Source: Bacteroidota bacterium (GTDB lineage: Bacteria > Bacteroidota > Bacteroidia > Bacteroidales > VadinHA17). Taken from it: 64,000 nucleotides of DNA. How positions within the stretch are numbered: position 1 is the stretch's first letter; the number at the start of each line of letters is the position of its first letter. The position numbers were made by a program, and so were the translations under genes. The stretch spans positions 29,721 to 93,720 of the forward strand of contig JAZDMU010000053.1 of the NCBI GenBank assembly GCA_043800695.1. Direction: 5' to 3'. The notes beneath the pieces are model-generated. The model did no database searches. It was not told the DNA's origin and worked only from the letters and a program-made list of their open reading frames with translations. Below are positions 1 to 64,000 of the stretch, piece after piece.

Positions 1-1748
1 GCATAACTCATGAATTCAGACAGGATGTCATCCTGACTCAACCACTTCTCTGGGATATTGATGATCCCCAGCAGTACCGTGTTGTTGTGATCGTAAAAAA
101 GGATGATATGATTGCGGATGAATATGGAGTGAATATAGGATTAAGGACTATCGAATTCACTGCCCGCGATGGTTTTTACCTCAATGGAAGAAGAGTTGAG
201 ATAAAAGGTGTCTGCATGCATCATGACCTCGGCGCTCTTGGAGCAGCTTTTAACCTGCGGGCAGCAGAACGGCAGCTTGAGATCCTGAAGGAGATGGGAT
301 GCAATGCTGTCAGGACAAGTCATAATCCCCCTGCACCGGAACTGCTTGATCTTTGCGACAGAATGGGCTTTCTTGTTGAAGATGAGGCTTTTGATGCATG
401 GAAAAACGGCAAAAAACCTTTGGACTACCATTTGCTTTTTGACGCATGGCATGCAGAGGACCTGAAAGCGCTGGTACGCCGCGACAGGAATCATCCTTCA
501 GTGATCATATGGAGCATCGGGAATGAGATCCGTGAACAGAATATGCCCTGGCTTGCTGAAAACCTGAAAGGAATAGTCAGATCCGGGGACCATACCCGTC
601 CGGTTACTGCAGGATGCGACCAGGATGAAGCAGGAACGAGCGGCTTCCAGAAAGCACTTGATGTCTTTGGAATAAATTACAGGTTGCACAGGTATGATGC
701 ATTCTTCACTCATAAAGAGAATGACGACCTGCCGTTCCATGCAAGTGAATCAGCATCAACGGTAACCTCAAGGGGCGAATACTTCTTCCCTGTAGTCCAG
801 GGCGATCTTGACAACAACCTTCCGGGGAATGGTATCTTCCAGCTCTCATCATACGACCTCGCTTATCCATGGTGGGCTTCAACCCCCGACCAGCAGTGGG
901 AAATGATGGATAAATACCCTGGTACATTTGGTGAATTTGTCTGGACGGGGTTCGATTATCTCGGTGAGCCAACACCCTATTACGGCGACCTGACAGGGGT
1001 AAAACCCGGATCTCCTCAATATACTGAGGTGAAAAAAATGCTTGAAAAACAAGGTGTTGCAGAGGTACCATCACGAAGCAGCTATTTCGGAATACTTGAC
1101 CTTGCCGGTTTCAAAAAAGACAGGTTCTGGCTTTATCAGTCAAAATGGAAACCTGATCTGCCGATGGCACATATACTTCCTCACTGGAACTGGCCTGAAA
1201 GGAAAGGTCTTGTAACCCCGGTACATGTATATACATCGGGCGATGAAGCCGAGTTGTTCCTTAACGGGAAATCGCTCGGAAAGAAGAAGAAAGGAGAGTT
1301 TGAATACCGCCTGAGATGGGATGATGTTGTATATCAGCCGGGTGAACTGAAAGTTGTTGCCTACAGGAACGAAGAGAAATGGGCTGAAGATGTGATGAGA
1401 ACAACAGGCAAGGCATACCAGCTCTCCATGTCGCCCGACCGGCAGGAAGTTGCTGCAGACGGGAAAGATCTGATTTTTATAACAGTAAGAATAGCAGATA
1501 AAAACAATCTGCCGGTTCCGCGCAGCAGCAACCGCATTGATTTCAGCATTGAAGGCCCCGGAAGGATCGTCGCAACCGACAACGGTGACGCAACCAGCCA
1601 TGAATCGTTCCAGTCACCCTCAAGGAAGGCTTACAACAGCATGTGCCTTGTTATAGTAGCTGCAGAAAAAGGCTCTTCAGGCACAATCACCATTAAGGCA
1701 GCATCAAAAGGGTTGAAGGGAATTAGTACAACAATTGAAATACAATGA
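1..1748 (+). CDS. Glycoside hydrolase family 2 (beta-galactosidase/beta-glucuronidase-like), 5'-truncated by the window edge
   Basis: The frame is open from nt 3 (ITHEFRQDV..LWDIDDPQQY), so the Met at 87 is internal. The catalytic TIM-barrel block RDRNHPSVIIWSIGNEI and the C-terminal Ig-like region are typical of GH2. Confidence 0.85.
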   Translation, partial: ITHEFRQDVILTQPLLWDIDDPQQYRVVVIVKKDDMIADEYGVNIGLRTIEFTARDGFYLNGRRVEIKGVCMHHDLGALGAAFNLRAAERQLEILKEMGCNAVRTSHNPPAPELLDLCDRMGFLVEDEAFDAWKNGKKPLDYHLLFDAWHAEDLKALVRRDRNHPSVIIWSIGNEIREQNMPWLAENLKGIVRSGDHTRPVTAGCDQDEAGTSGFQKALDVFGINYRLHRYDAFFTHKENDDLPFHASESASTVTSRGEYFFPVVQGDLDNNLPGNGIFQLSSYDLAYPWWASTPDQQWEMMDKYPGTFGEFVWTGFDYLGEPTPYYGDLTGVKPGSPQYTEVKKMLEKQGVAEVPSRSSYFGILDLAGFKKDRFWLYQSKWKPDLPMAHILPHWNWPERKGLVTPVHVYTSGDEAELFLNGKSLGKKKKGEFEYRLRWDDVVYQPGELKVVAYRNEEKWAEDVMRTTGKAYQLSMSPDRQEVAADGKDLIFITVRIADKNNLPVPRSSNRIDFSIEGPGRIVATDNGDATSHESFQSPSRKAYNSMCLVIVAAEKGSSGTITIKAASKGLKGISTTIEIQ

Positions 1749-1755
1749 TCAAACT

Positions 1756-1823
1756 CCCCTCCCTGGAGGGGTTGGGGGTGGGTAAAAAGCTCTCAAACCC
1801 ACCCCTGCCCCTCCCAGGAGGGG
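1756..1823. repeat. Inverted pair of a ~28-nt GC-rich element (family E), probably a terminator hairpin
   Basis: CCCCTCCCTGGAGGGGTTGGGGGTGGGT (1756-1783) faces ACCCACCCCTGCCCCTCCCAGGAGGGG (1797-1823). Related copies lie at 43252-43370 and 62398-62425. Confidence 0.85.
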
Positions 1824-1842
1824 ATTCCAACGGATAATCCAT

Positions 1843-3438
1843 ATGTTAAAAAAGATCCCCCATACCTACGTAATCGTCTTCAGTATCATTGTGATGTCGG
1901 CCATGCTTACCTGGGTGGTTCCCGGCGGGGCGTTTGACAGGCAGACAGTAACAGTCAACGGGATCGACAGGAATGTCGTTGTTCCGGGTTCGTTCCATAA
2001 TGTGGAAAGGAATCCGCAGACATGGCAGATATTCTCGGCTCTTTTCGACGGTTTTGTCGATAAGGCAGATATAATTGTATTCATCCTTATAATCGGCGGT
2101 GCGTTCTGGATAATGAATGAGAGCAAAGCTATTGATGTTGCGATTAAGTCAGTCCTGCGGTTCACAAAAAGGATTGAGCATAACAGGATCATATCCGGTA
2201 TTGGCGCCGACAACCTGATTTTTATTGTCATCATGCTGATGTTCAGCATCTTCGGTGCAGTATTCGGCATGAGTGAAGAGACGATAGCATTTGTAATAAT
2301 TTTTGTACCCCTTGCTGTCTCCATGGGATATGATTCAATTGTCGGCGTTTCGCTCTGCTTCGTTGCAGCTGCCCTGGGATTTGCAGGAGCAATATTGAAT
2401 CCCTTTACCATTGGCATAGCACAGGGTCTGTCAAACCTTCCCCTCTTCTCGGGTATAGAATACAGGATGTTCTGCTGGGTGATACTTAACATTGCCGGGT
2501 TCTGGTTCATCCTCAGGTATGCAAGGAAGATAAAGAAAAACCCGGCATTCTCGCCCGTCCACTCCGATGATGAATACTGGAAAAGCATCAGGGAACCTGA
2601 CGGTATAGAGATCGTATATCATACTCCCCTTTCAGCCTGGATTTCTTACGGCATTCTCTTTATTGTGATGCTGATATTCTCGTTTCTTAATCCGATAAGT
2701 GAAATCTCAGCCGGGGAAACAAAAATTCCGTTCCCGGCCATACCTGTCATAACAGCATTTTTCCTTATTACAGGATTCCTGAGCCTGAGAAAATCAGTAC
2801 ATTTCTTTATCCTTGTTATTCTGATAGTTACGATATTTTTTCTCATAACCGGGGTTATGGGTTACGGCTGGTATATAATGGAGATAGCCACTCTGTTCTT
2901 TGCGATGGGTTTGGTCGCCGGTATATCAATGAATTACAATGCAAACAAGATAACAAAGCTCTTTCTCGACGGATTGAAGGATATCCTGTCTGCAGCAGTG
3001 ATAGTAGGGCTGGCAGGAGGTATAATAATTATCCTGAACAACGGCAACATAATTGATACGATGCTTTACAAGCTGTCGGTATCGATATCGGGAATGGGAA
3101 AGATGGCAGCCATCAGCATGATGTATGTCGTGCAGACCCTCATCAACCTTGTTATGCCGTCAGGATCGGCCAAGGCTGCCCTGACCATGCCCATGATGTC
3201 GCAGTTCTCCGACCTTATCGGAATATCGCGGCAGGCTACCGTTGTGGCATTCCAGTTCGGCGACGGATTTACCAATATGATAACTCCCACATCCGGAGTC
3301 CTTCTGGGTGTTCTGAGTGTCGCCAGGATCCCTTACGAAAAATGGTTCAGGTGGGTACTTCCCCTGATCATCATCCTGACTCTCATCGGATTCATTCTGC
3401 TTCTCCCTACCATATACATGAAACTTAACGGATTCTGA
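1843..3438 (+). CDS. YfcC-family / C4-dicarboxylate anaerobic carrier-like membrane transporter
   Basis: 531 aa and polytopic. The N-terminus MLKKIPHTYVIVFSIIV..WVVPGGAFDR and the overall hydrophobic pattern are typical of YfcC/DcuC-like carriers. Confidence 0.7.
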   Translation: MLKKIPHTYVIVFSIIVMSAMLTWVVPGGAFDRQTVTVNGIDRNVVVPGSFHNVERNPQTWQIFSALFDGFVDKADIIVFILIIGGAFWIMNESKAIDVAIKSVLRFTKRIEHNRIISGIGADNLIFIVIMLMFSIFGAVFGMSEETIAFVIIFVPLAVSMGYDSIVGVSLCFVAAALGFAGAILNPFTIGIAQGLSNLPLFSGIEYRMFCWVILNIAGFWFILRYARKIKKNPAFSPVHSDDEYWKSIREPDGIEIVYHTPLSAWISYGILFIVMLIFSFLNPISEISAGETKIPFPAIPVITAFFLITGFLSLRKSVHFFILVILIVTIFFLITGVMGYGWYIMEIATLFFAMGLVAGISMNYNANKITKLFLDGLKDILSAAVIVGLAGGIIIILNNGNIIDTMLYKLSVSISGMGKMAAISMMYVVQTLINLVMPSGSAKAALTMPMMSQFSDLIGISRQATVVAFQFGDGFTNMITPTSGVLLGVLSVARIPYEKWFRWVLPLIIILTLIGFILLLPTIYMKLNGF

Positions 3439-3535
3439 CACAATGTTAACTTTCGTTAAAACTGATAATGAGGAAGTTTTAAAAGGGGTTTTTTCATATT
3501 TTTGCCCCTGAAATTTCAAAGGTCTATAATAAGAA

Positions 3536-4795
3536 ATGAAGAAAACAATTATCATAACAGCTGCAGTTGTTGCAGCTGCTTTCCTGGCGCTTTTTGTTTT
3601 CAACAGGATCACTTCCGCTAAAGATGAAGCCGGTCTTTTCGCTGAAGCTTCCGAGGGCAGGTTCGAAATTGCCATCACAACCGCAGGTGAGCTTCTTGCA
3701 GAAAATTCTGTTGACATTGTTGCTCCTGCCCTGACAATGCAGAGAGACATCAGGGCAATGAATGTAAAGATACAGGACCTGGTTACCGAAGGGACTGAAG
3801 TCAGGAAGGGAGACTGGATCGCAACGCTCGACAGGACCCAGTTCGACAATACCCTGAAGGATGAGCAGGAGAGAGTTGTAACCATCAGGACAGAATATGA
3901 TATGGCATTGCTCGATACAGCAGTGACTCTCAGTAATCTGAGGGATCAGATTGAAAACCAGATACATACAGTTGAAGAAGCCAGAATCACTCTCAGGAAC
4001 TCCAAATACGAACCTCCCACAACAATCCGGCAGGCAGAGATCACTTATGACAAGGCACAGAGAGGACTTGAGCAATTGAGAAGAAGCTATACGCTTGCAC
4101 AGGCCCAGACTGAAACAAGGATAAGGAATATCTGGATACGCCTTAACAGATTTGAACGGAGAGTACAGGATTATGAGGAAGTTCTTGCAGGATTTATCAT
4201 AACTGCCCCTTCTGACGGGATGGTTATATACAAAAAAGACAGGTTGGGGAACAGGCGCAAGGCTGGAGCCAACATCAATCCTATGGACAGGGTGGTGGCC
4301 ACTCTGCCCGACCTATCATCAATGCTGTCAAAAGTATATGTCAGCGAGATTGATATAAGCAAGGTAAAGACGGGTCTGCCTGTTAATGTTACAGTTGATG
4401 CATTCCCCGACAAGTCATACAGCGGATCGGTTCTCACAGTTGCCAATATAGGTGAGCAGCTTGAGAACAGCGATTCAAAGGTATTTGAGGTAATGATAAA
4501 AATTGATGGTTCCGATTATTCACTCAGACCCTCAATGACAACCAACAACAAGATCATTATCGACGTGCTCGATAATGTCACTTATATTCCAAATGAATGC
4601 ATCCACACCGGGACCGACAGCATTCCCGTTGTATATACCAAAGGCGGTGTCAGACAGATAGTAATCCCCGGAAAGGCGAACGACAAGGAGATCGTTATCG
4701 AGAAGGGAGTCAGGCCCGGGATGGTTCTCTACCGTGAGATTCCGGTTGATGCCGATAAATTCAGGCTGGCAGGCGAGGAGCTGTGGTTAGATTAA
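3536..4795 (+). CDS. HlyD/MacA-type efflux periplasmic adaptor subunit
   Basis: N-terminal membrane anchor, long coiled-coil region (QERVVTIRTEYDMALLD...), and C-terminal beta-barrel (LPVNVTVDAFPDKSYSGSV). No pump partner is adjacent. Confidence 0.7.
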   Translation: MKKTIIITAAVVAAAFLALFVFNRITSAKDEAGLFAEASEGRFEIAITTAGELLAENSVDIVAPALTMQRDIRAMNVKIQDLVTEGTEVRKGDWIATLDRTQFDNTLKDEQERVVTIRTEYDMALLDTAVTLSNLRDQIENQIHTVEEARITLRNSKYEPPTTIRQAEITYDKAQRGLEQLRRSYTLAQAQTETRIRNIWIRLNRFERRVQDYEEVLAGFIITAPSDGMVIYKKDRLGNRRKAGANINPMDRVVATLPDLSSMLSKVYVSEIDISKVKTGLPVNVTVDAFPDKSYSGSVLTVANIGEQLENSDSKVFEVMIKIDGSDYSLRPSMTTNNKIIIDVLDNVTYIPNECIHTGTDSIPVVYTKGGVRQIVIPGKANDKEIVIEKGVRPGMVLYREIPVDADKFRLAGEELWLD

Positions 4796-4829
4796 AAAAG
4801 GAGGGATCATTCAGTGCCCTCCTTTTTTT
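4796..4829. terminator. Bidirectional rho-independent terminator between convergent genes
   Basis: AAAAAGGAGGG-atcattcagtg-CCCTCCTTTTTTT has an A-run on one side and a T-run on the other. Confidence 0.85.
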
Positions 4830-4844
4830 GCCACAAAACTGGTT

Positions 4845-5399
4845 TTACTTCTTGTTATAAACTGCGATTGTCACCCTTTCGCCATTGGGCGTACTTGATG
4901 TGCTTTTGACAGACAGGATTCCGGCATCTGTAAGCGTCCATTCCTGCGTAGATGTCATCGTCCTTGTCTCACCGCCCATATCAAATGTACTTGTGGTCGC
5001 TATCTTCAGTGTTTTGCCGTCAGCGGACCAGGTTGCAACCGATTTGCTGTCGCCCCTGCCGGTGGTGTTAACGCTTTCCTTGCCATCAAGGGTGTATTTC
5101 GAAACAGTGGTCACAGACTCGCCGCTCTGGTTTGTCCTTGTGCGGGTCACGGTAAGAAGGTTTGATTCCTGTGCAGCCGTGAAATCACCGCCGCCAAAGC
5201 CTCCCATTCTGCCTCCCTGGGGAGCGCCGCCCTGACCGCCGGGTGCACCGCCCATATCGCTCTTCTCGGCATTGAATGCCCATGTGCCGGCGAAGTTGGC
5301 TTTTCCGCCCTGCCCGTTAAGTGAAAGAGGCATTGCAATCACAGTCATGATTATCATTGCTGATAACATGATCTGAAAATTCTTAACATTTTTTTTCAT
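4845..5399 (-). CDS. Secreted hypothetical protein with a Gly-rich linker
   Basis: Signal peptide MKKNVKNFQIMLSAMIIMTVIAMPLSLNG, a GGAPGGQGGAPQGGRMGGFGGG low-complexity tract, then a beta-rich domain. Confidence 0.6.
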   Translation of the reverse strand: MKKNVKNFQIMLSAMIIMTVIAMPLSLNGQGGKANFAGTWAFNAEKSDMGGAPGGQGGAPQGGRMGGFGGGDFTAAQESNLLTVTRTRTNQSGESVTTVSKYTLDGKESVNTTGRGDSKSVATWSADGKTLKIATTSTFDMGGETRTMTSTQEWTLTDAGILSVKSTSSTPNGERVTIAVYNKK

Positions 5400-5570
5400 A
5401 TTTCTGTTTTTGTTGGTTGATTTTAATATATAGACAACTTATCAAAGGTAGATATTCCATTAAGAATAAAAGAGGCTGATATGTTATTTAATGTTTTTTA
5501 AGAATTAAGAAAAATCCTTATACTTGCATCCTGAATTATAAAATTATACTAACAATTAAACCAGATAATC

Positions 5571-6068
5571 ATGGTCAAAAAAACTCTTACACTGTTATTC
5601 GCAGCTGCTTTACTGGCTTCATGCGGCAACACGGGCAAAAAAGAAGCCGCCTTAAAGACGGAGGAACAGACAGGCGCAGTAAAGGTGGAATTCGCTTCCC
5701 TGATTGAAAATCCTGAAAACTATATCGGAAAAGAGATCAGCGTTGAAGGTAAAGTGGTGCATGTCTGCATGCACAGCGGGAAAAAACTGTTCATCACAGG
5801 TGATAATCCAGATATACGGTTGTATGTTCAGGCCGGTGAGGAGATGCCGAAATTTCCGACTGAACTGCTTGGAAGTGAAATAGTTGTTGAGGGAACTCTT
5901 ACCAGAGCCCAGGCAACTGCAATGGCTGAGGGAGAAGGAATGCATGCAGGAGGCGGATCAGCCGACATGGCCGAAGGCGATTCATGCGTGACTGAAACGG
6001 CTCTTGCAGCTCAAACGGCCCTCGCGGAATTAATGATGGTATACAACAAGCACACGCTTGTTAAATGA
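5571..6068 (+). CDS. Lipoprotein, function unknown
   Basis: Lipobox LLASC at residues 14-18. The stop overlaps the start of the next gene (ATGA at 6065-6068). Confidence 0.6.
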   Translation: MVKKTLTLLFAAALLASCGNTGKKEAALKTEEQTGAVKVEFASLIENPENYIGKEISVEGKVVHVCMHSGKKLFITGDNPDIRLYVQAGEEMPKFPTELLGSEIVVEGTLTRAQATAMAEGEGMHAGGGSADMAEGDSCVTETALAAQTALAELMMVYNKHTLVK

Positions 6069-6613
6069 ACCTGCCGAAGCTCAACAGAATAACTCATCGT
6101 GATATCGGGTATCTGATTGCAGGGATGACAATAATTTACGCCATCTCGGGGATCGCCATTAACCATAAGCATGACTGGAACCCGAATTATATCATTGACA
6201 ACAGGACATTTACCACAGGGGTAGTGATCTCAAGGGAGACTCTCAATGATGAAACTGCAAGGAAGATAATCCAGGAAGCAGGAAGTGACCTTAAATACAG
6301 GACTTATTATTATCCTTCGGGGAATATCCTTACAATTTTCGTTGACGGAGGCTCGGTACGGATCAATACTGTCACGGGAAGAGGTGAAGTGGAGAAGATC
6401 AGTAAAAGGCCTTTGTTCTACCAGGTGAACTTCCTGCATTACAACCCGGGGGTATGGTGGAAATATTTCAGCGACCTATTTTGTGTTGCACTTATACTGG
6501 TAACCATCACCGGGCTTTTCATAATCAAAGGCAGAAATGGCATAACCCGCCGCGGTGCGATACTGACAGCGATCGGGATAATACTGCCTTTAATATTTTT
6601 GTTTATTTATTAA
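6065..6613 (+). CDS. PepSY-associated TM-helix family membrane protein
   Basis: N-terminal HRDIGYLIAGMTIIYAISGIAINHKHDW and a C-terminal TM pair are typical of PepSY-TM proteins. Confidence 0.6.
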   Translation: MNLPKLNRITHRDIGYLIAGMTIIYAISGIAINHKHDWNPNYIIDNRTFTTGVVISRETLNDETARKIIQEAGSDLKYRTYYYPSGNILTIFVDGGSVRINTVTGRGEVEKISKRPLFYQVNFLHYNPGVWWKYFSDLFCVALILVTITGLFIIKGRNGITRRGAILTAIGIILPLIFLFIY

Positions 6614-8732
6614 ACGCCTCCAGCACCCTTTCCCGGGTAAACGGCATTGTGAAGAGCCGTGCCCCGGTAGCGTCGAATATCGCATTCCCAATTGCCGCTC
6701 CCACAGTAATAATTGCCGGTTCGCCTCCACCCTGCGGTGCCTTGTCTTTCCTGTCAAGGATAATGCAATCTGTTTTTGGCATCCATGAGAATCGCGGGAT
6801 CTCATAGCTGTCGAAATTCCGGTCAAGTATTTTACCACCCTCAAATTTAAGCTCTTCGATGAAGGTGTAACCGAGCCCCATTGCTATGCATCCTTCCATC
6901 TGGATCAATGCTCCCTGCGGATTTACACACAATCCCATATCCTGTGTGCATGCGACTCTTACAACTGTCACCCTGCCTGTACTTTTATCAACTTTTACTT
7001 CTGCGATCATTGCCACCCATGTACCGGCATCGGTCCCGCAGGCTATTCCTATCCCTCTTCCCGAAGGAGCTTTACCGGCTTTATATCCAAAGGTTTCTGC
7101 AACTGATTTCCAGCAGTCAATCATCTTCTCGTCCTTCAGGTTTTTCATCCTGAACTCAAGCGGATCGATTCCGGCGGCAGAAGCCATGATATCAATCTGT
7201 GTTTCCCTGGCGAATGTGTTGGTGTTATTGTTCGGAGCACGCCAGGGTCCAGTTGCGAAAGGATGTACCCTGAAGGTTTTTGGATTCTCACTGTAGCTTG
7301 TTGTCCGCGCATTCGGGACATCATAAGTAGTCTCGGCTCCTCTCGTTCCCGAGAAGTATACATAATAATCCCAGAAAGTTATCCTGCCCGAGCTGTCAAC
7401 TCCTGAGGCTATCTTTATAACACCTGCGCTGTGAAAGATGTCATAGAAAAATTCCTCTTCGCGCGTCCAGATCACCATCACTGGTTTGCCCGTCATCCTG
7501 GCCAGCTTCGCAGCCTCAATACCCTGCTGGTATGCGGATTTGCCTCCAAATCCTCCTCCGACAAAGGGTGTTATTACTCTTACATTTTCACGGGTCATCC
7601 CCAGGTCACGGACTATCCCGTCCTGAAGTCCGAACGGCGACTGGGTAGCAGCCCGGACTGTTACTTTATCTCCTTCAAAATGAGCAAGTGCAGTATGTGT
7701 CTCAATCGGGCAATGTGCCAGGTAGGGGTCATTGTAAGTATGTTCAAAAACTTTAGCAGATTGCTCTCGTCCGGCATTCAGATCTCCCTCCGTCCTTACC
7801 ACATTTGAACGCGATTCTGCATTCAGCATCCATTCCTTCACGGTCTTGTCACTGACCTTCAGCTCGTTGAACTCATATTCAGAACGGATATTCTTTACAG
7901 CCTCATCAGCCTGGTACTTGTTTTCACTCACCACTGCTATGAAGTCACCGTCGCGCACAACCTTCACGCCACTGACCTTCTCCGCGCCGGATACATCGAC
8001 CGATGTCAGCTTTGCGCCATGAGATGGCGGCCTTAGTATCCTGGCAAACAGCATGCCCGGCAGTTTCAGGTCACCTGCATATTTCGCTTCTCCGGTAACC
8101 TTTAGCTTTGCATCGCTGTGCTTGAAGGGTGAACCAACATATGTGAATTTCGTATAATCCTCTGCAGCAGGTTTTACATCGAGGTATTTCTCAAGCTTCT
8201 GTCCTCTGGCAAGTTGTCCGTAGCTGACTGTTTTAGCCGGATCTTTTGTATCAATTACGATTCCGTCCTTTACTTCAAGCTGAGATGAGGGAACACCCAG
8301 CTGAGCCGATGCAAGATCGACAAGTACTGCCCTTGCTTCTGCAGCAGCTGCCCTTGCGTTGGGACCAAAGCTCCTTGTAGTGAGCGATCCCCAGGTCCCC
8401 TGGTCGTAGGGACAGAGATCGGTGTCGCCCATTACCATTTTGACTTTTTCAAGAGGCACGTTAAGTTCATCAGCCATCATTTGTGCAAGCGATGTGATGA
8501 TCCCCTGACCCATTTCGATCTTCCCGGTGTAGCATGTGACAGTACCGTCTTCAGCTACCCTGAGGAAAGCATTATAGTCTTTGGTAAGGCTCCTGGCCTG
8601 TTCGGCCGGTATTGCCGAAAGGTCAAATATGTTCCATGGCTGGAAGAATATAAATATCCCTCCGCCCAGCAATTTTATAAAGCTGCGCCTTTTCATATCC
8701 ATGCTTTTTTCTTCTCTTTTTTTCATGATCAT
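6603..8732 (-). CDS. Xanthine dehydrogenase-family molybdopterin-binding subunit (IorB/aldehyde oxidoreductase-like), Tat-exported
   Basis: Twin-arginine signal MKRRSFIKLLGGG, 709 aa, aldehyde oxidase/XDH a/b-hammerhead and MoCo-binding regions. Translationally coupled to the 2Fe-2S subunit by a 4-nt overlap. Confidence 0.85.
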   Translation of the reverse strand: MIMKKREEKSMDMKRRSFIKLLGGGIFIFFQPWNIFDLSAIPAEQARSLTKDYNAFLRVAEDGTVTCYTGKIEMGQGIITSLAQMMADELNVPLEKVKMVMGDTDLCPYDQGTWGSLTTRSFGPNARAAAAEARAVLVDLASAQLGVPSSQLEVKDGIVIDTKDPAKTVSYGQLARGQKLEKYLDVKPAAEDYTKFTYVGSPFKHSDAKLKVTGEAKYAGDLKLPGMLFARILRPPSHGAKLTSVDVSGAEKVSGVKVVRDGDFIAVVSENKYQADEAVKNIRSEYEFNELKVSDKTVKEWMLNAESRSNVVRTEGDLNAGREQSAKVFEHTYNDPYLAHCPIETHTALAHFEGDKVTVRAATQSPFGLQDGIVRDLGMTRENVRVITPFVGGGFGGKSAYQQGIEAAKLARMTGKPVMVIWTREEEFFYDIFHSAGVIKIASGVDSSGRITFWDYYVYFSGTRGAETTYDVPNARTTSYSENPKTFRVHPFATGPWRAPNNNTNTFARETQIDIMASAAGIDPLEFRMKNLKDEKMIDCWKSVAETFGYKAGKAPSGRGIGIACGTDAGTWVAMIAEVKVDKSTGRVTVVRVACTQDMGLCVNPQGALIQMEGCIAMGLGYTFIEELKFEGGKILDRNFDSYEIPRFSWMPKTDCIILDRKDKAPQGGGEPAIITVGAAIGNAIFDATGARLFTMPFTRERVLEAFNK

Positions 8733-9205
8733 TTCCCTCCTTTCATTTCTTTTGCTGCTGTCTGAACGGCATCGATGATCCGGTTATGAGCCCCGCATCT
8801 GCACAGGTTATCCTCGAGTCCGCTTATTATATCCTCCTTTGAAGGATTTGGATTTTTCTCAAGTAGTCCGGCGGCGGTCATCAGCATTCCGGGTGTACAG
8901 AATCCGCACTGCAGGGCATCATGTTCAATGAATGCCTTCTGAAGGGGATGAAGTTTGCCTTTCTCGGCGAGGCCTTCAATAGTAACGATGCTTTTGCCGG
9001 CAACTTCGCTTAAAGGAACCATGCATGATCTTACAGGTTCATCATTGATCAGAACAGTACAGGCGCCGCAGAACCCTATTCCGCATCCGTACTTTGTCCC
9101 GGTAAGACCAAGCTGATTCCGCAGAACCCAGAGGAGAGTCTGGCTGGTATCTGTGGTCAGCTCGGTTTTCTTCCCGTTAAGTTTAAAACGAATCTTCTCT
9201 TCCAT
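8729..9205 (-). CDS. (2Fe-2S)-binding small subunit of the XDH-family enzyme
   Basis: Motifs CGIGFCGACTV, CGFCTPG and CRCGAH. Confidence 0.9.
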   Translation of the reverse strand: MEEKIRFKLNGKKTELTTDTSQTLLWVLRNQLGLTGTKYGCGIGFCGACTVLINDEPVRSCMVPLSEVAGKSIVTIEGLAEKGKLHPLQKAFIEHDALQCGFCTPGMLMTAAGLLEKNPNPSKEDIISGLEDNLCRCGAHNRIIDAVQTAAKEMKGGK

Positions 9206-9207
9206 AT

Positions 9208-9801
9208 TCAGGTTATTTGTTTTAATTCATTCATGTAATCGTCAATGGTGTCAATATCCTTCAATACAGCCTGATCGTTCAACTCAACTTCCAGAACATC
9301 AACAGGGAATTTCTCCATAAGCTCTCTCAATCCTTTTTCCGGACTTAATCTCATTACCTCTTCGCGTAATTGATAACTGATCAGGATCGGGTGTCCCCTC
9401 TTACCTCTGAATAAAGGTATAACTATTTTTTTTGATGATTCCGAAAAACTCTCGATCAGCATGTTTATCACACCGGCCCCTATGCCCGGATAATCACCCG
9501 GCAACACTATGGCCGCATCATACTTTTCAGGAAGCTTACTGAATCCGCATTTGACCGAAGACAGCATACCTTCACTGTAATTCTCATTGTAACAATGCCT
9601 TACAGGCAATACTTCTATCCTGTCAAGGATCTCATCTGCTGAAGACCCCAATACTACTATGGTGTTGCCGGCACGTGACGAAACAACATTTTCAATCACC
9701 TTCTCAATCAGGGTCTTTCCCCCGAAAGGCAGCAGCATCTTTGGAGATCCCATTCTCTTTGACTCCCCGGCTGCAAGTATTATGGCCCAGATGTCTGGCA
9801 T
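9208..9801 (-). CDS. mocA: MobA/MocA-like molybdenum cofactor nucleotidyltransferase
   Basis: WAIILAAGESKRMGSPKMLLPF NTP-transferase motif. I moved the start to Met15 (MPDIW). The first 14 codons of the track ORF (MVKATSNQQPATSN) only translate the heptamer repeat. Confidence 0.75.
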   Translation of the reverse strand: MPDIWAIILAAGESKRMGSPKMLLPFGGKTLIEKVIENVVSSRAGNTIVVLGSSADEILDRIEVLPVRHCYNENYSEGMLSSVKCGFSKLPEKYDAAIVLPGDYPGIGAGVINMLIESFSESSKKIVIPLFRGKRGHPILISYQLREEVMRLSPEKGLRELMEKFPVDVLEVELNDQAVLKDIDTIDDYMNELKQIT

Positions 9802-9834
9802 GTTGCTGGTTGCTGGTTGCTGGTTGCTGGTTGC
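9802..9834. repeat. Heptamer tandem array GTTGCTG x4-5 (family A, lone arm)
   Basis: gttgctggttgctggttgctggttgctggttgc lies immediately upstream of the mocA start. Same unit as at 47145-47229 and 54454-54578. Confidence 0.9.
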
Positions 9835-9840
9835 TTTTAC

Positions 9841-9917
9841 CACGGGTTACACGGAATGACACGGATGTAAAGCACGGATTTATCCGTGTTGATCCGTGAT
9901 CCCGGGTACTCGGGAGC
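9841..9917. repeat. CACGGA/TCCGTG-rich element ending in a near-palindrome TCCCGGGTACTCGGGA (family B)
   Basis: cacgggttacacggaatgacacggatgtaaagcacggatttatccgtgttgatccgtgatcccgggtactcgggag. The 33-nt core 9884-9916 is 28/33 identical to the reverse complement of 47799-47831. Confidence 0.85.
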
Positions 9918-9925
9918 ATGGTGAA

Positions 9926-10990
9926 TTATTTATTTTTATTCCTTACCATCACCAATTGAGCAGCAATGCTTACTGCAATCTCCTCAACCGTTTTAGATCC
10001 TATCTCAAGTCCTATCGGAGTGAAGATTTTATTCCAATCATCCGTAGTAGTCCATTCATTCCGGATGAATTCATCGCGCATTTTGGCTGTCTTCGCACGG
10101 CTTCCTATCATTCCTATATAAGCTGCATCTGATCTTAAACAGGGTTTTAAAGCTTCAGCATCGTTATTATGCCCCCGGGTCACGATTACGATATAAGTCT
10201 TCTGATCCTTTCTTACCTCATGCATTGCTTCGCCGATATCTTTCACAATGATATGATCAGCATCAGGGAGGTTATCAGCGTTTGCAAAATCAACACGGTC
10301 ATCGATCATGGTAACTTCAAAATCAAGCATCCTGCCAAGATGCGATACTGCTTTGCCGATATGTCCCGCGCCTGCAATAATGAGGCGTTCGGGAGTTAAA
10401 AGCAGCTCAAGGAAAAACAATGATGAGGGCTCTTCTCCAGGAATTGAGAGTTCAAGCTTTCTGTAATCGCCATTTAACTGTAATTTCAACATCTCCATGA
10501 CTTCCGGTTCTATCTTTTCCATAAACCCGGGTGGGATCTGAGGCCGGTTGCCGGCAGTCATCCAGTAACGATTGATAAGAACCCTGGTCTCCCTGAGAGG
10601 GGTTACCATAGTTATCAGTACGCCGGGAATGTCTTCTGATATTGAGTTCAGGATATTAAGAAAAACGGGGAGATGTGCCAGGGAATTTGCATCAACAAGA
10701 ACCGATATTCTGCCTCCGCATATTGCTTCGTATTTGTTTGAAATGTCATTGCCCAGTGTAAAATGAAGAAGAGCTGATTCCCCGGATGAAGAACATTTTT
10801 TTACAGCTTCCTGAACCTGCCCTTCGACGACTCCACCGCCGACGGTCCCTGATATCAGCCCACCGTCGTCAAAAAGAGCTGAGCTCCCGGGTTTCTGGGG
10901 TGTGGAACCGGTGCTTTCAACAACAGTGGCTATAACAAGACCTGTATTACCCTTCTCATTCTCCAGGAAATCGCGGTAGATGTTTTTCAT
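9926..10990 (-). CDS. xdhC: XdhC-family molybdoenzyme maturation protein
   Basis: N-terminal XdhC/CoxI region (ATVVESTGSTPQKPGS) plus a Rossmann-like C-domain (LIIAGAGHIGKAV). It heads the xdhC-mocA-2Fe2S-MoCo gene string. Confidence 0.85.
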   Translation of the reverse strand: MKNIYRDFLENEKGNTGLVIATVVESTGSTPQKPGSSALFDDGGLISGTVGGGVVEGQVQEAVKKCSSSGESALLHFTLGNDISNKYEAICGGRISVLVDANSLAHLPVFLNILNSISEDIPGVLITMVTPLRETRVLINRYWMTAGNRPQIPPGFMEKIEPEVMEMLKLQLNGDYRKLELSIPGEEPSSLFFLELLLTPERLIIAGAGHIGKAVSHLGRMLDFEVTMIDDRVDFANADNLPDADHIIVKDIGEAMHEVRKDQKTYIVIVTRGHNNDAEALKPCLRSDAAYIGMIGSRAKTAKMRDEFIRNEWTTTDDWNKIFTPIGLEIGSKTVEEIAVSIAAQLVMVRNKNK

Positions 10991-11095
10991 GATACCGTTG
11001 AAAAATCGTATATAAACAAATATATTAAAATCGACGATTTAATCATAATTTTACCAGCCCTTATGTATACCGGATAACTTAAACAGGCAGGGAAT

Positions 11096-12664
11096 ATGAA
11101 AAAACTTCTTTCCATAATAATATGCATAGTGTCTGTTGCAGGATGCAGTACAGATTCGAGGGAATCTGACACTCACAAATGGCTGGAAGAGATGACTATA
11201 GCACAGCTCCAGTCGGGTTACCGTGAAGGCAGGTTCACAATAAGTGAGGTCACTGCTGCCTACATCGACCGCATCAATGCCATTGATAAGAGCAGACCTG
11301 CACTCAACTCAGTGATTGCAATAAACCCTGATGCCCTTGAGATAGCCGGGAAGCTCGACCAGGAGATGGCTGCCGGTATAATCCACGGACCGATGCATGG
11401 TGTTCCTGTCATCCTGAAGGATAATATCGACACGCGGGACAATATGCCGACAACTGGTGGTTCGAAAGCACTGGAGAATTCATTTGCAGGCGAAGACAGT
11501 TTCATAGCCGGGCAGCTGAGGAAAGCAGGTGCGGTCATCATCGCAAAGGCAAACCTCAGCGAATGGGCTAATTTCCGGGCTAATGTGTCGTCGAGCGGGT
11601 GGAGCGCCGCGGGAGGCCAGACAAAGAATCCTTATGTACTCGATCGCAATCCCTGCGGATCAAGCTCAGGTTCGGGAGCAGCAGTGTCGGCGAACCTTTG
11701 CATGGCAGCCGTAGGAACGGAAACCGACGGTTCGATCGTCTGTCCTTCGAATAATACCGGGATTGTTGGCATAAAACCGACTGTCGGGCTGCTCAGCCGG
11801 ACGGGAATAATACCGATATCATTCACCCAGGACACTCCCGGCCCTATGTGCAGAACCGTCGAGGACGCAGCTATTTTGCTAGGTACAATGACAGGGATCG
11901 ATACGCTTGATTCAAAGACGCTTGATTCTGAAGGCAGGTTCCCGAAGGTATATACCGGGTACTTAAAACCTGACGGACTTAAAGGAAAGAAAATAGGGCT
12001 TATTAAAGACTCAGGAGGGTACTCCGACAGGGTTGACACACTAATGGCCAGGGCAGTCAGATGCATGAAAGCCATGGGAGCCGAGGTCGTTGAGGTTGAG
12101 GCACCATCGCACAGGGAGTACGGCGATGCAGAAATGCAGGTACTGCTCTATGAATTCAGGGACGGGCTGAATAAGTATCTGGCCGGACTTGGAGATGAAG
12201 CACGGGTAAGAAACCTTGCTGACCTTATTGAGTTCAACCTGAACGATCCTGAAGAATTGAAATACTTTGACCAGAAAATATTCATTGAAGCAGAAAAAAA
12301 AGGTGATCTCAGCTCTACTGAATATCTTGATGCGATTGAAAAAACCCGGAAAGCTACAAGGGAAAATGGCATTGACAGGATGCTGAATGAAAATGGCCTG
12401 GATGCACTGATCAGTCCCACCGGCTCTCCTGCATGGAAGACTGATCTTATACTCGGCGATCACTTCGTTGGAGGAAATTCATCACTTGCTGCGGTTGCAG
12501 GCTATCCTTCCATAACCGTTCCGATGGGTTTTGCCGGTGAACTTCCGGTAGGTATAACTTTTACAGGAACAGCATGGAGTGAAGCTAAACTGATCGAAAT
12601 AGCCTTCAGCTATGAGCAGTCATCAAAGCATAGAAAGATGCCACGCTTCCTTGCAACCGACTGA
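11096..12664 (+). CDS. Amidase-signature family amidase, lipoprotein
   Basis: Lipobox VAGCS. Amidase signature GGSSxGS-like block CGSSSGSGAAVSANL and KDNIDT. Confidence 0.85.
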   Translation: MKKLLSIIICIVSVAGCSTDSRESDTHKWLEEMTIAQLQSGYREGRFTISEVTAAYIDRINAIDKSRPALNSVIAINPDALEIAGKLDQEMAAGIIHGPMHGVPVILKDNIDTRDNMPTTGGSKALENSFAGEDSFIAGQLRKAGAVIIAKANLSEWANFRANVSSSGWSAAGGQTKNPYVLDRNPCGSSSGSGAAVSANLCMAAVGTETDGSIVCPSNNTGIVGIKPTVGLLSRTGIIPISFTQDTPGPMCRTVEDAAILLGTMTGIDTLDSKTLDSEGRFPKVYTGYLKPDGLKGKKIGLIKDSGGYSDRVDTLMARAVRCMKAMGAEVVEVEAPSHREYGDAEMQVLLYEFRDGLNKYLAGLGDEARVRNLADLIEFNLNDPEELKYFDQKIFIEAEKKGDLSSTEYLDAIEKTRKATRENGIDRMLNENGLDALISPTGSPAWKTDLILGDHFVGGNSSLAAVAGYPSITVPMGFAGELPVGITFTGTAWSEAKLIEIAFSYEQSSKHRKMPRFLATD

Positions 12665-12685
12665 ATGACTTGATTAAAGGCCGGA

Positions 12686-12874
12686 CTATTCTTCTGACTT
12701 CTTCTTATCCTCGGCGCTGAATTTGTCGGGATCATCCTCCACTTTGGAGGCTTTTTTGAATTCCTTCATCCCCTGACCTATGCCTTTCATCAGCTCGGGT
12801 ATCTTGCGTGCACCAAATAATAGGATCACAACAAGCAATATCAGAATTATCTCTGTAGCTCCGAAATTTCCCAT
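12686..12874 (-). CDS. tatA: Twin-arginine translocase TatA/E
   Basis: 62 aa, [42 protein letters not shown]. Confidence 0.9.
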
Positions 12875-13073
12875 CTTTTCAAAGTTTATACAAACTATAA
12901 AGTTAATAAAAAAGTGGGTTAAAACAAATTTAACTTCCTTTCACGCTAGCGCGGAGCTGTGATCCGTGCTTCTTTTGAGTGGCACGGATTGTAAATTCGC
13001 GCCAGCTTTAGTGCCAGTGGCATCAATTTTAATTTCAACTTTATTTTTATATTGCGCCAAGTTTCATGATACG

Positions 13074-15242
13074 ATGCACAGATCATTAATCATCATTTCA
13101 GCTATATTCCTTGCTTTCAGCACAATATCTCATGGTCAGACCAGGGGTATTAACCGCGATAAATACCGGATAGGTATAAAGCATACCACTGAAGAAATCA
13201 AAATAGACGGTATTCTTGACGAAGAATCGTGGAAAACTGCTGAGCATACCGGCAAATTCCAGCGTGTTACACCCACTGACACCGGCTGGGCCATTGCCCA
13301 TACAGAGGTCAGGCTGACTTATGATGACCTTCATCTCTATATGAGCGCCATATGCTATGACCCCACTCCGGGCAAGAGGCTGGTAGAATCTCTTCGCAGG
13401 GATTATACATTCATGAGGAACGACAACTTCATGCTATTCCTTGATACCTATAACGACCAGACCAACGGATTTGCTTTTGGCATAACCCCGGCAGGTGCTC
13501 AGACTGAAGGACTGCAGTATGACGGGACAAAAGTACTCTACAGCTGGGATATCAAGTGGAGATCGGCTGTTATGAGCTACGACAACAGATGGGTTATTGA
13601 GTTCAGCATCCCGTTCAGGAGCATCCGCTACTCTGAAGGAGATACTGAATGGGGAATCAATTTCGGCCGCCTTGACCTGAAGAATAATGAGAAATCTGCA
13701 TGGGCTCCAATGCCGCGGCAGTTCCCTCACTGCTCACTGCCTTTTACCGGAACCCTGGCATGGGATAAACCGGTGGGTAAAGCCGGACTCAGGGTTTCGC
13801 TGATCCCGTATGTGACCGGTAAGGCAACAAAGGATATTATTGCAGGAGAAAAGACGAAACTGAGCGGAAACGCCGGTTTTGATGCAAAGATGATACTCTC
13901 AACATCACTGAACCTTGACCTCACAGTCAATCCGGATTATTCTCAGGTTGAGGTTGACAGGCAGCAGACAAACCTTGACAGGTTCGAACTCTTCTTCCCT
14001 GAGAAAAGACAGTTCTTCCTTGAAAACAGCGATCTTTTCTCAAACCTGGGAACCGAGACTCTCAGGCCTTTTTTTTCAAGGAGGATAGGACTTGACAGTC
14101 CCGTAAGAACAGGAGCACGCCTGAGCGGAAACCTGGGCAGCAAGTGGAGGATCAATATGATGGATATACATACCGGTGAAAAAGAGAGCATTCATGCTTC
14201 AAATTTCCTGGTTGCTGCCATTCAGAGGTCGGTATTCAGCAGATCAAATATATCTGCTTTCTTCATCAACAAACAGGTCATTGACGCTAAAGATGATACG
14301 CTCTTTTCAGGTAACCTTTTCAACCGGGTGGCCGGACTGGAATACAACCTGGCCAGCCCCGATAACCGGTGGACCGGAAAGGCTTTCTACCACCAGAGCA
14401 TTGGAAGCAGCATCTCTTTCAAAGGCGCAGCAATGGCAGCAAACATCACCCGGTCCACGAAGTTTCTAACTGCATCCCTGAATCAATCGCTTGTCGGTGA
14501 CAGATATCTTGCAGAGACCGGATACATAAGGAGAAAAGGTTATTACGAAATAAATCCTTTGCTGCAATACAAATTTTTTCCTCAATCCAATGTGATAATA
14601 AGTCACGGACCGATTGTGAAGCTTGACATGTTTTTTGATCCTTCATTCTCACTGACCGACAGGGAAACACAACTATCTTACAGAGTTGAATGGCAGAACA
14701 GCAGCATAACTTTAGCTGATGTCAAAGAGACATACATAAAGCTGCTTTTACCCTATGATCCCACAAACACAGGAGGAGTTCCTTTCAGCGCCGGTGATGA
14801 TTTTCAATGGAACGAAGCCGGGATTTCGCACACGACTGATTCACGGAGGCTGCTGTATGTCACTCTTTCGGGAAGATACGGGGGGTATTATACAGGGACA
14901 AGAATTACCCTTAACGGTGAGATCAATTACCGTGTACAGCCTTACGGAAGCCTTGCACTTGCGACAACTTATAACGATATCTCGCTGCCAGACCCCTATA
15001 ACAGTGCCAGGTTGCTGCTCATCGGGCCGAAACTCGATTTTACCTTTACCGACAAGTTATTCTTTACCAGCTTCATACAGTATAATAACCAGGTCGACAA
15101 CCTGAACCTGAATCTCAGGTTCCAGTGGAGGTTCGCCCCCGTTTCAGACCTCTTTATTGTCTATACCGAGAATTCATTTCCTGCCGATTACCGGGTTAAA
15201 AACCGCGGATTGGTCATAAAACTATCATACTGGTTCAACTAG
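13074..15242 (+). CDS. DUF5916 / CBM9-like domain-containing secreted protein
   Basis: Start moved to MHRSLIIISAIFLAFSTISHGQ (signal peptide). KIDGILDEESWKTAEHTGKFQRVTPTD is typical of this Bacteroidota family. The track N-terminus (12966) runs through a hairpin repeat. Confidence 0.65.
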   Translation: MHRSLIIISAIFLAFSTISHGQTRGINRDKYRIGIKHTTEEIKIDGILDEESWKTAEHTGKFQRVTPTDTGWAIAHTEVRLTYDDLHLYMSAICYDPTPGKRLVESLRRDYTFMRNDNFMLFLDTYNDQTNGFAFGITPAGAQTEGLQYDGTKVLYSWDIKWRSAVMSYDNRWVIEFSIPFRSIRYSEGDTEWGINFGRLDLKNNEKSAWAPMPRQFPHCSLPFTGTLAWDKPVGKAGLRVSLIPYVTGKATKDIIAGEKTKLSGNAGFDAKMILSTSLNLDLTVNPDYSQVEVDRQQTNLDRFELFFPEKRQFFLENSDLFSNLGTETLRPFFSRRIGLDSPVRTGARLSGNLGSKWRINMMDIHTGEKESIHASNFLVAAIQRSVFSRSNISAFFINKQVIDAKDDTLFSGNLFNRVAGLEYNLASPDNRWTGKAFYHQSIGSSISFKGAAMAANITRSTKFLTASLNQSLVGDRYLAETGYIRRKGYYEINPLLQYKFFPQSNVIISHGPIVKLDMFFDPSFSLTDRETQLSYRVEWQNSSITLADVKETYIKLLLPYDPTNTGGVPFSAGDDFQWNEAGISHTTDSRRLLYVTLSGRYGGYYTGTRITLNGEINYRVQPYGSLALATTYNDISLPDPYNSARLLLIGPKLDFTFTDKLFFTSFIQYNNQVDNLNLNLRFQWRFAPVSDLFIVYTENSFPADYRVKNRGLVIKLSYWFN

Positions 15243-15248
15243 CTGCCG

Positions 15249-16025
15249 ATGAACAAAAAAGATATAAAATACAAGGTTTGGTTTTTTGGCGGAGGTGAAA
15301 CCCGGGATGATAAGTTCAATGTCTTCACAGGATCATTTATCAGGCTGATGAAGGAGATAATGGGCAACGATTTCGATTTCATCAGGGGAGTTTACTTTAA
15401 TTCCAATATGATAAATGTAATCTGGATGCTTAATAATTGCCAGCGGCCATTGAAGGACCCTTTTCACAACAAACTGATCAGGACCGTCACTGCACAGATC
15501 TTCTGCGATGGCTATAATCCCGATATGCAGCTGGTGCTCGTGTCATCAAGCACCGGAAGCATCGTTGCAGCACAGGTGGCCGTCTATCTTGCCGAACAGA
15601 ATAAAGACAGGCTTCATTTCAGGAAGCCGATTCATCTGGGACTGGGATCGAGTGTCATTTCCAAAGAATCTGAGTTGTACAGGAGGCTTATTGAATACCA
15701 GAAAGAAGGAAGCATCGGTACTATCGTTTTGGATGATCTTCTCGATAAAGATGATAATTCGCACGGGACAGGAGGCACAACAAGATGGCAGGCTTATTCC
15801 AATGCTTTCGGACTGATGTTTCCGTTCTTTTCAAGAAAATTCTCAGGTCCATCTTTCCTGAATATACATCCCGTAAAAGGTCATATTCACAGGAAAAGGT
15901 CGCAAACAGTACAGAAAGCAATTGATTATATTGATGTCCTTCTGATCAAACACAAACTGGCAGGAGGTTATTATTCCGAAAAAGCAGTAACGGTAATTAA
16001 AGGAGCCAGCTCTATTTTATCATGA
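15249..16025 (+). CDS. Hypothetical protein
   Basis: 258-aa ORF with coding-like composition and no motif I recognise with confidence. Its 3' end overlaps the convergent FAH gene by 14 nt. Confidence 0.5.
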   Translation: MNKKDIKYKVWFFGGGETRDDKFNVFTGSFIRLMKEIMGNDFDFIRGVYFNSNMINVIWMLNNCQRPLKDPFHNKLIRTVTAQIFCDGYNPDMQLVLVSSSTGSIVAAQVAVYLAEQNKDRLHFRKPIHLGLGSSVISKESELYRRLIEYQKEGSIGTIVLDDLLDKDDNSHGTGGTTRWQAYSNAFGLMFPFFSRKFSGPSFLNIHPVKGHIHRKRSQTVQKAIDYIDVLLIKHKLAGGYYSEKAVTVIKGASSILS

Positions 16026-16623
16026 AATCAAGAACCGGTTCATCACCCAGGTAAGCGACAAGATTGTCGTTTTTCCTTAATGGGCCCACCCCGGAGGGAG
16101 TGCCTGTAAAAATAAGATCCCCTGTTTTGAGAGTAAAGAACCTTGAGATGTATGCTACAATCTCATTGAACCCGAAGATCATATCGGATGTATTTCCCAT
16201 CTGGACGATCTTATCATTTATTTCAAGGCTGAAGTCAAGATTCTTAAGGTCACCGGCAGAGCCTACCGGCAGGAATTTACCGATTGGTGCAGCTCCGTCG
16301 AAACATTTGGAGAGCTCCCATGGAAGACCGGCAGCAGAGTTCCGGTTCTGAATATCCCGGGCAGTTATATCTATTCCTACTGTCAGTTCATCAAAGTACC
16401 GGTGGGCAAATTTGGGAGATATGCCCTTTCCGAGCTTGCTGATCTTAATGACCACCTCAGCTTCGTACTGGATCATATTTGAGAAACCGGGGAGGAAAAA
16501 TGGTTTGTTGTTTTTAAGGATTGAGGAGTCGGGCTTGAGAAAAACCACCGGTTCAGCCGGCAGAGACCTTCCCATTTCCATGGCATGTTTCCTGTAATTC
16601 AACCCGATACAGATGATCTTCAT
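16012..16623 (-). CDS. Fumarylacetoacetate hydrolase (FAH) family protein
   Basis: 203 aa, IICIGLNYRKHAMEMG..PVVFLKP..EAEVVIKI..GDLIFTGTPSGVGPL. Confidence 0.85.
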   Translation of the reverse strand: MKIICIGLNYRKHAMEMGRSLPAEPVVFLKPDSSILKNNKPFFLPGFSNMIQYEAEVVIKISKLGKGISPKFAHRYFDELTVGIDITARDIQNRNSAAGLPWELSKCFDGAAPIGKFLPVGSAGDLKNLDFSLEINDKIVQMGNTSDMIFGFNEIVAYISRFFTLKTGDLIFTGTPSGVGPLRKNDNLVAYLGDEPVLDFMIK

Positions 16624-16624
16624 G

Positions 16625-17401
16625 TCATGATTTATTTTTTCCGAACGACCTGAGCTTAATCTCTGTCAGAACTTTCTTCGTGTATAAGGGAAAATCGCCA
16701 TTAATTATCCACGAATAATATGACGGATCCTCACTGAATACAACTTCTACTGGTTTTCCTTTATGCTTTCCGAAGTTGAAAACCTCGATTCCGTTTTCAT
16801 CCAGAATAATACGTCCGGCGAAATCCACATTTTTGTTGAATGAGCTGAAGAGAGCCAGTTTTTCAATGTCGTTCTCAAGGTCGGGATATCTGTCGAGCTG
16901 TGCTTTAAGCACCTCATAAGTAGCTGACGTATCGGCTTTTGCGCTATGAGCATCATGAAGCTCCTTTTTGCAGTAGAACTGGTATGCTGCCGAAAGTGTC
17001 CTTTGCTCCTTTTTGTGGAAGATCACCTGGGCATCCACATAACGCCTCTTCCTGAAGTTGAAATCTGTATCCGTCCGCAGGAATTCCTCGGCAAGAACAG
17101 GAATATCGAACTTGATTGAGTTATAACCTGCAAGATCGCATCCCTCGAGGAAAGCGGCAAGTGTTTTGGCCACCTCTTTAAAGGTCGGGGCTCCTGCAAC
17201 ATCTTCATTGGTGATGCCGTGAATAGCAGTCACTTTAGCAGGAATGGGCATTTCGGGATTGATCCGGGTGGTCATCCACTGTTCCTTTCCGTTGGGGCTT
17301 ATCTTAAGGAGGGATAGCTCCACAATACGGTCACTCGGGATATTTATCCCTGTTGTTTCGAGGTCAATGAAGACTATTGGACGTTTAAGCTTAAGTTCCA
17401 A
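16625..17401 (-). CDS. DnaQ-like 3'-5' exonuclease (DEDDh)
   Basis: ExoI VFIDLETTG, ExoII AGYNSIKFDIPVL, ExoIII HSAKADTSATYEVL. Immediately downstream of dnaN. Confidence 0.85.
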   Translation of the reverse strand: MELKLKRPIVFIDLETTGINIPSDRIVELSLLKISPNGKEQWMTTRINPEMPIPAKVTAIHGITNEDVAGAPTFKEVAKTLAAFLEGCDLAGYNSIKFDIPVLAEEFLRTDTDFNFRKRRYVDAQVIFHKKEQRTLSAAYQFYCKKELHDAHSAKADTSATYEVLKAQLDRYPDLENDIEKLALFSSFNKNVDFAGRIILDENGIEVFNFGKHKGKPVEVVFSEDPSYYSWIINGDFPLYTKKVLTEIKLRSFGKNKS

Positions 17402-17403
17402 TA

Positions 17404-18534
17404 TCAGGCATTTATCATCATCGGCATCAGGAGCATCAGCAGATCTTCGGCTTCATTTTCGGTTTCGGCAGGAAGGAAGAGCCCGGCGCGCGTCGGATCG
17501 GCCAGTTCCATCATAACATCCTGCGTAGCTATATTTGAAAGAATCTCGAGCAGGAAGACGGATTTGAATCCGATTTCGATCTCATCGCCTTCGTACTGGC
17601 ATTTGATCCTTTCGTAAGCTGAGATAGAGAAATCGATATCCTGTGCGGAAACTGTTACCTGGTTACCTTTAAGCTGAAGCTTGACGAGGTTGCTTGCCTG
17701 GTTCGAAAATACCGAGACGCGCTTAAGTGTATTGTAGAACTCAATCCTGTCAATCGTGATCTTCCGCGGATTGTTTTTAGGGATTACCGAGTTGTAATTC
17801 GGATAGTTACCTTCAACGAGGCGGCAAACTACCTTGTAGTCGTTGAGATTGAAAAAAGCGTTCTTATCGTCGAATTCCACCTTGAATGGTCCCTCCTCCC
17901 TGGGGAGTATGTTTTTGAGCAGCGAGGCCGGCTTTTTGGGAAGTATGAAGGAGGCATTGTCATCGGCATGTGCATCTGACCTCTGGTAACGTACCAGTTT
18001 GTGAGCATCGGATGCCACAAATGTAATTTTTGTCGTTGAAGCTTCAATGAAGATCCCACCCATTACCGGGCGCAATTCATCATCAGCAGTTGCAAAAAGA
18101 GTCTTGTTGATGCCGGCAAGCATTACGTCGGCATTGATTGTGAATGAGAACTTTTTGTCTTTCTTTATAGTCGGAAGCGCCGGGAAATCAATCCCGTTCT
18201 GCCCTACAATATTGAACTTGCCATTTTCCGAGCTTATCACAACTGCAAGAGTATCAGGATTTATGTCGAATGTCAGTGGCTGAGCTGAAAACTCTTTCAG
18301 AGTGTCGAGTAATATTCTTGCAGGCATTGCAATAGTACCGTCTCCCTGGGTGTTTTCAAGCTTCATCCTTGTTATAAGGGTCGACTCAAGGTCGGAAGCT
18401 GTTATTTCGAGATCATTCCCTGAAAGATTGAACAGGAAATTATCAAGGATGGGAAGAGTATTCTTGGAGCTGATTACCCTGCTGATGGCCTGAATATGAC
18501 CAAGAAGCTCGGTGCTGGACACTACAAATTTCAT
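17404..18534 (-). CDS. dnaN: DNA polymerase III beta sliding clamp
   Basis: 376 aa, MKFVVSSTELLGHIQAISRVISSKNTLPILDNFLF, three-domain clamp length. Confidence 0.95.
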   Translation of the reverse strand: MKFVVSSTELLGHIQAISRVISSKNTLPILDNFLFNLSGNDLEITASDLESTLITRMKLENTQGDGTIAMPARILLDTLKEFSAQPLTFDINPDTLAVVISSENGKFNIVGQNGIDFPALPTIKKDKKFSFTINADVMLAGINKTLFATADDELRPVMGGIFIEASTTKITFVASDAHKLVRYQRSDAHADDNASFILPKKPASLLKNILPREEGPFKVEFDDKNAFFNLNDYKVVCRLVEGNYPNYNSVIPKNNPRKITIDRIEFYNTLKRVSVFSNQASNLVKLQLKGNQVTVSAQDIDFSISAYERIKCQYEGDEIEIGFKSVFLLEILSNIATQDVMMELADPTRAGLFLPAETENEAEDLLMLLMPMMINA

Positions 18535-18683
18535 AATGTTACCGGTTTAAGTTTATTATTAAGAACTATTATTTATTTATTTAACTCAAAATGAATGAAT
18601 TGCGATGTTTCACATCAGCAATTCACAAATATCAATATTACAAATAAAATAGAACTCTTCAAATAAAAAAATTCATCATAAGA

Positions 18684-19011
18684 ATTCCGGGCTAAAGTGG
18701 TAAAAACCCACCAACCCCTCAAGCTAATTTTTATACACAAATATTGTATAGTGCTGATAATATGGAGATTCCTCGCTTCGCTCGGAATGACAGGTTGCTT
18801 TAGGGTATTTTGGGAAAGAGGCGGCGCGTTTTGCTCAATATTCAACCAAGAAGTAAGTTAACCGCAAAACGCGCCGCCTCTTTCCCATTTTAACAACAAT
18901 CATCCTGTCATTCCGAACGAAGCCGACGCAGGAGGCAAAGTGAGGAATCTCCTGCTTTACCAGGTATTTACTAAAAAGATGTGTAAAAATTGTCGGGCTT
19001 TAGCCCGGAAT
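18684..19011. repeat. ~330-bp nested imperfect palindrome
   Basis: Outer arms are ATTCCGGGCTAAAG (18684-18697) and its reverse complement (18998-19011). Middle blocks are GAGATTCCTC..GCTTCGCTCGGAATGACAGG against CCTGTCATTCCGAACGAAGC..GAGGAATCTC. The inner stem is a perfect 24 bp (18811-18834 / 18864-18887). Confidence 0.85.
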
Positions 19012-19023
19012 CTTCCTTTCCCG

Positions 19024-19986
19024 TTACTGATAGAAATAAGACCTTTTCTTCAGCAGCGGGTCTATATCGAAATACCTGATAATGAGCAGATCATCGATTG
19101 AAGAGGCTTTTCCATAAAGCCTGTCACTGTCCGGCTCTCCTGTCTGGTCTTCATACTTTCGCCAAAGCTTCAGGATAACTTCTTCACCTGAAGATATCTT
19201 TACAGTAATAGTGTAAAGGGGCTGCTGTGACATGATCTCTTCCTTAATATCACCGGGCAGGCTATAAGCACGGTTTTCAAAAGGAACCCATGTGAAGTAT
19301 GATATATATCTTTTCACCCTCGTTGAATCCCATCCTGAAATACCGTCAGGCATGAAGCTGCTGCCTGAGGAGATGATACTGAAAGATGACGCAGTGTCGG
19401 CATGGCTCTCCACTGTCACTGACGCTATTTCGGAAGGAAGCAGATTAAAAATTGTAAAAGGCTGCCAAAAGTGTTCATCGGAATTGAATATATAACCGAT
19501 ATCTTCCTCATATCCGGGTACATACACAATGAAAGGACGGCTTCTCCCGCTCATTTTCATTATGTTCCCGAAGGTGTTTGAACCTGTCGGGTAAACCAGG
19601 AATGTCCTGAGCACCCTGTTGCCCTCATATACTCTTACTTTTACAGGCGTCACACCATTGTCCATGATCTCTTCCATGAATATCTCTTCAGAAACCGGAG
19701 ATTTGATCTGCATCTCCGTTAATATCCTCACAAGATAAAGGACAGCGCTCTTTCTTGTTTCTTTTCCTTCAACCAGCCAGGCTCTATTCTCTTTCACGAG
19801 CGATATATTTTTATCATTCTGAGCAAGGTCAATCCTGGTTATCTCATTTTTTGGCACAACAGCAAATAAACTCTGGTTCTTTCCGTAGGGTGATCTGTCT
19901 CTCAGCACAACAATGGCAAAAAGCGCGACGATAAGCAAAGAAGAAATTATTGTATTCCTGAAGATTATCTTATTCATGATCAACAA
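19024..19986 (-). CDS. DUF4340-like protein downstream of gldG
   Basis: 320 aa, N-terminal TM anchor. The start overlaps the gldG-like stop by 17 nt, the usual gldG-DUF4340 arrangement. Confidence 0.6.
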   Translation of the reverse strand: MLIMNKIIFRNTIISSLLIVALFAIVVLRDRSPYGKNQSLFAVVPKNEITRIDLAQNDKNISLVKENRAWLVEGKETRKSAVLYLVRILTEMQIKSPVSEEIFMEEIMDNGVTPVKVRVYEGNRVLRTFLVYPTGSNTFGNIMKMSGRSRPFIVYVPGYEEDIGYIFNSDEHFWQPFTIFNLLPSEIASVTVESHADTASSFSIISSGSSFMPDGISGWDSTRVKRYISYFTWVPFENRAYSLPGDIKEEIMSQQPLYTITVKISSGEEVILKLWRKYEDQTGEPDSDRLYGKASSIDDLLIIRYFDIDPLLKKRSYFYQ

Positions 19987-21697
19987 TCGTGTAGATCCCT
20001 TCCCTTATTAAACCATAAAGAACACCCGCCAGGATAACAATAAGTACCGGTCCGGCGATATTGAGCATCTGCCACAGCACCTTCTCATTTCTGATCCTTG
20101 ACCTGTCAAGAAACCTCATCTTCAGTTCCCTGGACCTGAGTTCCATCAGGCCGTTATCGTCGACAAGGTAGTTGACGCAGTTTATGAGGAAGTCCCTGTT
20201 CCCGAACATCTCGTCTGTATACCTGTCCTGTCCCAGCGACAGGGGTGTAATTGTCGTTCCGGTTCTGCTGATGTCGTTTCTGATAACATCTCCATCCGCT
20301 ACGACTATCATTCTTGTTTCTTTGCTTTCCGTTTTCGGCCTGAAATTCACGTCAGACACAATAGCTCCTGTCATCCGGTTCCTGAATGCTGAAGGGAAGA
20401 CACCTTCAAGAAGGAGCGCAACCGGCAGATATGATCTGCTGAATTCCTGTTCGTTGGGAAGCATCTCAGCCTCCTTCAGCTTTATGAACAATGGAGGAGA
20501 AAGCGTTTTTGCAGATCCGGAAGTGGAAAGAAGCACCGTTTTTATGATCGAGGGATCAAGACCCACAGTGTCAATTGTATTTACGAATTCACCCTTCACC
20601 TTGTTAAGGTTCCTTGTGACCGGGTGATCAGGATTCGGATTAAGCCGCGGATAATAGACCCATGGAGCAGACACGATCTGTTTTTGCTCAGCGCCTGTTG
20701 ACACTGACAACCTTATCACGATGCAATCCATATCCTGCACTAATTCAGGGTTTATCCTCGCGCCATACCTGAAAAGCTGGTCCTCAATATTGAGAGGCTT
20801 GTAGAGTCCGGCTGTTGCCCCATAGACAAGTGAATCGGAGTTTACTGCCACCTCTTCAAGCAGCCACAGCACCTTGCCCCCGTTCATGATATACTGATCC
20901 AGTACCAGCTTGTCGGGTTCCCTGAATTCGTGTACAGGGCCGGCAATGATGACAGCAGCATAACCGTCAAGGATACCGGGTTGCCCACCGATTGAACCGC
21001 GGTCAACGGTAAAATATTTTGCAAGATTCATCGTAATATCTGCAACCTGCATCTCGCTGTATTCACCCTGACCCTCAAGGAAGGCCACTTTATAGATCGT
21101 ATCTGAAGTGAGGGTGGCAATTGTCTGGATCATTTCATATTCAAGTCCTTCCATTGAGTGAAGGATATTCTGTTCGTATGATATCGACTGGTTGTTTTTC
21201 AGGAAATTCACCGGTACCTCAATGCCGTTGTAATTTAAGATCATACCCGGAAAGATCAGTTTCTGCGTCTTACCGCCCTCTTCATCGCCGGCCTGGATGT
21301 TAACGGGATTAAGTCCTTTATTGTACAGGGCAGTGTACTGGTTCTCCCTCTGTTCAGCATCCTTCACGGCTGCCGGGTTAATGAATGCAAAGCTTATCTT
21401 CCTGTCTGATGCGATGCGGAATTCATCGAGCATCTCCTTCACTGACCTTTTAAGGCGTTTCAGCGGCACAGGCATTTCTCCGTCAAGAAAGACTTCTATA
21501 TAAATATCATTTTCAATATTATCAAGGATATTCAGGGTTGGAGGCGACAAAGTGTATCTTTTATCTTCTGTCAGGTCAATCCTCACCCTCAGCATTGAGC
21601 AAATTGCGGCTACAAGTATGATGCCTGCGATCGCCATAATGAATTGCGTCCATCCTTTCATCCTTACACTCCCGCACTCTCCTGAATTCACCATCAT
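19970..21697 (-). CDS. gldG: GldG-like ABC-transporter auxiliary protein (gliding-motility associated)
   Basis: 575 aa with N- and C-terminal TM anchors around a large periplasmic domain. Directly follows the gldF-like permease. Confidence 0.7.
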   Translation of the reverse strand: MMVNSGECGSVRMKGWTQFIMAIAGIILVAAICSMLRVRIDLTEDKRYTLSPPTLNILDNIENDIYIEVFLDGEMPVPLKRLKRSVKEMLDEFRIASDRKISFAFINPAAVKDAEQRENQYTALYNKGLNPVNIQAGDEEGGKTQKLIFPGMILNYNGIEVPVNFLKNNQSISYEQNILHSMEGLEYEMIQTIATLTSDTIYKVAFLEGQGEYSEMQVADITMNLAKYFTVDRGSIGGQPGILDGYAAVIIAGPVHEFREPDKLVLDQYIMNGGKVLWLLEEVAVNSDSLVYGATAGLYKPLNIEDQLFRYGARINPELVQDMDCIVIRLSVSTGAEQKQIVSAPWVYYPRLNPNPDHPVTRNLNKVKGEFVNTIDTVGLDPSIIKTVLLSTSGSAKTLSPPLFIKLKEAEMLPNEQEFSRSYLPVALLLEGVFPSAFRNRMTGAIVSDVNFRPKTESKETRMIVVADGDVIRNDISRTGTTITPLSLGQDRYTDEMFGNRDFLINCVNYLVDDNGLMELRSRELKMRFLDRSRIRNEKVLWQMLNIAGPVLIVILAGVLYGLIREGIYTIVDHE

Positions 21698-22441
21698 TCA
21701 TCCTCCTTTCTTCCATTTACGCGACAGAAGCACAAGCCGGGTAGCTTCATTGAAGATCGCAGCAACAGCCAGAAAATATATAGCATCCCTGAGATCCAGA
21801 ACACCTCTGCTCATAGATTTGTAGTGTTCGTTGATCCCGAGGTTTATTACAAACTCATCTATTTTCTTCAGCCCGGGGAGGTAAGCGAAGGAATCAAAAC
21901 CCATCAGGAGAAAAAAGCAGATAAGCACTCCGATGATAAAAGCAACCACCTGGTTATCAGTAAGTGATGAAGCAAAAATCCCGGCAGAGGCATAGACTGC
22001 AGCAAGGAAAAAGAGCCCGGTAAATGCTCCCCAGGTTCCTCCTTTGTCAAGGTTGCCGGGTGTCTCACCGAGAATGGATACCGAAATATAAAAGACAAGA
22101 CATGGCATCAGCGACAGAAGGACAAGCGCCACAGCAGCGAGATATTTGCCCCAGATGATGCTGCGTTCCGTAACCGGCCTGATATAAAGAAGTTCAATGG
22201 TACCCAGCCTTTTCTCCTCTGCTATCATCCGCATTGTGACTGCAGGCACGAGGAAAAGGAACACCCAGGGTGAAAGGAAAAAGAGTGTATCGAGCCCCGC
22301 ATAACCGCTTTCAAGAATGTTCCACTCACCCGGGAAGACCCACATGAAGAGACTGTTGACAATGAGAAAGACGATGATTACAATATATCCGGTAAGGCTG
22401 CTGAAGAAACCGCTTATCTCTTTCCTGAAGATCGCAAACAT
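21698..22441 (-). CDS. gldF: GldF-like ABC-2 type permease
   Basis: 247 aa, six hydrophobic segments, MFAIFRKEISGFFSSLTGYIVIIVFL. No gldA ATPase is adjacent. Confidence 0.7.
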   Translation of the reverse strand: MFAIFRKEISGFFSSLTGYIVIIVFLIVNSLFMWVFPGEWNILESGYAGLDTLFFLSPWVFLFLVPAVTMRMIAEEKRLGTIELLYIRPVTERSIIWGKYLAAVALVLLSLMPCLVFYISVSILGETPGNLDKGGTWGAFTGLFFLAAVYASAGIFASSLTDNQVVAFIIGVLICFFLLMGFDSFAYLPGLKKIDEFVINLGINEHYKSMSRGVLDLRDAIYFLAVAAIFNEATRLVLLSRKWKKGG

Positions 22442-22481
22442 AATAAAGGTTAATTGGTAAAAATAAGGAAATAAATCTTAA

Positions 22482-23621
22482 TCATTTGTCCTTTGCTTTA
22501 GCCTCACTTATATCAGCCAGAACAACCCCTGTAAAGTAGAAACTTATGATCTGCCTGTAATCAAATCCTTTCTCTGCCATGCTCATTGCTCCTTCCTGGC
22601 AAAGGCCGACACCATGTCCGTAGCCTCTTCCGTTGAAGACAACCGAGTCGCCTGATGCCATTAATGTGAAAAATGCAGACCTCAGGTTAAGGTCGGTCCT
22701 GACCTGACTGAGAGGTATTGAGAAAGCTCCGGATTTTATTTCAGCACTCCTTGTCTTCTGTGAAAAATTTAACAATGACGGATTGTTTTTGTCGCCTTTG
22801 TATCCCATCTTTTCAAGATATCCGGTCCAGGCTTCCCTGCTCATGGTGGTCTGCCACCTAGCATTGCGCGATGATGTGCAGAAAGGATCTGTAACTTTTT
22901 TTAGGTATGGCTCATTTGTAACCCAGACAGTTTCTGAAGGAGCGGTCTCGCCGCCGCAGTTTGAGTGAAATGCAGCTATGATGAGAGTGCTGTCAGGTCC
23001 AAGGATCACCTCACCACTGGTTTCAAGTGCCACAAGGTTAATCAAAGTATCACCGGAGATACCATTAAATGCCTGACAGTGAGTGATGTCGCACAGATTA
23101 AAGCGGTCGGTGGTATGCTTGTCAAAGTACCTGTACATATATGTGCGGGCTATAACTGCCTGCGTTTTGAAATATTCGATGTTCTTCCCCTGACCTCCTT
23201 CAGACCTGACAACTCCTGCAATATATGTTTCAATATCACAGATATTTATAAGCAACAATGATCCAAGATCGGGGTAACAGTGAAGATCACCTGAATAGAA
23301 CCGGCGTATTCCTTTTACGCGGAGCGAGAAAGACCTATTTCCGCTCTTTCCTGAAAAAAACAGGGAATCACATATCATACCTTCCCTGTTCCGGGTTTTA
23401 AGATAAATCCGGTTTCCGTACCGGGAAATAATTACAATTTCTCCAGGTGCAATCTCAAAAGAATTATTCGAAAAAGTATTGACCACATACCGGCCTGAGT
23501 CTGCCGCAAATATGGCAAGATCAGCATCAGCATCTGAAAACAGTCCGATCCTTACCTGTTCCGAACAGAATGCAGGCAGGGAAGCAATCAGAAATCCGAT
23601 AATAAGTAACCTTCTTAACAT
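22482..23621 (-). CDS. SpoIID/LytB domain-containing protein
   Basis: Signal peptide plus AVIARTYMY..FHSNCGGETA..GHGVGLCQEGA motifs. Confidence 0.85.
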   Translation of the reverse strand: MLRRLLIIGFLIASLPAFCSEQVRIGLFSDADADLAIFAADSGRYVVNTFSNNSFEIAPGEIVIISRYGNRIYLKTRNREGMICDSLFFSGKSGNRSFSLRVKGIRRFYSGDLHCYPDLGSLLLINICDIETYIAGVVRSEGGQGKNIEYFKTQAVIARTYMYRYFDKHTTDRFNLCDITHCQAFNGISGDTLINLVALETSGEVILGPDSTLIIAAFHSNCGGETAPSETVWVTNEPYLKKVTDPFCTSSRNARWQTTMSREAWTGYLEKMGYKGDKNNPSLLNFSQKTRSAEIKSGAFSIPLSQVRTDLNLRSAFFTLMASGDSVVFNGRGYGHGVGLCQEGAMSMAEKGFDYRQIISFYFTGVVLADISEAKAKDK

Positions 23622-23639
23622 TATTGGTTTTTATTACCC

Positions 23640-23718
23640 GCGTACCGTCATACCGCTGCGCCCTTATGCCGTTGTGCCGTTGAGCCGTTTTGCCGTTGTG
23701 CCGTTGTGCCGTTGAGCC
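23640..23718. repeat. Octamer tandem array GCCGTTNN (~8 units, family C)
   Basis: tgccgttgtgccgttgagccgttttgccgttgtgccgttgtgccgttgagcc. It overlaps the last ~20 codons of the lpxB ORF. The reverse-complement type AACGGCG array is at 62348-62388. Confidence 0.9.
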
Positions 23719-24826
23719 ATTCAACCATATCCTTTGCTATTCTTCCCGAGGCACCCGCCGGCCCCAGCTTTATTCCAACCTGTTTATAGTTTTCGAGGAC
23801 CTTTCCCCTTGATTCGCCCCCCGGAAGGATCGATCTCAGTTCCTTCAGCAGGTTCCTCTTATTCAACGAATAACCCTTAAGCTCCCTGACCACCTCTGAT
23901 CCCATGATCAGATTTACAAGGGAAATGTATTTCACCCTGACGACCAGCCATGCAATGAGCGTTGAAAAGAAGTCGCCTTTATAGCAAACCACCTGCGGGA
24001 CGCTGAACAGTGCAGCCTCAAGAGTGGCGGTTCCTGATTTTACCAGGGCAGCCTCTGAAATTTTCAGCACCTCATAAGTTTTTTCCTTCAGCAGTTTCAC
24101 CGGTTCATTCCCGATTATTTTCATATAGAGCTCGTCAGGCAGGTTTCTGACCCCGGCCAGGATGAACTGGTATCCGGGAAAGTGTCTGACGATCTTCATC
24201 ATCTGCGGAAGTATGTATTCGACCTCATGCCGCCGGCTTCCTGCAAGAAGCCCGATCACAGGCTTCTCTTCAGGGCTGAGGGTCCTCATCAAATCCTGCT
24301 TTCCAGGCAGGCCGGCAATTCTCTTTTCTGTCTCATCAACCAGCGGATTGCCACGGTATTCAACATGGATCCCGTGCTTTTCGTAAAACTGAACTTCAAA
24401 TGGAAATATAATGTACATGCGGTCGACGTACTTTTTAATCTGTCCGACCCTGCTTTCATGCCATGCCCACAGCTTGGGAGATATGTAATAAAACACCCTG
24501 ATGCCTGCGATTCCGGCAAATCGGGCAATGCGCAGATTAAACCCAGGGTAATCAATAAGGATGACAACATCAGGCTTGAAACAGGTAATATGCTGTTTGC
24601 AGAGGGAGAGGTTCCTGTATATCGTCTTAAGGTTTTTCAGTATAACCGTAAAGCCCATGAAAGCTGTTTCCCGGTAATGCATCAGGAGCGTGGCTCCGGC
24701 TGCTACCATCAGATCTCCACCCCAGCAGTGGATTTCGGCTTCCGTGTCAGCCTCCTTCAGCTCCTTTACCAGATTTGATCCGTGAAGGTCGCCTGACTGT
24801 TCTCCTGCTATTATGAAATATCTCAT
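23648..24826 (-). CDS. lpxB: Lipid-A-disaccharide synthase
   Basis: MRYFIIAGEQSGDLHGSNLVKEL and GT19 length. The C-terminal tail NGTTAQRQNGSTAQRHKGAAV is encoded by the octamer array and may not be native. Confidence 0.9.
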   Translation of the reverse strand: MRYFIIAGEQSGDLHGSNLVKELKEADTEAEIHCWGGDLMVAAGATLLMHYRETAFMGFTVILKNLKTIYRNLSLCKQHITCFKPDVVILIDYPGFNLRIARFAGIAGIRVFYYISPKLWAWHESRVGQIKKYVDRMYIIFPFEVQFYEKHGIHVEYRGNPLVDETEKRIAGLPGKQDLMRTLSPEEKPVIGLLAGSRRHEVEYILPQMMKIVRHFPGYQFILAGVRNLPDELYMKIIGNEPVKLLKEKTYEVLKISEAALVKSGTATLEAALFSVPQVVCYKGDFFSTLIAWLVVRVKYISLVNLIMGSEVVRELKGYSLNKRNLLKELRSILPGGESRGKVLENYKQVGIKLGPAGASGRIAKDMVEWLNGTTAQRQNGSTAQRHKGAAV

Positions 24827-25122
24827 GGCCAGACCCTTACGATTAAAACCAGGATTGCCCAGACAATCGTTGCCGCCAGTACTCCGCGCGATGCACGAAG
24901 CATATCAAAATGATTGAACAGAAAAAAAACAAGCACATTCGGAAATACACAGAGAGATATAATGTGAGTGGCTATGCCTGCAATCTTTATCCGGGTTATC
25001 CATAAGCCAATGTCCGGATTCTCCTCAGAAAAAAGGAAAACAAAAAATGAAATAACCAGAGGCAGAAGGGAACCTGAAATTATTCCTGTTACAAGCCTGT
25101 CATATTTTTCCGCAGACGTCAT
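24823..25122 (-). CDS. Small integral membrane protein
   Basis: 99 aa, three hydrophobic helices, overlaps the lpxB start by 4 nt. Confidence 0.55.
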   Translation of the reverse strand: MTSAEKYDRLVTGIISGSLLPLVISFFVFLFSEENPDIGLWITRIKIAGIATHIISLCVFPNVLVFFLFNHFDMLRASRGVLAATIVWAILVLIVRVWP

Positions 25123-25123
25123 T

Positions 25124-25900
25124 TCAGAATTTCTCTCTTAATTTACCGACATACGAGTGAGCTGTCATATCGACTGACACCGGGACTATAGAGACGTAAT
25201 TGTTGGCAAGTGCCCATTCGTCAGTGTCGTCAGCATCAGGTTCATGATTTATAAAGATTCCGGTAAGCCAGTAATATGTCTTGCCCATTGGATCCTTTCG
25301 TTTTTCAAATTCTTCCTTCCAGTTCCCCTTTGACTGCCTGCAAACCCTTATTCCTCTGATATCTTTTTTGTCGGCTGCAGGGATATTTACGTTAAGACAT
25401 ATACCCTCGGGAAGCGGTTCCTGTGCTATCTTCTCCATGATATACCGGATATATGTTCGGCAAGCTGAAAAATCGGCTGCCGATGAGAAATTGTTCAGTG
25501 AGAACCCGACAGATGTGATGCCATAAAGACACCCCTCAAGAGCGGCGGCCATCGTCCCCGAATACAGAACACTGACGGATGAGTTGGCCCCATGGTTTAT
25601 TCCTGAAACAACCCAGTCAGGTTTTCGCTCCAGCAACTGATTTACAGCAAGTTTTATACTGTCAGTGGGAGTTCCGTTGCATGCATAGATCCTGTGCTTG
25701 TCGTTTTCGTCAAGCAATTTCACCCTGAGCGGAGTTTTTACAGTCAGTGCCTGTGACATTCCCGACTGGCTGTCCATGGTCGATATCATTACAACTTTCC
25801 CGAACTCCTCCATCACTCCCTGAAGTGTTTTCAGCCCTGCGGCATATAATCCGTCGTCGTTTGTAAGCAGGATCAGCCGGTCGCTTTTTTCAATAAGCAT
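25124..25900 (-). CDS. surE: 5'/3'-nucleotidase SurE
   Basis: ILLTNDDGLYAAGL and GINHGANSS motifs. Confidence 0.9.
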   Translation of the reverse strand: MLIEKSDRLILLTNDDGLYAAGLKTLQGVMEEFGKVVMISTMDSQSGMSQALTVKTPLRVKLLDENDKHRIYACNGTPTDSIKLAVNQLLERKPDWVVSGINHGANSSVSVLYSGTMAAALEGCLYGITSVGFSLNNFSSAADFSACRTYIRYIMEKIAQEPLPEGICLNVNIPAADKKDIRGIRVCRQSKGNWKEEFEKRKDPMGKTYYWLTGIFINHEPDADDTDEWALANNYVSIVPVSVDMTAHSYVGKLREKF

Positions 25901-26040
25901 AAATGTTAAATTTGATTCACAAATATAGGTAAATTCGCCGTCAATTATGGAACCGCTCCGTGGTTAGAAAGTTTAGAACCCGGAGGGGTTCCATAATTAA
26001 ACCAATTTCTTATTTTTGCCTTCTGTTACTATTTGAAGAT

Positions 26041-28494
26041 ATGAAGATCTCATACAACTGGATTAAAGATTACATTGACATTGACATTGATCCGCATAAA
26101 CTCTCCGTAATACTCACCGGGTTGGGCCTCGAGGTTGAAGCCATGGAGGAGTGGGAATCAGTGAAGGGCGGAATGAAAGGAGTTGTCATCGGTGAAGTGC
26201 TCTCCTGCGCAAAACACCCTGATGCCGATAAACTTACCGTAACAACCGTCAATATCGGATCTGCCGGGCCTCTGCATATAGTTTGCGGAGCGCCAAATGT
26301 AGCTGCCGGACAAAAGGTACCTGTTGCCACAGCCGGAACAATTGTTTTCAAGGGTGATGAGAGTTTCGAAATAAAGAAATCAAAGATCAGGGGACAACTA
26401 TCGGAAGGGATGATCTGTGCTGAGGATGAACTTGGCCTGGGCTCTCTGCATGAAGGCATAATGGTTCTCGATAAGGATGCTGTCCCGGGAACGGCTGCAT
26501 CAGAATATTTCAAAATAAAGAAAGATGTCATCTATCAGATCGGGCTGACACCGAACAGGATAGACAGCGGCTCTCATTTCGGTGTTGCAAAGGACCTGGC
26601 CGCATACCTGAACATAAATGAAGGGAAAAGCTTAAGGGCAAAACGTCCTCCGGTTGATGCTTTCAGGCCGGATAACAATGAAAATACATGCGAGGTTATA
26701 GTTGAAAATGCAAGGGATTGCCCCAGGTATACCGGGGTGACTATAAGCGGGATCACAATCAGCGAATCGCCGGTATGGCTTAAGGAGAAGCTGAAGGCAA
26801 TCGGACTCAACCCGATAAACAACGTGGTCGACATCACCAATTTCGTCCAGCATGAGATCGGCCAGCCGCTGCACGCTTTCGATGCCGATAAGATCGATGG
26901 AAGAAAAGTGATAATAAAAAATCTTCCTGATAAATCGAAATTCATTACGCTCGATGAAACCGAAAGAAGCCTTTCATCAAAAGACCTGATGATATGCAAT
27001 GAAAAGGAAGGCATGTGCATCGCCGGAGTTTTCGGAGGTATCAGGTCGGGGATCAGCGCATCAACCAGGAACATTTTTCTTGAAAGCGCTTATTTCAATC
27101 CTGTAGCCATAAGGAAAACTGCCCGCCGCCACGGTCTGAACACAGATGCTTCGTTCAGGTTCGAGCGCGGAGCTGATCCCGAAATAACCGAATGGGCACT
27201 TAAACGGGCAAGCCTGCTAATCAAAGAGATCGCAGGCGGAAATATCTCATCTGATATAAAAGATGTTTATCCCGAAAAGATCAAACGTGCAATAATCGGG
27301 TTCAGCTTTAAGAGCTGTGACAGGCTGACCGGCAAAAAGATCGATCATGATGTTATCAGGAAGATCCTCGGACTGCTTGATATTAAAATTCTTAAAGAAA
27401 AGGAAGACATACTGACCCTTGAAATTCCGGCATGCAGGGTGGATGTTCACCGTGAAGCCGATGTGATAGAGGAGATACTGAGAATATATGGTTATAATAA
27501 TGTAGAAACCGGAGAACACGTCAACTCAACTCTTACTTACCAGGAAAAACCTGACACGGAAAAAGTTGTGAATATCATTTCTGATATGCTGTCCGCCAAC
27601 GGTTTTGCTGAAATAATGTGCAATTCACTCAACCCTGCAGCTTTCTATGAGAGTAACGATTTTAACAGGAACGAGCTCGTTATTCTTGCTAATCCCCTAA
27701 GCTCCGATCTGAATGCTATGAGGCAGTCGCTTCTCTATGGCGGTCTCAGCTCGGTAAGTCGTAATATAAACCGGCAGAATCCTGATATCCGGTTCTATGA
27801 ATTCGGGTACTGCTACTTCCTCAGGAGATCGGATAAATCATATCCCGGTGTAGACAAATACACCGAGACAAGGTCGCTTGATCTGTTCATTTCGGGAAAT
27901 ACGGGCCCGCAGCGATGGAACTACAAAACAGATCCCACAGGATTCTTTCATATAAAGGGATATGTGGAAATGATACTAACCAGGCTGGGTATTGATCCGG
28001 GATCTCTTTCGTCAGGCGAGAGCAGTAAAAAGTACTTCTCTGAATCGATAACATGGTCAGTAAACAATGAAACGGTAGCTGAAACAGGCAGGATATCAAA
28101 ACAATACCTTGATAAGTTTGACATCGGACAGGATGTATATTATGCTCATATTGAATGGGATATGGTAATGAAGCTTATCAGGGACCATAAAGTATCTTAC
28201 AAGGAACTGCCGAAATATCCATGGGTCCGCAGAGATCTTGCCCTGCTTGTTGACAAAGGTGTAAAATTCGGACAAATAAGGGATATTGCCTTCAGAACCG
28301 AAAAGCACTTACTTCAGGAGGTTGATTTGTTTGATGTATATGAAAGCGATTCTCTCGGCGCAAATAAGAAATCGTATGCGGTAAGCTTCAGGCTCAGGGA
28401 CGATCTGAGAACACTTACCGACAAGACCATAGACAAAACAATCAACAGTCTTGTTGAAGCTTTCGAGAAAGAGGCCGGAGCAAGAATAAGATGA
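26041..28494 (+). CDS. pheT: Phenylalanine--tRNA ligase beta subunit
   Basis: Start moved to MKISYNWIKDYI. tRNA-binding OB domain (AKHPDADKLTVTTV), B3/4, B5 and FDX-ACB domains. Confidence 0.95.
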   Translation: MKISYNWIKDYIDIDIDPHKLSVILTGLGLEVEAMEEWESVKGGMKGVVIGEVLSCAKHPDADKLTVTTVNIGSAGPLHIVCGAPNVAAGQKVPVATAGTIVFKGDESFEIKKSKIRGQLSEGMICAEDELGLGSLHEGIMVLDKDAVPGTAASEYFKIKKDVIYQIGLTPNRIDSGSHFGVAKDLAAYLNINEGKSLRAKRPPVDAFRPDNNENTCEVIVENARDCPRYTGVTISGITISESPVWLKEKLKAIGLNPINNVVDITNFVQHEIGQPLHAFDADKIDGRKVIIKNLPDKSKFITLDETERSLSSKDLMICNEKEGMCIAGVFGGIRSGISASTRNIFLESAYFNPVAIRKTARRHGLNTDASFRFERGADPEITEWALKRASLLIKEIAGGNISSDIKDVYPEKIKRAIIGFSFKSCDRLTGKKIDHDVIRKILGLLDIKILKEKEDILTLEIPACRVDVHREADVIEEILRIYGYNNVETGEHVNSTLTYQEKPDTEKVVNIISDMLSANGFAEIMCNSLNPAAFYESNDFNRNELVILANPLSSDLNAMRQSLLYGGLSSVSRNINRQNPDIRFYEFGYCYFLRRSDKSYPGVDKYTETRSLDLFISGNTGPQRWNYKTDPTGFFHIKGYVEMILTRLGIDPGSLSSGESSKKYFSESITWSVNNETVAETGRISKQYLDKFDIGQDVYYAHIEWDMVMKLIRDHKVSYKELPKYPWVRRDLALLVDKGVKFGQIRDIAFRTEKHLLQEVDLFDVYESDSLGANKKSYAVSFRLRDDLRTLTDKTIDKTINSLVEAFEKEAGARIR

Positions 28495-29009
28495 TGAAGA
28501 AGCATAAAAGGGTAGAGATTGTAAAGGGCGACATAACCGGACTTGATGTTGACGCAATTGTAAATGCAGCCAATAATTCATTGCTGGGAGGCGGAGGTGT
28601 GGATGGTGCCATTCACAGAGCCGCAGGTCCCGATTTGTATAAAGAGTGTGAAGAGCTGAAAGGATGCGAAACAGGAAAAGCCAAGATCACGCAGGGCTAT
28701 AAGCTAAGGGCAAAGCACGTGATCCATACTGTGGGTCCAATATGGCACGGAGGGTACCGTAATGAACATGAGACACTCGCCTCCTGCTACCAGTCAAGCC
28801 TTGATCTTGCAAAGAAACACAAGTTGAAAACGGTAGCTTTCCCCGGCATCTCAACTGGAGTATACGGATTCCCCAAGGACCTGGCCGCACTGATCGCAGT
28901 AAACGAATCAAAGAGGTTCCTGATGAAGAATTCCTTGCCTGAGAAGGTGATTTTCGTGGCTTTTGATGAGGAGAGCTATGAAATATACAACAAGCTGATT
29001 GATCAATGA
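28491..29009 (+). CDS. Macro-domain protein (O-acetyl-ADP-ribose deacetylase, YmdB-like)
   Basis: GDITGLDVDAIVNAANNSLLGGGGVDGAIHRAAG. ATGA overlap with pheT. Confidence 0.9.
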   Translation: MMKKHKRVEIVKGDITGLDVDAIVNAANNSLLGGGGVDGAIHRAAGPDLYKECEELKGCETGKAKITQGYKLRAKHVIHTVGPIWHGGYRNEHETLASCYQSSLDLAKKHKLKTVAFPGISTGVYGFPKDLAALIAVNESKRFLMKNSLPEKVIFVAFDEESYEIYNKLIDQ

Positions 29010-29878
29010 GCTCCTTCTCTGATTCAGTAAAAAAATACCTTTCTCTTGTCAAATTCAGCCACACTGTCTTTGCGATGCCCTTTGCACTTATTGGCTTTTC
29101 CCTGGCTGTTGCTGAAAGTGAACATCAGTTCAGCCTCAGGCTGCTTCTGCTGATAATCCTCTGTATGATATTCGCCCGTAATGCTGCAATGGGTTTTAAC
29201 AGGATCGCCGATTACAGGTACGATGCTCTGAATCCCAGAACCAGATCGAGGGAAATTCCTTCAGGTTCCATCAGCTTAAGGTCGGCAGCAATCTTTGTCG
29301 GTATCAATTCGATCCTTTTTATTGTCACAACAGCATTCATTAATAAGCTTACGCTTTCCCTTTCACCTGTTGCGTTGCTGATCATCCTTGGCTACAGTCT
29401 GACCAAAAAAATTACCTCTTTATGTCACTTCATTCTTGGCCTTGGGCTAAGCCTTGCACCTATCGGAGCATACATCTCCGTGACAGGATCATTTGCCCTC
29501 CTTCCTTTACTCTATTCGCTAATTGTTCTCACCTGGGTCAGCGGATTCGATATTATCTACGCCTTGCAGGATGATGAGTTCGACAGGGATAACAGGCTCC
29601 ATTCACTCCCTTCTGCCGCAGGACGGAAGAAAGCACTGATCATTTCCATAACAGTGCACACACTTACTTTCCTCCTGTTGATAACTGCCGGATATAAAGG
29701 CAGCGGAGGTCTTTTATGGTGGACAGGCGCTGCCATTTTCACTCTTCTGCTGATATACCAGCATCTGATTGTAAAGCATGACGATCTGAGCAGGGTTACG
29801 CTTGCTTTCGGAACAACCAACGGAATAGCCAGCATACTTTTTGCATTATTTGTGATCCTGGACCTTTTTTTGCGCTGA
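29006..29878 (+). CDS. UbiA-family prenyltransferase
   Basis: Polytopic. NRIADYRYD (NxxxDxxxD) and YALQDDEFD motifs. Confidence 0.8.
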   Translation: MSSFSDSVKKYLSLVKFSHTVFAMPFALIGFSLAVAESEHQFSLRLLLLIILCMIFARNAAMGFNRIADYRYDALNPRTRSREIPSGSISLRSAAIFVGINSILFIVTTAFINKLTLSLSPVALLIILGYSLTKKITSLCHFILGLGLSLAPIGAYISVTGSFALLPLLYSLIVLTWVSGFDIIYALQDDEFDRDNRLHSLPSAAGRKKALIISITVHTLTFLLLITAGYKGSGGLLWWTGAAIFTLLLIYQHLIVKHDDLSRVTLAFGTTNGIASILFALFVILDLFLR

Positions 29879-29956
29879 CGCTGAAAGCAAATATTAATCA
29901 CAAACTTGTTTTCTAAATTATTTTTTTTGTTATTTGGGGTAATGAAATAACCTCCT

Positions 29957-31078
29957 ATGGGAAATATTATTGTAAAAGAGGTAGTTACACGCCGTGACCT
30001 GCATGAATTTATTTATCTTCCGGAAAAGGTGCATAAGGATGAACCCAACTGGCTTCCTCCCATATACATGGATGAGCGCCTCCTGTTCAACAGGAGAAAG
30101 AACAAATCATATAAGTATGCTGATGCAATACTTTTACTTGCATTGAAAGATAATAAGCCTGCAGGCAGGATAATGGGTATCATCAATCGCAGGTATAATG
30201 ATATCAACAATGAACAGCACGGACGGTTTTGCTTCATGGAGTGCTATAACGACCCGGAAGTATTCCACGCTCTTATTGAATATGTTGAAAACTGGGCCAG
30301 GCAGAACGGAATGGTTAAGCTGGTAGGTCCGCTGGGGTTCTCTGACAAGGATCCCCAGGGGTTTCAGACCGAGGGGTTTGAGTATCCGCTGTTCATGACA
30401 GCTGCCAACAATTCGGTATATATGCCGCATTTAATTGAAGCTGAAGGATATGAAAAAAAGATTGACCTGGTAAATTACCTGGCTGCCATGCCGGCCGAAA
30501 TGCCTGAGATCTATCTTAAGGTCCTTTCCAGGGTTGAAAAGACTGAAGGGTACAGGATCGTTGAATTCAATTCCAAAAAAGAGCTTAAGCCATATATTAT
30601 TCCTGTGCTTGAGCTTATGAATCAGACTTTCGTTGAGATATATGGTTTTGTCCCGCTCAATGATAATGAGAAGACCGAATTCGCAAACAGGTATCTTCCT
30701 ATCCTTGATCCAAAGTTTATCAAGGTCGTGGAAAATAATGAAGGCCTCATTGGCTTTGCTATAGGCATGCCTGATGTCAGTCCTGGAATCCTTGCATGCA
30801 GGGGAAGGCTGCTTCCTTTCGGCATCCTGAAAGTGCTGAAGGAATCAAGGCGATCGAAAAAGCTCCTGATGATGCTGGGCGGCGTTAAGAAACCTTACCG
30901 CGGAAAGGGAATTGACGTGCTCATGGGAGTGAAAATACTACAATCGGGAATAAAACACAATATGGAAATCATAGACAGCCACCTTGTACTTGAAGACAAC
31001 ACCAGGATGAGAGCCGAATATGAAAGGGTCGGCGGAAAGGTGGTGAAAAGATTCCGGATCTATCAGAAAACACTGTAA
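29957..31078 (+). CDS. Putative GNAT-like acyltransferase (conserved hypothetical)
   Basis: 373 aa. The C-terminal LMMLGGVKKPYRGKGID resembles an acyl-CoA-binding GNAT motif. The assignment is weak. Confidence 0.45.
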   Translation: MGNIIVKEVVTRRDLHEFIYLPEKVHKDEPNWLPPIYMDERLLFNRRKNKSYKYADAILLLALKDNKPAGRIMGIINRRYNDINNEQHGRFCFMECYNDPEVFHALIEYVENWARQNGMVKLVGPLGFSDKDPQGFQTEGFEYPLFMTAANNSVYMPHLIEAEGYEKKIDLVNYLAAMPAEMPEIYLKVLSRVEKTEGYRIVEFNSKKELKPYIIPVLELMNQTFVEIYGFVPLNDNEKTEFANRYLPILDPKFIKVVENNEGLIGFAIGMPDVSPGILACRGRLLPFGILKVLKESRRSKKLLMMLGGVKKPYRGKGIDVLMGVKILQSGIKHNMEIIDSHLVLEDNTRMRAEYERVGGKVVKRFRIYQKTL

Positions 31079-31084
31079 GGATAT

Positions 31085-31140
31085 AAGGCGTTAGGGCGTT
31101 AGGGCCGTAAAGCCTCAATGCCTTATAGCCCTAATGCCTT
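31085..31140. terminator. Octamer-phased imperfect hairpin between convergent genes
   Basis: AAGGCGTTAGGGCGTTAGGGC..GCCTTATAGCCCTAATGCCTT. The arms are roughly complementary with period 8. Confidence 0.7.
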
Positions 31141-32805
31141 TTAAAATCTGAATACAAACGAGAAGCCCAGCAGTTCCTTGAACTGTATCCTTGCCGTAGT
31201 TTTTTGTTTGCCTGTTACAGGGTCTATAACCGGCTGGTTCTCATCATCAAAGACAGGTGTCTTGGTATCATCATCAAAGATAAGGTGTGTATTGAACCGG
31301 ACATCTGTGAACCAGTTAAGTGCAGCTGTCACGATCATCTCCCAATCAACATCAATATTCTGGGGGTTGTTGATATAGTTTGTGAACAGCTGAAGCCTGT
31401 TTGTAACTGTAACCGTCTTCAGTGGTTTGAATTCATTCGTAAACATAAAACTCAATCCGGGTTCGTTCTTTGTCTTTTTATCAGCTGCAACGCCATATTT
31501 GGTCTGATCGATCATGGCTGTATCGGGCACGAAGGTCCCTTTGTATGAGATTGGTGAAAAGTTGATCGAAGTTTTCTTGTTAGGCTTGTAATCAAGTCCG
31601 ATACCGGCAGTAAGTATCGCAGGATTGAAAAATTTGGATACAAGCACAGTATCCGTCCTGGTATAACTTTTTCCGTTTGCGACCTGGGTTTTGAACAAAA
31701 GAACACCGCTGATGTCAAACTTGCCGAAAGCTTTATGATTGAGTTTGGAGTTTGTTTCAAGAAGGTCGATATTCTTTCTCAAGTCATTATCACCGCTCTT
31801 CAGGAGTCCGAATTTTATCCTGGCAAAATTATTGGATGATAACTTGAGATCCTTATTAGTATAATCGGCATAACCTGTTACATCAGTTGAAACGGAAATA
31901 CTGCTCTCCCCTCCCTTTACCCAGTTCGATACAGCTCCCTGGTTCAGGGCAAAATTTGCCTCTGTGCGGTACTTCCAGAATTGTGACCGTACCGGTATTG
32001 CTTTCACCTCCAGAAGGGTGGATTTGTCCACCTCCTGCACCTCGATTCTTGCATCAGAGTAGTATCCCTGCCTGACGGGCCTCCTGAAATTAACACCCTG
32101 CTCGATGTAGAGCCCGAGCGTGTTTCTTGATGGGGCACCGATCCAGACAGTTATCGAATCTCCCAGTTCGTTCCTTAACCAGTAACGCTTCATCACATCT
32201 GCCCGTGAATTTAGCCAGACATGCGTCACAGCATCACCAAGACCGGTTACGTTTATAATGCTTGAATCACCGGCTTCAACGAAGTCCATAAGAGTTCTTA
32301 CTGCCACCCTGACAGAATCACCCTGGAATGGAGTATTGTAATGTCTGAACGGGAATCCGGGTGAACCGGAAACAACTTCCTGCAGGGTATCAATGACAAC
32401 AAGTACAGCCGTGTCTTCCAGCCTCAGAGGTTCCCGGATATTGAACTTGTCCCATGGAATATTCAGTGAGTCAAATTCGTAATTTTTCAGATATATTTCT
32501 GATGAATCATACGGAGGATATGAAGCTTCGTATATTAGCTGTCCAATTGCATATCTCAGCGGGTCGCTGGTGTTTTTCCAGTTTTGCTTCTGATACTTAT
32601 CCTGAAGATACTCTATTGCCTGTCCGGTACTGAGTTGTATATCCGGGGAGTGAGGCAGTTCGTTAATAATCACTCCGCTGCTTCTCAACGAATCCATTAT
32701 CATCCCTAACCTGACTGACCGGATTGTATCCTCTTGAGAAATACCTGGAATCGTAAAACTCATTAAAAGAATCAATGAAAGATAACTGGTTGACCATTTC
32801 TTCAT
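31141..32805 (-). CDS. Outer-membrane beta-barrel protein (DUF3078-like)
   Basis: Signal peptide, alternating beta-strand pattern in the C-terminal half, terminal ..GFSFVFRF. Confidence 0.5.
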   Translation of the reverse strand: MKKWSTSYLSLILLMSFTIPGISQEDTIRSVRLGMIMDSLRSSGVIINELPHSPDIQLSTGQAIEYLQDKYQKQNWKNTSDPLRYAIGQLIYEASYPPYDSSEIYLKNYEFDSLNIPWDKFNIREPLRLEDTAVLVVIDTLQEVVSGSPGFPFRHYNTPFQGDSVRVAVRTLMDFVEAGDSSIINVTGLGDAVTHVWLNSRADVMKRYWLRNELGDSITVWIGAPSRNTLGLYIEQGVNFRRPVRQGYYSDARIEVQEVDKSTLLEVKAIPVRSQFWKYRTEANFALNQGAVSNWVKGGESSISVSTDVTGYADYTNKDLKLSSNNFARIKFGLLKSGDNDLRKNIDLLETNSKLNHKAFGKFDISGVLLFKTQVANGKSYTRTDTVLVSKFFNPAILTAGIGLDYKPNKKTSINFSPISYKGTFVPDTAMIDQTKYGVAADKKTKNEPGLSFMFTNEFKPLKTVTVTNRLQLFTNYINNPQNIDVDWEMIVTAALNWFTDVRFNTHLIFDDDTKTPVFDDENQPVIDPVTGKQKTTARIQFKELLGFSFVFRF

Positions 32806-33057
32806 GACGCTCTGTTTTTTCGCATTAAATTCCCTGATTAAGATATTATAAAATACTTTATTTTTACATTATTATTGCCTGCTGATAATGTTCAGGATAT
32901 TGCAAACGGAAAATCACCCATTTGATATATACAAAAATATCAAAAACAGGGATTCTTTTGTTCTCTGATAATACTTTCAGAATATGTAGTAATGGCGATG
33001 CATGCATCGCCGCTACCAATAATCACACATCATAATTAACCGAATACACTACTAATA

Positions 33058-34443
33058 ATGGAACTACCAGCATTTGAGCCATTCAAGATAAAAATGGTTG
33101 AACCCATTTACAACAGCTCCCGCGGGCAGAGGGAAAAATGGATCGAAGAGGCAAAATACAATCTCTTTAACCTCCGTTCCGATCAGGTGGTCATTGACCT
33201 TCTGACAGATTCCGGCACCGGCGCAATGAGCGACAGACAGTGGTCGGCAATGATGACCGGCGATGAGAGCTATGCCGGTGCATCATCATTTTATAACCTT
33301 AAAAATGCGATCAGTGAAATAACCGGTTTTGAATATTTTCTGCCTGCACACCAGGGCCGGGCGGCCGAAAATGTTCTCTTTTCGGCGCTGGTCAGGGAGG
33401 GGGATCTTGTCCCCGGAAATTCACATTTTGATACCACAAAAGGACATATTGAATTGCGGAAGGCCATACCGGTTGACTGTACAGTTGACATTGCCAGGGA
33501 TCTGACTGTATGGAACCCGTTCAAGGGAAATGTCGATCTGGAAAAGCTCGAAAATGTACTTAAAAACAATCCGGCTGAAAAGATAGCCTGCATAATCGTT
33601 ACGATCACTAACAACACCTGCGGCGGACAGCCTGTCAGCATGGAGAATATCCGAGGGGTCAGCCGGCTGGCCCGTAAATACGGTGTTAAATTCTTCCTCG
33701 ATTCGGCCAGGTTTGCCGAAAATGCATGGTTCATCAAAACCAGGGAAGAAGGGTATTCCGGTAAAAGCATCAGGGAGATAGCGCGTGAAATATTCTCCTA
33801 TGCTGACGGTATGACGATGAGTTCAAAAAAAGATGCTATCGTCAACATGGGCGGCTTCACGGCATACAGGGATGAAGAGCTTTTCCGTAAAGCATCAGCA
33901 TATAATATAATTTATGAAGGATTCATAACTTATGGCGGGATGTCGGGACGCGACATGAACGCGCTTGCCCGGGGATTATATGAGGGGACAGAAGAGGAGT
34001 ACCTCGCATCGCGGATCGGGCAGGTGGCATACCTGGGAACAAGGATGAAGGAGCATGGCATCCCGGTACTGGAGCCGTTTGGAGGACATGCTGTGTTCGT
34101 TGACGCAAAGAGATTCCTCCCGTCGGTGCCGGATGAGGAGTTTCCCGGACAGGCCCTGGCAGTTGAGCTCTATATTGAAGGAGGCATAAGAAGCGCCGAG
34201 ATCGGTGCACTGATGGCAGACAGGGACCCCGTAACCCGACTGAACAGATTCAGCGGCGTGGAGCTTGTAAGGTTGGCAGTGCCCCGAAGAGTTTACACGA
34301 ATAACCACATGGATTATGTTGCAGCAGCTGCAGGAAATGTATATGAAAGGAAGGATTCTGTAAGGAACGGCCTCCAGATAATAAAGGAAGCTCCCATACT
34401 GAGGCATTTCACCGTTGAACTCGGAAGGGTACACCGAGGTTGA
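33058..34443 (+). CDS. Beta-eliminating lyase (tryptophanase / tyrosine phenol-lyase family), PLP-dependent
   Basis: FEPFKIKMVEPI.., DLLTDSGTGAMS, and the PLP-Lys block MSSKKDAIVNMGGF. I cannot separate Trp from Tyr specificity by eye. Confidence 0.85.
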   Translation: MELPAFEPFKIKMVEPIYNSSRGQREKWIEEAKYNLFNLRSDQVVIDLLTDSGTGAMSDRQWSAMMTGDESYAGASSFYNLKNAISEITGFEYFLPAHQGRAAENVLFSALVREGDLVPGNSHFDTTKGHIELRKAIPVDCTVDIARDLTVWNPFKGNVDLEKLENVLKNNPAEKIACIIVTITNNTCGGQPVSMENIRGVSRLARKYGVKFFLDSARFAENAWFIKTREEGYSGKSIREIAREIFSYADGMTMSSKKDAIVNMGGFTAYRDEELFRKASAYNIIYEGFITYGGMSGRDMNALARGLYEGTEEEYLASRIGQVAYLGTRMKEHGIPVLEPFGGHAVFVDAKRFLPSVPDEEFPGQALAVELYIEGGIRSAEIGALMADRDPVTRLNRFSGVELVRLAVPRRVYTNNHMDYVAAAAGNVYERKDSVRNGLQIIKEAPILRHFTVELGRVHRG

Positions 34444-34495
34444 TAAATACGGAGGGAATTCGTAACTTTCAGTTTTACATTCAACACCACAGGAG

Positions 34496-35371
34496 ATGAT
34501 AAAATCAATGACCGGCTTCGGAAAATCATTTGCAGAGATCCCCGGGAAAAAGGTGACTATCGAAATAAAATCGCTTAACTCCAAATCACTTGACCTGAAT
34601 CTGAGGCTCCCCTGGCTATATAAAGAGAAGGAATCTGAAATCAGGAACCTGTTAAGCCAGAAACTCGACAGGGGGAAAATAGATCTGTCCGTAAACTTTG
34701 ATGTGCTTGATTCTGAAATAGTTCCGGTGATAAACAAAGGTGTCGTGAAAGATTATTTCAATCAGCTGACCGCGATAGCCGGCGAACTTAACATCAAGGC
34801 AGACGACCAGCTGCTGGGAGTGATAATGCGCCTGCCTGACGCTCTCAAAACGGAAAAACCGGAGCTTGAAGAAGAAGAATGGAAGGTTGTCCGGGATAAG
34901 ATACTTGAGTCAGCAGAACGGCTCGATCATTACAGGATCGAGGAAGGAAAATCGCTGGGTGCAGACATGGGAAGATGCATTGATAAAATTCAGAAACTCC
35001 TGGCAGATATCGAAAAATTTGAAGGAGAGCGGATAACCAGGATAAGGGAGAGGCTCAATAAATCGCTGCTCGACAATGTTGGCTCAGAGAATATCGATAT
35101 GAACAGGTTTGAGCAGGAGCTCATCTTCTACCTTGAAAAGATGGATATCAACGAAGAGAAGGTAAGGTTAAGCAAGCATTGCGAATATTTTATGGAAAAG
35201 ACCTCATCAGAACCGCCAAACGGTAAAATTCTCAGCTTCATAGCCCAGGAGATAGGGCGGGAGATCAACACCATCGGCTCAAAAGCCAACGACGCATCTA
35301 TCCAGAAGCTTGTGGTGATGATGAAGGATGAATTAGAAAAAATAAAAGAACAAACTCTGAATGTATTATAG
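34496..35371 (+). CDS. yicC: YicC-family stress-induced protein
   Basis: MIKSMTGFGK.. start and C-terminal EIGREINTIGSKAND motif. Confidence 0.85.
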   Translation: MIKSMTGFGKSFAEIPGKKVTIEIKSLNSKSLDLNLRLPWLYKEKESEIRNLLSQKLDRGKIDLSVNFDVLDSEIVPVINKGVVKDYFNQLTAIAGELNIKADDQLLGVIMRLPDALKTEKPELEEEEWKVVRDKILESAERLDHYRIEEGKSLGADMGRCIDKIQKLLADIEKFEGERITRIRERLNKSLLDNVGSENIDMNRFEQELIFYLEKMDINEEKVRLSKHCEYFMEKTSSEPPNGKILSFIAQEIGREINTIGSKANDASIQKLVVMMKDELEKIKEQTLNVL

Positions 35372-35382
35372 AAAAAATATCT

Positions 35383-35448
35383 CGCCGCAAAGACGCGAAG
35401 ACGCAAAGATGAACACTTTTATTTCTTAGCGACTTAGCGCCTTCGTGG
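35383..35448. repeat. Paired short-period arrays (AAGACGC-type, then CTTAGCG-type)
   Basis: cgccgcaaagacgcgaagacgcaaag ... cttagcgacttagcgccttcgtgg, between yicC and gmk. Confidence 0.6.
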
Positions 35449-35466
35449 CAATATATTTTATTATAA

Positions 35467-36033
35467 ATGAAAGGTAAACTTATTATAATATCTGCACCAT
35501 CGGGAGCCGGGAAGTCGACAATAATCAGGCATCTTCTCGATAGCGGGATCAACCTTGAGTTTTCCGTTTCAGCAACAACAAGGGCTCCCCGGGGCAGCGA
35601 AAAAAACGGGAAGGAGTATTATTTTTTCTCTCTTGAAGAATTCAGCAAAGGAATTGAAGATGAATGTTTTATTGAATGGGAAGAGGTATATAAAGATCAG
35701 CTGTACGGCACAATGAAAAGCGAGATCAAAAGGATATGGGATAACGGGAACCATGTGCTTTTTGATGTGGATGTCAAAGGCGGAATCAACCTGAAGGACA
35801 TTTTCAAAAAAGAAGCCATATCCATCTTCATCATGCCACCTTCAATAAAGGAACTTGAGATCAGGCTTATGAGAAGGGGAACAGATGACAGGCAGAAGAT
35901 AAAAATGAGGGTGGCGAAAGCTGAACAGGAAATGAAGCTGGCCAATCAGTTTGATAACATTGTAATTAACGATAACCTGGAACAGGCAAAAAGCGAGATA
36001 TATAATATAGTGTATAGTTTTATAAGAACATGA
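35467..36033 (+). CDS. gmk: Guanylate kinase
   Basis: P-loop SAPSGAGKST and the TTRAPRGSE motif. Confidence 0.95.
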   Translation: MKGKLIIISAPSGAGKSTIIRHLLDSGINLEFSVSATTRAPRGSEKNGKEYYFFSLEEFSKGIEDECFIEWEEVYKDQLYGTMKSEIKRIWDNGNHVLFDVDVKGGINLKDIFKKEAISIFIMPPSIKELEIRLMRRGTDDRQKIKMRVAKAEQEMKLANQFDNIVINDNLEQAKSEIYNIVYSFIRT

Positions 36034-36042
36034 AGTTTTAAA

Positions 36043-36137
36043 CCTTTGTTCTCTTAGTGTGTACTTTGTGCTCTTAGTGGTTAATCTTTTTTTTACCACA
36101 AAGAGCACTAAGGTAAATCACAAAGGAACACAAAGGG
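36043..36137. repeat. Long imperfect hairpin built from CTTTGTG/CTCTTAGTG-type units
   Basis: ..ctttgtgctcttagtggt-taatctttttttt-accacaaagagcactaagg.. The stem has a 2-nt mismatch and is flanked by further cacaaagg units. Confidence 0.75.
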
Positions 36138-36153
36138 AAAACCATATTAACTA

Positions 36154-36750
36154 ATGGTTAGCATTGGATTATATTTCGGTTCATTCAATCCCATTCATAT
36201 AGGGCATATTGCCATTGCCGGATACATGCTCGAGTTTGCCGGACTTGAAGAGATATGGTTTGTTGTAAGCCCGCATAATCCTCTTAAAAAGAAAGAGACT
36301 CTTCTCGACAACTACCAGCGCCTTCACATGGTCAACCTTGCTACAGGCGGGAATGACAGGCTGAAAGCATCGGATATCGAATTCAGGCTTCCGGTTCCCT
36401 CGTACACCATTGACACGCTTGCATATCTTGAAGAAAAAAATCCCAGATACAGGTTTTCTCTTGTAATGGGTGAAGATAATCTCTACACCCTGCACAAATG
36501 GAAGAATGCAGCTGAGCTGGCAACGAAGTGCCCGATAATCGTATATCCGCGTCCTCATACAAGAAAGCCTTCCAGTCCTGTCCTTGACCAGATACTTGCA
36601 TCAGCTGATATTTCAGTTGTGAAGGCTCCCTTCATGGATATCTCAGGCACTTTCATCCGTGACGGGATCAGAAAAGGCAAGGATATGTCGTATTTCCTTC
36701 CTGCACCGGTGTGGAAGTATATTGAGGAAATGCATTTCTATCAAAAATAG
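36154..36750 (+). CDS. nadD: Nicotinate-nucleotide adenylyltransferase
   Basis: GLYFGSFNPIHIGHIAIA (HxGH) and ISGTFIRD (ISST-like) motifs. Confidence 0.9.
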   Translation: MVSIGLYFGSFNPIHIGHIAIAGYMLEFAGLEEIWFVVSPHNPLKKKETLLDNYQRLHMVNLATGGNDRLKASDIEFRLPVPSYTIDTLAYLEEKNPRYRFSLVMGEDNLYTLHKWKNAAELATKCPIIVYPRPHTRKPSSPVLDQILASADISVVKAPFMDISGTFIRDGIRKGKDMSYFLPAPVWKYIEEMHFYQK

Positions 36751-36897
36751 GTCATGCAGTCTTGCAGTCATGGATTCATGGAGTCACGCAATCTTGTAGT
36801 CTTGTAGTCTTGTTGTTGTATTGCTTTTCGGTTTTGCGACTTTACAGACTCTATGGACTTTATGGACTTTCAGACTTTCAGACTTTCAGACTTTCAT
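36751..36897. repeat. ~147-bp octamer-phased degenerate tandem array
   Basis: gtcatgca gtcttgca gtcatgga ttcatgga gtcacgca atcttgta gtcttgta gtcttgtt ... ggacttta tggacttt cagacttt cagacttt cagacttt ca. It fills the nadD / OFOR-gamma convergent gap and supplies the last codons of the gamma subunit. Confidence 0.85.
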
Positions 36898-37428
36898 TAT
36901 TATCTCCAGCCCCCTCTTCAGCGCCTCCTCGTTTATGGCAATGAGGTTATGATATCTTTCAGGAAGAGACTTTTTCAGTCCTTTAATGACATTCTCCATT
37001 TTTATTATCGGTTTGACTTTAAGGAACCCGCCGAGCACGATCATGTTAAATATCTTCGAGTTGCCCATTTTCCCGGCCTCTTCTGCCGCATCAACACGGT
37101 AAATAGTAATATCCTTCCTCTCCGGATGCCTTGTTATCCCGTTGCTGTCGTAGATAAGTATGCCTCCTGGTTTTACCGTATTCTCAAATTTATCGAGTGA
37201 CTGCTGGTTAAGTATTATTGCAGTATCGAAATGCCTGACTATCGGAGAGCTTATCCGGTCGCTGCTCAGGATCACGATCACATTGGCCGTACCACCCCGC
37301 ATCTCCGGCCCGTACGACGGCATCCAGCTCACCTCCATATCCTGCATCAGCGCTGAGTAGGCCATTATTTTCCCCATCGAAAGGACTCCCTGTCCCCCGA
37401 ATCCGGCTATGATGATTTCTTCATTCAT
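36886..37428 (-). CDS. 2-oxoacid:ferredoxin oxidoreductase, gamma subunit
   Basis: IIIAGFGGQGVLSMGKI..SYGPEMRGG motif. Last gene of the delta-alpha-beta-gamma string. Confidence 0.9.
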   Translation of the reverse strand: MNEEIIIAGFGGQGVLSMGKIMAYSALMQDMEVSWMPSYGPEMRGGTANVIVILSSDRISSPIVRHFDTAIILNQQSLDKFENTVKPGGILIYDSNGITRHPERKDITIYRVDAAEEAGKMGNSKIFNMIVLGGFLKVKPIIKMENVIKGLKKSLPERYHNLIAINEEALKRGLEIIMKV

Positions 37429-37450
37429 GGTTTCGATATTTCAGTTTAAA

Positions 37451-38239
37451 CTAGGCAGGCTTTTCTTCAGGAGTCTTCAAATCTCCCAGAGGATAGTATT
37501 TAAGCATGTTCTCCTCGAGCCACTTGTTTGACTGGGTCGGTGTCATCTTCCAGTTTGAGGGGCAGTTGGATACTATTTCAACAAAGCAGGTTCCCTTCTT
37601 CAGCTTCTGATACTGAACCGCCTTTCTCATTGCCTTCTTGGTTTTCCGCACATTTGCCGGAGTATGGACACTTTGCCTGGTAACATAATATGTTCCCGGA
37701 AGTGTAGCAACTATATCAGTCATTTTCAGAGGATTACCCATCTCTGCCACATCCCTGCCGTAAGGTGAAGTGGAGGACTTCATTCCCGGCAGTGTCGTGG
37801 GAGCCATCTGTCCGCCGGTCATGCCGTATATACCGTTGTTAATGAAGATTATCAGAATGTTCTCACCGCGGTTACATGAATGTATTGTCTCTGCCGTTCC
37901 TATTGCAGCCAGGTCGCCGTCGCCCTGGTATGTAAATACGAACTTTTCGGGCAGAAGGCGCTTGATCCCTGTTGCGACTGCTGGCGCCCTTCCGTGAGCA
38001 GCCTCCTGCCAGTCAATGTCAAGGAAATTATATAATAAAACCGAGCATCCGACAGGGCATACTCCGATGGTTTCAGACTGCAGCCCCTCTTCCTCTATAA
38101 TCTCTGCAAGTATGCGATGAGCAGTACCATGACCGCATCCCGGACAATAAGAGAGCACATTGTCGGTCATGATCTTTGTCTTCCTGTAAACCAGGTTTTC
38201 AGGTTTAATGATTTCTTTTATCCCGGTAACTTCAGCCAT
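37451..38239 (-). CDS. 2-oxoacid:ferredoxin oxidoreductase, beta (TPP-binding) subunit
   Basis: CPGCGHG.., GDGDLAAIG TPP motif, INNGIYGMTGGQ. Confidence 0.9.
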   Translation of the reverse strand: MAEVTGIKEIIKPENLVYRKTKIMTDNVLSYCPGCGHGTAHRILAEIIEEEGLQSETIGVCPVGCSVLLYNFLDIDWQEAAHGRAPAVATGIKRLLPEKFVFTYQGDGDLAAIGTAETIHSCNRGENILIIFINNGIYGMTGGQMAPTTLPGMKSSTSPYGRDVAEMGNPLKMTDIVATLPGTYYVTRQSVHTPANVRKTKKAMRKAVQYQKLKKGTCFVEIVSNCPSNWKMTPTQSNKWLEENMLKYYPLGDLKTPEEKPA

Positions 38240-38257
38240 TTCCTAACCTCCTGAGAT

Positions 38258-39340
38258 TTATGATTTATGATTTATGATTCTTGATTTAAGATTTTCGACT
38301 ACTTCGTCGGGAGCGGTTACAATTCCTCCCATCCTACCGAAGTGATATACAGGCACTTTGCCATTTACTGCCAGCATCACATCCTCAACCATCTGGCCAG
38401 CACTCATTTCCACCGACAACATGAGTTTCACCCTTCCGGCCAGTTCCGCCACTCTTTTTGACGGGAACGGGAAAAGGGTTATAGGCCTGAGCAGACCTGC
38501 TTTTATTCCCTGCCCACGTGCAAGCTGAACTGATTTCTGGCATACGCGGGCGCTGGTACCATACGCTACAAAAAGGTATTCGGCATCGTCACACTGGAAT
38601 TCCTCGTATCTCACCTCCTTTTCCCTTATTTCGTTATACTTGGCAACCAGCTTCTGGTTAAAGACCTCCTGTGCATTGGGGTCGAGATCGAGCGATGTGA
38701 TGATATTGCGTTCCCTTGTCGGAAGTTTTCCGACTGTTGCCCATTCCGGGACTATTTTCGATCTTTCTTTCCTGGGGCTCAGCCACACTTTTTCCATCAT
38801 CTGCCCGATGGCTCCATCGGAGAGGATCATTGCCGGATTACGGTATTTAAATGCCAGGTCAAATCCAAGTTCAACAAAGTCGGCCATCTCCTGCACCGAA
38901 GCCGGTGCCAGCACAATAAGGTGATAGTCGCCATGACCCCCTCCCTTGGTTGCCTGGAAATAATCCGACTGGGCAGGCTGGATCGTTCCCAGCCCGGGTC
39001 CACCCCTGACCACATTTACAATAAGACAAGGAAGCTCTGCTCCGGCAATATAGGATATGCCCTCCTGTTTAAGGCTTATACCCGGCGATGAGGATGAGGT
39101 CATCACCTTCTTGCCGCACGCGGCGCCTCCGTATACCATGTTTATTGCAGCAACTTCGCTTTCAGCCTGGAGCACTACCATCCCGGTCGTTTTCACCGGG
39201 TTTGCCTCCATGAGGTATTCAAGTACCTCGCTCTGGGGTGTTATCGGGTAGCCGAAATAGCCGTCGGTTCCTGCGCGTATTGCAGCCTCTGCGATAGCCT
39301 CGTTGCCTTTCATCAGTTTCAGTTCCTTTTCCATCGCCAT
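38258..39340 (-). CDS. 2-oxoacid:ferredoxin oxidoreductase, alpha subunit
   Basis: MKGNEAIAEAAIRAG..YPITPQSE. The C-terminal ..SRIINHKS is encoded by an ATTTATG heptamer array (38257-38295). Confidence 0.9.
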   Translation of the reverse strand: MAMEKELKLMKGNEAIAEAAIRAGTDGYFGYPITPQSEVLEYLMEANPVKTTGMVVLQAESEVAAINMVYGGAACGKKVMTSSSSPGISLKQEGISYIAGAELPCLIVNVVRGGPGLGTIQPAQSDYFQATKGGGHGDYHLIVLAPASVQEMADFVELGFDLAFKYRNPAMILSDGAIGQMMEKVWLSPRKERSKIVPEWATVGKLPTRERNIITSLDLDPNAQEVFNQKLVAKYNEIREKEVRYEEFQCDDAEYLFVAYGTSARVCQKSVQLARGQGIKAGLLRPITLFPFPSKRVAELAGRVKLMLSVEMSAGQMVEDVMLAVNGKVPVYHFGRMGGIVTAPDEVVENLKSRIINHKS

Positions 39341-39341
39341 G

Positions 39342-39566
39342 CTATATTTTTGTTTTATAAACAGTTATTACACCATCGGGACAAACAATTGCACAACTTG
39401 CGCATCCGATGCACAGGTCGGGGTTTGCCGGATATGCATAGAAGTATCCTTTGTGGTTCACCTCCTTTGCCATGGCAATCGTTCCGGTCGGGCATGACAC
39501 CATGCATACCTCGCATCCCTTGCACCGGTCAATGTTAACGACTATGCTTCCTCTGATCTTTGCCAT
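39342..39566 (-). CDS. 2-oxoacid:ferredoxin oxidoreductase, delta subunit (2x[4Fe-4S] ferredoxin)
   Basis: CKGCEVCMVSCP and CIGCASCAIVCP. Confidence 0.9.
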   Translation of the reverse strand: MAKIRGSIVVNIDRCKGCEVCMVSCPTGTIAMAKEVNHKGYFYAYPANPDLCIGCASCAIVCPDGVITVYKTKI

Positions 39567-39583
39567 ATCAATACTTTTAAATT

Positions 39584-40903
39584 TTAAATAACTGGATGAT
39601 CTTTTGAAAATTTCTTCAACCTGATTTCAAGATCCCCGAACTGCTTCCCGGGAATAAGTGAAACGCACGCCCTGAGTCCTTCACTCCGTTCACTTCCGGT
39701 AATATCAAGAGTAATTGCGCTGATGCCATAATGAAGAAGCTTTTCAAGCAGTTCTTTTCCGGTCATCCCCGGATAAGAGATCGTAAAATAGAATCCGTCA
39801 GCGATCGGCTCATCCATATCGCGGTCATAAACTATCCTGAATCCGTTTGCAGTGAAGAGTTTTTTCATGATAGCGGCCTTTTCACCATACTCTTTAACAT
39901 CATCCCTGTACCGGTATTTGCCGTCATTCACAGCTTTAAGCAGGGCAGCAAGCCCGAACTGGGCTGAATGTGAGACTCCGGCAGATAAACTGTACAGAGC
40001 TCCAAAGATAATGGAATGTCCGAACTTGTCAGTTGAATAATATCTCCGTAAATCGGGATATGAACGGTTGAACAGATGGTCGGAAATTGCCATCATCCCG
40101 ATGCGCTGACCTGCATAACTGAATATCTTTGAACTGGATATCAACAGGATAAAGTCATTGGTATAATGCCCGACCGACGGCTGGAAGGGAGGGTGACCCG
40201 GAACTGAATAATCCTTCCTGAAATCCATCCCGAAATAAGCAAGGTCCTCGATCACGATCACATCATATTTCCTGCATAGTTCCCCGATAATTGATAGCTC
40301 TTCCTCGGTTAGACATATCCATGCGGGGTTATTGGGATTGGAATAGAGCAGTGATGAGATCTTGCCGGTTTTCAGGAATGATTCGAGCTTTGCCTTCAGT
40401 TTTTTTCCCCTGTAATTGTATACATCAAATGAATGATAATCATGACCAAGCATCCTGACCTGCTGTTTCTGCACAGGGAATCCCGGATCGATGAAGAGTG
40501 TTCCCTCTTTTGTTTTGTCGTTTCTGTTTGCCACAAGGAAGCTCACCATCCCTCCCATCATTGATCCGACTGTCGGAATGCATCCTTCAGGTTTCAGATC
40601 AAGGTTCAGGAACAATTTTATAAAACGTGAGGTCTCTTTCTTGAGTGAAGGTATACCTGAAATATCTGGATAGACCGATGCAACACCTTTCTTTAATGCT
40701 TCTATCTCAGCATCAACTCCGATTGCTGGCGCCGGCAGCCCCGGTACGCCCATTTCCATCCTGACAAACTTCATACCAGAAGCTTTCTCGATCTCGTTGA
40801 TCAGATAAGTTATTTCACGTATAGAAGCTGATCCCAGGGCCGGTATGCCGGTTTTGTTTATCAGGTCAATTATTAATTCGTCAGATATCGGAAACTTGTC
40901 CAT
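39584..40903 (-). CDS. PLP-dependent aminotransferase (class I/II)
   Basis: 439 aa, NPNNPAW and the PLP-Lys block SSSKIFSYAGQRIG. Confidence 0.85.
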   Translation of the reverse strand: MDKFPISDELIIDLINKTGIPALGSASIREITYLINEIEKASGMKFVRMEMGVPGLPAPAIGVDAEIEALKKGVASVYPDISGIPSLKKETSRFIKLFLNLDLKPEGCIPTVGSMMGGMVSFLVANRNDKTKEGTLFIDPGFPVQKQQVRMLGHDYHSFDVYNYRGKKLKAKLESFLKTGKISSLLYSNPNNPAWICLTEEELSIIGELCRKYDVIVIEDLAYFGMDFRKDYSVPGHPPFQPSVGHYTNDFILLISSSKIFSYAGQRIGMMAISDHLFNRSYPDLRRYYSTDKFGHSIIFGALYSLSAGVSHSAQFGLAALLKAVNDGKYRYRDDVKEYGEKAAIMKKLFTANGFRIVYDRDMDEPIADGFYFTISYPGMTGKELLEKLLHYGISAITLDITGSERSEGLRACVSLIPGKQFGDLEIRLKKFSKDHPVI

Positions 40904-40965
40904 TGCACTAATTCAAAAATCGGTTTTTTATTAAGTGTATCTTTTACACTTAATAATCTGATACA

Positions 40966-43026
40966 TTATTTTTTTTCAATCCTTATTCTTGCATCCACAA
41001 CAGTAATAGCTTCGGTGCTTCCGATCAGCGGGTTCAGGTCCATCTCCTTGATCTCGGTTGCAAAACGGAGCAGGCTTGAGAGCCTTACAATAATGTCAGC
41101 GAACTCAGCTTCGTTGATGCCCGGTTTTCCGCGTGTGCCTTTGATTATCCTGTAACTTCGAAGGCTCCTGATCATCGAGTTCGCTTCGCTGAGCGTAAGA
41201 GGCGCGAGCCCTGACGATAGATCGCCGAGCACCTCCACAAAAATTCCTCCGAGGCCGCAGAGTATTATATGCCCGAATTTTGGTTCATATTTGGCTCCGA
41301 TGAAAAGCTCCGTTCCGGTTATCATCTGCTGGAGCAGGACAGCCTTCACCCCTTTTATCTTCATCATCCTGTTGAACTCGGCCTTAAGGTGAGTATGTGA
41401 TTTGACATTTAGTGTCACGCCGCCGACATCTGACTTATGTACCGGGCCTACAACTTTCATGGCAAGGGGATACCCGATCTTTTCTGAAAATGATGTCAGC
41501 TCCCTCCTGTTCTTCACCACTGCTTCCCTCACCATGGGTATTTTTGCCGCGCCGAGAAGCTGCTGAATTATATCCGGTTCAAGATAACCTGAGGGCGAGC
41601 TGTCGACTATCCTGCGTATTAGCGGTACATCAATATCCTTGAGAAATATCTTTTCTTCAGCGGGATAAGGCGTATTGGATATTCTTGTAAGTGCACGGCC
41701 GAGAAGAACCTCGTCAGGAAAGTTCACATGTCCCTTATCCAGAAAATATGTCAGCTCATTCTGTGAGCTTGCTACTGATGGCAATATCGGGAAAAGCGGC
41801 TTCTTACATTCCCCGATCTTTCTGTGCATCAGCTCATAAATATCTGTCATATCATTGAGCCCGTTGTTACCGAAGATCACAGTCATACCGTCAATCCCCG
41901 GCATTTCCATGTCCACATAATCTATTACTTTCCCCAGCTGCTCATTGGTGGCGGTAGCTATGAGGTCAATCGGGTTGTCGGCCGATGCACCGGGGTTCAT
42001 CATTGCCAGGAGCTTGTCGTTGTGCTCTCCTGTTATTCTTGGTATATTCATTCCGCCTGCGGCCAGGGCATCGGTGAGCATTACAGCCGGTCCGCCGGCA
42101 TGGGTTACAATTGCAATATTCCTTCCTTTCAGGTGCTTGTGAAAGAATACCGATGCAACAGTGGTCAGTTCCTCGCGTCCCGAGCACCTCACTATGCCTG
42201 CTTTCCGGAAGAGTGCTTCAACTGCCGAGTCGGATGATGCAAGGGCTCCTGTATGCGATGATGCCGCCCTGATTCCTGCTTCAGAAGTCCCGGCTTTAAT
42301 AGCGGCGATCCTGCATCCTTTCCTTATCAGCGAGGAGGCATGATGCAGAAGCTTGTCAGGATTCTGAATGCTTTCAACATATATAAGCTTGATCAGCGAA
42401 CTGGACACGGGATCAAATGTGTTATCCCAGTATTCCAGGACTTCCTCAACCCCTGTCTGGGCACTGTTACCTACAGAAAAGACACTGGCAAACTTCACTC
42501 CCTTGGGAATGGCTGATTCAAAAATGAATACAGCCGTTGCACCGGAACCTGATACAAAATCACAGCCTCTGCCGTCGAGCTTCGGCACAGGTGAGGTAAA
42601 AACACCGCTGTACGACTGCGTGATAACTCCGATGCAATTAGGACCGATCAGTGTGCCGCCTGCATTGTCAATACGACTTGTTATTTCCTTTTCAAGCTTC
42701 CTGCCTTCTTCTCCTGTTTCACTGAACCCCGCGGAAATAATTATAAATGCCCTGGTATTCTTTTCCCTGAGAAGAACCTCAACAGCAGGGAGGCACAGTT
42801 TTGCCTGAATGGCAAGTATTGCAAGGTCGGTTTGAGGAATATCCTTAATATCGCGGTAAGATCTGAGCCCCTGCACCGAATCCTGTCTGGGATTAACCAC
42901 ACAGAGCTCTCCGGCGAACTTTCCGTCGATTATGTTTTTCAGGATTTTACCGCCCGGCTTAAAAAGATCTTCAGATCCCCCGACAACGACTATGCTGCCT
43001 GGATTTATCAGTTTTTCGTTTACCAT
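40966..43026 (-). CDS. ADP-forming acyl-CoA synthetase (fused alpha/beta, NDP-forming acetate--CoA ligase family)
   Basis: 686 aa. CoA-binding N-domain (SIVVVGGSED), a succinyl-CoA-synthetase-like ligase domain, and a C-terminal ATP-grasp (YPLAMKVVGPVHKSDVGGV). Confidence 0.85.
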   Translation of the reverse strand: MVNEKLINPGSIVVVGGSEDLFKPGGKILKNIIDGKFAGELCVVNPRQDSVQGLRSYRDIKDIPQTDLAILAIQAKLCLPAVEVLLREKNTRAFIIISAGFSETGEEGRKLEKEITSRIDNAGGTLIGPNCIGVITQSYSGVFTSPVPKLDGRGCDFVSGSGATAVFIFESAIPKGVKFASVFSVGNSAQTGVEEVLEYWDNTFDPVSSSLIKLIYVESIQNPDKLLHHASSLIRKGCRIAAIKAGTSEAGIRAASSHTGALASSDSAVEALFRKAGIVRCSGREELTTVASVFFHKHLKGRNIAIVTHAGGPAVMLTDALAAGGMNIPRITGEHNDKLLAMMNPGASADNPIDLIATATNEQLGKVIDYVDMEMPGIDGMTVIFGNNGLNDMTDIYELMHRKIGECKKPLFPILPSVASSQNELTYFLDKGHVNFPDEVLLGRALTRISNTPYPAEEKIFLKDIDVPLIRRIVDSSPSGYLEPDIIQQLLGAAKIPMVREAVVKNRRELTSFSEKIGYPLAMKVVGPVHKSDVGGVTLNVKSHTHLKAEFNRMMKIKGVKAVLLQQMITGTELFIGAKYEPKFGHIILCGLGGIFVEVLGDLSSGLAPLTLSEANSMIRSLRSYRIIKGTRGKPGINEAEFADIIVRLSSLLRFATEIKEMDLNPLIGSTEAITVVDARIRIEKK

Positions 43027-43251
43027 TTCTTCAATACAAACACACTAATCTCACAATCCGTAAAACCGTTTCAGGAATGCTGCATTTTGAGCAATGCTGA
43101 ATAGATAAAGCTCTGATATGTAATGATTTACGATAAATATACCCAGAATTAACAGTTGAGCAATATAATAAAAAATAATAGTACAAAACAGGATAGATTA
43201 TATTTAAAATAAACATATTTGTAACCGATGGTGTGACACGAACTGAAGTCG

Positions 43252-43370
43252 CATGAACCCATCCCCCAACCCCCTTCCCTGCTTCGCAAGGAAGGGGGCT
43301 ATAAAGTTGTAAATCAACATGCTCCCCCTCCTTGCGAAGCAGGGAGGGGGACAAAGGGGGTGGGTACATG
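43252..43370. repeat. Inverted pair of ~47-nt GC-rich family-E-like units
   Basis: CATGAACCCATCCCCCAACCCCCTTCCCTGCTTCGCAAGGAAGGGGG (43252-43298) faces CCCCCTCCTTGCGAAGCAGGGAGGGGGACAAAGGGGGTGGGTACATG (43324-43370). Each unit also has an internal hairpin. Confidence 0.85.
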
Positions 43371-43381
43371 TTGCAAATAAA

Positions 43382-44515
43382 ATGAATATGACTGTAAACC
43401 ATATACTCAATAAAAACTCTCTTGAAAAAGAAGATATCATCTCCCTTCTCCAGTCTAAAGGCGAGGACAGAACTCTCCTTTTCAGAAAGTCCGCTGAGGT
43501 AAAAGAAAAATATATCGGCAAAAAAGTCTGGTTCCGGGGACTCATTGAATTCTCAAACATATGCAGTAAAGACTGCCTCTATTGCGGTATCAGGAAAGGA
43601 AACAAAAATCTCGTACGCTACAGTCTTACTGATGATGAAATTCTGGCAGCGGCCAGATTTGCTTTTGAAAACAAATATGGCTCAATAGCCCTCCAGTCGG
43701 GAGAACTCGAAAGTCCTTCCGTTACTGACAGGATCGGGAACCTTCTGCACAAAATCAAGGAGCTTTCAGGCGGGAAACTTGGAGTTACACTTTCTGTCGG
43801 CGAACAGGAACCTGAAGTATATAAAGAATGGTTTGACGCGGGTGCACACAGATATCTCCTGCGTGTTGAATCAACAAATATTGAACTCTACAGAAAGATC
43901 CACCCGAATGACGGGAAACATGATTTCCACAGAAGACTCGCATGCCTTAAAAGCCTCCAGGACATTGGATATCAGACAGGCACAGGCGTAATGATCGGAT
44001 TGCCGTTCCAGACTCCTGAAGATCTTGCAGACGACCTTATCTACATGCGCGATTTCGACATTGACATGTGCGGACTGGGCCCTTATATTGAGCATGCTGA
44101 TACGCCTCTGATCGAACATGCTGATAAATTACTGCCTCTCACTGAAAGGTTTGATCTGACCCTGAAAATGATCGCAATTCTGAGAATTATGATGAAGGAC
44201 ATAAATATTGTTGCGGCCACAGCTTTGCAGGCGATAGATCCGATCGGAAGGGAAAAAGCAATAAAGATCGGAGCAAACATAATTATGCCCAATATCACCC
44301 CGGGTAAATACAGGGACAGTTATAAGCTTTATGAAAATAAACCTTGTACTGATGATTCGGCCGAGGATTGCCAGAGCTGTCTTGAAGCAAGGGTGAGCCT
44401 GGCTGAGGCAGAAGTGATCTACGGGGAATGGGGAGACTCAAAGCATTTTGAAAACAGGCTCAGGGCTCAGGGCGCAGAGCGCAGAGCACAGGGCTCAGAA
44501 AAGAGGAAACCGTGA
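43382..44515 (+). CDS. hydE: [FeFe]-hydrogenase H-cluster maturase HydE (radical SAM)
   Basis: Start moved to MNMTVNHIL, because the upstream 21 codons translate the family-E repeat. CSKDCLYCGIRKGN (CX3CX2C) on a biotin-synthase-like fold. The tail RAQGAERRAQGSEKRKP is encoded by a CAGGGCN array. Confidence 0.8.
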   Translation: MNMTVNHILNKNSLEKEDIISLLQSKGEDRTLLFRKSAEVKEKYIGKKVWFRGLIEFSNICSKDCLYCGIRKGNKNLVRYSLTDDEILAAARFAFENKYGSIALQSGELESPSVTDRIGNLLHKIKELSGGKLGVTLSVGEQEPEVYKEWFDAGAHRYLLRVESTNIELYRKIHPNDGKHDFHRRLACLKSLQDIGYQTGTGVMIGLPFQTPEDLADDLIYMRDFDIDMCGLGPYIEHADTPLIEHADKLLPLTERFDLTLKMIAILRIMMKDINIVAATALQAIDPIGREKAIKIGANIIMPNITPGKYRDSYKLYENKPCTDDSAEDCQSCLEARVSLAEAEVIYGEWGDSKHFENRLRAQGAERRAQGSEKRKP

Positions 44516-44550
44516 AACTCCTTGGTTAACTCCGTGCAACTCCGTGGTTA
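44457..44550. repeat. CAGRGCN heptamer array followed by AACTCCGTG repeats
   Basis: ggctcagggctcagggcgcagagcgcagagcacagggctcag ... ccgtgaaactccttggttaactccgtgcaactccgtgg. Confidence 0.85.
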
Positions 44551-44576
44551 GATTGATGATTACTAAACCTATAGAT

Positions 44577-47144
44577 ATGAAAAAGACAATCCTGATCCAG
44601 ATACTTATAATTGCATCAGTATTGGTCAAGGCACAGGTTACGCTTGACTATTATCTTCCCTCAGACGTCACCTACAACTCTTCAACCCCGACCCCGAAAC
44701 AGATTGCGGGTCACGAGATAGGTGAATGGCACCTCACGCATGATAAGCTTTATTTCTACATGCTTGAACTGGCCAGGGTATCCGAAAGGGCAGTATGGGA
44801 AGAGTACGGAAAAAGCCATGAAGGACGTCCTCTCGGACAGCTTATTATAAGCTCACCTGAAAATATCAGGAACATTGAGCAGTTACGTCAACAGCATCTT
44901 TTATTGTGCGATCCGTCTCATTCGGGGAAACTGGATATCAGTATAATGCCGGTTTTCATAAAGCTGGGGTATGGAGTGCACGGTAATGAATCGAGCGCCC
45001 AGAATGCATCGACACTGGTTGCATATTACCTTGTCGCAGGTGAAGGAGCAAAGATAGATGAGCTTCTGAAAAACGCTGTCATTCTGGTAGATCCATCGCT
45101 TAACCCCGACGGTATGCAGCGTCATTCCACATGGGTCAATTTTACTAAGAGCCTCAACAATAATCCCGATGCAAATTCCTGGGAGTTCAGCGAAAACTGG
45201 CCGGGAGGAAGGACCAACCATTACTGGTTCGATCTTAACCGTGATTATATAATGCTCCAGCACCCCGAATCTGTTGGCCGGGTCGCCGCATTCTTCAGAT
45301 GGAGACCGAACATAAACACCGATCACCATGAGATGGGTGCTAATGCAACATTCTTCTTCCAGCCTGGCGTGCAGAGCAGGAACAATCCCCTCACACCTTC
45401 TGATAACCAGGCACTTACTGCCGAAGTAGGCTTATACCATGAGAAATACCTTAACAGGATAGGCAGCCTTTACTATGCTGAAGAAGGATATGATGATTTT
45501 TATGTCAGCAAAGGCTCGTCATACCCTGATATACACGGGTCGGTGGGAATTCTCTTTGAGCAGGCCGGAGTAAAAGGACATCTGAGAAATACGGTCAACG
45601 GGCTTCTTTCATTTCCGTTCGCCATCAGAAACCAGTTTAATGTATCGCTTTCAAGCCTGGAGGCGGGACTTAACATGAAAAACAAACTTCTGGAAAGCCA
45701 GAGGAAATATTTCACAGATATTCCGGCCCTCGCCGACCGGCACCCTGTGAAAGCCTATATATTCACTGAGCCGGATGATAATTACAGATTGTCGGAATTC
45801 ATCAAAAACCTTCTTTACCATAAGATCAGGGTTTACAGACTATCAAAGGATATAATCAGGGACGGAATCACTTACAGGGCAGACAACAGCTATGTGGTTC
45901 CGCTGAAGCAGAACGAGCACAGGTTCATCCGGAGCCTGTTCGAACCGATTAAAGAGTTCACCGACAGCGCTTTTTATGATGTATCTACCTGGGTATTGCC
46001 AATGTCATTCAACATTCAATATTCAGCGATTAACGTTATTAAGGAGATGGAAGGTCTTGCAGGAGCTGAAATTACTGAAACACCTGTTGTCGCCGGAAAA
46101 ATTGAAGGTATTGGAGATCTATATGCATACCTCTTCGGGTGGAACGAATATCTTGCACCCAAAGCTCTCTATGCGCTTCAGTCCGCAGGAATAATCACTA
46201 AAGTAGCCACAGGCAGATTTACCTATGATGACGGTAGTTTCAGGCATGAGTTCCTGTATGGCACAATACTGGTTCCGGTTTCAGGGCAATCTCTTTCACC
46301 CGAGCAGGTCAGGTCGCTGATCGGGACCATTGCAGCGGATTGCCGGATAACAGTATATGGAGTAAGCACAAGCCTTACACCAGAAGGTATCGACCTCGGG
46401 AGCTCAGGATTCACTGTTCTCCGCAAACCCTCGATACTCATGATAGTCGGAGATGGCACAAACAGCACTGATGCCGGAGAGATATGGCACATGCTTGATA
46501 CACGCTTCAATATGCCGGTGACCATGGTAACGGCCTCACGGTTCGGATCAGTCGATCTGAGCGGATACAATGTGCTTATCATAACCGGATCGCCCGATAT
46601 CAGTCCGGCAGGCATAGAGAATATCAGTACATGGAACCGCCAGGGAGGTACACTGATTGGTTATGAATCGGGCAACAACTGGCTGGCCAGGAATAAACTC
46701 GCTGAAATAGAATATGTTCCGGAACCGGAACCGGTAAAGAAGGAAGGTGAGTACGCCAATCGCACGCTTGATAATCTGTCACGTCAGATCCCGGGTTCGA
46801 TTTTTGAAACAGAGCTTGATCTTACCCACCCGCTCTGCTATGGCATTACAAGAGACCGTCTTCCGGTTTTCAAATCGGGAGCTTCAGCTTCAATAAAGGA
46901 TAAGAATATTTACAATAACCCGGTGATTTATTCTTCAAATCCGCTGCTCAGCGGCTACTGCTCAAAAACTAATGCTGAGAGGCTGAGCGGATCGGCTTTT
47001 GCCAGCGTTCACGGCGCCAGGGTGATCTCAATTTATGACAATACCAATTTCAGGGCTGTCTGGTACGGTACGAACAAGATATTCATGAATGCGGTGTTCT
47101 TCGGGCAGATCCTCGGACAAGGCAGGTATGAGTACGGAGAATAG
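44577..47144 (+). CDS. M14-family zinc carboxypeptidase-like protein, secreted
   Basis: Start moved to MKKTILIQILIIASVLVKAQ (signal peptide). Zn motif GVHGNESS (HxxE), then a long C-terminal extension. Confidence 0.8.
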   Translation: MKKTILIQILIIASVLVKAQVTLDYYLPSDVTYNSSTPTPKQIAGHEIGEWHLTHDKLYFYMLELARVSERAVWEEYGKSHEGRPLGQLIISSPENIRNIEQLRQQHLLLCDPSHSGKLDISIMPVFIKLGYGVHGNESSAQNASTLVAYYLVAGEGAKIDELLKNAVILVDPSLNPDGMQRHSTWVNFTKSLNNNPDANSWEFSENWPGGRTNHYWFDLNRDYIMLQHPESVGRVAAFFRWRPNINTDHHEMGANATFFFQPGVQSRNNPLTPSDNQALTAEVGLYHEKYLNRIGSLYYAEEGYDDFYVSKGSSYPDIHGSVGILFEQAGVKGHLRNTVNGLLSFPFAIRNQFNVSLSSLEAGLNMKNKLLESQRKYFTDIPALADRHPVKAYIFTEPDDNYRLSEFIKNLLYHKIRVYRLSKDIIRDGITYRADNSYVVPLKQNEHRFIRSLFEPIKEFTDSAFYDVSTWVLPMSFNIQYSAINVIKEMEGLAGAEITETPVVAGKIEGIGDLYAYLFGWNEYLAPKALYALQSAGIITKVATGRFTYDDGSFRHEFLYGTILVPVSGQSLSPEQVRSLIGTIAADCRITVYGVSTSLTPEGIDLGSSGFTVLRKPSILMIVGDGTNSTDAGEIWHMLDTRFNMPVTMVTASRFGSVDLSGYNVLIITGSPDISPAGIENISTWNRQGGTLIGYESGNNWLARNKLAEIEYVPEPEPVKKEGEYANRTLDNLSRQIPGSIFETELDLTHPLCYGITRDRLPVFKSGASASIKDKNIYNNPVIYSSNPLLSGYCSKTNAERLSGSAFASVHGARVISIYDNTNFRAVWYGTNKIFMNAVFFGQILGQGRYEYGE

Positions 47145-47229
47145 TTGCTAGTTGCTAGTTGCTCGTTGCTCGTTGCTTGTTGCTTGTTATCTGGCTTTAA
47201 CCAGCAACCAGCAACCAGGAACCAGCAAC
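47145..47229. terminator. Family A heptamer hairpin: GTTGCTN x6 facing AACCAGC x4
   Basis: gttgctagttgctagttgctcgttgctcgttgcttgttgcttgtt-atctggcttt-aaccagcaaccagcaaccaggaaccagcaac fills the whole gap between convergent genes. Confidence 0.8.
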
Positions 47230-47231
47230 TT

Positions 47232-47756
47232 TCAAAATACCATCCTCCGGACGTGCACTTGCTTTAATGCTTTCAGGTCCCTTTCAAGATGTTCACGTTG
47301 TGCATGGTCACCTGTAAGCTCAAGGATGATCAGTCCGGCCGGCTGGCCGAAAAAGGTTTCATTGACTCCCAGCCGGGTGCGTATATAACAGCCGTAAGCT
47401 GTAAGCACTTTCTGGACTGCTGAAACAACATAAATATCTTTTTCAACAAGTATTCCCAGTATTTCAGCCGTATCATCAGCTATTCCGGCAATTGTTTTTT
47501 CATTCTCCGAAGAGAAGATCATCTGGCTGAAGACAACCCCGCCAAGAGGTTCAAGCTCGCTGATCAGCCTATCGGATTCCGACTCGTCATCTTTCAGGTG
47601 CAGAATGATATAAGCTTCGCGGCTGCAGACATTGTCTGTAACCTCATGAAATCCGAGACGCGTTGTGATAACTCCGGCGTGCCTCGATAAGATTCCCTGT
47701 GTAAGCCCGGCTTCCTTTATCCGGTCAACTATTTTAATCCCAAGTACTTTTATCAT
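47232..47756 (-). CDS. Tandem-duplicated TM1266-like (ACT/NikR-C-like) putative iron-only hydrogenase system regulator
   Basis: Start moved to MIKVLGIKIV. There are two ~85-aa halves, each with the TM1266-family pattern (ILGI.V......V..+L......I..RLG......G+I.LEL.G). It lies next to hydG. Confidence 0.6.
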   Translation of the reverse strand: MIKVLGIKIVDRIKEAGLTQGILSRHAGVITTRLGFHEVTDNVCSREAYIILHLKDDESESDRLISELEPLGGVVFSQMIFSSENEKTIAGIADDTAEILGILVEKDIYVVSAVQKVLTAYGCYIRTRLGVNETFFGQPAGLIILELTGDHAQREHLERDLKALKQVHVRRMVF

Positions 47757-47798
47757 TGGTTTGTTTATAGATATTTTTCTTAACCACGAAGTTTCACA

Positions 47799-47877
47799 GT
47801 CCCGAGTACTCGGGATCACGGAGTGACACGGTTTTTTCTTTTTTGAACCCTGTGCCCTGTGCCCTGCGCCCTGAGCC
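47799..47877. repeat. Family B 33-nt element with the perfect palindrome TCCCGAGTACTCGGGA, plus a CCCTGNG heptamer array
   Basis: gtcccgagtactcgggatcacggagtgacacgg (47799-47831), then ccctgtgccctgtgccctgcgccctgagcc (47847-47877) directly after the hydG stop. Confidence 0.85.
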
Positions 47878-47879
47878 TT

Positions 47880-49304
47880 TTAAAAATACAGATCCCTTTC
47901 ACCTTTTTTTATACGTTCAATCTTTTCCCTTGTATTCTGAGCAACTCCAGGTTCAAGGGTTGCCATGTTTTTCTCAATCACTTTCCAACCTTTTTCGGCC
48001 ACCTCTCCGGAAGCATAATCGCATATATATTCCGAAAGAGTGAGGATGGCGTTCGGAGTGCAGAACCTCTTTATGAATCCCGGCACCGAGAACTCCATGA
48101 AGTGTTCGCCTGTCCTTCCCATTCTATAGCATGAAGTGCAGAACGATGGCAGGTAATCGTTTGTAAGAAGCTCATCAATCACCTCCGCGAGCGACCGGGG
48201 GTCATTAATCCTGAACTGTTCACGGTTGAGATTCTGAGTCTCATTCTTTGACCCGGAATATGATCCCAGTTCAAGTTTTGTTCCTCCATCTATCTGTGAT
48301 ACACCATATTGCAGAACTTCCCTTCTGACGTCAGGATTCTCCCTGGCTGTCAGTATCATTCCGGTATAAGGCACCGCCAGCCTGAGAATGGCTACAAGTT
48401 TTTTGAAATCTTCATCACTGGTCTGGTACTGTCCGTTGATATTCAGACTGAGAGCGTCTTTTATCCTTGGAAATGAGATTGTATGGGGTCCTACGTTATA
48501 GCAGGCTTCGAGATGATTTGTATGGCGCACCAGTCCAAGCACTTCGAACCTCCAGTCGTAAAGACCAAACAGCGCCCCGATCCCGACATCATCAATACCT
48601 GCTTCCTGTGCCCTGTCAAGCGCGGTTAACCTCCATTCATAATCTTTTTTCTTTCCGCCCAGGTGATACCACTTGTAGGCGTCCGGATGATATGTTTCCT
48701 GGAAGATCTGATAGGTACCTATTCCTGCATCTCCCACTATCCTGAACCCGTCAATATCGAGTGGCGCTGCGTTAATGTTCACCCTGCGAATTTCACCATG
48801 TCCTTTTTTAATACCATACACAAGCTTAACTGTGTGAGCTATGTATTCGGGTGAATACTCCGGATGTTCACCATAAACCAGGATCAGGCGTTTCTGTCCG
48901 TTATCTTCAAGGGCCTCAACTTCATTAATGATCTCTTCATCAGAAAGGGTTTTTCTTACAGCATCTTTGTTTGAAACCCTGAATCCGCAATACTGGCAGT
49001 TGTTGGTACAACGGTTACCTATATATAAAGGTGCAAACAGTACGATCCTGTTGCCATACACTTTCTCCTTGAGCTCCCTGGCTCCCTGCCTTATCTCATC
49101 AGCAAGGTCGGTTCCTATCGAATTTACAAGGACAGCGGTCTCCTCCATGGTCAGCCTTTTCTTATCGAGCGACTTTGCAATTACATCTCTTACCCTTTGT
49201 TTATCGGGTTTTGTGTTATTGATAAGATCCCATATCTCGAAAGGATCAATGAATGGTTTCATCCGCTGGTCCGGGATACTTAATTTTTCAGGTGAGAACC
49301 TCAT
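47880..49304 (-). CDS. hydG: [FeFe]-hydrogenase H-cluster maturase HydG (radical SAM tyrosine lyase)
   Basis: CTNNCQYCGF (CX3CX2C) and the C-terminal CTSC-x22-C auxiliary cluster motif. 474 aa. Confidence 0.9.
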   Translation of the reverse strand: MRFSPEKLSIPDQRMKPFIDPFEIWDLINNTKPDKQRVRDVIAKSLDKKRLTMEETAVLVNSIGTDLADEIRQGARELKEKVYGNRIVLFAPLYIGNRCTNNCQYCGFRVSNKDAVRKTLSDEEIINEVEALEDNGQKRLILVYGEHPEYSPEYIAHTVKLVYGIKKGHGEIRRVNINAAPLDIDGFRIVGDAGIGTYQIFQETYHPDAYKWYHLGGKKKDYEWRLTALDRAQEAGIDDVGIGALFGLYDWRFEVLGLVRHTNHLEACYNVGPHTISFPRIKDALSLNINGQYQTSDEDFKKLVAILRLAVPYTGMILTARENPDVRREVLQYGVSQIDGGTKLELGSYSGSKNETQNLNREQFRINDPRSLAEVIDELLTNDYLPSFCTSCYRMGRTGEHFMEFSVPGFIKRFCTPNAILTLSEYICDYASGEVAEKGWKVIEKNMATLEPGVAQNTREKIERIKKGERDLYF

Positions 49305-49367
49305 GAATTGTTTGATTTAAATATTTGCAAAGATAACCGTAAAACGGCTCTGGTGTCCTGACAACAG

Positions 49368-50279
49368 TCAGTATATAAGTTCAATTATCTCAGCTCTTGC
49401 CGTACTCAGCTTCATGTGTGTTTTTTCATCAGTAAGGGAGACAGAGCCATGAATTTTCTTATGGAAAAGTATCTCAGTATTTTTGCCTGTAAAACATTCC
49501 CGGTTGTCAAAAATCTGAACCAGTACTTTCGGCTGTGCCTGGCCTTCGTCAGTAATCAATGCCATTCCCTTGGATATATTTAAATCAAGCACCACTGAAA
49601 CAGCATATATTCCCGGTGCAGGCAGCAGCTTGCATTCTTCCGTTACCGGTATGCAGCAGAATCCGGGGAGTAGTTCAGATGATCCGGTTTCAGGTTTTCC
49701 GATAATGAGATAATAGTGATCAAGATAAGCGTTTGCTCTCTGGATATATCCCTCCACTATGGCTTTTCGTATTTTTGTTGAGCTCACTGTTTCATGCTGC
49801 ACCTCCTGTTCGGGTATCTCCTCTGCCTCGAAGCCATATTTATTTCTCCAGCCCCAGAGCTGCCTGTAATCGCCCTCCTGGTTAAACCCGAAATGGTGAT
49901 TGAATCCGACAACCACAACACTTGCGTGCAGAACGTCGTGAAGTAAGTCTCTTACAAACTGCTCACTTGTGATCTTTGAAAATTCCCTGGTGAATGTGAC
50001 TATTATGAGGTTGTCAAGTCCGGCTTTTTGCAAGAGTTTCAGTTTTTCCTCCTGTGAATTGATGAGCTTCAGGCCCTTGCCAGCAGTATCGGGATAGAGC
50101 ACTTTCCGGGGATGGGGATCAAAGGTTATCAGTACCGATTCTCCCTCATGCTTCTGAGCCAGCATCCTGAGCCTGTTCAGGATTGTCTTGTGCCCTATAT
50201 GCACACCGTCGAATGAGCCTGTTGTGACGACAGGATTCCTTATTCCGCTGACCGCTTCAAAGCCTCTGAAGATCTTCAT
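49368..50279 (-). CDS. ribF: Bifunctional riboflavin kinase / FAD synthetase
   Basis: VVTTGSFDGVHIGHKTIL and the C-terminal riboflavin kinase domain. Confidence 0.9.
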   Translation of the reverse strand: MKIFRGFEAVSGIRNPVVTTGSFDGVHIGHKTILNRLRMLAQKHEGESVLITFDPHPRKVLYPDTAGKGLKLINSQEEKLKLLQKAGLDNLIIVTFTREFSKITSEQFVRDLLHDVLHASVVVVGFNHHFGFNQEGDYRQLWGWRNKYGFEAEEIPEQEVQHETVSSTKIRKAIVEGYIQRANAYLDHYYLIIGKPETGSSELLPGFCCIPVTEECKLLPAPGIYAVSVVLDLNISKGMALITDEGQAQPKVLVQIFDNRECFTGKNTEILFHKKIHGSVSLTDEKTHMKLSTARAEIIELIY

Positions 50280-50294
50280 TATGAAACAGTCTTG

Positions 50295-50918
50295 CTAGAG
50301 TGTATTTTCCTTGACGAAGTATGCAACTTTTTCAATCGAGGTTATCATGTCGTACTCTTCAAGATATACCCATGATGGCACGTTTAATGGTATTGTGGTA
50401 AAATTCAGTATGCCTTTTACCCCGTATTTTACCGCCTCTTCAGCGATATCCCTGGCAAAATCAGCAGGTACAGTGATTATGGCGATCCGGATATCAAGCT
50501 CCCTGATCACCCTCTCCATCTCTGTGTGCGGATAGCATTTAACACCCGAAATCACTTTGTTCACCTTCTGGAGATCGGTATCAAATGATGCCACAAGGTT
50601 GAGTTTTGATCTTTTGCCCTTGAAATATCCGGCTACTGCCCTGCCAAGGTTCCCGATGCCAATAATTGCCACATTCAGTGTTTCGGGTGAATCGATCACG
50701 GTGCCTATTTTATCAATAAGCTCCCTGACATCATAACCTTTCCGCTGGACAGAAGCATATCCTATCAGCATCAGGTCGCGTCTTACCTGGACAGCTGTGA
50801 TATGAAGGCGGGCTGCCAGATCATGTGAAAAGATGAAGTTCTTTTTCTCGTTGAGACACTCCAGAAGGGTCCTTCTGTATTCACTGAGTCTTTCGATGGT
50901 TTTTCCCGGTAGTTTCAT
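50295..50918 (-). CDS. rex: Redox-sensing transcriptional repressor Rex
   Basis: TIERLSEYRRTL.., winged-helix VQVRRDLMLIGY, Rossmann IIGIGNLGRAVAGY, ILNFT. Confidence 0.9.
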   Translation of the reverse strand: MKLPGKTIERLSEYRRTLLECLNEKKNFIFSHDLAARLHITAVQVRRDLMLIGYASVQRKGYDVRELIDKIGTVIDSPETLNVAIIGIGNLGRAVAGYFKGKRSKLNLVASFDTDLQKVNKVISGVKCYPHTEMERVIRELDIRIAIITVPADFARDIAEEAVKYGVKGILNFTTIPLNVPSWVYLEEYDMITSIEKVAYFVKENTL

Positions 50919-50938
50919 GTTTGATAATTATTAAAATG

Positions 50939-52060
50939 TTATTTCCTTGGAAGCTTAACTGTAAATACCGTTCCGACTTCAGGCGTGCTTTCCACGCTGA
51001 TCTCACCATGGTACAATTCTATCACCTTCCTCACTATAGACAGGCCAAGCCCGCTTCCCGATATGTTTTTCGTGCGGTCGTTCCTGACCCTCATGAACTC
51101 CCTGAAGAGGTTTTCCCGGTCCTCTTCGGATATTCCGATGCCCGTGTCAGCAAACCTGAGGGTTATTTCATTGTCGGTGCTCTCGATCAGAATATCAACC
51201 TTGCCTCCGAACCTGTTGTACTTCACTGCATTCGAGATGAGATTATTGAAGATAATATCCATGTCCTCAGGATCAGCCATGATATTTGAATCGTTCCTGA
51301 CGTTGAGGTTTATTGTCACCTCCATCTGTATAGCATAAGGCTGTACCGTTACTACAGCACCTTTTGCAACTTCGGCCAGGTCTGTTTCCTGGATCTTGTC
51401 CTCTTTCTTTTCAAGACGTATCTTGGTAAAATCGAGCAGGTCCATAATCAGGTTTCTCATGCTCTGAATTCTCTGCAGCGACCTGTCGATATGATTTGCA
51501 TAATCATCGATCTTATCCCCTGCCTGTTTCTCCTGCATTATCCTCAGGTATCCCTCGAGTGCATTGAGAGGGGCTTTAAGTTCATGCGAAAGGACCGAGA
51601 GGAACTGGTACCTGACCTTCTTCCCTTCCTGGTTCAGCCGGTTTGTCACCTTTTTCAGGTAAAGCTGCTTCGAGATATTTTCAATGCTCGATTTCAGCTC
51701 CTGGGGCGTAAATGGCTTTGGAATGAAGTCGGTGGCTCCATCGCGGGTAGCCCTGATCGCTACGTCAAGCGATGCATAGGATGTTATCATTGCAATGGCA
51801 ATGTCGTACTTCTTCTCGCGGATCTTCTCAAGCACGTCCACTCCCTGCATTCCCGGCAGCTTATTATCCAGAAGGAGGATGTCAGGCTTTTCCCTGCCGA
51901 TCATTTCGATCCCTTCCTCGCCTGATGCTGCCGATAATACCTCAAATGTAAAGTCCTCATCCATAAACGGATAGGTTACATGGAAATTACCCAGTATCCT
52001 GGCTACCCCTGACCTGATACCCGGTTCATCATCAATGACAAGTACCCTTAAGACTGCCAT
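50939..52060 (-). CDS. Hybrid response-regulator receiver / histidine kinase (REC-HisKA-HATPase_c)
   Basis: REC with VLVIDDEP..LLLDNKLPG, H-box LSHELKAPLNAL, and N/G boxes (NLISNAVKY, DTGIGI, GSGLGLSI). No DNA-binding domain. Confidence 0.85.
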   Translation of the reverse strand: MAVLRVLVIDDEPGIRSGVARILGNFHVTYPFMDEDFTFEVLSAASGEEGIEMIGREKPDILLLDNKLPGMQGVDVLEKIREKKYDIAIAMITSYASLDVAIRATRDGATDFIPKPFTPQELKSSIENISKQLYLKKVTNRLNQEGKKVRYQFLSVLSHELKAPLNALEGYLRIMQEKQAGDKIDDYANHIDRSLQRIQSMRNLIMDLLDFTKIRLEKKEDKIQETDLAEVAKGAVVTVQPYAIQMEVTINLNVRNDSNIMADPEDMDIIFNNLISNAVKYNRFGGKVDILIESTDNEITLRFADTGIGISEEDRENLFREFMRVRNDRTKNISGSGLGLSIVRKVIELYHGEISVESTPEVGTVFTVKLPRK

Positions 52061-52081
52061 GTTAAAGTTTTAATAGTTTCA

Positions 52082-52456
52082 TTATTTCCTGGTCGAGCTG
52101 TTCAGCCCTGATTCCTTTTCAAGATACCTGTCGGCCCTTATCCATGATTTCTCCTTGTCGGAATCAAGGCTGAAGGATATCCCTGTTTCGCGTGCCACCG
52201 CAGTTGCAAGTATCACAGGAACATCGGGATAGAGCCGCTTTATCCTGTAACAAAGAATGAATCCGCTGTCATCGCTTTCCATCATCAGATCGAATATTGC
52301 CAGGTCGGGCCTGAATTTAGATATGATCAATTCCGCCTCTGCCTGGCTCTCTGCTTTTAACGTCTTATATCCTGCCTTCTCCAGAGTGAAAATAGTCTGG
52401 AAAAGATAATCCGGATCATCATCCGCAACCAGTATCGTAAAATCGCTCTTCTTCAT
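52082..52456 (-). CDS. Single-domain response regulator (REC only)
   Basis: 124 aa, ILVADDDPD..LAIFDLMM..ILATA. Confidence 0.85.
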   Translation of the reverse strand: MKKSDFTILVADDDPDYLFQTIFTLEKAGYKTLKAESQAEAELIISKFRPDLAIFDLMMESDDSGFILCYRIKRLYPDVPVILATAVARETGISFSLDSDKEKSWIRADRYLEKESGLNSSTRK

Positions 52457-52468
52457 TCTTTCCTGGGT

Positions 52469-52505
52469 CTTTTATCTTTTGTCTTTTATCTTCATTCTTT
52501 TCTCC
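52469..52505. repeat. TTTTNTC heptamer array
   Basis: ttttatc ttttgtc ttttatc ttcattc ttttctc spans the 3' end of the sensor-kinase gene and the gap before the REC gene. Confidence 0.7.
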
Positions 52506-54453
52506 TCGGTAATACTATTTTAAAGCTTGTACCTGTCGGCCCTTTAGCGGGATCTGTGTTGGACTCAACCGTTATCCGTCCCTTATGCATCTTCACTATG
52601 CCATATGCCGTTGCGAGACCAAGTCCCGTTCCAAATCCAACTCCTTTTGTCGTAAAGAAAGGCTCAAATACTTTTACCTTATCTTCTTCTTTAATTCCTG
52701 TTCCTGAATCAGTTATCGATATGCTTACATCGCTAAGGGTATCTTCAAGGAGTATCCCGATCTCTCCCCCTGACGGCATTGCTTCAAATGCGTTTTTGAT
52801 CAGGTTTGTAAGCACCTGTGTCATCTGCTCTGCGTCGAGCATTGCTTCCGGATTCTCAGTGCTGTTTGTTGTTTTGATCTTAACATCAGTCGGTACAATA
52901 AGGCTCTCAAGACTCTGGCTGACGAGCTCGCTGATACTGACAAGCTGATGGTTGACCTGATTTTTTCGTGCAAAATTAAGAAGTCCGGCAACGATCTTCT
53001 TGCAACGGCCTGCCTGTTCAACGATAAGTTTCAGATCTTCCCGTACTGGATCGCCCTCCCTGCTTTCATCAAGAAGGATATTGCTGTACATTATAACCAC
53101 GCCAAGCGGATTATTAAGCTCATGTGCAATACCTGCCGACAGCTGGCCCATATGAGCAAGCTTCTCGGATTGCTTCAGCGCCTGTTTTACCTCCCTCAGT
53201 TTTTCATTGGAAAGTGCCAGATCGTTGACTGATTTATGAAGTTTTTCAATGGTGTATGGCAGGCACATCTCCACTTCGGCAAGTCCTTTCTTTATTGCAA
53301 CCGCATGCTCAACGCATGTCTCATATCCGCAGGCGCCGCAATCGAGCTGGTCTTTCCTGGATATCTTGCCCATTGAGATAAGTATCTCTTCCACATCTTT
53401 TTCGTCCATCAGTAAGGCTCTGTGATCCTCAGGTTTATGACGAATGGAGAGATCTATATCCAAATGCTTGTTCACAGCCATCTGCCAGACATTATGATCT
53501 TCATTTTCCATTTTACCGCTTGCATAGCTGCTGACCAGGGCCCTTCTGTTATATTGTTTCCCGTTCCTCGACAGACCGGGCCCCATTATGCATCCTTCAC
53601 AGCAGAGAAGCTCCATGTGCTGCTTCTTAATGAGCCCTGCTTCAAACTCCTTAAGCGCCTCCTGAAAATCTATCCTTCCCTCAGCAGCAATAATATTGCC
53701 CGTTATTGCATCATCATTAATGTTTGCAGTCTGAAGCAGTCCCCTGGTAACCGGGAAGATAGCTCCCCTGCCACCCAGCGGCGGATCAAATTCCGAGGGC
53801 TGGCTGTTGACCGGGTAAATGCTTTTTGCTGCGAAGAGCTCCCTCAGCTCAGTAAAGGTGATAACCTCATCAATTTCCGGGCTTTCGGCTTTTTTCGCCA
53901 CACATGGGCCGATAAATACAACCTTCAGGTCATTTCCATATTTTGCATGCATCACCATGCTCATTGCAACCATCGGGGAGACGATAGGTGCAAGACAGTC
54001 AGTAAGGCCGGGGTGATAGTATTTTACAAAATTCACAATTGCAGGGCAATCAGATGAAATGTAATATTCATCGCTTTCACTCAGCAGCTTCTTGTATTTT
54101 GCCGCAACCAGATCTGCTCCGAATGAGACTTCAGATACATACTTAAAGCCAATTGCCCTGATCATGCCTACCAGGGCCTGGTGATCGGGTATATCATAGA
54201 ATTCAGCAGGAAAGCTTGGGGCAACCATTGCAGCCACTTCAGAAGAATCTTCAATGAGCTTCAGCACCCTGTCGGTCGTGTTGAGGAATACCTTTGCTCC
54301 CTGGCTGCAAACTTTGGTGCAGTTCCCGCAGCCGATACACCTCTCATCTATTACCTCAGCCTGGCCTCCCACAATCCGGATCGCCTTGGCCGGACATTCA
54401 CGTACGCAGGTGTAGCAGGTACGGCAGAGTTCTTTTATGGTGTAGACTAACAT
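52492..54453 (-). CDS. Sensory [FeFe]-hydrogenase-like protein fused to a histidine kinase (group C1-like HydS-HK)
   Basis: Two N-terminal 4Fe-4S motifs (CRTCYTCVRECP, CIGCGNCTKVCS). H-domain with SSDCPAIV / GPCVAKKAE / ELLCCEGCIMGPG. CGACGYETC..C Fe-S linker. HisKA (AGIAHELNNPL) and HATPase_c (DSGTGI, GTGLGL). Confidence 0.8.
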   Translation of the reverse strand: MLVYTIKELCRTCYTCVRECPAKAIRIVGGQAEVIDERCIGCGNCTKVCSQGAKVFLNTTDRVLKLIEDSSEVAAMVAPSFPAEFYDIPDHQALVGMIRAIGFKYVSEVSFGADLVAAKYKKLLSESDEYYISSDCPAIVNFVKYYHPGLTDCLAPIVSPMVAMSMVMHAKYGNDLKVVFIGPCVAKKAESPEIDEVITFTELRELFAAKSIYPVNSQPSEFDPPLGGRGAIFPVTRGLLQTANINDDAITGNIIAAEGRIDFQEALKEFEAGLIKKQHMELLCCEGCIMGPGLSRNGKQYNRRALVSSYASGKMENEDHNVWQMAVNKHLDIDLSIRHKPEDHRALLMDEKDVEEILISMGKISRKDQLDCGACGYETCVEHAVAIKKGLAEVEMCLPYTIEKLHKSVNDLALSNEKLREVKQALKQSEKLAHMGQLSAGIAHELNNPLGVVIMYSNILLDESREGDPVREDLKLIVEQAGRCKKIVAGLLNFARKNQVNHQLVSISELVSQSLESLIVPTDVKIKTTNSTENPEAMLDAEQMTQVLTNLIKNAFEAMPSGGEIGILLEDTLSDVSISITDSGTGIKEEDKVKVFEPFFTTKGVGFGTGLGLATAYGIVKMHKGRITVESNTDPAKGPTGTSFKIVLPRRKE

Positions 54454-54578
54454 GTTCCTTGTTCCTTGTTCCTTGTTGCTTGTTGCTTGTTACTTGTTGC
54501 TTGTTGCTTGTTGCTTGTTGCTTGTTGCTCGTTACTTGTTGTTTATAACCAGCAACCAGTAACCAGCAACCAGCAACT
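54454..54578. repeat. Family A heptamer array: 13 x GTTNCTT, then ~4.5 x AACCAGC
   Basis: gttcctt x3, gttgctt x2, gttactt, gttgctt x4, gttgctc, gttactt, gttgttt, ata, accagcaaccagtaaccagcaaccagcaac. It occupies the whole hydA stop to hydS-HK start gap. Confidence 0.9.
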
Positions 54579-56300
54579 TTATAGCAAGACGTCTCTCTTC
54601 TCAAAATGCGTATAAAATATCTTCTTATCAGATATCTCCCTGTTCTCCTTCAGAAGCTTTTCGTACATTTTAATAATGACTGGTGATTTTTCAGGGATGC
54701 TAACAGCATCTGTTTCGTCGGCCTGCAGGATGATTTTTGCACGGTTCTTCCTTTCTTCCTTTGTCTCCTTCAATGCCAGTCCGGCCCCGTTGACGCAACC
54801 GCCGGGACAGGTCATCACCTCAACAAGATCATATTTCTTGCCGGCGGACCGGGCTGACTTAAGCTTTTCAAGTCCTGTAAGTCCATCGACCACAGCAACG
54901 CTGATCTCAAGCGTTCCTGTATTGAAAAAAGCTTCCCTGAAGTTCCCCGAGCCGCGCAGTTTTTTGAACATCTGTTTTTCAGCTTCATTTCCGGTGAGTC
55001 TGAACCATGCTGACCTGATGACTCCTTCGGCCATTCCTCCGGATATTTCAGCCATAGCTGCAACGGAGCTTCTTCCCTCCATCGGCTCATCGGCAGGCTC
55101 CTGACCTGCATTGGTTATGTCAATTCCATATAACCGTATTAGCCGTGCGAGCTCCCTGATGGTGAGCACCGAATCGACATCGCTGATCCCTTTGCGCATC
55201 ATTCCGTCGCGGCGGGCTTCAAACTTCATAGCAATACAGGGTGTGACTGAGACGGAAAATATCTTTTCGGCTTTCGCTGATGACTGTGAGGCAACAAGTG
55301 TTTTGATCAGAGCCCCGGTAATCTGCTGCGGTGATTTTACTGTTGAAAGGTCAGACAGCAGCGACGGCATGAACTGCTCCGCGTATTTTACCCATGCAGG
55401 GCAAGCACTTATGAACAAAGGCTTTTCCGATTTGGATCTGATCCTGCCCAGAAGCTGGTCAGTAATTTCCGAAATGCAGATATCAGTACCGGTACCAGTG
55501 TTAAATACCTTATCGAAGCCCATTTTGCGAAGGATCGAATTGAGCACCCTGTCAAAATCCCTGCTGTATCTGACACCCATCTCCTCTGCGATGCCTGCCG
55601 GCACCAGGGGTGAATACTGGATAACCTTCAGTATATCAGGTTTGTTCAGGTACTCCTGCACCTCCGTGATATTATGCTTCTCATGAAGCGCAGCTGTAGG
55701 GCAAACTAGCACACATTGTCCGCAGTTTATGCAGCTGGAGAAGTTGAAATCGCGGTCCATAGCCGGGCCAACATGAGTCAGCCTGCCCTTGTTAATAAAA
55801 TCAAGAGAGGTCGGAGTGATCAGTTCTTCGCATATCCTCACACATCTTCCGCACAGGATGCATTTTGAGAGCTCCCTGACAATTGCCGGACTTGACTGAT
55901 CGAGACGCGGCTTGATCTTTCTGGAGCGAATCCTCCGCTCCCTTATGTTAAGCTCTTCAGAGAGCCGCTGAAGCTCACAATCCAGGTTGCGGTCGCAGTA
56001 AAGGCAATCGTCAGGATGGTTCGAGAGAAGCAGTTCAACAATTGTTTTTCTTGCAGTTATAACCCTTGGTGAATGGGTCTTTATCTTCATCCATTCCTCA
56101 ACAGGTTGAGAACAGGCAGTAACGAGCCGGTCACGCCCCTCGACCTCCACAACACACATCCTGCAGGCACCCGTTGGAGTAAAATCCTTCATCCTGCAAA
56201 GAGTGGGAATGATGATACCATTGCGGTTAAGAGCCGAGAGTATAGTTTCTCCCTTTTCAGCCCTGAGCTTCTTGTTATTTACCTCTATTGTAAAAACCAT
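54579..56300 (-). CDS. hydA: [FeFe]-hydrogenase large subunit HydA-like (M3 architecture) with non-canonical H-cluster motifs
   Basis: N-terminal 2Fe-2S (CRMKDF..GACRMC), NuoG-like His/Cys cluster, CILCGRCVRIC and CINCGQCVLVCP. H-domain motifs are ISACPAW, TPCIAMKFE and EVMTCPGGCVNGAG. Gene order is hydC-hydB-hydA. Confidence 0.8.
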   Translation of the reverse strand: MVFTIEVNNKKLRAEKGETILSALNRNGIIIPTLCRMKDFTPTGACRMCVVEVEGRDRLVTACSQPVEEWMKIKTHSPRVITARKTIVELLLSNHPDDCLYCDRNLDCELQRLSEELNIRERRIRSRKIKPRLDQSSPAIVRELSKCILCGRCVRICEELITPTSLDFINKGRLTHVGPAMDRDFNFSSCINCGQCVLVCPTAALHEKHNITEVQEYLNKPDILKVIQYSPLVPAGIAEEMGVRYSRDFDRVLNSILRKMGFDKVFNTGTGTDICISEITDQLLGRIRSKSEKPLFISACPAWVKYAEQFMPSLLSDLSTVKSPQQITGALIKTLVASQSSAKAEKIFSVSVTPCIAMKFEARRDGMMRKGISDVDSVLTIRELARLIRLYGIDITNAGQEPADEPMEGRSSVAAMAEISGGMAEGVIRSAWFRLTGNEAEKQMFKKLRGSGNFREAFFNTGTLEISVAVVDGLTGLEKLKSARSAGKKYDLVEVMTCPGGCVNGAGLALKETKEERKNRAKIILQADETDAVSIPEKSPVIIKMYEKLLKENREISDKKIFYTHFEKRDVLL

Positions 56301-56305
56301 AATGG

Positions 56306-58240
56306 TTATTTTACTGTTATAGCGCTGAACTTGCAGATATCATAGCATATCCCGCAGCCAATGCACTTATCCTCTACAATAAAGAATGGCTGAAGCCTGG
56401 TTCCGTAGATTGCATTCACAGGGCATTTTGATGCGCAGGCTGTGCACCCTGTGCATTTTTCCACATCGATTGAAAATGTCCTGAGTCCCCTGCAGATATT
56501 GGCTCTGCATTTTCTGTCGAAAATATGCTCCTCGAATTCCTCTCTGTAATTCCTGAGTGCACTGAGGAACGGGTTGGGAGCATTCTGCCCGAGACCGCAC
56601 AATGAAGTATCCTTCATTACCGATGCGATGTTCTCGAGCTGCATTACCCCCTTGAAGCGTTCGAGGGTGGTGCCTGATTCCTCATTATCAGGCTTTCTTA
56701 TTATGCTCTCAAGTATCTCGAGCATTCGACCTGTTCCTTCACGGCACGGTATGCATTTACCGCAGCTTTCATTACGCATGAACTCCATATAATGCCTTAT
56801 CAGGTCAACCATGCACGTGTTCTCATCAATGATAACAAAGCCTCCTGCACCCATCCCGATTCCCTTCTCCTTCAATGCATCAAAATCGATCTTCATATCG
56901 AGGTTCTCAGATGTGATGAAGGAGCCGGTAACGCCTCCAAGCTGAACAGCCTTGAGCTCTTTTCCATCTTTTATGCCGTCGGCAATATCCTCGAGGATGG
57001 TTCTGACTGAAGTCCCCATTTCCACTTCAATCACACCCGACATTCTTCCCCTGCCTGCCACTGCAAAAACTTTAGTGCCCGGACTATTTTCTGTTCCGGT
57101 TCTCCTGAACCATTCGGGCCCGTTCTGCATGATCAGCGGCACATTCATCAGTGTCTCAACGTTATTGATCACTGTCGGCTTGTTGAACAATCCCGCCGTG
57201 GATGGGTAGGGAGGCTTGAGCTTTGGCATTCCCCTCTTGCCTTCAAGAGTGCTTATAAGAGCTGTCTCCTCACCGCATACAAAAGCCCCTGATTCTTTCC
57301 GTACGGTAATATCAAGTCCGTAGCCGCTTGAAAATATGTTGTGTCCAAGGAGTCCATACTCTCTTGTTCTCTCGATTGCTGTCCGGATTCTCTGCAGGGC
57401 GTGCTCCGATCCTTTCCTGAAGAATATTATTGCATTCGAGGAGCCGATAGCATAGGAAGCGATGGCTATTCCCTCAATAAGCCGGTAAGGGTCGCTTTCC
57501 AGCAGAGTCCTGTCGGTAAATGCACCAGGGTCGCTCTCCTTTGCATTGCATATCAAGTATTTTATTGAGGATCCGGTATTGAGCGCCTGTTTCCACTTAA
57601 GTCCAGTTGGATATCCGCCGCCCGATCTGCCCCTGAGGCCGCTTCTTTCAATAATATCGCATACCTCCTCAAAAGTGTAGTGCCTGATAGTTTTGGAAAA
57701 AATCCTGAATCCTCCGCGGGCTATATATTCTTCAATGCTTTCCGGATCGTAGCATCCGCAGTTGTTCATCACGATCCTCTTCTGACGGGAAAAAAACGGC
57801 AATTCCTCCAGGAAAGGTATTCCGGGCCACATTTCAAATCCGTGTGTTCCGTGCTGACCTGCCAGGTCATCTTCATTTATATCGTTGTGAAAGACACCAT
57901 TAAGGAGAGATTCAACTTTTTCTTCCGTTATATTCCTGAAGAACAGTTTGTTTTTGCCGGGAAGCTGAATGCATACAAAGGGTTCAAAGTTAGCTGGTCC
58001 CTGGCACCCAACCTTTACCAGTCCGGCATTAAGTTCATTGTCTGTGATATACTCCCGGAGAGCCGCCCATGTCCTTTCCGACCCTGAAATAATGCTTCTG
58101 GTACCTGACGAAACATAGATGATGGGCACTGTTGTCTTTTCCCTTCTGACTTCCTGCAGAACCCTCTCAGTTTCCGATGATACGACATCAGATTCAAGCA
58201 ACAGCACACTCTCAACCAGGTATTTCTTCAGATCTTCCAT
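56306..58240 (-). CDS. hydB: HydB, NuoF-like flavoprotein subunit of the trimeric hydrogenase
   Basis: FMN/NADH block GLRGRSGGGYPTGLKW..ICNAKESDPGAF, N3 cluster SCGKCIPCREG..C, and a C-terminal 2x[4Fe-4S] (CTGCTACASKCP, CIGCGICYDIC). Confidence 0.85.
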   Translation of the reverse strand: MEDLKKYLVESVLLLESDVVSSETERVLQEVRREKTTVPIIYVSSGTRSIISGSERTWAALREYITDNELNAGLVKVGCQGPANFEPFVCIQLPGKNKLFFRNITEEKVESLLNGVFHNDINEDDLAGQHGTHGFEMWPGIPFLEELPFFSRQKRIVMNNCGCYDPESIEEYIARGGFRIFSKTIRHYTFEEVCDIIERSGLRGRSGGGYPTGLKWKQALNTGSSIKYLICNAKESDPGAFTDRTLLESDPYRLIEGIAIASYAIGSSNAIIFFRKGSEHALQRIRTAIERTREYGLLGHNIFSSGYGLDITVRKESGAFVCGEETALISTLEGKRGMPKLKPPYPSTAGLFNKPTVINNVETLMNVPLIMQNGPEWFRRTGTENSPGTKVFAVAGRGRMSGVIEVEMGTSVRTILEDIADGIKDGKELKAVQLGGVTGSFITSENLDMKIDFDALKEKGIGMGAGGFVIIDENTCMVDLIRHYMEFMRNESCGKCIPCREGTGRMLEILESIIRKPDNEESGTTLERFKGVMQLENIASVMKDTSLCGLGQNAPNPFLSALRNYREEFEEHIFDRKCRANICRGLRTFSIDVEKCTGCTACASKCPVNAIYGTRLQPFFIVEDKCIGCGICYDICKFSAITVK

Positions 58241-58729
58241 TTAATCATTTTCAACAATGAACCTGAGCTTTTTGATAAATTCAGGCAGATGGTCAGGCCT
58301 GATATGAGTATGATACTCGTCATTTACACGGATCACTGGTCCTCTATTGCAGCCGCCCATGCATGTCTCAATCTCATAGCTGAAAATCCCGTCCCTGCCT
58401 GTCTGCCCCGGAGCAAGTCCGGTTATCTCTCCTATCTTCGTTATCACTGCCTGTGAACCGTTAATGTAGCATGATGTCCCGTTACAAATCCTTATATGCA
58501 CTTTGCCTGCGGGGATAAACCTGAACTGGTCGTAAAATGTTGCCAGTCCGTAGATCTTGGTAGTGCTGAGACCAATAAAAGTACCTGCCTTAACAATAGT
58601 CTCCTCGGATAAAAAGCCTTCAGCATCCTGAATATCCTGAAGGAGCGGAATAAGGTCCTCCCTTCGTCCTGGTTTATACTTTTTGAATATTGCATCGCTA
58701 TTCTGACCCATCAGAATGATAATTAACAA
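58241..58729 (-). CDS. hydC: HydC, NuoE-like thioredoxin-fold [2Fe-2S] subunit
   Basis: ICNGTSC..CMGGC motif, 162 aa. The true start is probably MGQNSD. Confidence 0.85.
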   Translation of the reverse strand: MLIIILMGQNSDAIFKKYKPGRREDLIPLLQDIQDAEGFLSEETIVKAGTFIGLSTTKIYGLATFYDQFRFIPAGKVHIRICNGTSCYINGSQAVITKIGEITGLAPGQTGRDGIFSYEIETCMGGCNRGPVIRVNDEYHTHIRPDHLPEFIKKLRFIVEND

Positions 58730-58767
58730 TATACAAATATAAATAATTTATTGTGAAAAAATAAACA

Positions 58768-58785
58768 TTGTTAATTAATTAACAA
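58768..58785. promoter_or_regulatory. Candidate Rex operator (perfect 18-bp palindrome)
   Basis: TTGTTAATTAATTAACAA fits the TTGTTAAnnnnTTAACAA / TTGTGAAnnnnTTCACAA Rex-box class. It lies 39-56 nt upstream of the hydC start in the hydCBA / 2Fe-2S-hydS divergent region. A degenerate half-site, TTGTGAAAAAATAAACAT, abuts it at 58751-58768. Confidence 0.65.
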
Positions 58786-58997
58786 TAAAAAAGGAAAATA
58801 TAGCTTAATAGTATTCGCGTGTATCTTACTGTTTATCAGTGCCATAAAAATATCATGTATTTTAATGCTAATCTGATGACCTGAATCTCGCATCCGTTTT
58901 ATCTCTTTAGTTTCTTGAATTTTAGGCTTTTTGGAAGTAACCGGCGCATGAAAAAATTTATTACTTTTGATGTTGTTGTTCAACAATAAACAGTGAA

Positions 58998-59255
58998 GTG
59001 ATGACCAGGGAAGCGGAGATGCATATATGTTTGGGAAGTTCCTGTTTTTCAAGAGGGAACAAGGAGGTGGTGGCGTTCATAAAAGATTACCTTAAAAAGA
59101 ATCATCTTGAAGACAAGGTCATCTTTAAGGGAGCCCGGTGCATGGGAAACTGCAGTAAAGGTCCCAATCTCAGGATCGGCGACAGGATCGAGGAGGGTTT
59201 AACAGTTTCAGGTTTAGAGGCGATCCTTGACAGGGAACTGGCAAAACTGAAATAA
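58998..59255 (+). CDS. Small thioredoxin-like [2Fe-2S] protein (HfsA-like)
   Basis: 85 aa, ICLGSSC...ARCMGNC (CX4C..CX3C). Immediately precedes the PAS-type sensory hydrogenase. Confidence 0.7.
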   Translation: MMTREAEMHICLGSSCFSRGNKEVVAFIKDYLKKNHLEDKVIFKGARCMGNCSKGPNLRIGDRIEEGLTVSGLEAILDRELAKLK

Positions 59256-59275
59256 ACAAGGAAGGGAGAAGCAAG

Positions 59276-61165
59276 ATGACCGCAATAAAACCTGTTTTGT
59301 ACATAAACGACGACAGATGCAGGAATTCATATTCCTGTGTAAGGGTTTGCCCTGTAAATGCCATTGAGGTCAAACCGCAGAAGCTTCATCCCACGATCAT
59401 ATCTCAGAGATGCATAGGATGCGGGCTCTGTTATGTCTCCTGCTCGCCCGGGGCGATTGAATTCCGCGATTCAAATGAGGATGTTAAGGCGCTGCTGTCG
59501 TCGGGCAGGAAAAAGGCGGCCCTGATAGAACCAAGCATTGCATCGGAATTTGATGATATCACTGACTACAGGAAGTTTGTTGCCATGATCCGGTCGCTGG
59601 GATTTGACTATGTTCATGAGGTCTCTTTCGGTGTGGATCTTATTGCAGCCAAATATGCTGACCTCTTCAGCACTTCCGAAGGCAAATATTACATAACGGC
59701 AAATTGTCCGTCAATAGTAAAGATCATCGAGAAATTCCATCCCGAGCTGACGCCAAACCTTGCACCTCTGGTATCGCCCATGATAGCTACCGCAATGGTA
59801 GTGAGGGAACTGTACGGACCGGATTGCGCCACCATCCAGATCGGGCCCTGCATAGACGCCAAGGACGAAGCCCTGCTATACAGCTCAGGAAAGCTGATAG
59901 AGGGGGTTCTCACATTCACCGAACTACGCCAGCTTTTCGATGAGTCCGGTATTCAGGAGAGGCTCGTAAAGATATCGGATTTTGATGCGCCACACGGCTA
60001 CTGGGGCGCCCTCTACCCTCTTCCGGCAGGGATAATACAGGCCGGAGGGATCAAACGTGATATGGTCTCCAGTAAGGTCATCACGGCATCGGGTAAGGAG
60101 GATATTCTTGAGGCTATAAATGATTACGATAAATATATTGATACTATACATCATCATTTCAACTTGTTTTTCTGCCATGGCTGCCTGCTCGGGCCGGGCA
60201 TGGAACATCACAATGAAAGATTCCGCCGAAGAGCCCTGGTGAGCCGCTATACTGAAAAAAGGATCTCCGTTCTCGATAAAGAGGCATGGAATAAAAACAT
60301 GGACAAATGGCTGAAGCTTGATTTCTTGCGGACCTTCACCCCTGATGATCAGAGGATCCCGGAACCTCCTGTTGAAGCTGTGAACGAAGTGCTCAAGATC
60401 ATAGGAAAACAGGACTCCAGCGAGGAGCTCGACTGCGGGGCATGCGGATATATGTCGTGCCGCGATTTTGCATCAACGGTTGCAAAGGGACTGGCAGTCC
60501 CGGAGATGTGCCACACGTTCAATCTGCGCAACAAGCAGGAATATATTGAAACCCTGAGACAGACAAACAGAAAGCTCGCTGAGACAAAAAAAGCCCTCAA
60601 GGAATCAGAAGAGCTTGCACTCCGTGAAAAAGAGGTGGCACAAAGCGCATCCGATATGATGAACAGCATGCTCGAAAAGCTGCCAATAGGAGTCGTAATT
60701 GTCGATAAAAGCCTGAAGATACTTCACTCCAACCTTAGCTTTATAAACACGATAGGCGAAGATGCGAAAGCGATTGCAGACGTAATACCCGGTCTGGCAG
60801 GGGCAGATATCAAGACCCTGATTCCCTTCAATATCTATAACATGTTCTCTTTTGTGTTAAAGGAAGACGAACCCGTTGTTAGCAAGGATGTTCACTGGGA
60901 CGACAGGATGCTCAATATTTCGATATTCCCCATCAAGAAAAACAAAATGTGCGGTGCTGTGATCCGTGACTTGTATTCACCTGAAGTACAGGCAGAAGAG
61001 GTCACTAACAGGGTAAGTGAAGTAATAGAGAAGAATCTCGAGATGGTTCAGAAGATCGGGTTCCTGCTCGGCGAAGGGGCATCAGAAACAGAACAGATGC
61101 TTAACTCGATCATAGAGTCATACAGGAAAAGAAGCAGCAGCAAAAACAGCGGAAACAAATCATAA
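59276..61165 (+). CDS. Sensory [FeFe]-hydrogenase-like protein with C-terminal PAS domain (group C3-like HydS/HfsB-like)
   Basis: 4Fe-4S motifs (CRNSYSCVRVCP, CIGCGLCYVSCS). H-domain with TANCPSIV / GPCIDAKDE / NLFFCHGCLLGPG. CGACGYMSC..C linker, coiled coil, and PAS-like LEKLPIGVVIVDKSLKILHSN. Confidence 0.8.
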   Translation: MTAIKPVLYINDDRCRNSYSCVRVCPVNAIEVKPQKLHPTIISQRCIGCGLCYVSCSPGAIEFRDSNEDVKALLSSGRKKAALIEPSIASEFDDITDYRKFVAMIRSLGFDYVHEVSFGVDLIAAKYADLFSTSEGKYYITANCPSIVKIIEKFHPELTPNLAPLVSPMIATAMVVRELYGPDCATIQIGPCIDAKDEALLYSSGKLIEGVLTFTELRQLFDESGIQERLVKISDFDAPHGYWGALYPLPAGIIQAGGIKRDMVSSKVITASGKEDILEAINDYDKYIDTIHHHFNLFFCHGCLLGPGMEHHNERFRRRALVSRYTEKRISVLDKEAWNKNMDKWLKLDFLRTFTPDDQRIPEPPVEAVNEVLKIIGKQDSSEELDCGACGYMSCRDFASTVAKGLAVPEMCHTFNLRNKQEYIETLRQTNRKLAETKKALKESEELALREKEVAQSASDMMNSMLEKLPIGVVIVDKSLKILHSNLSFINTIGEDAKAIADVIPGLAGADIKTLIPFNIYNMFSFVLKEDEPVVSKDVHWDDRMLNISIFPIKKNKMCGAVIRDLYSPEVQAEEVTNRVSEVIEKNLEMVQKIGFLLGEGASETEQMLNSIIESYRKRSSSKNSGNKS

Positions 61166-62350
61166 TTGAACAGGGATTTCTACATAGAAGTAAACAGCCA
61201 GCAGCGCAATCATGACGGAGAAAAGATCTGCGGCGATGTTTTTCTTTACAGGTCGATAAAGGAAGAAGACAGGGTGATAGCAGTGCTCTCCGACGGCATG
61301 GGGCATGGTGTAAAAGCAAACATTCTGGCCACACTCACATCGACAATGGCTCTTAATTTTACCCGCGAACACAAAGAGGTCGATCGTATCGCTGAAATAA
61401 TAATGAATACCCTCCCTGTCTGCAGCGAAAGGAAAATAAGTTACTCAACTTTTACCATTGTCGATATTGAGAGCAGCGGCAAAGCCACAATACTTGAATA
61501 CGACAATCCCCAGGCAATAGTGTTGAGAGGCAATCAGCTGTTTGACCCGGGATGGAAGAAGGTGGTCCTTGAAAAGGGAAAGCATGCGGGTAAAGTCCTG
61601 AAAACATGCACATTCATGCCCGAAAAGGAAGACAGGATAGTATTCTGCTCCGACGGAGTGGCACAGAGTGGCATGGGCAGCGAGCCATTTCCATTCGGCT
61701 GGGAGAGGGATAATGTTGCAGGGTATGCTTCAACACTTGTAACCAGCGAGGGTTCCATCTCAGCTTCAATGCTGGCAGGCAAGATCGTGACAATGGCGCA
61801 CAAGAACGACTCCTACAGGGCAAAAGACGATATCAGCTGTGCAGTTATTTACTTCCGCGAGCCACGCAAGCTGCTGCTATGTACCGGTCCGCCCTTTGAA
61901 AAGGAAAAGGACAGGGATCTGGCATTAAAGGTGAAGGATTACAAGGGCAAGGTTATCCTGTGCGGAGGAACGACTGCCGACATAATTGCCAGGGAACTTG
62001 ACAGGAAGATCGTTGATGAGCTTATTTTTGAGGACCCTGACCTCCCTCCCGAGAGCTTCCTGGAGGGAATTGACCTGGTTACAGAAGGGATACTGACACT
62101 GCAGAAAGTAAATGAAATACTCAAGAGCTATAACAACAGCGTGAAGCTTGGAAAAGGTCCTGCCGACAAGATAGTGAAGCTGCTGATGGAAAGCGATGAG
62201 ATACATTTCATTATTGGCACACGGATCAACATAGCTCACCAGGATCCGAATCTCCCGGTTGAACTGGAGATAAGGAGAACTGTCGTCAAACGCATCGCCC
62301 GGCTTCTTGAGGAGAAGTGGCTGAAGAATGTAACGTTTGAATATATATAA
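61166..62350 (+). CDS. PP2C/SpoIIE-family serine phosphatase with a C-terminal uncharacterised domain (HfsC-like)
   Basis: ICGDVF..IAVLSDGMGHGVKANILA..FCSDGV motifs. TTG start directly after the hydS stop. The ~160-aa C-terminal region (GKVILCGGTTADIIAREL...) is unassigned. Confidence 0.8.
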   Translation: MNRDFYIEVNSQQRNHDGEKICGDVFLYRSIKEEDRVIAVLSDGMGHGVKANILATLTSTMALNFTREHKEVDRIAEIIMNTLPVCSERKISYSTFTIVDIESSGKATILEYDNPQAIVLRGNQLFDPGWKKVVLEKGKHAGKVLKTCTFMPEKEDRIVFCSDGVAQSGMGSEPFPFGWERDNVAGYASTLVTSEGSISASMLAGKIVTMAHKNDSYRAKDDISCAVIYFREPRKLLLCTGPPFEKEKDRDLALKVKDYKGKVILCGGTTADIIARELDRKIVDELIFEDPDLPPESFLEGIDLVTEGILTLQKVNEILKSYNNSVKLGKGPADKIVKLLMESDEIHFIIGTRINIAHQDPNLPVELEIRRTVVKRIARLLEEKWLKNVTFEYI

Positions 62351-62470
62351 CGGCGTAACGGCGTAACGGCGCAAAGGCTCAACGGCACTTGAGAGTTCCC
62401 CTCCTGGGAGGGGCAGGGGGTGGGTAAAATGGGAGGTACAGGGTACAGGGATCAGGGTACGGGTCGAGGG
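62348..62470. repeat. Composite of three repeat families (AACGGCG octamers, family E unit, GTACAGG heptamers)
   Basis: taacggcgtaacggcgtaacggcgcaaaggctcaacggca (62348-62388), CCCCTCCTGGGAGGGGCAGGGGGTGGGT (62398-62425), gtacagggtacagggatcagggtacgggtcgaggg (62436-62470). Confidence 0.9.
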
Positions 62471-62899
62471 TTATAATAACCCTAAGAATTCCAGCACTCT
62501 ACTGAAAAGAACCGGCTGGATGTCAGGGTAAGTAAGATTTCCGGGGAGACCATCCATTAAAGTCGTTTCGGCAATCTCAGAGTTTGAAGGCAGATCAGCC
62601 AGCTTAGTGACTTCTGCAAAATATAGTCTGCCGTATCTGGTATTTCCGCTCTTTTCAACTGAATAAGTCGCAACACATGAAAGAGTAAATTCCTCTGCTC
62701 CTGTCTCTTCAATAAGTTCCCTCCTGGCGGCATCATCAGGCGATTCATTGACCTCAATATGCCCGCCGGGGATCTCCCAGGTGGATCGGTCATGATGCCT
62801 CACAAAGATCCACTGTCTGTTATGCCTGACCGCAATGACAGAATAAACAAGCCCCCGGGCAGGCATGTAATCATTATCATAGAATTTCACCCGTGTCAT
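62471..62899 (-). CDS. NUDIX hydrolase
   Basis: Nudix box GGHIEVNESPDDAARRELIEETGA. Start moved to MTRVKFYDN. Confidence 0.85.
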   Translation of the reverse strand: MTRVKFYDNDYMPARGLVYSVIAVRHNRQWIFVRHHDRSTWEIPGGHIEVNESPDDAARRELIEETGAEEFTLSCVATYSVEKSGNTRYGRLYFAEVTKLADLPSNSEIAETTLMDGLPGNLTYPDIQPVLFSRVLEFLGLL

Positions 62900-62976
62900 T
62901 CCCTGATCATTCACTTCCGCTGTAAAAATAATAATATAAACATAAATGAGTATTTTTACAGACAACTCTGCGATCA

Positions 62977-64000
62977 ATGGCACTCATTATTATTCTTATT
63001 CTGCTTGAGATTCTGACCATTCCTGTACTGAAGGGATACTTTTTCAACTCATCACAGCGTCTTTTCTATCTTTCACTGGGTGCACATTTCCTGATAAGCA
63101 TCTGGTTATGGTATGTGATTATTGCTTCTCTGTCTTTCAGGGGCCCTTTCGATACTCCATCCAATATATGGATGCATCTGAACATGTCGGGAATGATTGT
63201 TGCAGCGGGGATATCAAGGTTTCTGCTTTGTCTGTTTCACTATACAGGAAAGCTTATAAGGATCAGAAAGAGAGGTTATATCCGCGGACTCACACTGGCA
63301 GGATTTATCATTTCGGGTTCAATTATTTTCATTATTGCTTCCGGAGCATTTCTCGGGAAATTTAATTTCAGGACAGAAGAAGTAATAGTAAAAATCGAAA
63401 ATCTCAATGAAGCGCTTGACAGCCTCAGAATAATACAGATATCTGATCTTCACCTTGGTGGATTTTATAAACACCGGGAAAAAATTTCCCGGATTATTGA
63501 AGATATTAACAGTTTACATCCTGACCTGATTGTCAATACCGGCGATTTCATCAGTTACGGCTGGAGGGAATTTGACGGCTTTGATACGATCCTTTCAAAG
63601 GCTAAGAGCAGTTATGGCAATTTTGCCATTCTGGGAAATCATGATATGGGAACATATTATCCCGATTCATCCCCGGACGAGAGAATTGCCATTGCTCAAA
63701 AAGTGAATGAACTTGCAGAAGCCTCCGGATATGTGATGCTGAATGATGAAAATGTTCTCCTTGAGATAAAAGGTTCGGAGGTTGCATTGATTGGCGTCGA
63801 AACTTCCGGTAGGCATCCTGATATTATTCATGGCAATCTTCAAAAAGCTGCTGATGGAATTGACAGTGCTGATCTGACAATCCTCTTAGCTCATGATCCC
63901 AATCAATGGAAAAAAGATGTAGCGGGCAAAACAGGTATAGACCTTACGCTGTCAGGACACACTCATGGCATGCAGATAGGAATAATTACAAAAAGATTCA
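62977..64000 (+). CDS. Membrane-anchored metallophosphoesterase (YkuE-like), 3'-truncated by the window edge
   Basis: Absent from the ORF track because no stop is reached. My translation from the ATG at 62977 gives several TM helices, then IIQISDLHLGG, NTGDFISYG, ILGNHD and LSGHTHG motifs, open to nt 64000. Confidence 0.85.
   Translation, partial: MALIIILILLEILTIPVLKGYFFNSSQRLFYLSLGAHFLISIWLWYVIIASLSFRGPFDTPSNIWMHLNMSGMIVAAGISRFLLCLFHYTGKLIRIRKRGYIRGLTLAGFIISGSIIFIIASGAFLGKFNFRTEEVIVKIENLNEALDSLRIIQISDLHLGGFYKHREKISRIIEDINSLHPDLIVNTGDFISYGWREFDGFDTILSKAKSSYGNFAILGNHDMGTYYPDSSPDERIAIAQKVNELAEASGYVMLNDENVLLEIKGSEVALIGVETSGRHPDIIHGNLQKAADGIDSADLTILLAHDPNQWKKDVAGKTGIDLTLSGHTHGMQIGIITKRF

Follow-up and report, generated by a model that had tools for sequence, protein, structure and literature searches.

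A conserved hydrogenase locus of uncultured Bacteroidales combining HydABC, a predicted Rex switch and two paralogous HydS-type proteins

Gene content of the locus

The window, a 64-kb stretch of DNA from an uncultured Bacteroidales lineage, was analysed with Pfam and NCBIfam profiles. All the genes that a first-pass annotation had placed in the hydrogenase cluster are present, at or near their expected positions:

43319..44515, plus strand: hydE, H-cluster radical-SAM maturase (TIGR03956, 343 bits, cut-off 255)
47232..47755, minus strand: tandem ACT-like CPF_0552/TM1266-like protein, 173 aa (NF052672, 132 bits, cut-off 85)
47880..49304, minus strand: hydG, H-cluster radical-SAM maturase (TIGR03955, 486 bits, cut-off 312)
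49368..50279, minus strand: ribF-like FAD synthetase (PF06574 FAD_syn, 6e-45)
50295..50918, minus strand: rex, NADH/NAD+-sensing repressor (NF003995, 194 bits, cut-off 126)
50939..52060, minus strand: hybrid REC-HisKA-HATPase protein (Pfam; D65, H159 and N/G boxes present in the sequence)
52082..52456, minus strand: stand-alone receiver domain, REC (PF00072; D56 in the sequence)
52492..54453, minus strand: HydS-HK, 2x[4Fe-4S] / H-domain / Cx2Cx4Cx16C / coiled coil / HisKA / HATPase (Pfam)
54454..54578, minus strand: hydA-hydS gap with heptamer arrays GTTGCTG / CAACAAG (sequence and fold)
54579..56300, minus strand: hydA, M3-type H-cluster subunit with a non-canonical pocket (best solved match T. 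kivui HydA1, 8a6t_A)
56306..58240, minus strand: hydB, NuoF-like FMN/NADH subunit with a C-terminal 2x[4Fe-4S] domain (Pfam)
58241..58711, minus strand: hydC, NuoE-like [2Fe-2S] subunit, 156 aa from ATG (PF01257, 8e-40)
58734..58741, minus strand: -7 promoter box TATATTTG (TAnnTTTG) of the hydC operon (columns at least 90% conserved, 60 loci)
58751..58785, no strand: predicted tandem Rex operators, perfect TTGTTAATTAATTAACAA at 58768-58785 and weaker TTGTGAAAAAATAAACAT at 58751-58768
58962..58986, plus strand: conserved block 5' of the 2Fe-2S gene, -7-like TACTTTTG and then palindrome TTGTTGTTCAACAA (sequence, footprint)
59001..59255, plus strand: small thioredoxin-like [2Fe-2S] protein, 84 aa, Cx4C...Cx3C (PF01257, 2e-9)
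59276..61165, plus strand: HydS-PAS, 2x[4Fe-4S] / H-domain / Cx2Cx4Cx16C / coiled coil / PAS-like / two helices (Pfam)
61166..62350, plus strand: PP2C/SpoIIE-family Ser/Thr phosphatase with an uncharacterised C-terminal domain (PF07228, 1e-11)

The start of hydC was read from the sequence, as was the true ATG of the 173-aa protein, which consists of two CPF_0552-family domains in tandem and is a putative regulator of the hydrogenase system. A called 156-aa hydC and a called 84-aa [2Fe-2S] gene are likewise found in one relative, L081. The 173-aa protein had been annotated as a TM1266-type regulator; the small regulator-like gene stands, but the TM1266 model itself reached only 28 bits against a cut-off of 61. 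A large M14-peptidase-like ORF (44448-47144+), variably present in related loci, lies between hydE and this gene. The product of the ribF-like gene would supply FMN/FAD, HydB being an FMN protein. As had been noted, hydF is missing: no P-loop GTPase ORF was found anywhere in the 64-kb window, nor among the ten mid-sized ORFs scanned.

Conservation and the predicted Rex switch

Synteny was surveyed in 80 species-representative genomes, all of them MAGs of uncultured Bacteroidales from one order-level clade. The whole gene set, both sensor modules with HydABC included, is syntenic in ~95% of them. The H-domain histidine kinase comes next after hydCBA in 64/65 loci, and REC, REC-kinase, rex and ribF come after it in 68/69; the divergent 2Fe-2S / PAS-type HydS / PP2C operon is kept in 57/60. 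Between hydA and the kinase-fused sensor the median gap is 21 bp (74 relatives); the longer, heptamer-filled gap, which can form an imperfect hairpin (fold -41 kcal/mol, z = -4.2), is specific to the lineage of the window. In 37 of 56 related loci hydE lies no more than 9 kb from the sensor kinase, and hydG is present in 33 of 56. The CPF_0552-family gene comes after hydG in related loci. The arrangement is well past chance expectation. This is a conserved locus type rather than an isolated case, and the earlier view of it as a coherent regulatory and enzymatic unit was borne out.

It is very improbable that the clustering is mere historical gene order in one lineage, with the PAS/PP2C operon functionally uncoupled from the hydCBA-kinase operon. 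Since the 80 loci belong to a single order-level clade, conservation partly reflects shared ancestry, and three loci lack the PAS/PP2C module with nothing else changed, from which it follows that the module is dispensable for the remaining locus; flanking genes such as NUDIX are syntenic too. Nevertheless, at protein identities down to 50-80% and with most of the intergenic sequence diverged, the two operons still point away from each other and both blocks near the promoters are kept, and the 2Fe-2S / HydS-PAS / PP2C pairing with HydABC also occurs in unrelated phyla (PMC3561251).

Rex has a wHTH and a GIGNLG Rossmann motif; Pfam/NCBIfam detected no other DNA-binding protein in the locus, in agreement with the first-pass annotation. 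The perfect palindrome TTGTTAATTAATTAACAA lies in the hydC promoter, 57 bp ahead of the ATG. Only three Rex sites with at most two mismatches occur in the 64 kb, and a Rex-like site is present at 64/64 related loci. This fits the NADH/NAD+ input to the locus that had been suggested. In the otherwise diverged hydC/2Fe-2S intergenic region two conserved blocks stand out: the operator with its -7 box, and the block beside the 2Fe-2S gene, whose palindrome has a spacing different from that of Rex sites. The consensus TAnnTTTG is presumably the Bacteroidetes-type -7 box.

The layout resembles Firmicutes Rex regulons such as that of Caldicellulosiruptor bescii, in which an 18-bp TTGTGAANNNNTTCACAA-type palindrome lies 5' of [FeFe]-hydrogenase structural genes and rex is autoregulated (PMC6391272). 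In C. bescii Rex represses the [FeFe]-hydrogenase genes, hydG and rex (PMC6391272), whereas neither hydG nor hydE of the window is preceded by a Rex-like site. The window differs further in that rex is embedded within the hydrogenase-sensor operon and that the operator is a tandem variant, TTGTTAA-N4-TTAACAA, in a Bacteroidales host.

Two paralogous HydS-type proteins

Alignment to solved hydrogenases shows that the four cluster cysteines are intact in all three H-domains. HydS-HK carries SSDCP (C299D), GPCVAKKAE (M353G, K358 retained) and ELLCCEGC (M497L); HydS-PAS carries TANCP (C299N), GPCIDAKDE (M353G, K358A) and LFFCHGC. In each of them Gly takes the place of M353. They share 39% identity over 470 aa, spanning the ferredoxin domain, H-domain, Cx2Cx4Cx16C motif and coiled coil; on this alignment they are close paralogs, the output domain being the sole difference. 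The proposal that they represent separate subtypes, C1 and C3, is doubtful because of this paralogy; moreover HydDB places kinase-fused forms beside HydABC in C3, and its C1 references have no kinase domain (PMC11406978). The PAS domain of HydS-PAS is sub-threshold in Pfam (PAS_10, E = 0.016), although the top 50 PDB Foldseek matches of an AF2 model (pLDDT 57) are almost all PAS-type sensor domains, suggesting, at low confidence, a PAS-like fold.

The partners have their catalytic residues: H-box, Asp and PP2C motifs (GDVF, DGMGHG, SDG, DD) are all present. Neither a response regulator with a DNA-binding domain nor a PP2C substrate (STAS or kinase partner) was found in the locus.

Several known systems are similar. 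In the Thermotoga maritima hyd operon a dimeric M2f sensory hydrogenase and a 2Fe-2S protein (TM1420-1422) adjoin HydABC (TM1424-1426). Common to both are the small 2Fe-2S protein and a HydS (2x[4Fe-4S], H-domain, C-terminal 4-Cys motif, PAS) by a NuoE/NuoF-partnered HydABC, with C299 replaced and M353 changed to Gly as in TmHydS (PMC3561251, PMC10055695). In the window, by contrast, this module is transcribed divergently from hydCBA, its PAS has diverged beyond what Pfam recognises, Asn instead of Ala stands at position 299, K358 is Ala, and there are also rex and a second paralog, fused to a kinase. The hfsABCD genes of Thermoanaerobacterium saccharolyticum likewise start with a small Fe-S gene, followed by hfsB (PAS HydS) and hfsC (serine phosphatase), and genetic evidence supports a regulatory role for them (PMC5707799, PMC11837493). 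There, however, the ferredoxin-type hydrogenase hfsD is in the same operon; the window has no hfsD equivalent, and the neighbour is the divergent HydABC operon. Hydrogenedentota BfuT proteins (BfuABC sub-types IV and V) are PAS- or histidine-kinase-bearing H-domain sensors beside bfuABC, both forms being called C3 by HydDB (PMC11406978). Each BfuABC cluster has one sensor type, unlike the window, where both surround one HydABC and REC proteins and rex share the operon. Group D / M2e TamHydS of Thermoanaerobacter and Caldicellulosiruptor shares the Fer4x2 / H-domain / Cx2Cx4Cx16C architecture, the absent proton pathway, a partner of the kinase type and a position upstream of a bifurcating enzyme (PMC8163306, PMC3561251); its kinase is separate, whereas that of the window is fused, with full HisKA-HATPase, and at 353 the window sensors carry the Gly of M2f. 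Singly, all of the modules have already been described beside a bifurcating hydrogenase (PMC3561251, PMC5707799, PMC11406978), but no description of the combination around one HydABC was found in the literature searched.

That the pair instead sense redox state (the ferredoxin pool) or O2/CO, or are hydrogenases of low activity, with kinase and PP2C targets unrelated to hydABC, seems improbable. H2-dependent signalling has been demonstrated for no group C or D [FeFe]-hydrogenase (PMC10055695), their role being listed as undetermined (PMC5037454); HydS-HK has Asp at 299, the sole replacement with which prototypical enzymes stay active (PMC10055695), and a transcription factor output is absent from the locus. 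Set against this are the very tight linkage (the 21-bp median gap and ~95% co-occurrence), the adjoining maturases, and H-cluster ligands and a C-terminal cluster motif strictly kept across 120 homologs of each HydS.

The HydA pocket and a proposed control scheme

HydB matches 7t2r_B (563 bits over residues 42-641), and its C-terminal 2x[4Fe-4S] domain suggests the bifurcating type; the subunit architecture of HydABC as a whole is consistent with NADH- plus ferredoxin-dependent (confurcating/bifurcating) [FeFe]-hydrogenases. HydA matches HydA1 of the bifurcating T. kivui enzyme (421 bits, residues 5-568). Its pocket motifs are ISACP, TPCIAMKFE and GC..GAGLA, with E279I and E282Q: C299, E279, E282, M353 and K358 are all absent, with Ala at 299 and Thr at 353. 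The enzyme had been taken for an ordinary NuoE/NuoF-partnered hydrogenase, which does not agree with its lack of K358 and the usual proton-transfer pathway residues. In prototypical enzymes only Asp can stand in for C299 without activity being abolished or severely reduced (PMC10055695). Lacking the canonical relay, HydA is likely to be slow or biased, or may use an alternative proton path.

HydABC might not be the working hydrogenase of the cell: it could be a third H2 sensor, coupled to NADH/ferredoxin, or a slow redox valve, while another hydrogenase elsewhere in the genome (e.g. group B or A1) carries bulk H2 turnover. This is the less likely case. The pocket is sensor-like, with Ala at 299 as in TmHydS and, at 353, a Thr as in M2e, of which a hydroxyl residue here is typical, or in ~17% of sensors (PMC10055695, PMC8163306). 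The C299, M353 and K358 changes are fixed in 120/120 nearest homologs, and the clade is isolated (74% identity inside, at most 45% to the next relatives). The group A3 catalytic subunit of Bacteroides thetaiotaomicron, which may or may not belong to this clade, has low activity and minimal transcription (PMC12578642). Yet HydA keeps M497 and S323/P324/Q325; HydABC has no attached output domain; full HydB/HydC electron-transfer partners, ribF for FMN supply and maturases are retained alongside; HydABC heads the predicted Rex-controlled operon, the usual place of a fermentative NADH sink; and TmHydS and TamHydS are still catalytic without C299.

The reading that we consider probable is a hydrogen-metabolism control locus, in which a Rex-controlled HydABC is combined with two paralogous HydS-type sensors. 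From gene content, motifs, paralogy, synteny and operator conservation we infer the following scheme. Operon 1 (minus strand), hydC-hydB-hydA-hydS(HK)-REC-REC/HK-rex-ribF, probably continuing into hydG and the ACT-like gene, would be driven by a Bacteroidetes-type promoter overlapped by the two tandem predicted operators. At low NADH/NAD+ Rex would bind and repress the operon, rex included (negative autoregulation); a rise in NADH would release it, and the HydABC complex then made would dispose of reducing equivalents as H2. Adjoining aminotransferase, 2-oxoacid:ferredoxin oxidoreductase and ADP-forming acyl-CoA synthetase genes are candidate sources of reductant. Both paralogs may report H2, or H2/ferredoxin redox poise, via their own H-clusters, the signal passing through the C-terminal [4Fe-4S] cluster to the coiled coil. 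The fused kinase of HydS-HK would phosphorylate the co-operonic REC and REC-kinase, with the final output of the relay outside the locus, and HydS-PAS with its small 2Fe-2S partner would control the PP2C phosphatase through the PAS-like domain, a mode of control already suggested for the HydS of Thermotoga and Ruminococcus and for HfsABC of Thermoanaerobacterium. Sensory hydrogenases, in many cases accompanied by a kinase, are known to precede bifurcating ones (PMC3561251); H-cluster binding and slow H2 turnover are known for TmHydS and TamHydS (PMC10055695, PMC8163306), and deletion of hfsB alters hydrogenase activity and adhE expression (PMC5707799).

Counting against a control locus are the residue losses in HydA, a degenerate [2Fe-2S] site in HydB, whose N-terminal Trx-like domain lacks three of four Cys, the low model confidence behind the PAS assignment, the absence of hydF nearby and of a DNA-binding response regulator and PP2C substrate in the locus, and the three relatives that have no PAS/PP2C module.

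The first-pass interpretation is partly supported. The newest element of this probable control locus is the non-canonical HydA, rather than the double bracketing by sensors.

Gene content and recurrence of the locus

The inventory drawn up in the first-pass annotation for 43.3-62.4 kb was borne out by the listing of open reading frames and by profile searches.

Genes of the locus: coordinates, strand, description and basis
43319-44515, +, hydE, beyond the M14-peptidase-like frame (profile search)
44448-47144, +, large M14 zinc-carboxypeptidase-like open reading frame, between hydE and the ACT-like gene
47232-47755, -, tandem ACT-like gene, CPF_0552/TM1266-like (profile search)
47880-49304, -, hydG (profile search)
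49368-50279, -, FAD-synthetase/ribF-like gene (profile search)
50295-50918, -, rex (NF003995 above cut-off; PF06971, PF02629; GIGNLG motif)
50939-52060, -, REC-HisKA-HATPase hybrid, D65, H-box SHELKAPLN (Pfam and sequence)
52082-52456, -, bare receiver (REC), D56 (Pfam and sequence)
52492-54453, -, HydS-HK, 653 aa: two [4Fe-4S] motifs, H-domain, PF04060, HisKA, HATPase (Pfam)
54579-56300, -, hydA, H-domain (PF13510, PF10588, PF22117, Fer4)
56306-58240, -, hydB (PF01512, PF10589, two Fer4)
58241-58711, -, hydC, NuoE-like, PF01257 (open reading frame listing and profile search)
59001-59255, +, thioredoxin-like 2Fe-2S protein, 84 aa, divergent from hydC (profile search)
59276-61165, +, HydS-PAS, H-domain protein, 629 aa, divergent from hydC (Fer4, PF02906, PF04060)
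61166-62350, +, SpoIIE/PP2C phosphatase, divergent from hydC (profile search)

The M14-peptidase-like frame had gone unmentioned in that annotation; it was found in only some related loci and is therefore probably unrelated to the hydrogenase system. The reported absence of hydF was confirmed, no hydF-like GTPase frame being present in the 64 kb, and none was found within 10 kb beyond the phosphatase gene in L081, a related locus from a species-representative genome. In both the window and L081 the phosphatase gene is followed by a convergent NUDIX gene. L081 also encodes another SpoIIE/PP2C-domain protein of 1096 residues (17354-20644, reverse strand), about 4 kb past the locus.

Directly beside hydE, the reverse strand at 36886-43026 carries genes suggestive of an amino-acid/2-oxoacid fermentation set. 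A POR_N/PFOR_II match at 38258-39340, next to further frames at 36886-38239, points to a 2-oxoacid:ferredoxin oxidoreductase, and genes for an aminotransferase and an ADP-forming acyl-CoA synthetase are also present, the latter being syntenic in many relatives. These genes are plausible sources of reduced ferredoxin.

The closest proteins all came from metagenome-assembled Bacteroidales, Bacteroidia or 'Rikenellaceae' genomes. Scanning a single genome for each GTDB species gave 347 stretches that encode a protein related to the kinase-fused sensor, and the best 80 of these (76-96% identity) were from Bacteroidales in every case. The window proteins were mapped onto the related loci by tblastn, only loci with enough flank being counted in each denominator. 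The bracketing of one HydABC by both sensors, for which a neighbourhood survey had been proposed in the first-pass annotation, recurs in these relatives: hydCBA lay directly upstream of the kinase-fused sensor at 64 of 65 loci, and the 2Fe-2S/H-domain/PP2C operon was divergent from hydC at 57 of 60, efflux-pump fragments replacing it in one of the three exceptions. The genes for REC, REC-kinase, rex and ribF followed the sensor at 68 of 69 loci, and hydG and hydE lay within 9 kb of it at 33 and 37 of 56 loci respectively. The gap between hydA and the sensor gene has a median of 21 bp (n = 74 loci), so that the two are almost certainly co-transcribed. The arrangement is thus no chance juxtaposition but a locus type that a large uncultured clade has conserved; that the linkage is merely inherited gene order seems very improbable.

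At about ten loci (L005, L021, L025, L026, L027, L031, L034, L047, L055 and L065) the hydG/ACT-like pair downstream of ribF is swapped. The replacement gene is on the reverse strand, and its product, with only 41-44% identity to HydG, may be either another radical-SAM enzyme or a HydG that has diverged.

Many intergenic gaps in the window, often right after stop codons, hold short tandem arrays of 7-8 nt units such as GTTGCTG, TAGTTGC, GGCTCAG and TAACGGCG.

Repeat-filled gaps
9802-9835
23653-23718
36751-36896
44457-44498
47142-47229
47848-47877
52467-52501
54453-54577
62348-62464

The hydA-sensor kinase gap is one of these, its 125 bp being a lineage-specific heptamer array; relatives have different fillers in this gap or only about 21 bp. 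A long, imperfect hairpin is predicted for the array pair (-41 kcal/mol, z = -4.2).

Two paralogous putative sensors with different output domains

HydS-HK and HydS-PAS are paralogs, with 39% identity over 470 residues covering the ferredoxin-like and H-domains, the Cx2Cx4Cx16C motif and a coiled coil. They part after the coiled coil, where one has a HisKA H-box and the other a different domain. Both have a 2x[4Fe-4S] N-terminus, a four-Cys H-domain and the C-terminal Cx2Cx4Cx16C motif (Fer4, PF02906, PF04060), and alignment to solved hydrogenases showed that both keep all four H-cluster cysteines. At the key aligned positions, C299 is Asp in the kinase form and Asn in the second form, M353 is Gly in both, K358 is kept as Lys in the first and is Ala in the second, and M497 is Leu in the first and not Met (Phe or Leu) in the second. 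Loss of C299 with replacement of M353 and M497 is the HydS (group C, M2f type) pattern, and these motifs were essentially invariant among 120 homologs of each sensor. As is also typical of HydS, both adjoin a multimeric bifurcating-type hydrogenase and kinase or phosphatase genes. A sequence search of the PDB with either sensor found no solved HydS structure.

The first-pass annotation had set the two sensors against each other as group C1 and group C3. This contrast is doubtful, because they are close paralogs, the C1 references in HydDB have no kinase domain, and C3 is the class given to kinase-fused sensors next to BfuABC (PMC11406978).

HydS-HK has no PAS domain, HisKA following directly on the coiled coil. 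The C-terminal domain of HydS-PAS matched Pfam PAS_10 below threshold (E = 0.016). In AlphaFold (AF2) models of this C-terminus (pLDDT from 57 to about 80), a long helix leads into a domain of PAS topology, with two strands, then helices, then three strands. Of the 50 best PDB matches listed by Foldseek (best E = 2e-5), nearly all were PAS-type domains, including YF1, PYP, Aer2, NifL, BvgS and CitA. The full-length model reached only pLDDT 46, owing to a shallow alignment, and the C-terminal part alone was usable. In view of the low model confidence, the domain is assigned as probably, rather than certainly, PAS.

The residues needed for a phosphorelay are present: an AHELNNP H-box in 119 of 120 HydS-HK homologs, the ATP-lid boxes within a nearly full-length HATPase_c match, SHELKAPLN as the H-box of the hybrid kinase, and D56 and D65 in the receivers. 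The locus encodes only a bare REC and a REC-kinase, with no response regulator bearing an effector domain, and none was found within 10 kb in L081. On the phosphatase side, the operon of small Fe-S protein, HydS-PAS and PP2C seen at the 57 loci corresponds to the first part of an hfsABCD-type operon; the fourth position is occupied by the convergent NUDIX gene and not by an HfsD-type ferredoxin-dependent hydrogenase. The final target of neither signalling branch is encoded in the locus. It is unlikely that the HydS proteins respond to a signal other than H2, or that they regulate unrelated processes.

A HydA clade with altered H-cluster motifs

HydA has an H-domain with all four H-cluster cysteines (C300, C355, C499 and C503; alignment to 8a6t_A, 7q4v_A and 7p5h_A) and NuoG-like N-terminal cluster domains (2Fe-2S, His-ligated 4Fe-4S and 2x4Fe-4S; PF13510, PF10588, PF22117, Fer4). 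Its closest overall match among solved hydrogenases was HydA1 of the bifurcating T. kivui enzyme (421 bits over residues 5-568); the NCBIfam A6 model scored 575 bits, under its cut-off of 765. The canonical group A3 motifs L1, L2 and L3 are TSCCPxW, MPCxxKxxE and ExMxCxxGCxxGGGxP and include the proton-relay residues C299 and K358. In the window HydA they read ISACPAW, TPCIAMKFE and EVMTCPGGCVNGAGLA. TSCCP has become ISACP (C299 to Ala), MPCxxKK has become TPCIAMK (M353 to Thr, K358 to Met) and GGGQP has become GAGLA; E279 and E282 are both lost, to Ile and Gln. M497, S319 and S323/P324/Q325 are also retained.

Sequencing error or a pseudogene was considered as the source of these motifs and rejected, since the three H-cluster motif changes are common to all 120 nearest homologs (77-96% identity). 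The clade is isolated: among 1.84 billion cluster representatives searched, one had 74% identity and no other exceeded 45%. Many of the relatives at or below 45% likewise have no C299, K358 or E279, and more distant ones are mostly canonical. The clusters looked up contained only MAG proteins and no cultured member. The second-ranked hit of the representative search, P0362, has 4122 residues and seven H-domain-like stretches, and may be a very large protein with many hydrogenase domains, or an artefact of assembly or fusion.

HydB carries an FMN/NADH site and, at its C-terminus, a 2x[4Fe-4S] domain (PF01512, PF10589, two Fer4). Its residues 42-641 aligned near full length to 7t2r_B and similarly to 7p5h_B and 8a6t_B, all B subunits of bifurcating enzymes; HydC is NuoE-like (PF01257). 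Compared with the bifurcating NiFe-HydB 7t2r_B, HydB has Ser, Ser and Ala in place of three of the four Cys that bind the N-terminal [2Fe-2S] cluster. This degenerate site lies in a thioredoxin-like domain in the N-terminal ~130 residues, for which the Pfam match had only E = 0.18.

In prototypical enzymes, only Asp can stand in for C299 without activity being lost or severely reduced (PMC10055695); slow H2 turnover persists in TmHydS, which has Ala at 299, and in TamHydS (PMC10055695, PMC8163306). The A3 enzyme of Bacteroides thetaiotaomicron, a possible member of this clade, is reported to have low activity and minimal transcription (PMC12578642). HydABC might itself be a sensor-like or slow 'valve' complex, bulk work being done by another hydrogenase, a reading to which we give a minor share of the probability. 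Also tentative is a broader proposal that starts from all three H-cluster proteins of the locus being without the canonical proton-transfer pathway. HydABC would be either a bifurcating-type hydrogenase using a novel proton route, a new catalytic class overlooked by motif-filtered surveys, or an NADH/ferredoxin/H2 comparator working with both HydS paralogs, with REC possibly linking the His-Asp and PP2C branches. At least one survey of bifurcating enzymes did drop hydrogenase homologs without the L1-L3 motifs, stating the filter for HytA, described there as homologous to HydA (PMC6085437), and such filtering may explain why no description of the clade was found.

Predicted Rex control and a proposed model for the locus

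The rex product has a wHTH and an NADH-binding Rossmann domain (NF003995, PF06971, PF02629; GIGNLG). Between hydC and the 2Fe-2S gene lies a perfect 18-bp palindrome, TTGTTAATTAATTAACAA (58768-58785), a predicted Rex operator fitting the consensus TTGTGAANNNNTTCACAA, and a second predicted site, TTGTGAAAAAATAAACAT (58751-58768), abuts it. At up to two mismatches the Rex pattern occurred at only three sites in 64 kb. The predicted pair lies 40-75 bp upstream of the hydC ATG and directly upstream of TATATTTG, which we take to be a TAnnTTTG-type promoter box. A Rex-like site was present upstream of hydC at all 64 related loci whose upstream sequence was available, in most cases as a tandem pair like that of the window, with the two sites 17 bp apart. 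This conservation supports the earlier proposal of an NADH/NAD+ input to the locus.

When 60 intergenic regions were aligned, only two blocks were conserved, with diverged sequence between them. The first is the Rex operator and box. The second (58962-58986) adjoins the 2Fe-2S gene and consists of a -7-like TACTTTTG followed by a palindrome, TTGTTGTTCAACAA, whose arms resemble Rex half-sites at a spacing of 4 bp instead of 8 bp; it may be the operator for another regulator of the 2Fe-2S/HydS-PAS/PP2C operon. Ahead of hydG and hydE, and between hydA and hydS, a search allowing up to three mismatches found no Rex-like site. Inside a SpoIID-like gene (22482-23621) lies CTGTGAAAAATTTAACAA (22758-22775), which is one mismatch away from the degenerate pattern and probably occurs by chance. 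A scan of 43-62.6 kb for sigma-70 promoters and intrinsic terminators, a method unsuited to Bacteroidetes, gave counts no higher than in shuffled sequence.

Because rex sits in the operon under its own predicted control, it would be autoregulated. In Caldicellulosiruptor, Rex represses [FeFe]-hydrogenase genes, hydG and rex itself (PMC6391272).

Taken as a whole, the locus is best read, with somewhat better than even confidence, as a Rex-controlled HydABC operon with two HydS paralogs reporting H2 or redox state. At low NADH, Rex would hold the hydCBA-sensor-relay-rex-ribF operon off, and at high NADH it would be released. HydABC, working with unusual kinetics or an alternative proton route, would then turn NADH and reduced ferredoxin into H2, and the ferredoxin could be reduced by the products of the neighbouring aminotransferase, 2-oxoacid:ferredoxin oxidoreductase and acyl-CoA synthetase genes. 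The two HydS paralogs would report H2 or redox poise, the kinase form by His-Asp phosphotransfer to the two receiver proteins and the second form from its PAS-like domain to PP2C. Every functional step of this model is taken from precedent (PMC3561251, PMC5707799, PMC6391272); what is established here is limited to the gene content, the motifs, the paralogy, the synteny and the conservation of the operator.

Counterparts of every module have been described. T. maritima TM1420-1422 beside TM1424-1426 and Thermoanaerobacterium hfsABC each correspond to one module, M2e sensors with a separate kinase occur upstream of HydABC, PAS-type or kinase-type BfuT sensors lie beside BfuABC in Hydrogenedentota, and Rex controls hydrogenase genes in Firmicutes. 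The dual arrangement would already be known if hfsD encoded a kinase-fused hydrogenase; this was rejected, HfsD being a ferredoxin-linked HydA2-like enzyme. In the literature we found no description of both sensor outputs flanking one HydABC, of rex with a tandem operator inside the same operon in Bacteroidales, or of a HydA without the proton pathway.

H2 sensing and the adjustment of fermentation by anaerobes are unproven for every [FeFe] 'sensory' hydrogenase. The locus offers a natural comparison of paralogous sensor cores wired to two signalling chemistries, each core next to its presumed target, and the NADH sensor Rex with its predicted operator is present as well. Dozens of species that are common in fens, sediments and digesters share this conserved arrangement. 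It also brings a whole clade of 'group A3' HydA without residues thought necessary for fast catalysis, which bears on the reading of hydrogenase gene counts in metagenomes as H2-production capacity and points to an alternative, testable proton pathway. The significance would be greater if the non-canonical HydABC is catalytically competent by a new proton route, or is a sensor.

Follow-up and report, generated by a model that had tools for sequence, protein, structure and literature searches.

A Bacteroidales HydABC cluster encodes an A3-type HydA whose remodelled active-site pocket probably makes it slow, altered or poor in cofactor

The window analyzed here, a 64-kb stretch of DNA, contains a HydABC gene cluster surrounded by genes for hydrogen sensing, redox regulation and H-cluster maturation. 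In window coordinates, and with active-site residues numbered as in CpI throughout, the features are as follows.

43319..44515, plus strand: HydE H-cluster maturase (343 bits against a cut-off of 255)
47232..47819, minus strand: TM1266-like putative iron-hydrogenase system regulator
47880..49304, minus strand: HydG H-cluster maturase (486 bits against a cut-off of 312)
49368..50279, minus strand: RibF-like riboflavin kinase/FAD synthetase
50295..50918, minus strand: Rex redox-sensing repressor (194 bits against a cut-off of 126)
50939..52060, minus strand: receiver-histidine kinase hybrid
52082..52456, minus strand: stand-alone receiver domain protein
52492..54453, minus strand: hydS-HK, a fusion of a group C1-type sensory [FeFe] hydrogenase and a histidine kinase, with Asp299 and Lys358
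54579..56300, minus strand: hydA, the large subunit of an M3-type [FeFe] hydrogenase, 573 residues long and remodelled around the H-cluster (from the open reading frame, Pfam domains and PDB match)
56306..58240, minus strand: hydB, a NuoF-like FMN/NADH subunit with a C-terminal 2x[4Fe-4S] domain, in which N-terminal [2Fe-2S] Cys ligands are replaced
58241..58729, minus strand: hydC, a NuoE-like thioredoxin-type [2Fe-2S] subunit (from profile matches)
58768..58785, no strand assigned: perfect palindrome TTGTTAATTAATTAACAA, a putative Rex-type operator ~40 nt upstream of hydC
58998..59255, plus strand: small thioredoxin-like [2Fe-2S] protein, divergent from hydC
59276..61165, plus strand: hydS-PAS, a group C3-type sensory [FeFe] hydrogenase with Asn299, Gly353 and Ala358
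61166..62350, plus strand: PP2C/SpoIIE-type phosphatase, partner of hydS-PAS

The hydA gene belongs to a conserved 12-gene cluster together with two HydS sensors, Rex, RibF and HydG. Among 80 related genome loci, the genes for HydB and HydC accompany hydA in at least 75, and H2-sensor modules stand on both sides of the operon in all 80; in some relatives hydS-HK is translationally coupled to hydA. In HydS-HK, Asp299 is invariant and Lys358, Ser232 and Phe417 are all present. HydS-PAS lacks Lys358 but retains Lys359, giving the same PCxxxKxE pattern as the window HydA. No HydF gene was found within the 64-kb window. Genes for a ferredoxin-reducing 2-oxoacid oxidoreductase and an acyl-CoA synthetase are located nearby.

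The palindrome at 58768-58785 is the sole match in the window, where 0.02 would be expected, and a copy with at most one mismatch sits 37-67 nt upstream of hydC in 65 of 82 loci, compared to ~1% of random windows. It was named after what we take to be the Rex operator consensus. The form TTGTTAA-N4-TTAACAA is significant, whereas the Firmicute-type Rex box TTGTGAA-N6-TTCACAA gave matches at chance level only. Judged by its gene content, the setting of maturases, Rex-type operator and sensors fits a redox enzyme still relevant to the H2/NADH balance.

HydA adopts the M3 architecture: an N-terminal [2Fe-2S] domain (Fer2_4), a NuoG-type [4Fe-4S] domain (NADH-G_4Fe-4S_3), a 2x[4Fe-4S] domain, the H-domain (Fe_hyd_lg_C) and a small-subunit-like C-terminus, for which the match to Fe_hyd_SSU is weak. 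A phmmer search revealed that the best PDB sequence match is the HydA of T. kivui (8a6t_A), over the full length with an E-value of 8e-125, and an AlphaFold2 model of the H-domain (pLDDT 85-95) has the same chain as its best fold match. The protein falls below the NCBIfam curated cut-offs for group A, scoring 575 bits against 765 for FeFe_hydrog_A6 and 343 against 406 for TIGR02512. Its closest relatives are A3-type HydA proteins of Bacteroidales, with 65-71% identity in the N-domain, compared to ~25% identity with the H-domains of the two HydS proteins in the window; by these identities and neighbor-joining trees, HydA belongs with A3 and not with group C or D.

The reading frame is intact, with no internal stops and 74-96% identity, in the 80 related loci, and relatives from NCBI, JGI, ENA and Logan make up at least 120 protein clusters. 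It is thus hardly conceivable that the gene is a pseudogene in decay or a product of faulty sequencing or assembly: the frame is full length, the gene order is conserved and nothing was found in favor of either. An intein or insertion was considered for the 2.4-kb matches in some relatives, which turned out to be the downstream HydS H-domain fused into the same match. Both the 80 loci and the best 120 homolog clusters come entirely from uncultured Bacteroidales. We also checked whether the clade has already been characterized, a possibility that the original prediction had raised against itself; no characterized member was found among its MAG- and metagenome-derived proteins, all of which bear generic annotation.

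Alignment of HydA against the HydA subunits of T. kivui, A. woodii and T. maritima and against CpI (phmmer) showed zero gaps across the motifs, and the residue assignments rest in addition on an alignment of 151 sequences. As 27 residues separate GFDKVF from the L1 motif in both the window HydA and T. kivui HydA, a misplaced indel, the error that the original prediction had feared, is excluded. The numbering of CpI equals that of the window HydA for residues 230-425, and in L3 the window number is that of CpI minus 1 (M496, C498 and C502). The pocket elements, from the N-terminal to the C-terminal side, are listed below.

55593..55613, minus strand: SPLVPAG, on the proximal-CN side of the pocket; Ala230 to Ser, Pro231 kept, Ser232 to Leu, Arg234 to Pro
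55449..55472, minus strand: SEITDQLL helix; Glu278 kept, Glu279 to Ile, Glu282 to Gln, with Arg286 next
55392..55412, minus strand: L1 motif ISACPAW, residues 297-303; Ala299 at the proton-relay site, ligand Cys300 kept
55218..55244, minus strand: L2 motif TPCIAMKFE, residues 353-361; Thr353, Cys355, Met358, Lys359 and Glu361
55023..55052, minus strand: AEISGGMAEG loop; Phe417 to Ala, Gly418 to Glu (candidate substitute relay), Val423 to Met
54780..54821, minus strand: L3 motif EVMTCPGGCVNGAG, fitting ExMxCxxGCxxG; equivalents of Met497, Cys499 and Cys503 kept

All four cluster ligands, C300, C355, C499 and C503, are present, so the ligands of [4Fe-4S]H remain, together with part of the [2Fe] pocket (Pro231, Pro324, Gln325 and Met497). 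By contrast, the canonical L1 motif TSCCPxW with its relay Cys299 and the canonical L2 motif MPCxxKxxE with Met353 and Lys358 are absent; the distal-CN lysine and Met353 are both substituted. The substitutions C299A, E279I, E282Q, M353T and K358M are accompanied by A230S, S232L, R234P, I268T, A272T, F417A, G418E, V423M, H565K and H569Y, and P231, E278, R286, S319, P324, Q325, K359, E361, G421, G422, E425 and M497 are unchanged. The proton route Cys299-Glu279-Ser319-Glu282-Arg286, with its entrance at His565/His569, is interrupted at positions 299, 279, 282, 565 and 569. Four first-shell positions have gained a hydroxyl residue (Ser230, Thr268, Thr272 and Thr353). Phe417 presumably lines the pocket, and it is on this assumption that residue 418 is placed near the adt amine.

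The changes C299A, M353T, K358M and E282Q had been called by the original prediction, as had the four retained cysteines and a nearly canonical L3, and gap-free alignments to the solved HydA and CpI structures bear them out. Its position for L2 is exact; its reading of the L1 motif is correct, except that 55398-55412 covers ISACP only. The claim that all three signature motifs deviate was too broad, as only L1 and L2 deviate meaningfully, and the residue list, right in what it named, missed E279I, which is the key relay loss, as well as F417A/G418E, S232L and H565K/H569Y, and did not name A230S, R234P, I268T, A272T or V423M either.

The altered pocket is a property of the clade, recurring far more often than chance would allow. 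Ala, Val, Ile or Ser at 299, Thr or Ser at 353, Met358 and Glu418 occur in 120 of the 120 best homolog clusters and in all 80 related loci, Glu418 itself being present in 80 of 80. Among 130 clade members, position 299 is Ala in 111, Val in 13 and Ile in 4, and Met358 is found in 129, Thr353 in 119 and Glu418 in 129. Invariant or nearly so are M358, E418, Q325, M497, T268, T272, S319 and the four cysteines. Entropy within the clade is 0.40 for the first-shell pocket, compared to 0.72 for random H-domain positions (P ~0.05). This conservation indicates that the residue changes are fixed and under selection.

A similar pattern is seen across M3-type HydA relatives, counted as representatives of 50%-identity clusters, where loss of Cys299 is accompanied by loss of Met353, Lys358, Phe417 and Glu279. 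None of the 41 representatives without Cys or Asp at 299 keeps Met353, and 29 of them have Thr or Ser there; the four cluster cysteines are present in 39. An acidic residue at 418 or 423 occurs in 14 of these 41, compared to 1 of 70 representatives with Cys or Asp299 (Fisher p=2e-6), and Glu423 is present in some sister lineages (P0123 group). On residue patterns, the acidic gain and the linked losses resemble the sensory group C and D enzymes.

The partner subunit appears to be non-canonical itself. HydB, whose best PDB match is BfuB of A. mobile (7t2r_B), retains the B1 motif, the C-terminal 2x[4Fe-4S] domain and the H..C..C ligands of B2/Zn. Two of the three conserved cysteines at its N-terminus are replaced throughout the clade, and the FMN loop reads NAKESDPG compared to the usual NADEGDPG, with Lys where the conserved Asp stands. 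According to Schut et al. 2022 (PMC9304861), every bifurcating Bfu enzyme conserves B5, the N-terminal [2Fe-2S] cluster. The original prediction had described HydA as a catalytic subunit paired with NuoE/NuoF-like partners; the pairing stands, but with this irregular HydB.

From the loss of relay and anchoring residues, and from the conservation of the altered form in dozens of uncultured species, we conclude that the window HydA probably works slowly, in an altered manner or with little cofactor. In the reading that we favor, at a probability of roughly 0.45 and hence tentatively, HydA would still bind an H-cluster, but in a pocket rebuilt along sensory lines, with protons taking a non-canonical route and catalysis attenuated. 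HydA (BfuA) would be a subunit of a Bacteroidales HydABC complex, the gene cluster of which would be under the control of Rex and the two HydS sensors, and the surroundings of its H-cluster would have been rebuilt in this lineage towards the configuration of sensory groups C and D. HydE and HydG would still deliver the [2Fe] subcluster to HydA, where the new hydroxyl network may hold the diatomic ligands and Glu418, as a candidate relay, may replace Cys299 in proton exchange. HydA would stay the H2-reactive end of an NADH/ferredoxin-linked complex, with a turnover much lower and/or a bias different from that of the prototypical A3 enzymes.

Counting for retention of the H-cluster, the replacement pattern is non-random across independent lineages and mirrors that of TamHydS, which binds an H-cluster. 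Counting against the favored reading, Arg234 is also lost, and the bulky residues found at 299 in sister lineages (Phe, Leu, Trp, Tyr or His) are hard to fit beside the adt bridge.

The main rival is a serious one, which the original prediction did not list: the H-domain possibly keeps the [4Fe-4S]H cubane only and has lost the [2Fe] subcluster. The complex would then be an NADH/ferredoxin electron-transfer module, with any H2 chemistry residing in HydS. Such a loss would agree with the joint disappearance of Lys358, Cys299, Met353, Phe417, Ser232 and Arg234 around four persisting cysteines. In group A enzymes, replacement of the distal-CN-contacting residue by Asn gives an inactive protein without [2Fe]H IR/EPR signals, according to a review, and engineered C299A/C169A variants have a strongly reduced turnover; because of these two observations, Met358 together with Ala299 could mean that no [2Fe] cofactor is bound. 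Sister lineages have Phe, Leu or Trp at 299 and have lost Met497, Pro324 or Glu361. The scores below the NCBIfam cut-offs and the missing [2Fe-2S] ligands at the N-terminus of HydB point the same way, and the BfuA of NiFe-HydABCSL, which is devoid of an H-cluster, offers a precedent.

Evolutionary rates bear on this rival as well. Compared to orthologous operons, the HydA H-domain shows 32-34% identity, far less than the HydS-HK H-domain (55-60%) or the N-terminal domain of HydA (50-61%), which makes it the fastest-evolving part of the operon. From these identities, the HydA H-domain is under less constraint than that of the neighboring bona fide sensor HydS-HK. The idea that the H-domain outpaces the N-domain only in proteins without Cys299 was weakened by a Bacteroidales subclade with canonical residues, in which the difference between H- and N-domain identity is -14 points; as canonical-residue relatives share the fast evolution, it is less telling for the window clade. 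At equal N-domain identity, the window-clade H-domain still lies ~9 points further from canonical relatives than other subclades do, an extra acceleration that we would call moderate. Against a cofactor-less domain, the replacements are non-random, with Thr/Ser preferred at 353 and acidic residues enriched at 418/423, and the pocket is more conserved than the H-domain average in the clade, retaining Pro231, Pro324, Gln325 and Met497. Moreover, an invariant buried Glu418 would not be expected of such a domain, and H2 sensors, maturases and Rex accompany the operon in every lineage.

It is unlikely that HydA is an ordinary, fully competent electron-confurcating hydrogenase that relies on another proton pathway and anchoring and makes fermentative H2 at normal rates. 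All characterized enzymes with Ala299, namely the C299A/C169A variants and the natural TmHydS and TamHydS, are slow, and Met353, Phe417 and Lys358 are invariant in ~90% of the C299-bearing representatives. The FMN-loop change from Asp to Lys in HydB speaks against it too, as does the absence of cluster ligands that all Bfu enzymes conserve (PMC9304861). In its favor, the HydABC architecture is complete, including the C-terminal ferredoxin domain of HydB and the cluster of HydC, control through a Rex operator and H2 sensors is usual among catabolic hydrogenases, and the oxidoreductase and synthetase genes mentioned above are close by. In addition, Glu279 is already substituted in most members of the sister clade that retains C299 and K358, which suggests that the family can do without the textbook pathway.

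Slightly less likely again is an arrangement, shared by an entire and environmentally abundant lineage of Bacteroidales, in which HydABC and HydS work as one complex, with a sensor-like or cofactor-less HydA and the H2 site in the adjacent HydS-HK, which would weigh H2 against the NADH/ferredoxin pools or turn over H2 via HydS. That HydA serves as a third, dedicated H2 sensor on a HydABC scaffold is very improbable and the least supported of the functional options. The second sphere of HydA is sensor-like (A299, hydrophobic 279, Thr353, no Lys358) and the gene is co-located with signalling genes, but HydA lacks a PAS domain, a kinase domain and any other output domain as well as the C-terminal 4-Cys module, and it is the positional ortholog of a catalytic subunit. 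Two complete sensors are already in the cluster, and their H-domains are better conserved than that of HydA.

The favored reading and its main rival both bear on how such genes are counted. JGI labels window-type proteins 'iron-only hydrogenase group A' or 'HndD', and metagenomic surveys class them as group A/A3 H2 producers. Should these proteins be slow or devoid of cofactor, too much H2-production potential would have been assigned to the uncultured Bacteroidales of fens, soils, lake sediments and digesters. The orthologous operon family also forms a natural active-site series in one scaffold, which starts with the fully canonical ECMKFGVM state, passes through forms without Glu279 and forms with C299D, and ends in at least three independent sensor-like sets. 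This series may allow one to test how rate, bias and cofactor retention in [FeFe] hydrogenases depend on the second sphere and the proton pathway, and it bears on a possible origin of sensory hydrogenases from catalytic ones. Glu418, together with the recurring acidic residues at 418/423, is a concrete candidate for an alternative proton relay.

Among known systems, the group A3 HydABC complexes of T. kivui (8A6T), A. woodii (7Q4V) and T. maritima (7P5H) share with the window the M3 domain order of HydA, an adjacently encoded NuoF-like HydB with a C-terminal 2x[4Fe-4S] domain and NuoE-like HydC, the four H-cluster cysteines, L3, and Pro231, Pro324, Gln325 and Met497. Unlike these complexes, the window HydA carries C299A, E279I, E282Q, M353T, K358M, F417A, G418E, S232L, H565K and H569Y, and its HydB lacks the N-terminal [2Fe-2S] ligands and has the NAKESDPG loop. 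A literature search on natural K358/C299 variation in HydABC returned nothing relevant. The A3 HydA of B. thetaiotaomicron (588 residues), reported to have low activity (Welsh et al. 2025), was considered as a possible characterized member of the clade and does not enter the evidence used here.

In operon structure, the window resembles the Bacteroidota 'sub-type V' BfuTABC systems of Perlabentimonas, Tenuifilum and Williamwhitmania, which have two bfuT (HydS) genes (Zheng & Huang 2024, PMC11406978), one HydS gene lying upstream of hydC and the other downstream of hydA. Identical 12-gene synteny is found in a Tenuifilaceae-type locus (L086) and in three further loci (L087-L089); the HydA of L086 has C299, M353, K358 and F417, and that of L089 is fully canonical. 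By synteny, the window hydA takes the place that a canonical-type HydA occupies in the 12-gene cluster of these relatives, and is thus its positional ortholog. The sub-type V-like relatives in the loci examined here, 65-71% identical in the N-terminal domain of HydA, mostly retain Cys299 (or Asp), Met353, Lys358 and Phe/Tyr417, from which the window HydA differs. Sub-type V systems are treated as bifurcating hydrogenases, and the A299/T353/M358/E418 set is not described for them (PMC11406978).

The NiFe-HydABCSL system of Acetomicrobium mobile (Schut et al. 2022, PMC9304861) has a BfuA without an H-cluster, from which electrons go to separate NiFe subunits. This system has a BfuABC core in which BfuA, lacking the H-domain cofactor site, is not itself the H2 catalyst; the window HydA differs in its complete H-domain with four cysteines, and its operon has no extra catalytic subunits. 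Nar1/NARFL, eukaryotic cytosolic Fe-S assembly factors, likewise combine a hydrogenase-like fold and the cluster cysteines with the absence of the [2Fe] subcluster; they are not known to have the proton-relay Cys, HydBC partners or a maturase context.

The closest parallel to the pocket comes from the sensory enzymes. Ala at 299 had been associated with these in the original prediction, and published papers agree: it is A131 in TmHydS (group C) and A137 in TamHydS (group D). TamHydS further has F119 at 279, S191 at 353 and L291 at 497, and its alternative proton relay is a nearby Glu, E252, which corresponds to CpI 423 because the mutagenesis primers read SGG-E-AFG. A PDB search returned no solved structure of a sensory HydS. 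Like TamHydS and TmHydS, the window HydA has Ala299, a hydrophobic 279 and Ser/Thr353 and has lost the canonical proton pathway. A relay of the group D type was rejected for the window clade, in which position 423 is Met, Leu or Ile and Glu stands at 418; the window HydA itself has Met423, Glu418 and Met497, compared to the relay Glu at 423 and Leu497 of TamHydS. Unlike HydA, both sensors are M2-type proteins with a C-terminal 4-Cys cluster and an optional PAS domain, and have no HydBC partners. PF04060, PAS and HisKA, present in both HydS proteins of the window, are absent from HydA (Pfam). Altogether, the A299/T353/M358/E418 set in an A3-type HydA would represent a variant of the known HydABC subunit.

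The window encodes a bifurcating-type hydrogenase beside two putative sensory [FeFe] hydrogenases (HydS), with the following features:

52492-54453, minus strand: hydS-HK, group C1-type HydS-histidine kinase
54579-56300, minus strand: hydA, ORF of 573 aa
56306-58240, minus strand: hydB, NuoF-like, 644 aa, upstream neighbour of hydA
58241-58729, minus strand: hydC, NuoE-like, 162 aa, upstream of hydB
58768-58785: perfect palindrome TTGTTAATTAATTAACAA of 18 bp, some 40 nt upstream of hydC
59276-61165, plus strand: hydS-PAS, PAS/PP2C-linked, group C3-type

Pfam analysis of HydA revealed an N-terminal [2Fe-2S] domain (Fer2_4), a NuoG-type [4Fe-4S] domain, a 2x[4Fe-4S] ferredoxin domain and the iron-hydrogenase large-subunit domain, followed by a weak match to the small-subunit-like domain at the C-terminus. 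This order is that of M3-type bifurcating HydA, which bears out the architecture claimed by the original prediction. The closest solved relative is HydA of T. kivui HydABC (8a6t_A, E=8e-125 by phmmer), and A. woodii HydA1, T. maritima HydA and CpI are the other best matches. The AlphaFold2 model, with H-domain pLDDT of 85-95, again gave 8a6t_A as top match. The protein scores below both NCBIfam curated group A cut-offs (575 bits vs 765, and 343 vs 406).

Residues were assigned from phmmer alignments to solved structures and from a 151-sequence MAFFT alignment, with the same result from both; by coincidence, the window residue numbers equal the CpI numbers for 230-425. The phmmer alignments to solved HydA and CpI are gap-free through all motif regions. 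They place Ala299 in L1 (ISACPAW, nt 55392-55412) and Thr353 and Met358 in L2 (TPCIAMKFE, nt 55218-55244), with Gln at the Glu282 equivalent in the pathway helix SEITDQLL and all four cluster cysteines kept, each residue as originally described. In addition, the same helix carries Ile279 in place of Glu279, the relay residue immediately behind Cys299. Further changes missing from the earlier list are S232L, R234P, A230S, I268T, A272T, F417A, G418E and V423M, together with H565K and H569Y, which lie where the pathway begins. Pro231, Glu278, Arg286, Ser319, Pro324, Gln325, Lys359, Glu361, Gly421-Gly422, Glu425 and Met497 are kept. The original observation on the motifs is correct, and understated. 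Judged from these residues, the canonical proton pathway is predicted not to operate, and the distal-CN anchor is missing.

Each of the 120 best-matching homolog clusters (77-96% identical to the window HydA) has the variant motifs IS[A/V/I/S]CPAW and [T/S]PCxAMK[F/Y]E. A genome search with one genome per species yielded 80 loci with a variant HydA (74-96% identity), exclusively from uncultured Bacteroidales/Bacteroidota MAGs of fens, lake sediments, soils and digesters. Met358 and Glu418 are present in 80/80, and internal stop codons in hydA in 0/80. In the library clustered at 50% identity, the window lineage forms a single cluster (P0121, 74%), with the next matches at ≤49%. Its proteins bear only generic database labels; our literature and database search found no characterised member, and our literature search no paper reporting this combination of motifs for a subunit of HydABC. 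These sequences represent a conserved lineage rather than an accident. One MAG, fen_982, has a variant cluster on each of two contigs (loci L014 and L032; HydA 78% and 77% identical to the window), either through duplication into paralogs or because the bin mixes strains.

Within the window clade, the variability of the N-terminal FeS domain (entropy 0.23) is one-third that of the H-domain (0.72). First-shell pocket positions vary less (entropy 0.40) than H-domain positions drawn at random (P about 0.05), and Thr268, Thr272, Gln325, Met358, Glu418 and Met497 are essentially invariant. Across orthologous operons, the HydA H-domain is less conserved (32-34% identity) than either the HydA N-domain (50-61%) or the H-domain of HydS-HK (55-60%). 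Relaxation confined to Cys299-less HydA was considered and weakened, as a canonical-residue Bacteroidales subclade also has lower H- than N-domain identity (-14 points). At matched N-domain identity, the extra H-domain divergence specific to the window clade is about 9 identity points, and the H/N divergence ratio is 2.8 for the window clade vs 1.7. Faster H-domain divergence is only partly particular to this clade.

When M3-type HydA proteins were compared through representatives of their 50%-identity clusters, a residue set emerged that recurs where Cys/Asp299 is missing.

Residues of M3-type HydA representatives without (n=41) and with (n=70) Cys/Asp299
Lys358 kept: 9/41 without; 66/70 with
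Met353 kept: 0/41 without (Thr/Ser in 29); 62/70 with
Phe/Tyr417 kept: 9/41 without; 63/70 with
Glu279 kept: 7/41 without; 63/70 with
All four cluster Cys kept: 39/41 without; 62/70 with
Acidic residue at 418 or 423: 14/41 without; 1/70 with (Fisher p=2e-6)

This set appears to be the pattern of sensory enzymes. The group D sensory enzyme TamHydS has A137 (=299), F119 (=279), S191 (=353) and L291 (=497), and relays protons through E252, which corresponds to CpI 423 because the mutagenesis primers encode SGG-E-AFG. In the window, each HydS has a fixed motif set of its own. HydS-HK has Asp299 at the proton-relay position and Gly353, and keeps Lys358, Ser232 and Phe417; its motifs ISSDCPAI, GPCxAKKxE and LELLCCEGC do not vary even between lineages with only about 33% identity in the HydA H-domain. 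HydS-PAS has Asn299, Gly353 and Ala358. Its position 358 is Ala/Asn/Ser, followed by a conserved Lys359, so that this putative sensor likewise lacks the distal-CN lysine and shares the PCxxxKxE pattern with the variant HydA. Two other deviations were seen. A. woodii-type HydA (PDB 7q4v_A) reads TSCSPGW, with Ser at the [4Fe-4S]H ligand position Cys300 and Cys299 kept, and such a Ser300 is frequent in A3 sequences that are canonical in other respects. One predicted protein of 4122 aa (P0122) has seven tandem H-domains, each with MPCTVKKTE; it could represent either an artefact of assembly or a giant multi-hydrogenase.

A profile built from divergent relatives retrieved a large Bacteroidales/Tenuifilaceae clade of 574-aa proteins (P0309-P0426), labelled "[FeFe] hydrogenase, group A" by NCBI, with N-terminal domains 65-71% identical to the window HydA. 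Most members retain Cys299 (or Asp), Met353, Lys358 and Phe/Tyr417. The same gene order is found at L086 (Tenuifilaceae), L089 (fully canonical HydA), L087 (Leu299/Ser353/Arg358) and L088 (Ser299/Ser353/Ala358/Glu423), and in lineages P0125 and P0128, which are more distant. By gene order, the window HydA is the positional ortholog of canonical-type HydA. In most Cys299-bearing members of this sister clade, to which loci L086 and L089 belong, Glu279 is replaced by Gln/Met/Val/Leu/Thr, and Cys299 has become Asp in several sublineages. The canonical pathway is thus already broken in catalytic-looking relatives, which suggests that the textbook pathway was abandoned stepwise. This two-HydS cluster type was reported in cultured Bacteroidota by Zheng and Huang 2024 (PMC11406978), who did not describe the A299/T353/M358/E418-type motif set.

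The order of 12 genes in two divergent arms is kept in most of the 80 loci. One arm encodes PP2C, HydS-PAS and a small [2Fe-2S] protein; the other HydC, HydB, HydA, HydS-HK, a receiver, a receiver-kinase, Rex, RibF, (a TM1266-like protein) and HydG. HydE is also encoded within the window. The palindrome TTGTTAATTAATTAACAA is the sole such site in the 64-kb window (0.02 expected), and 65/82 loci have a copy with ≤1 mismatch at 37-67 nt from the start of hydC on its upstream side, compared to about 1% of random windows. We take it to match the Rex operator consensus, making it a putative operator. Upstream of the cluster lie a three-subunit VOR-type 2-oxoacid:ferredoxin oxidoreductase, an aminotransferase and an ADP-forming acyl-CoA synthetase (36886-43026), then HydE, a TM1266-like gene and HydG (43319-49304); HydF was not found in the 64 kb. 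The gap between hydA and hydS-HK is 125 nt in the window; the two genes overlap by 4 nt in L082 (6353-6356) and directly adjoin in L088 (11725-11726). Such overlap or abutment suggests translational coupling and, possibly, physical HydABC-HydS association.

The partner subunit HydB is unusual as well. Its NuoF [4Fe-4S] motif is retained, as are the 2x[4Fe-4S] at the C-terminus and the His/Cys site. Its FMN-loop NADEGDPG is changed to NAKESDPG in 76/80 loci, with the Asp kept in relatives L084, L086 and L087; in complex I Nqo1, this Asp contributes to holding the FMN. In the N-terminal thioredoxin-like [2Fe-2S] domain, two of three conserved Cys are replaced clade-wide (GTRS.., GCQGPA..). According to Schut et al. 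2022 (PMC9304861), every bifurcating Bfu enzyme conserves this cluster.

We tentatively propose, with a probability of about 0.45, that HydA retains the H-cluster in a remodelled, sensor-like pocket, in which Glu418 would act as proton relay, four new hydroxyl side chains would hold the ligands, and catalysis would be attenuated or altered in bias. This reading is favoured because the replacements are non-random, the pocket is conserved, TamHydS offers a precedent, a Lys358-less C3 sensor sits in the same locus, and the link to maturases, Rex and H2 sensors is unbroken. Loss of the [2Fe] subcluster is doubtful yet a serious prospect: changing a distal-CN-contacting residue to Asn was reported to give protein without [2Fe]H signals, the HydA H-domain is weakly conserved relative to the neighbouring sensor, and sister lineages carry bulky residues at 299. 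A normally fast enzyme using a new proton pathway is improbable, and a dedicated third sensor very unlikely. An artefact is scarcely credible.

HydABC enzymes with HydS regulators are already known, as are sensory-type H-cluster pockets. What appears to be new is a sensory-type or degenerate pocket in the catalytic subunit of a bifurcating-type complex, fixed across a widespread lineage and set within a graded natural series of relatives.
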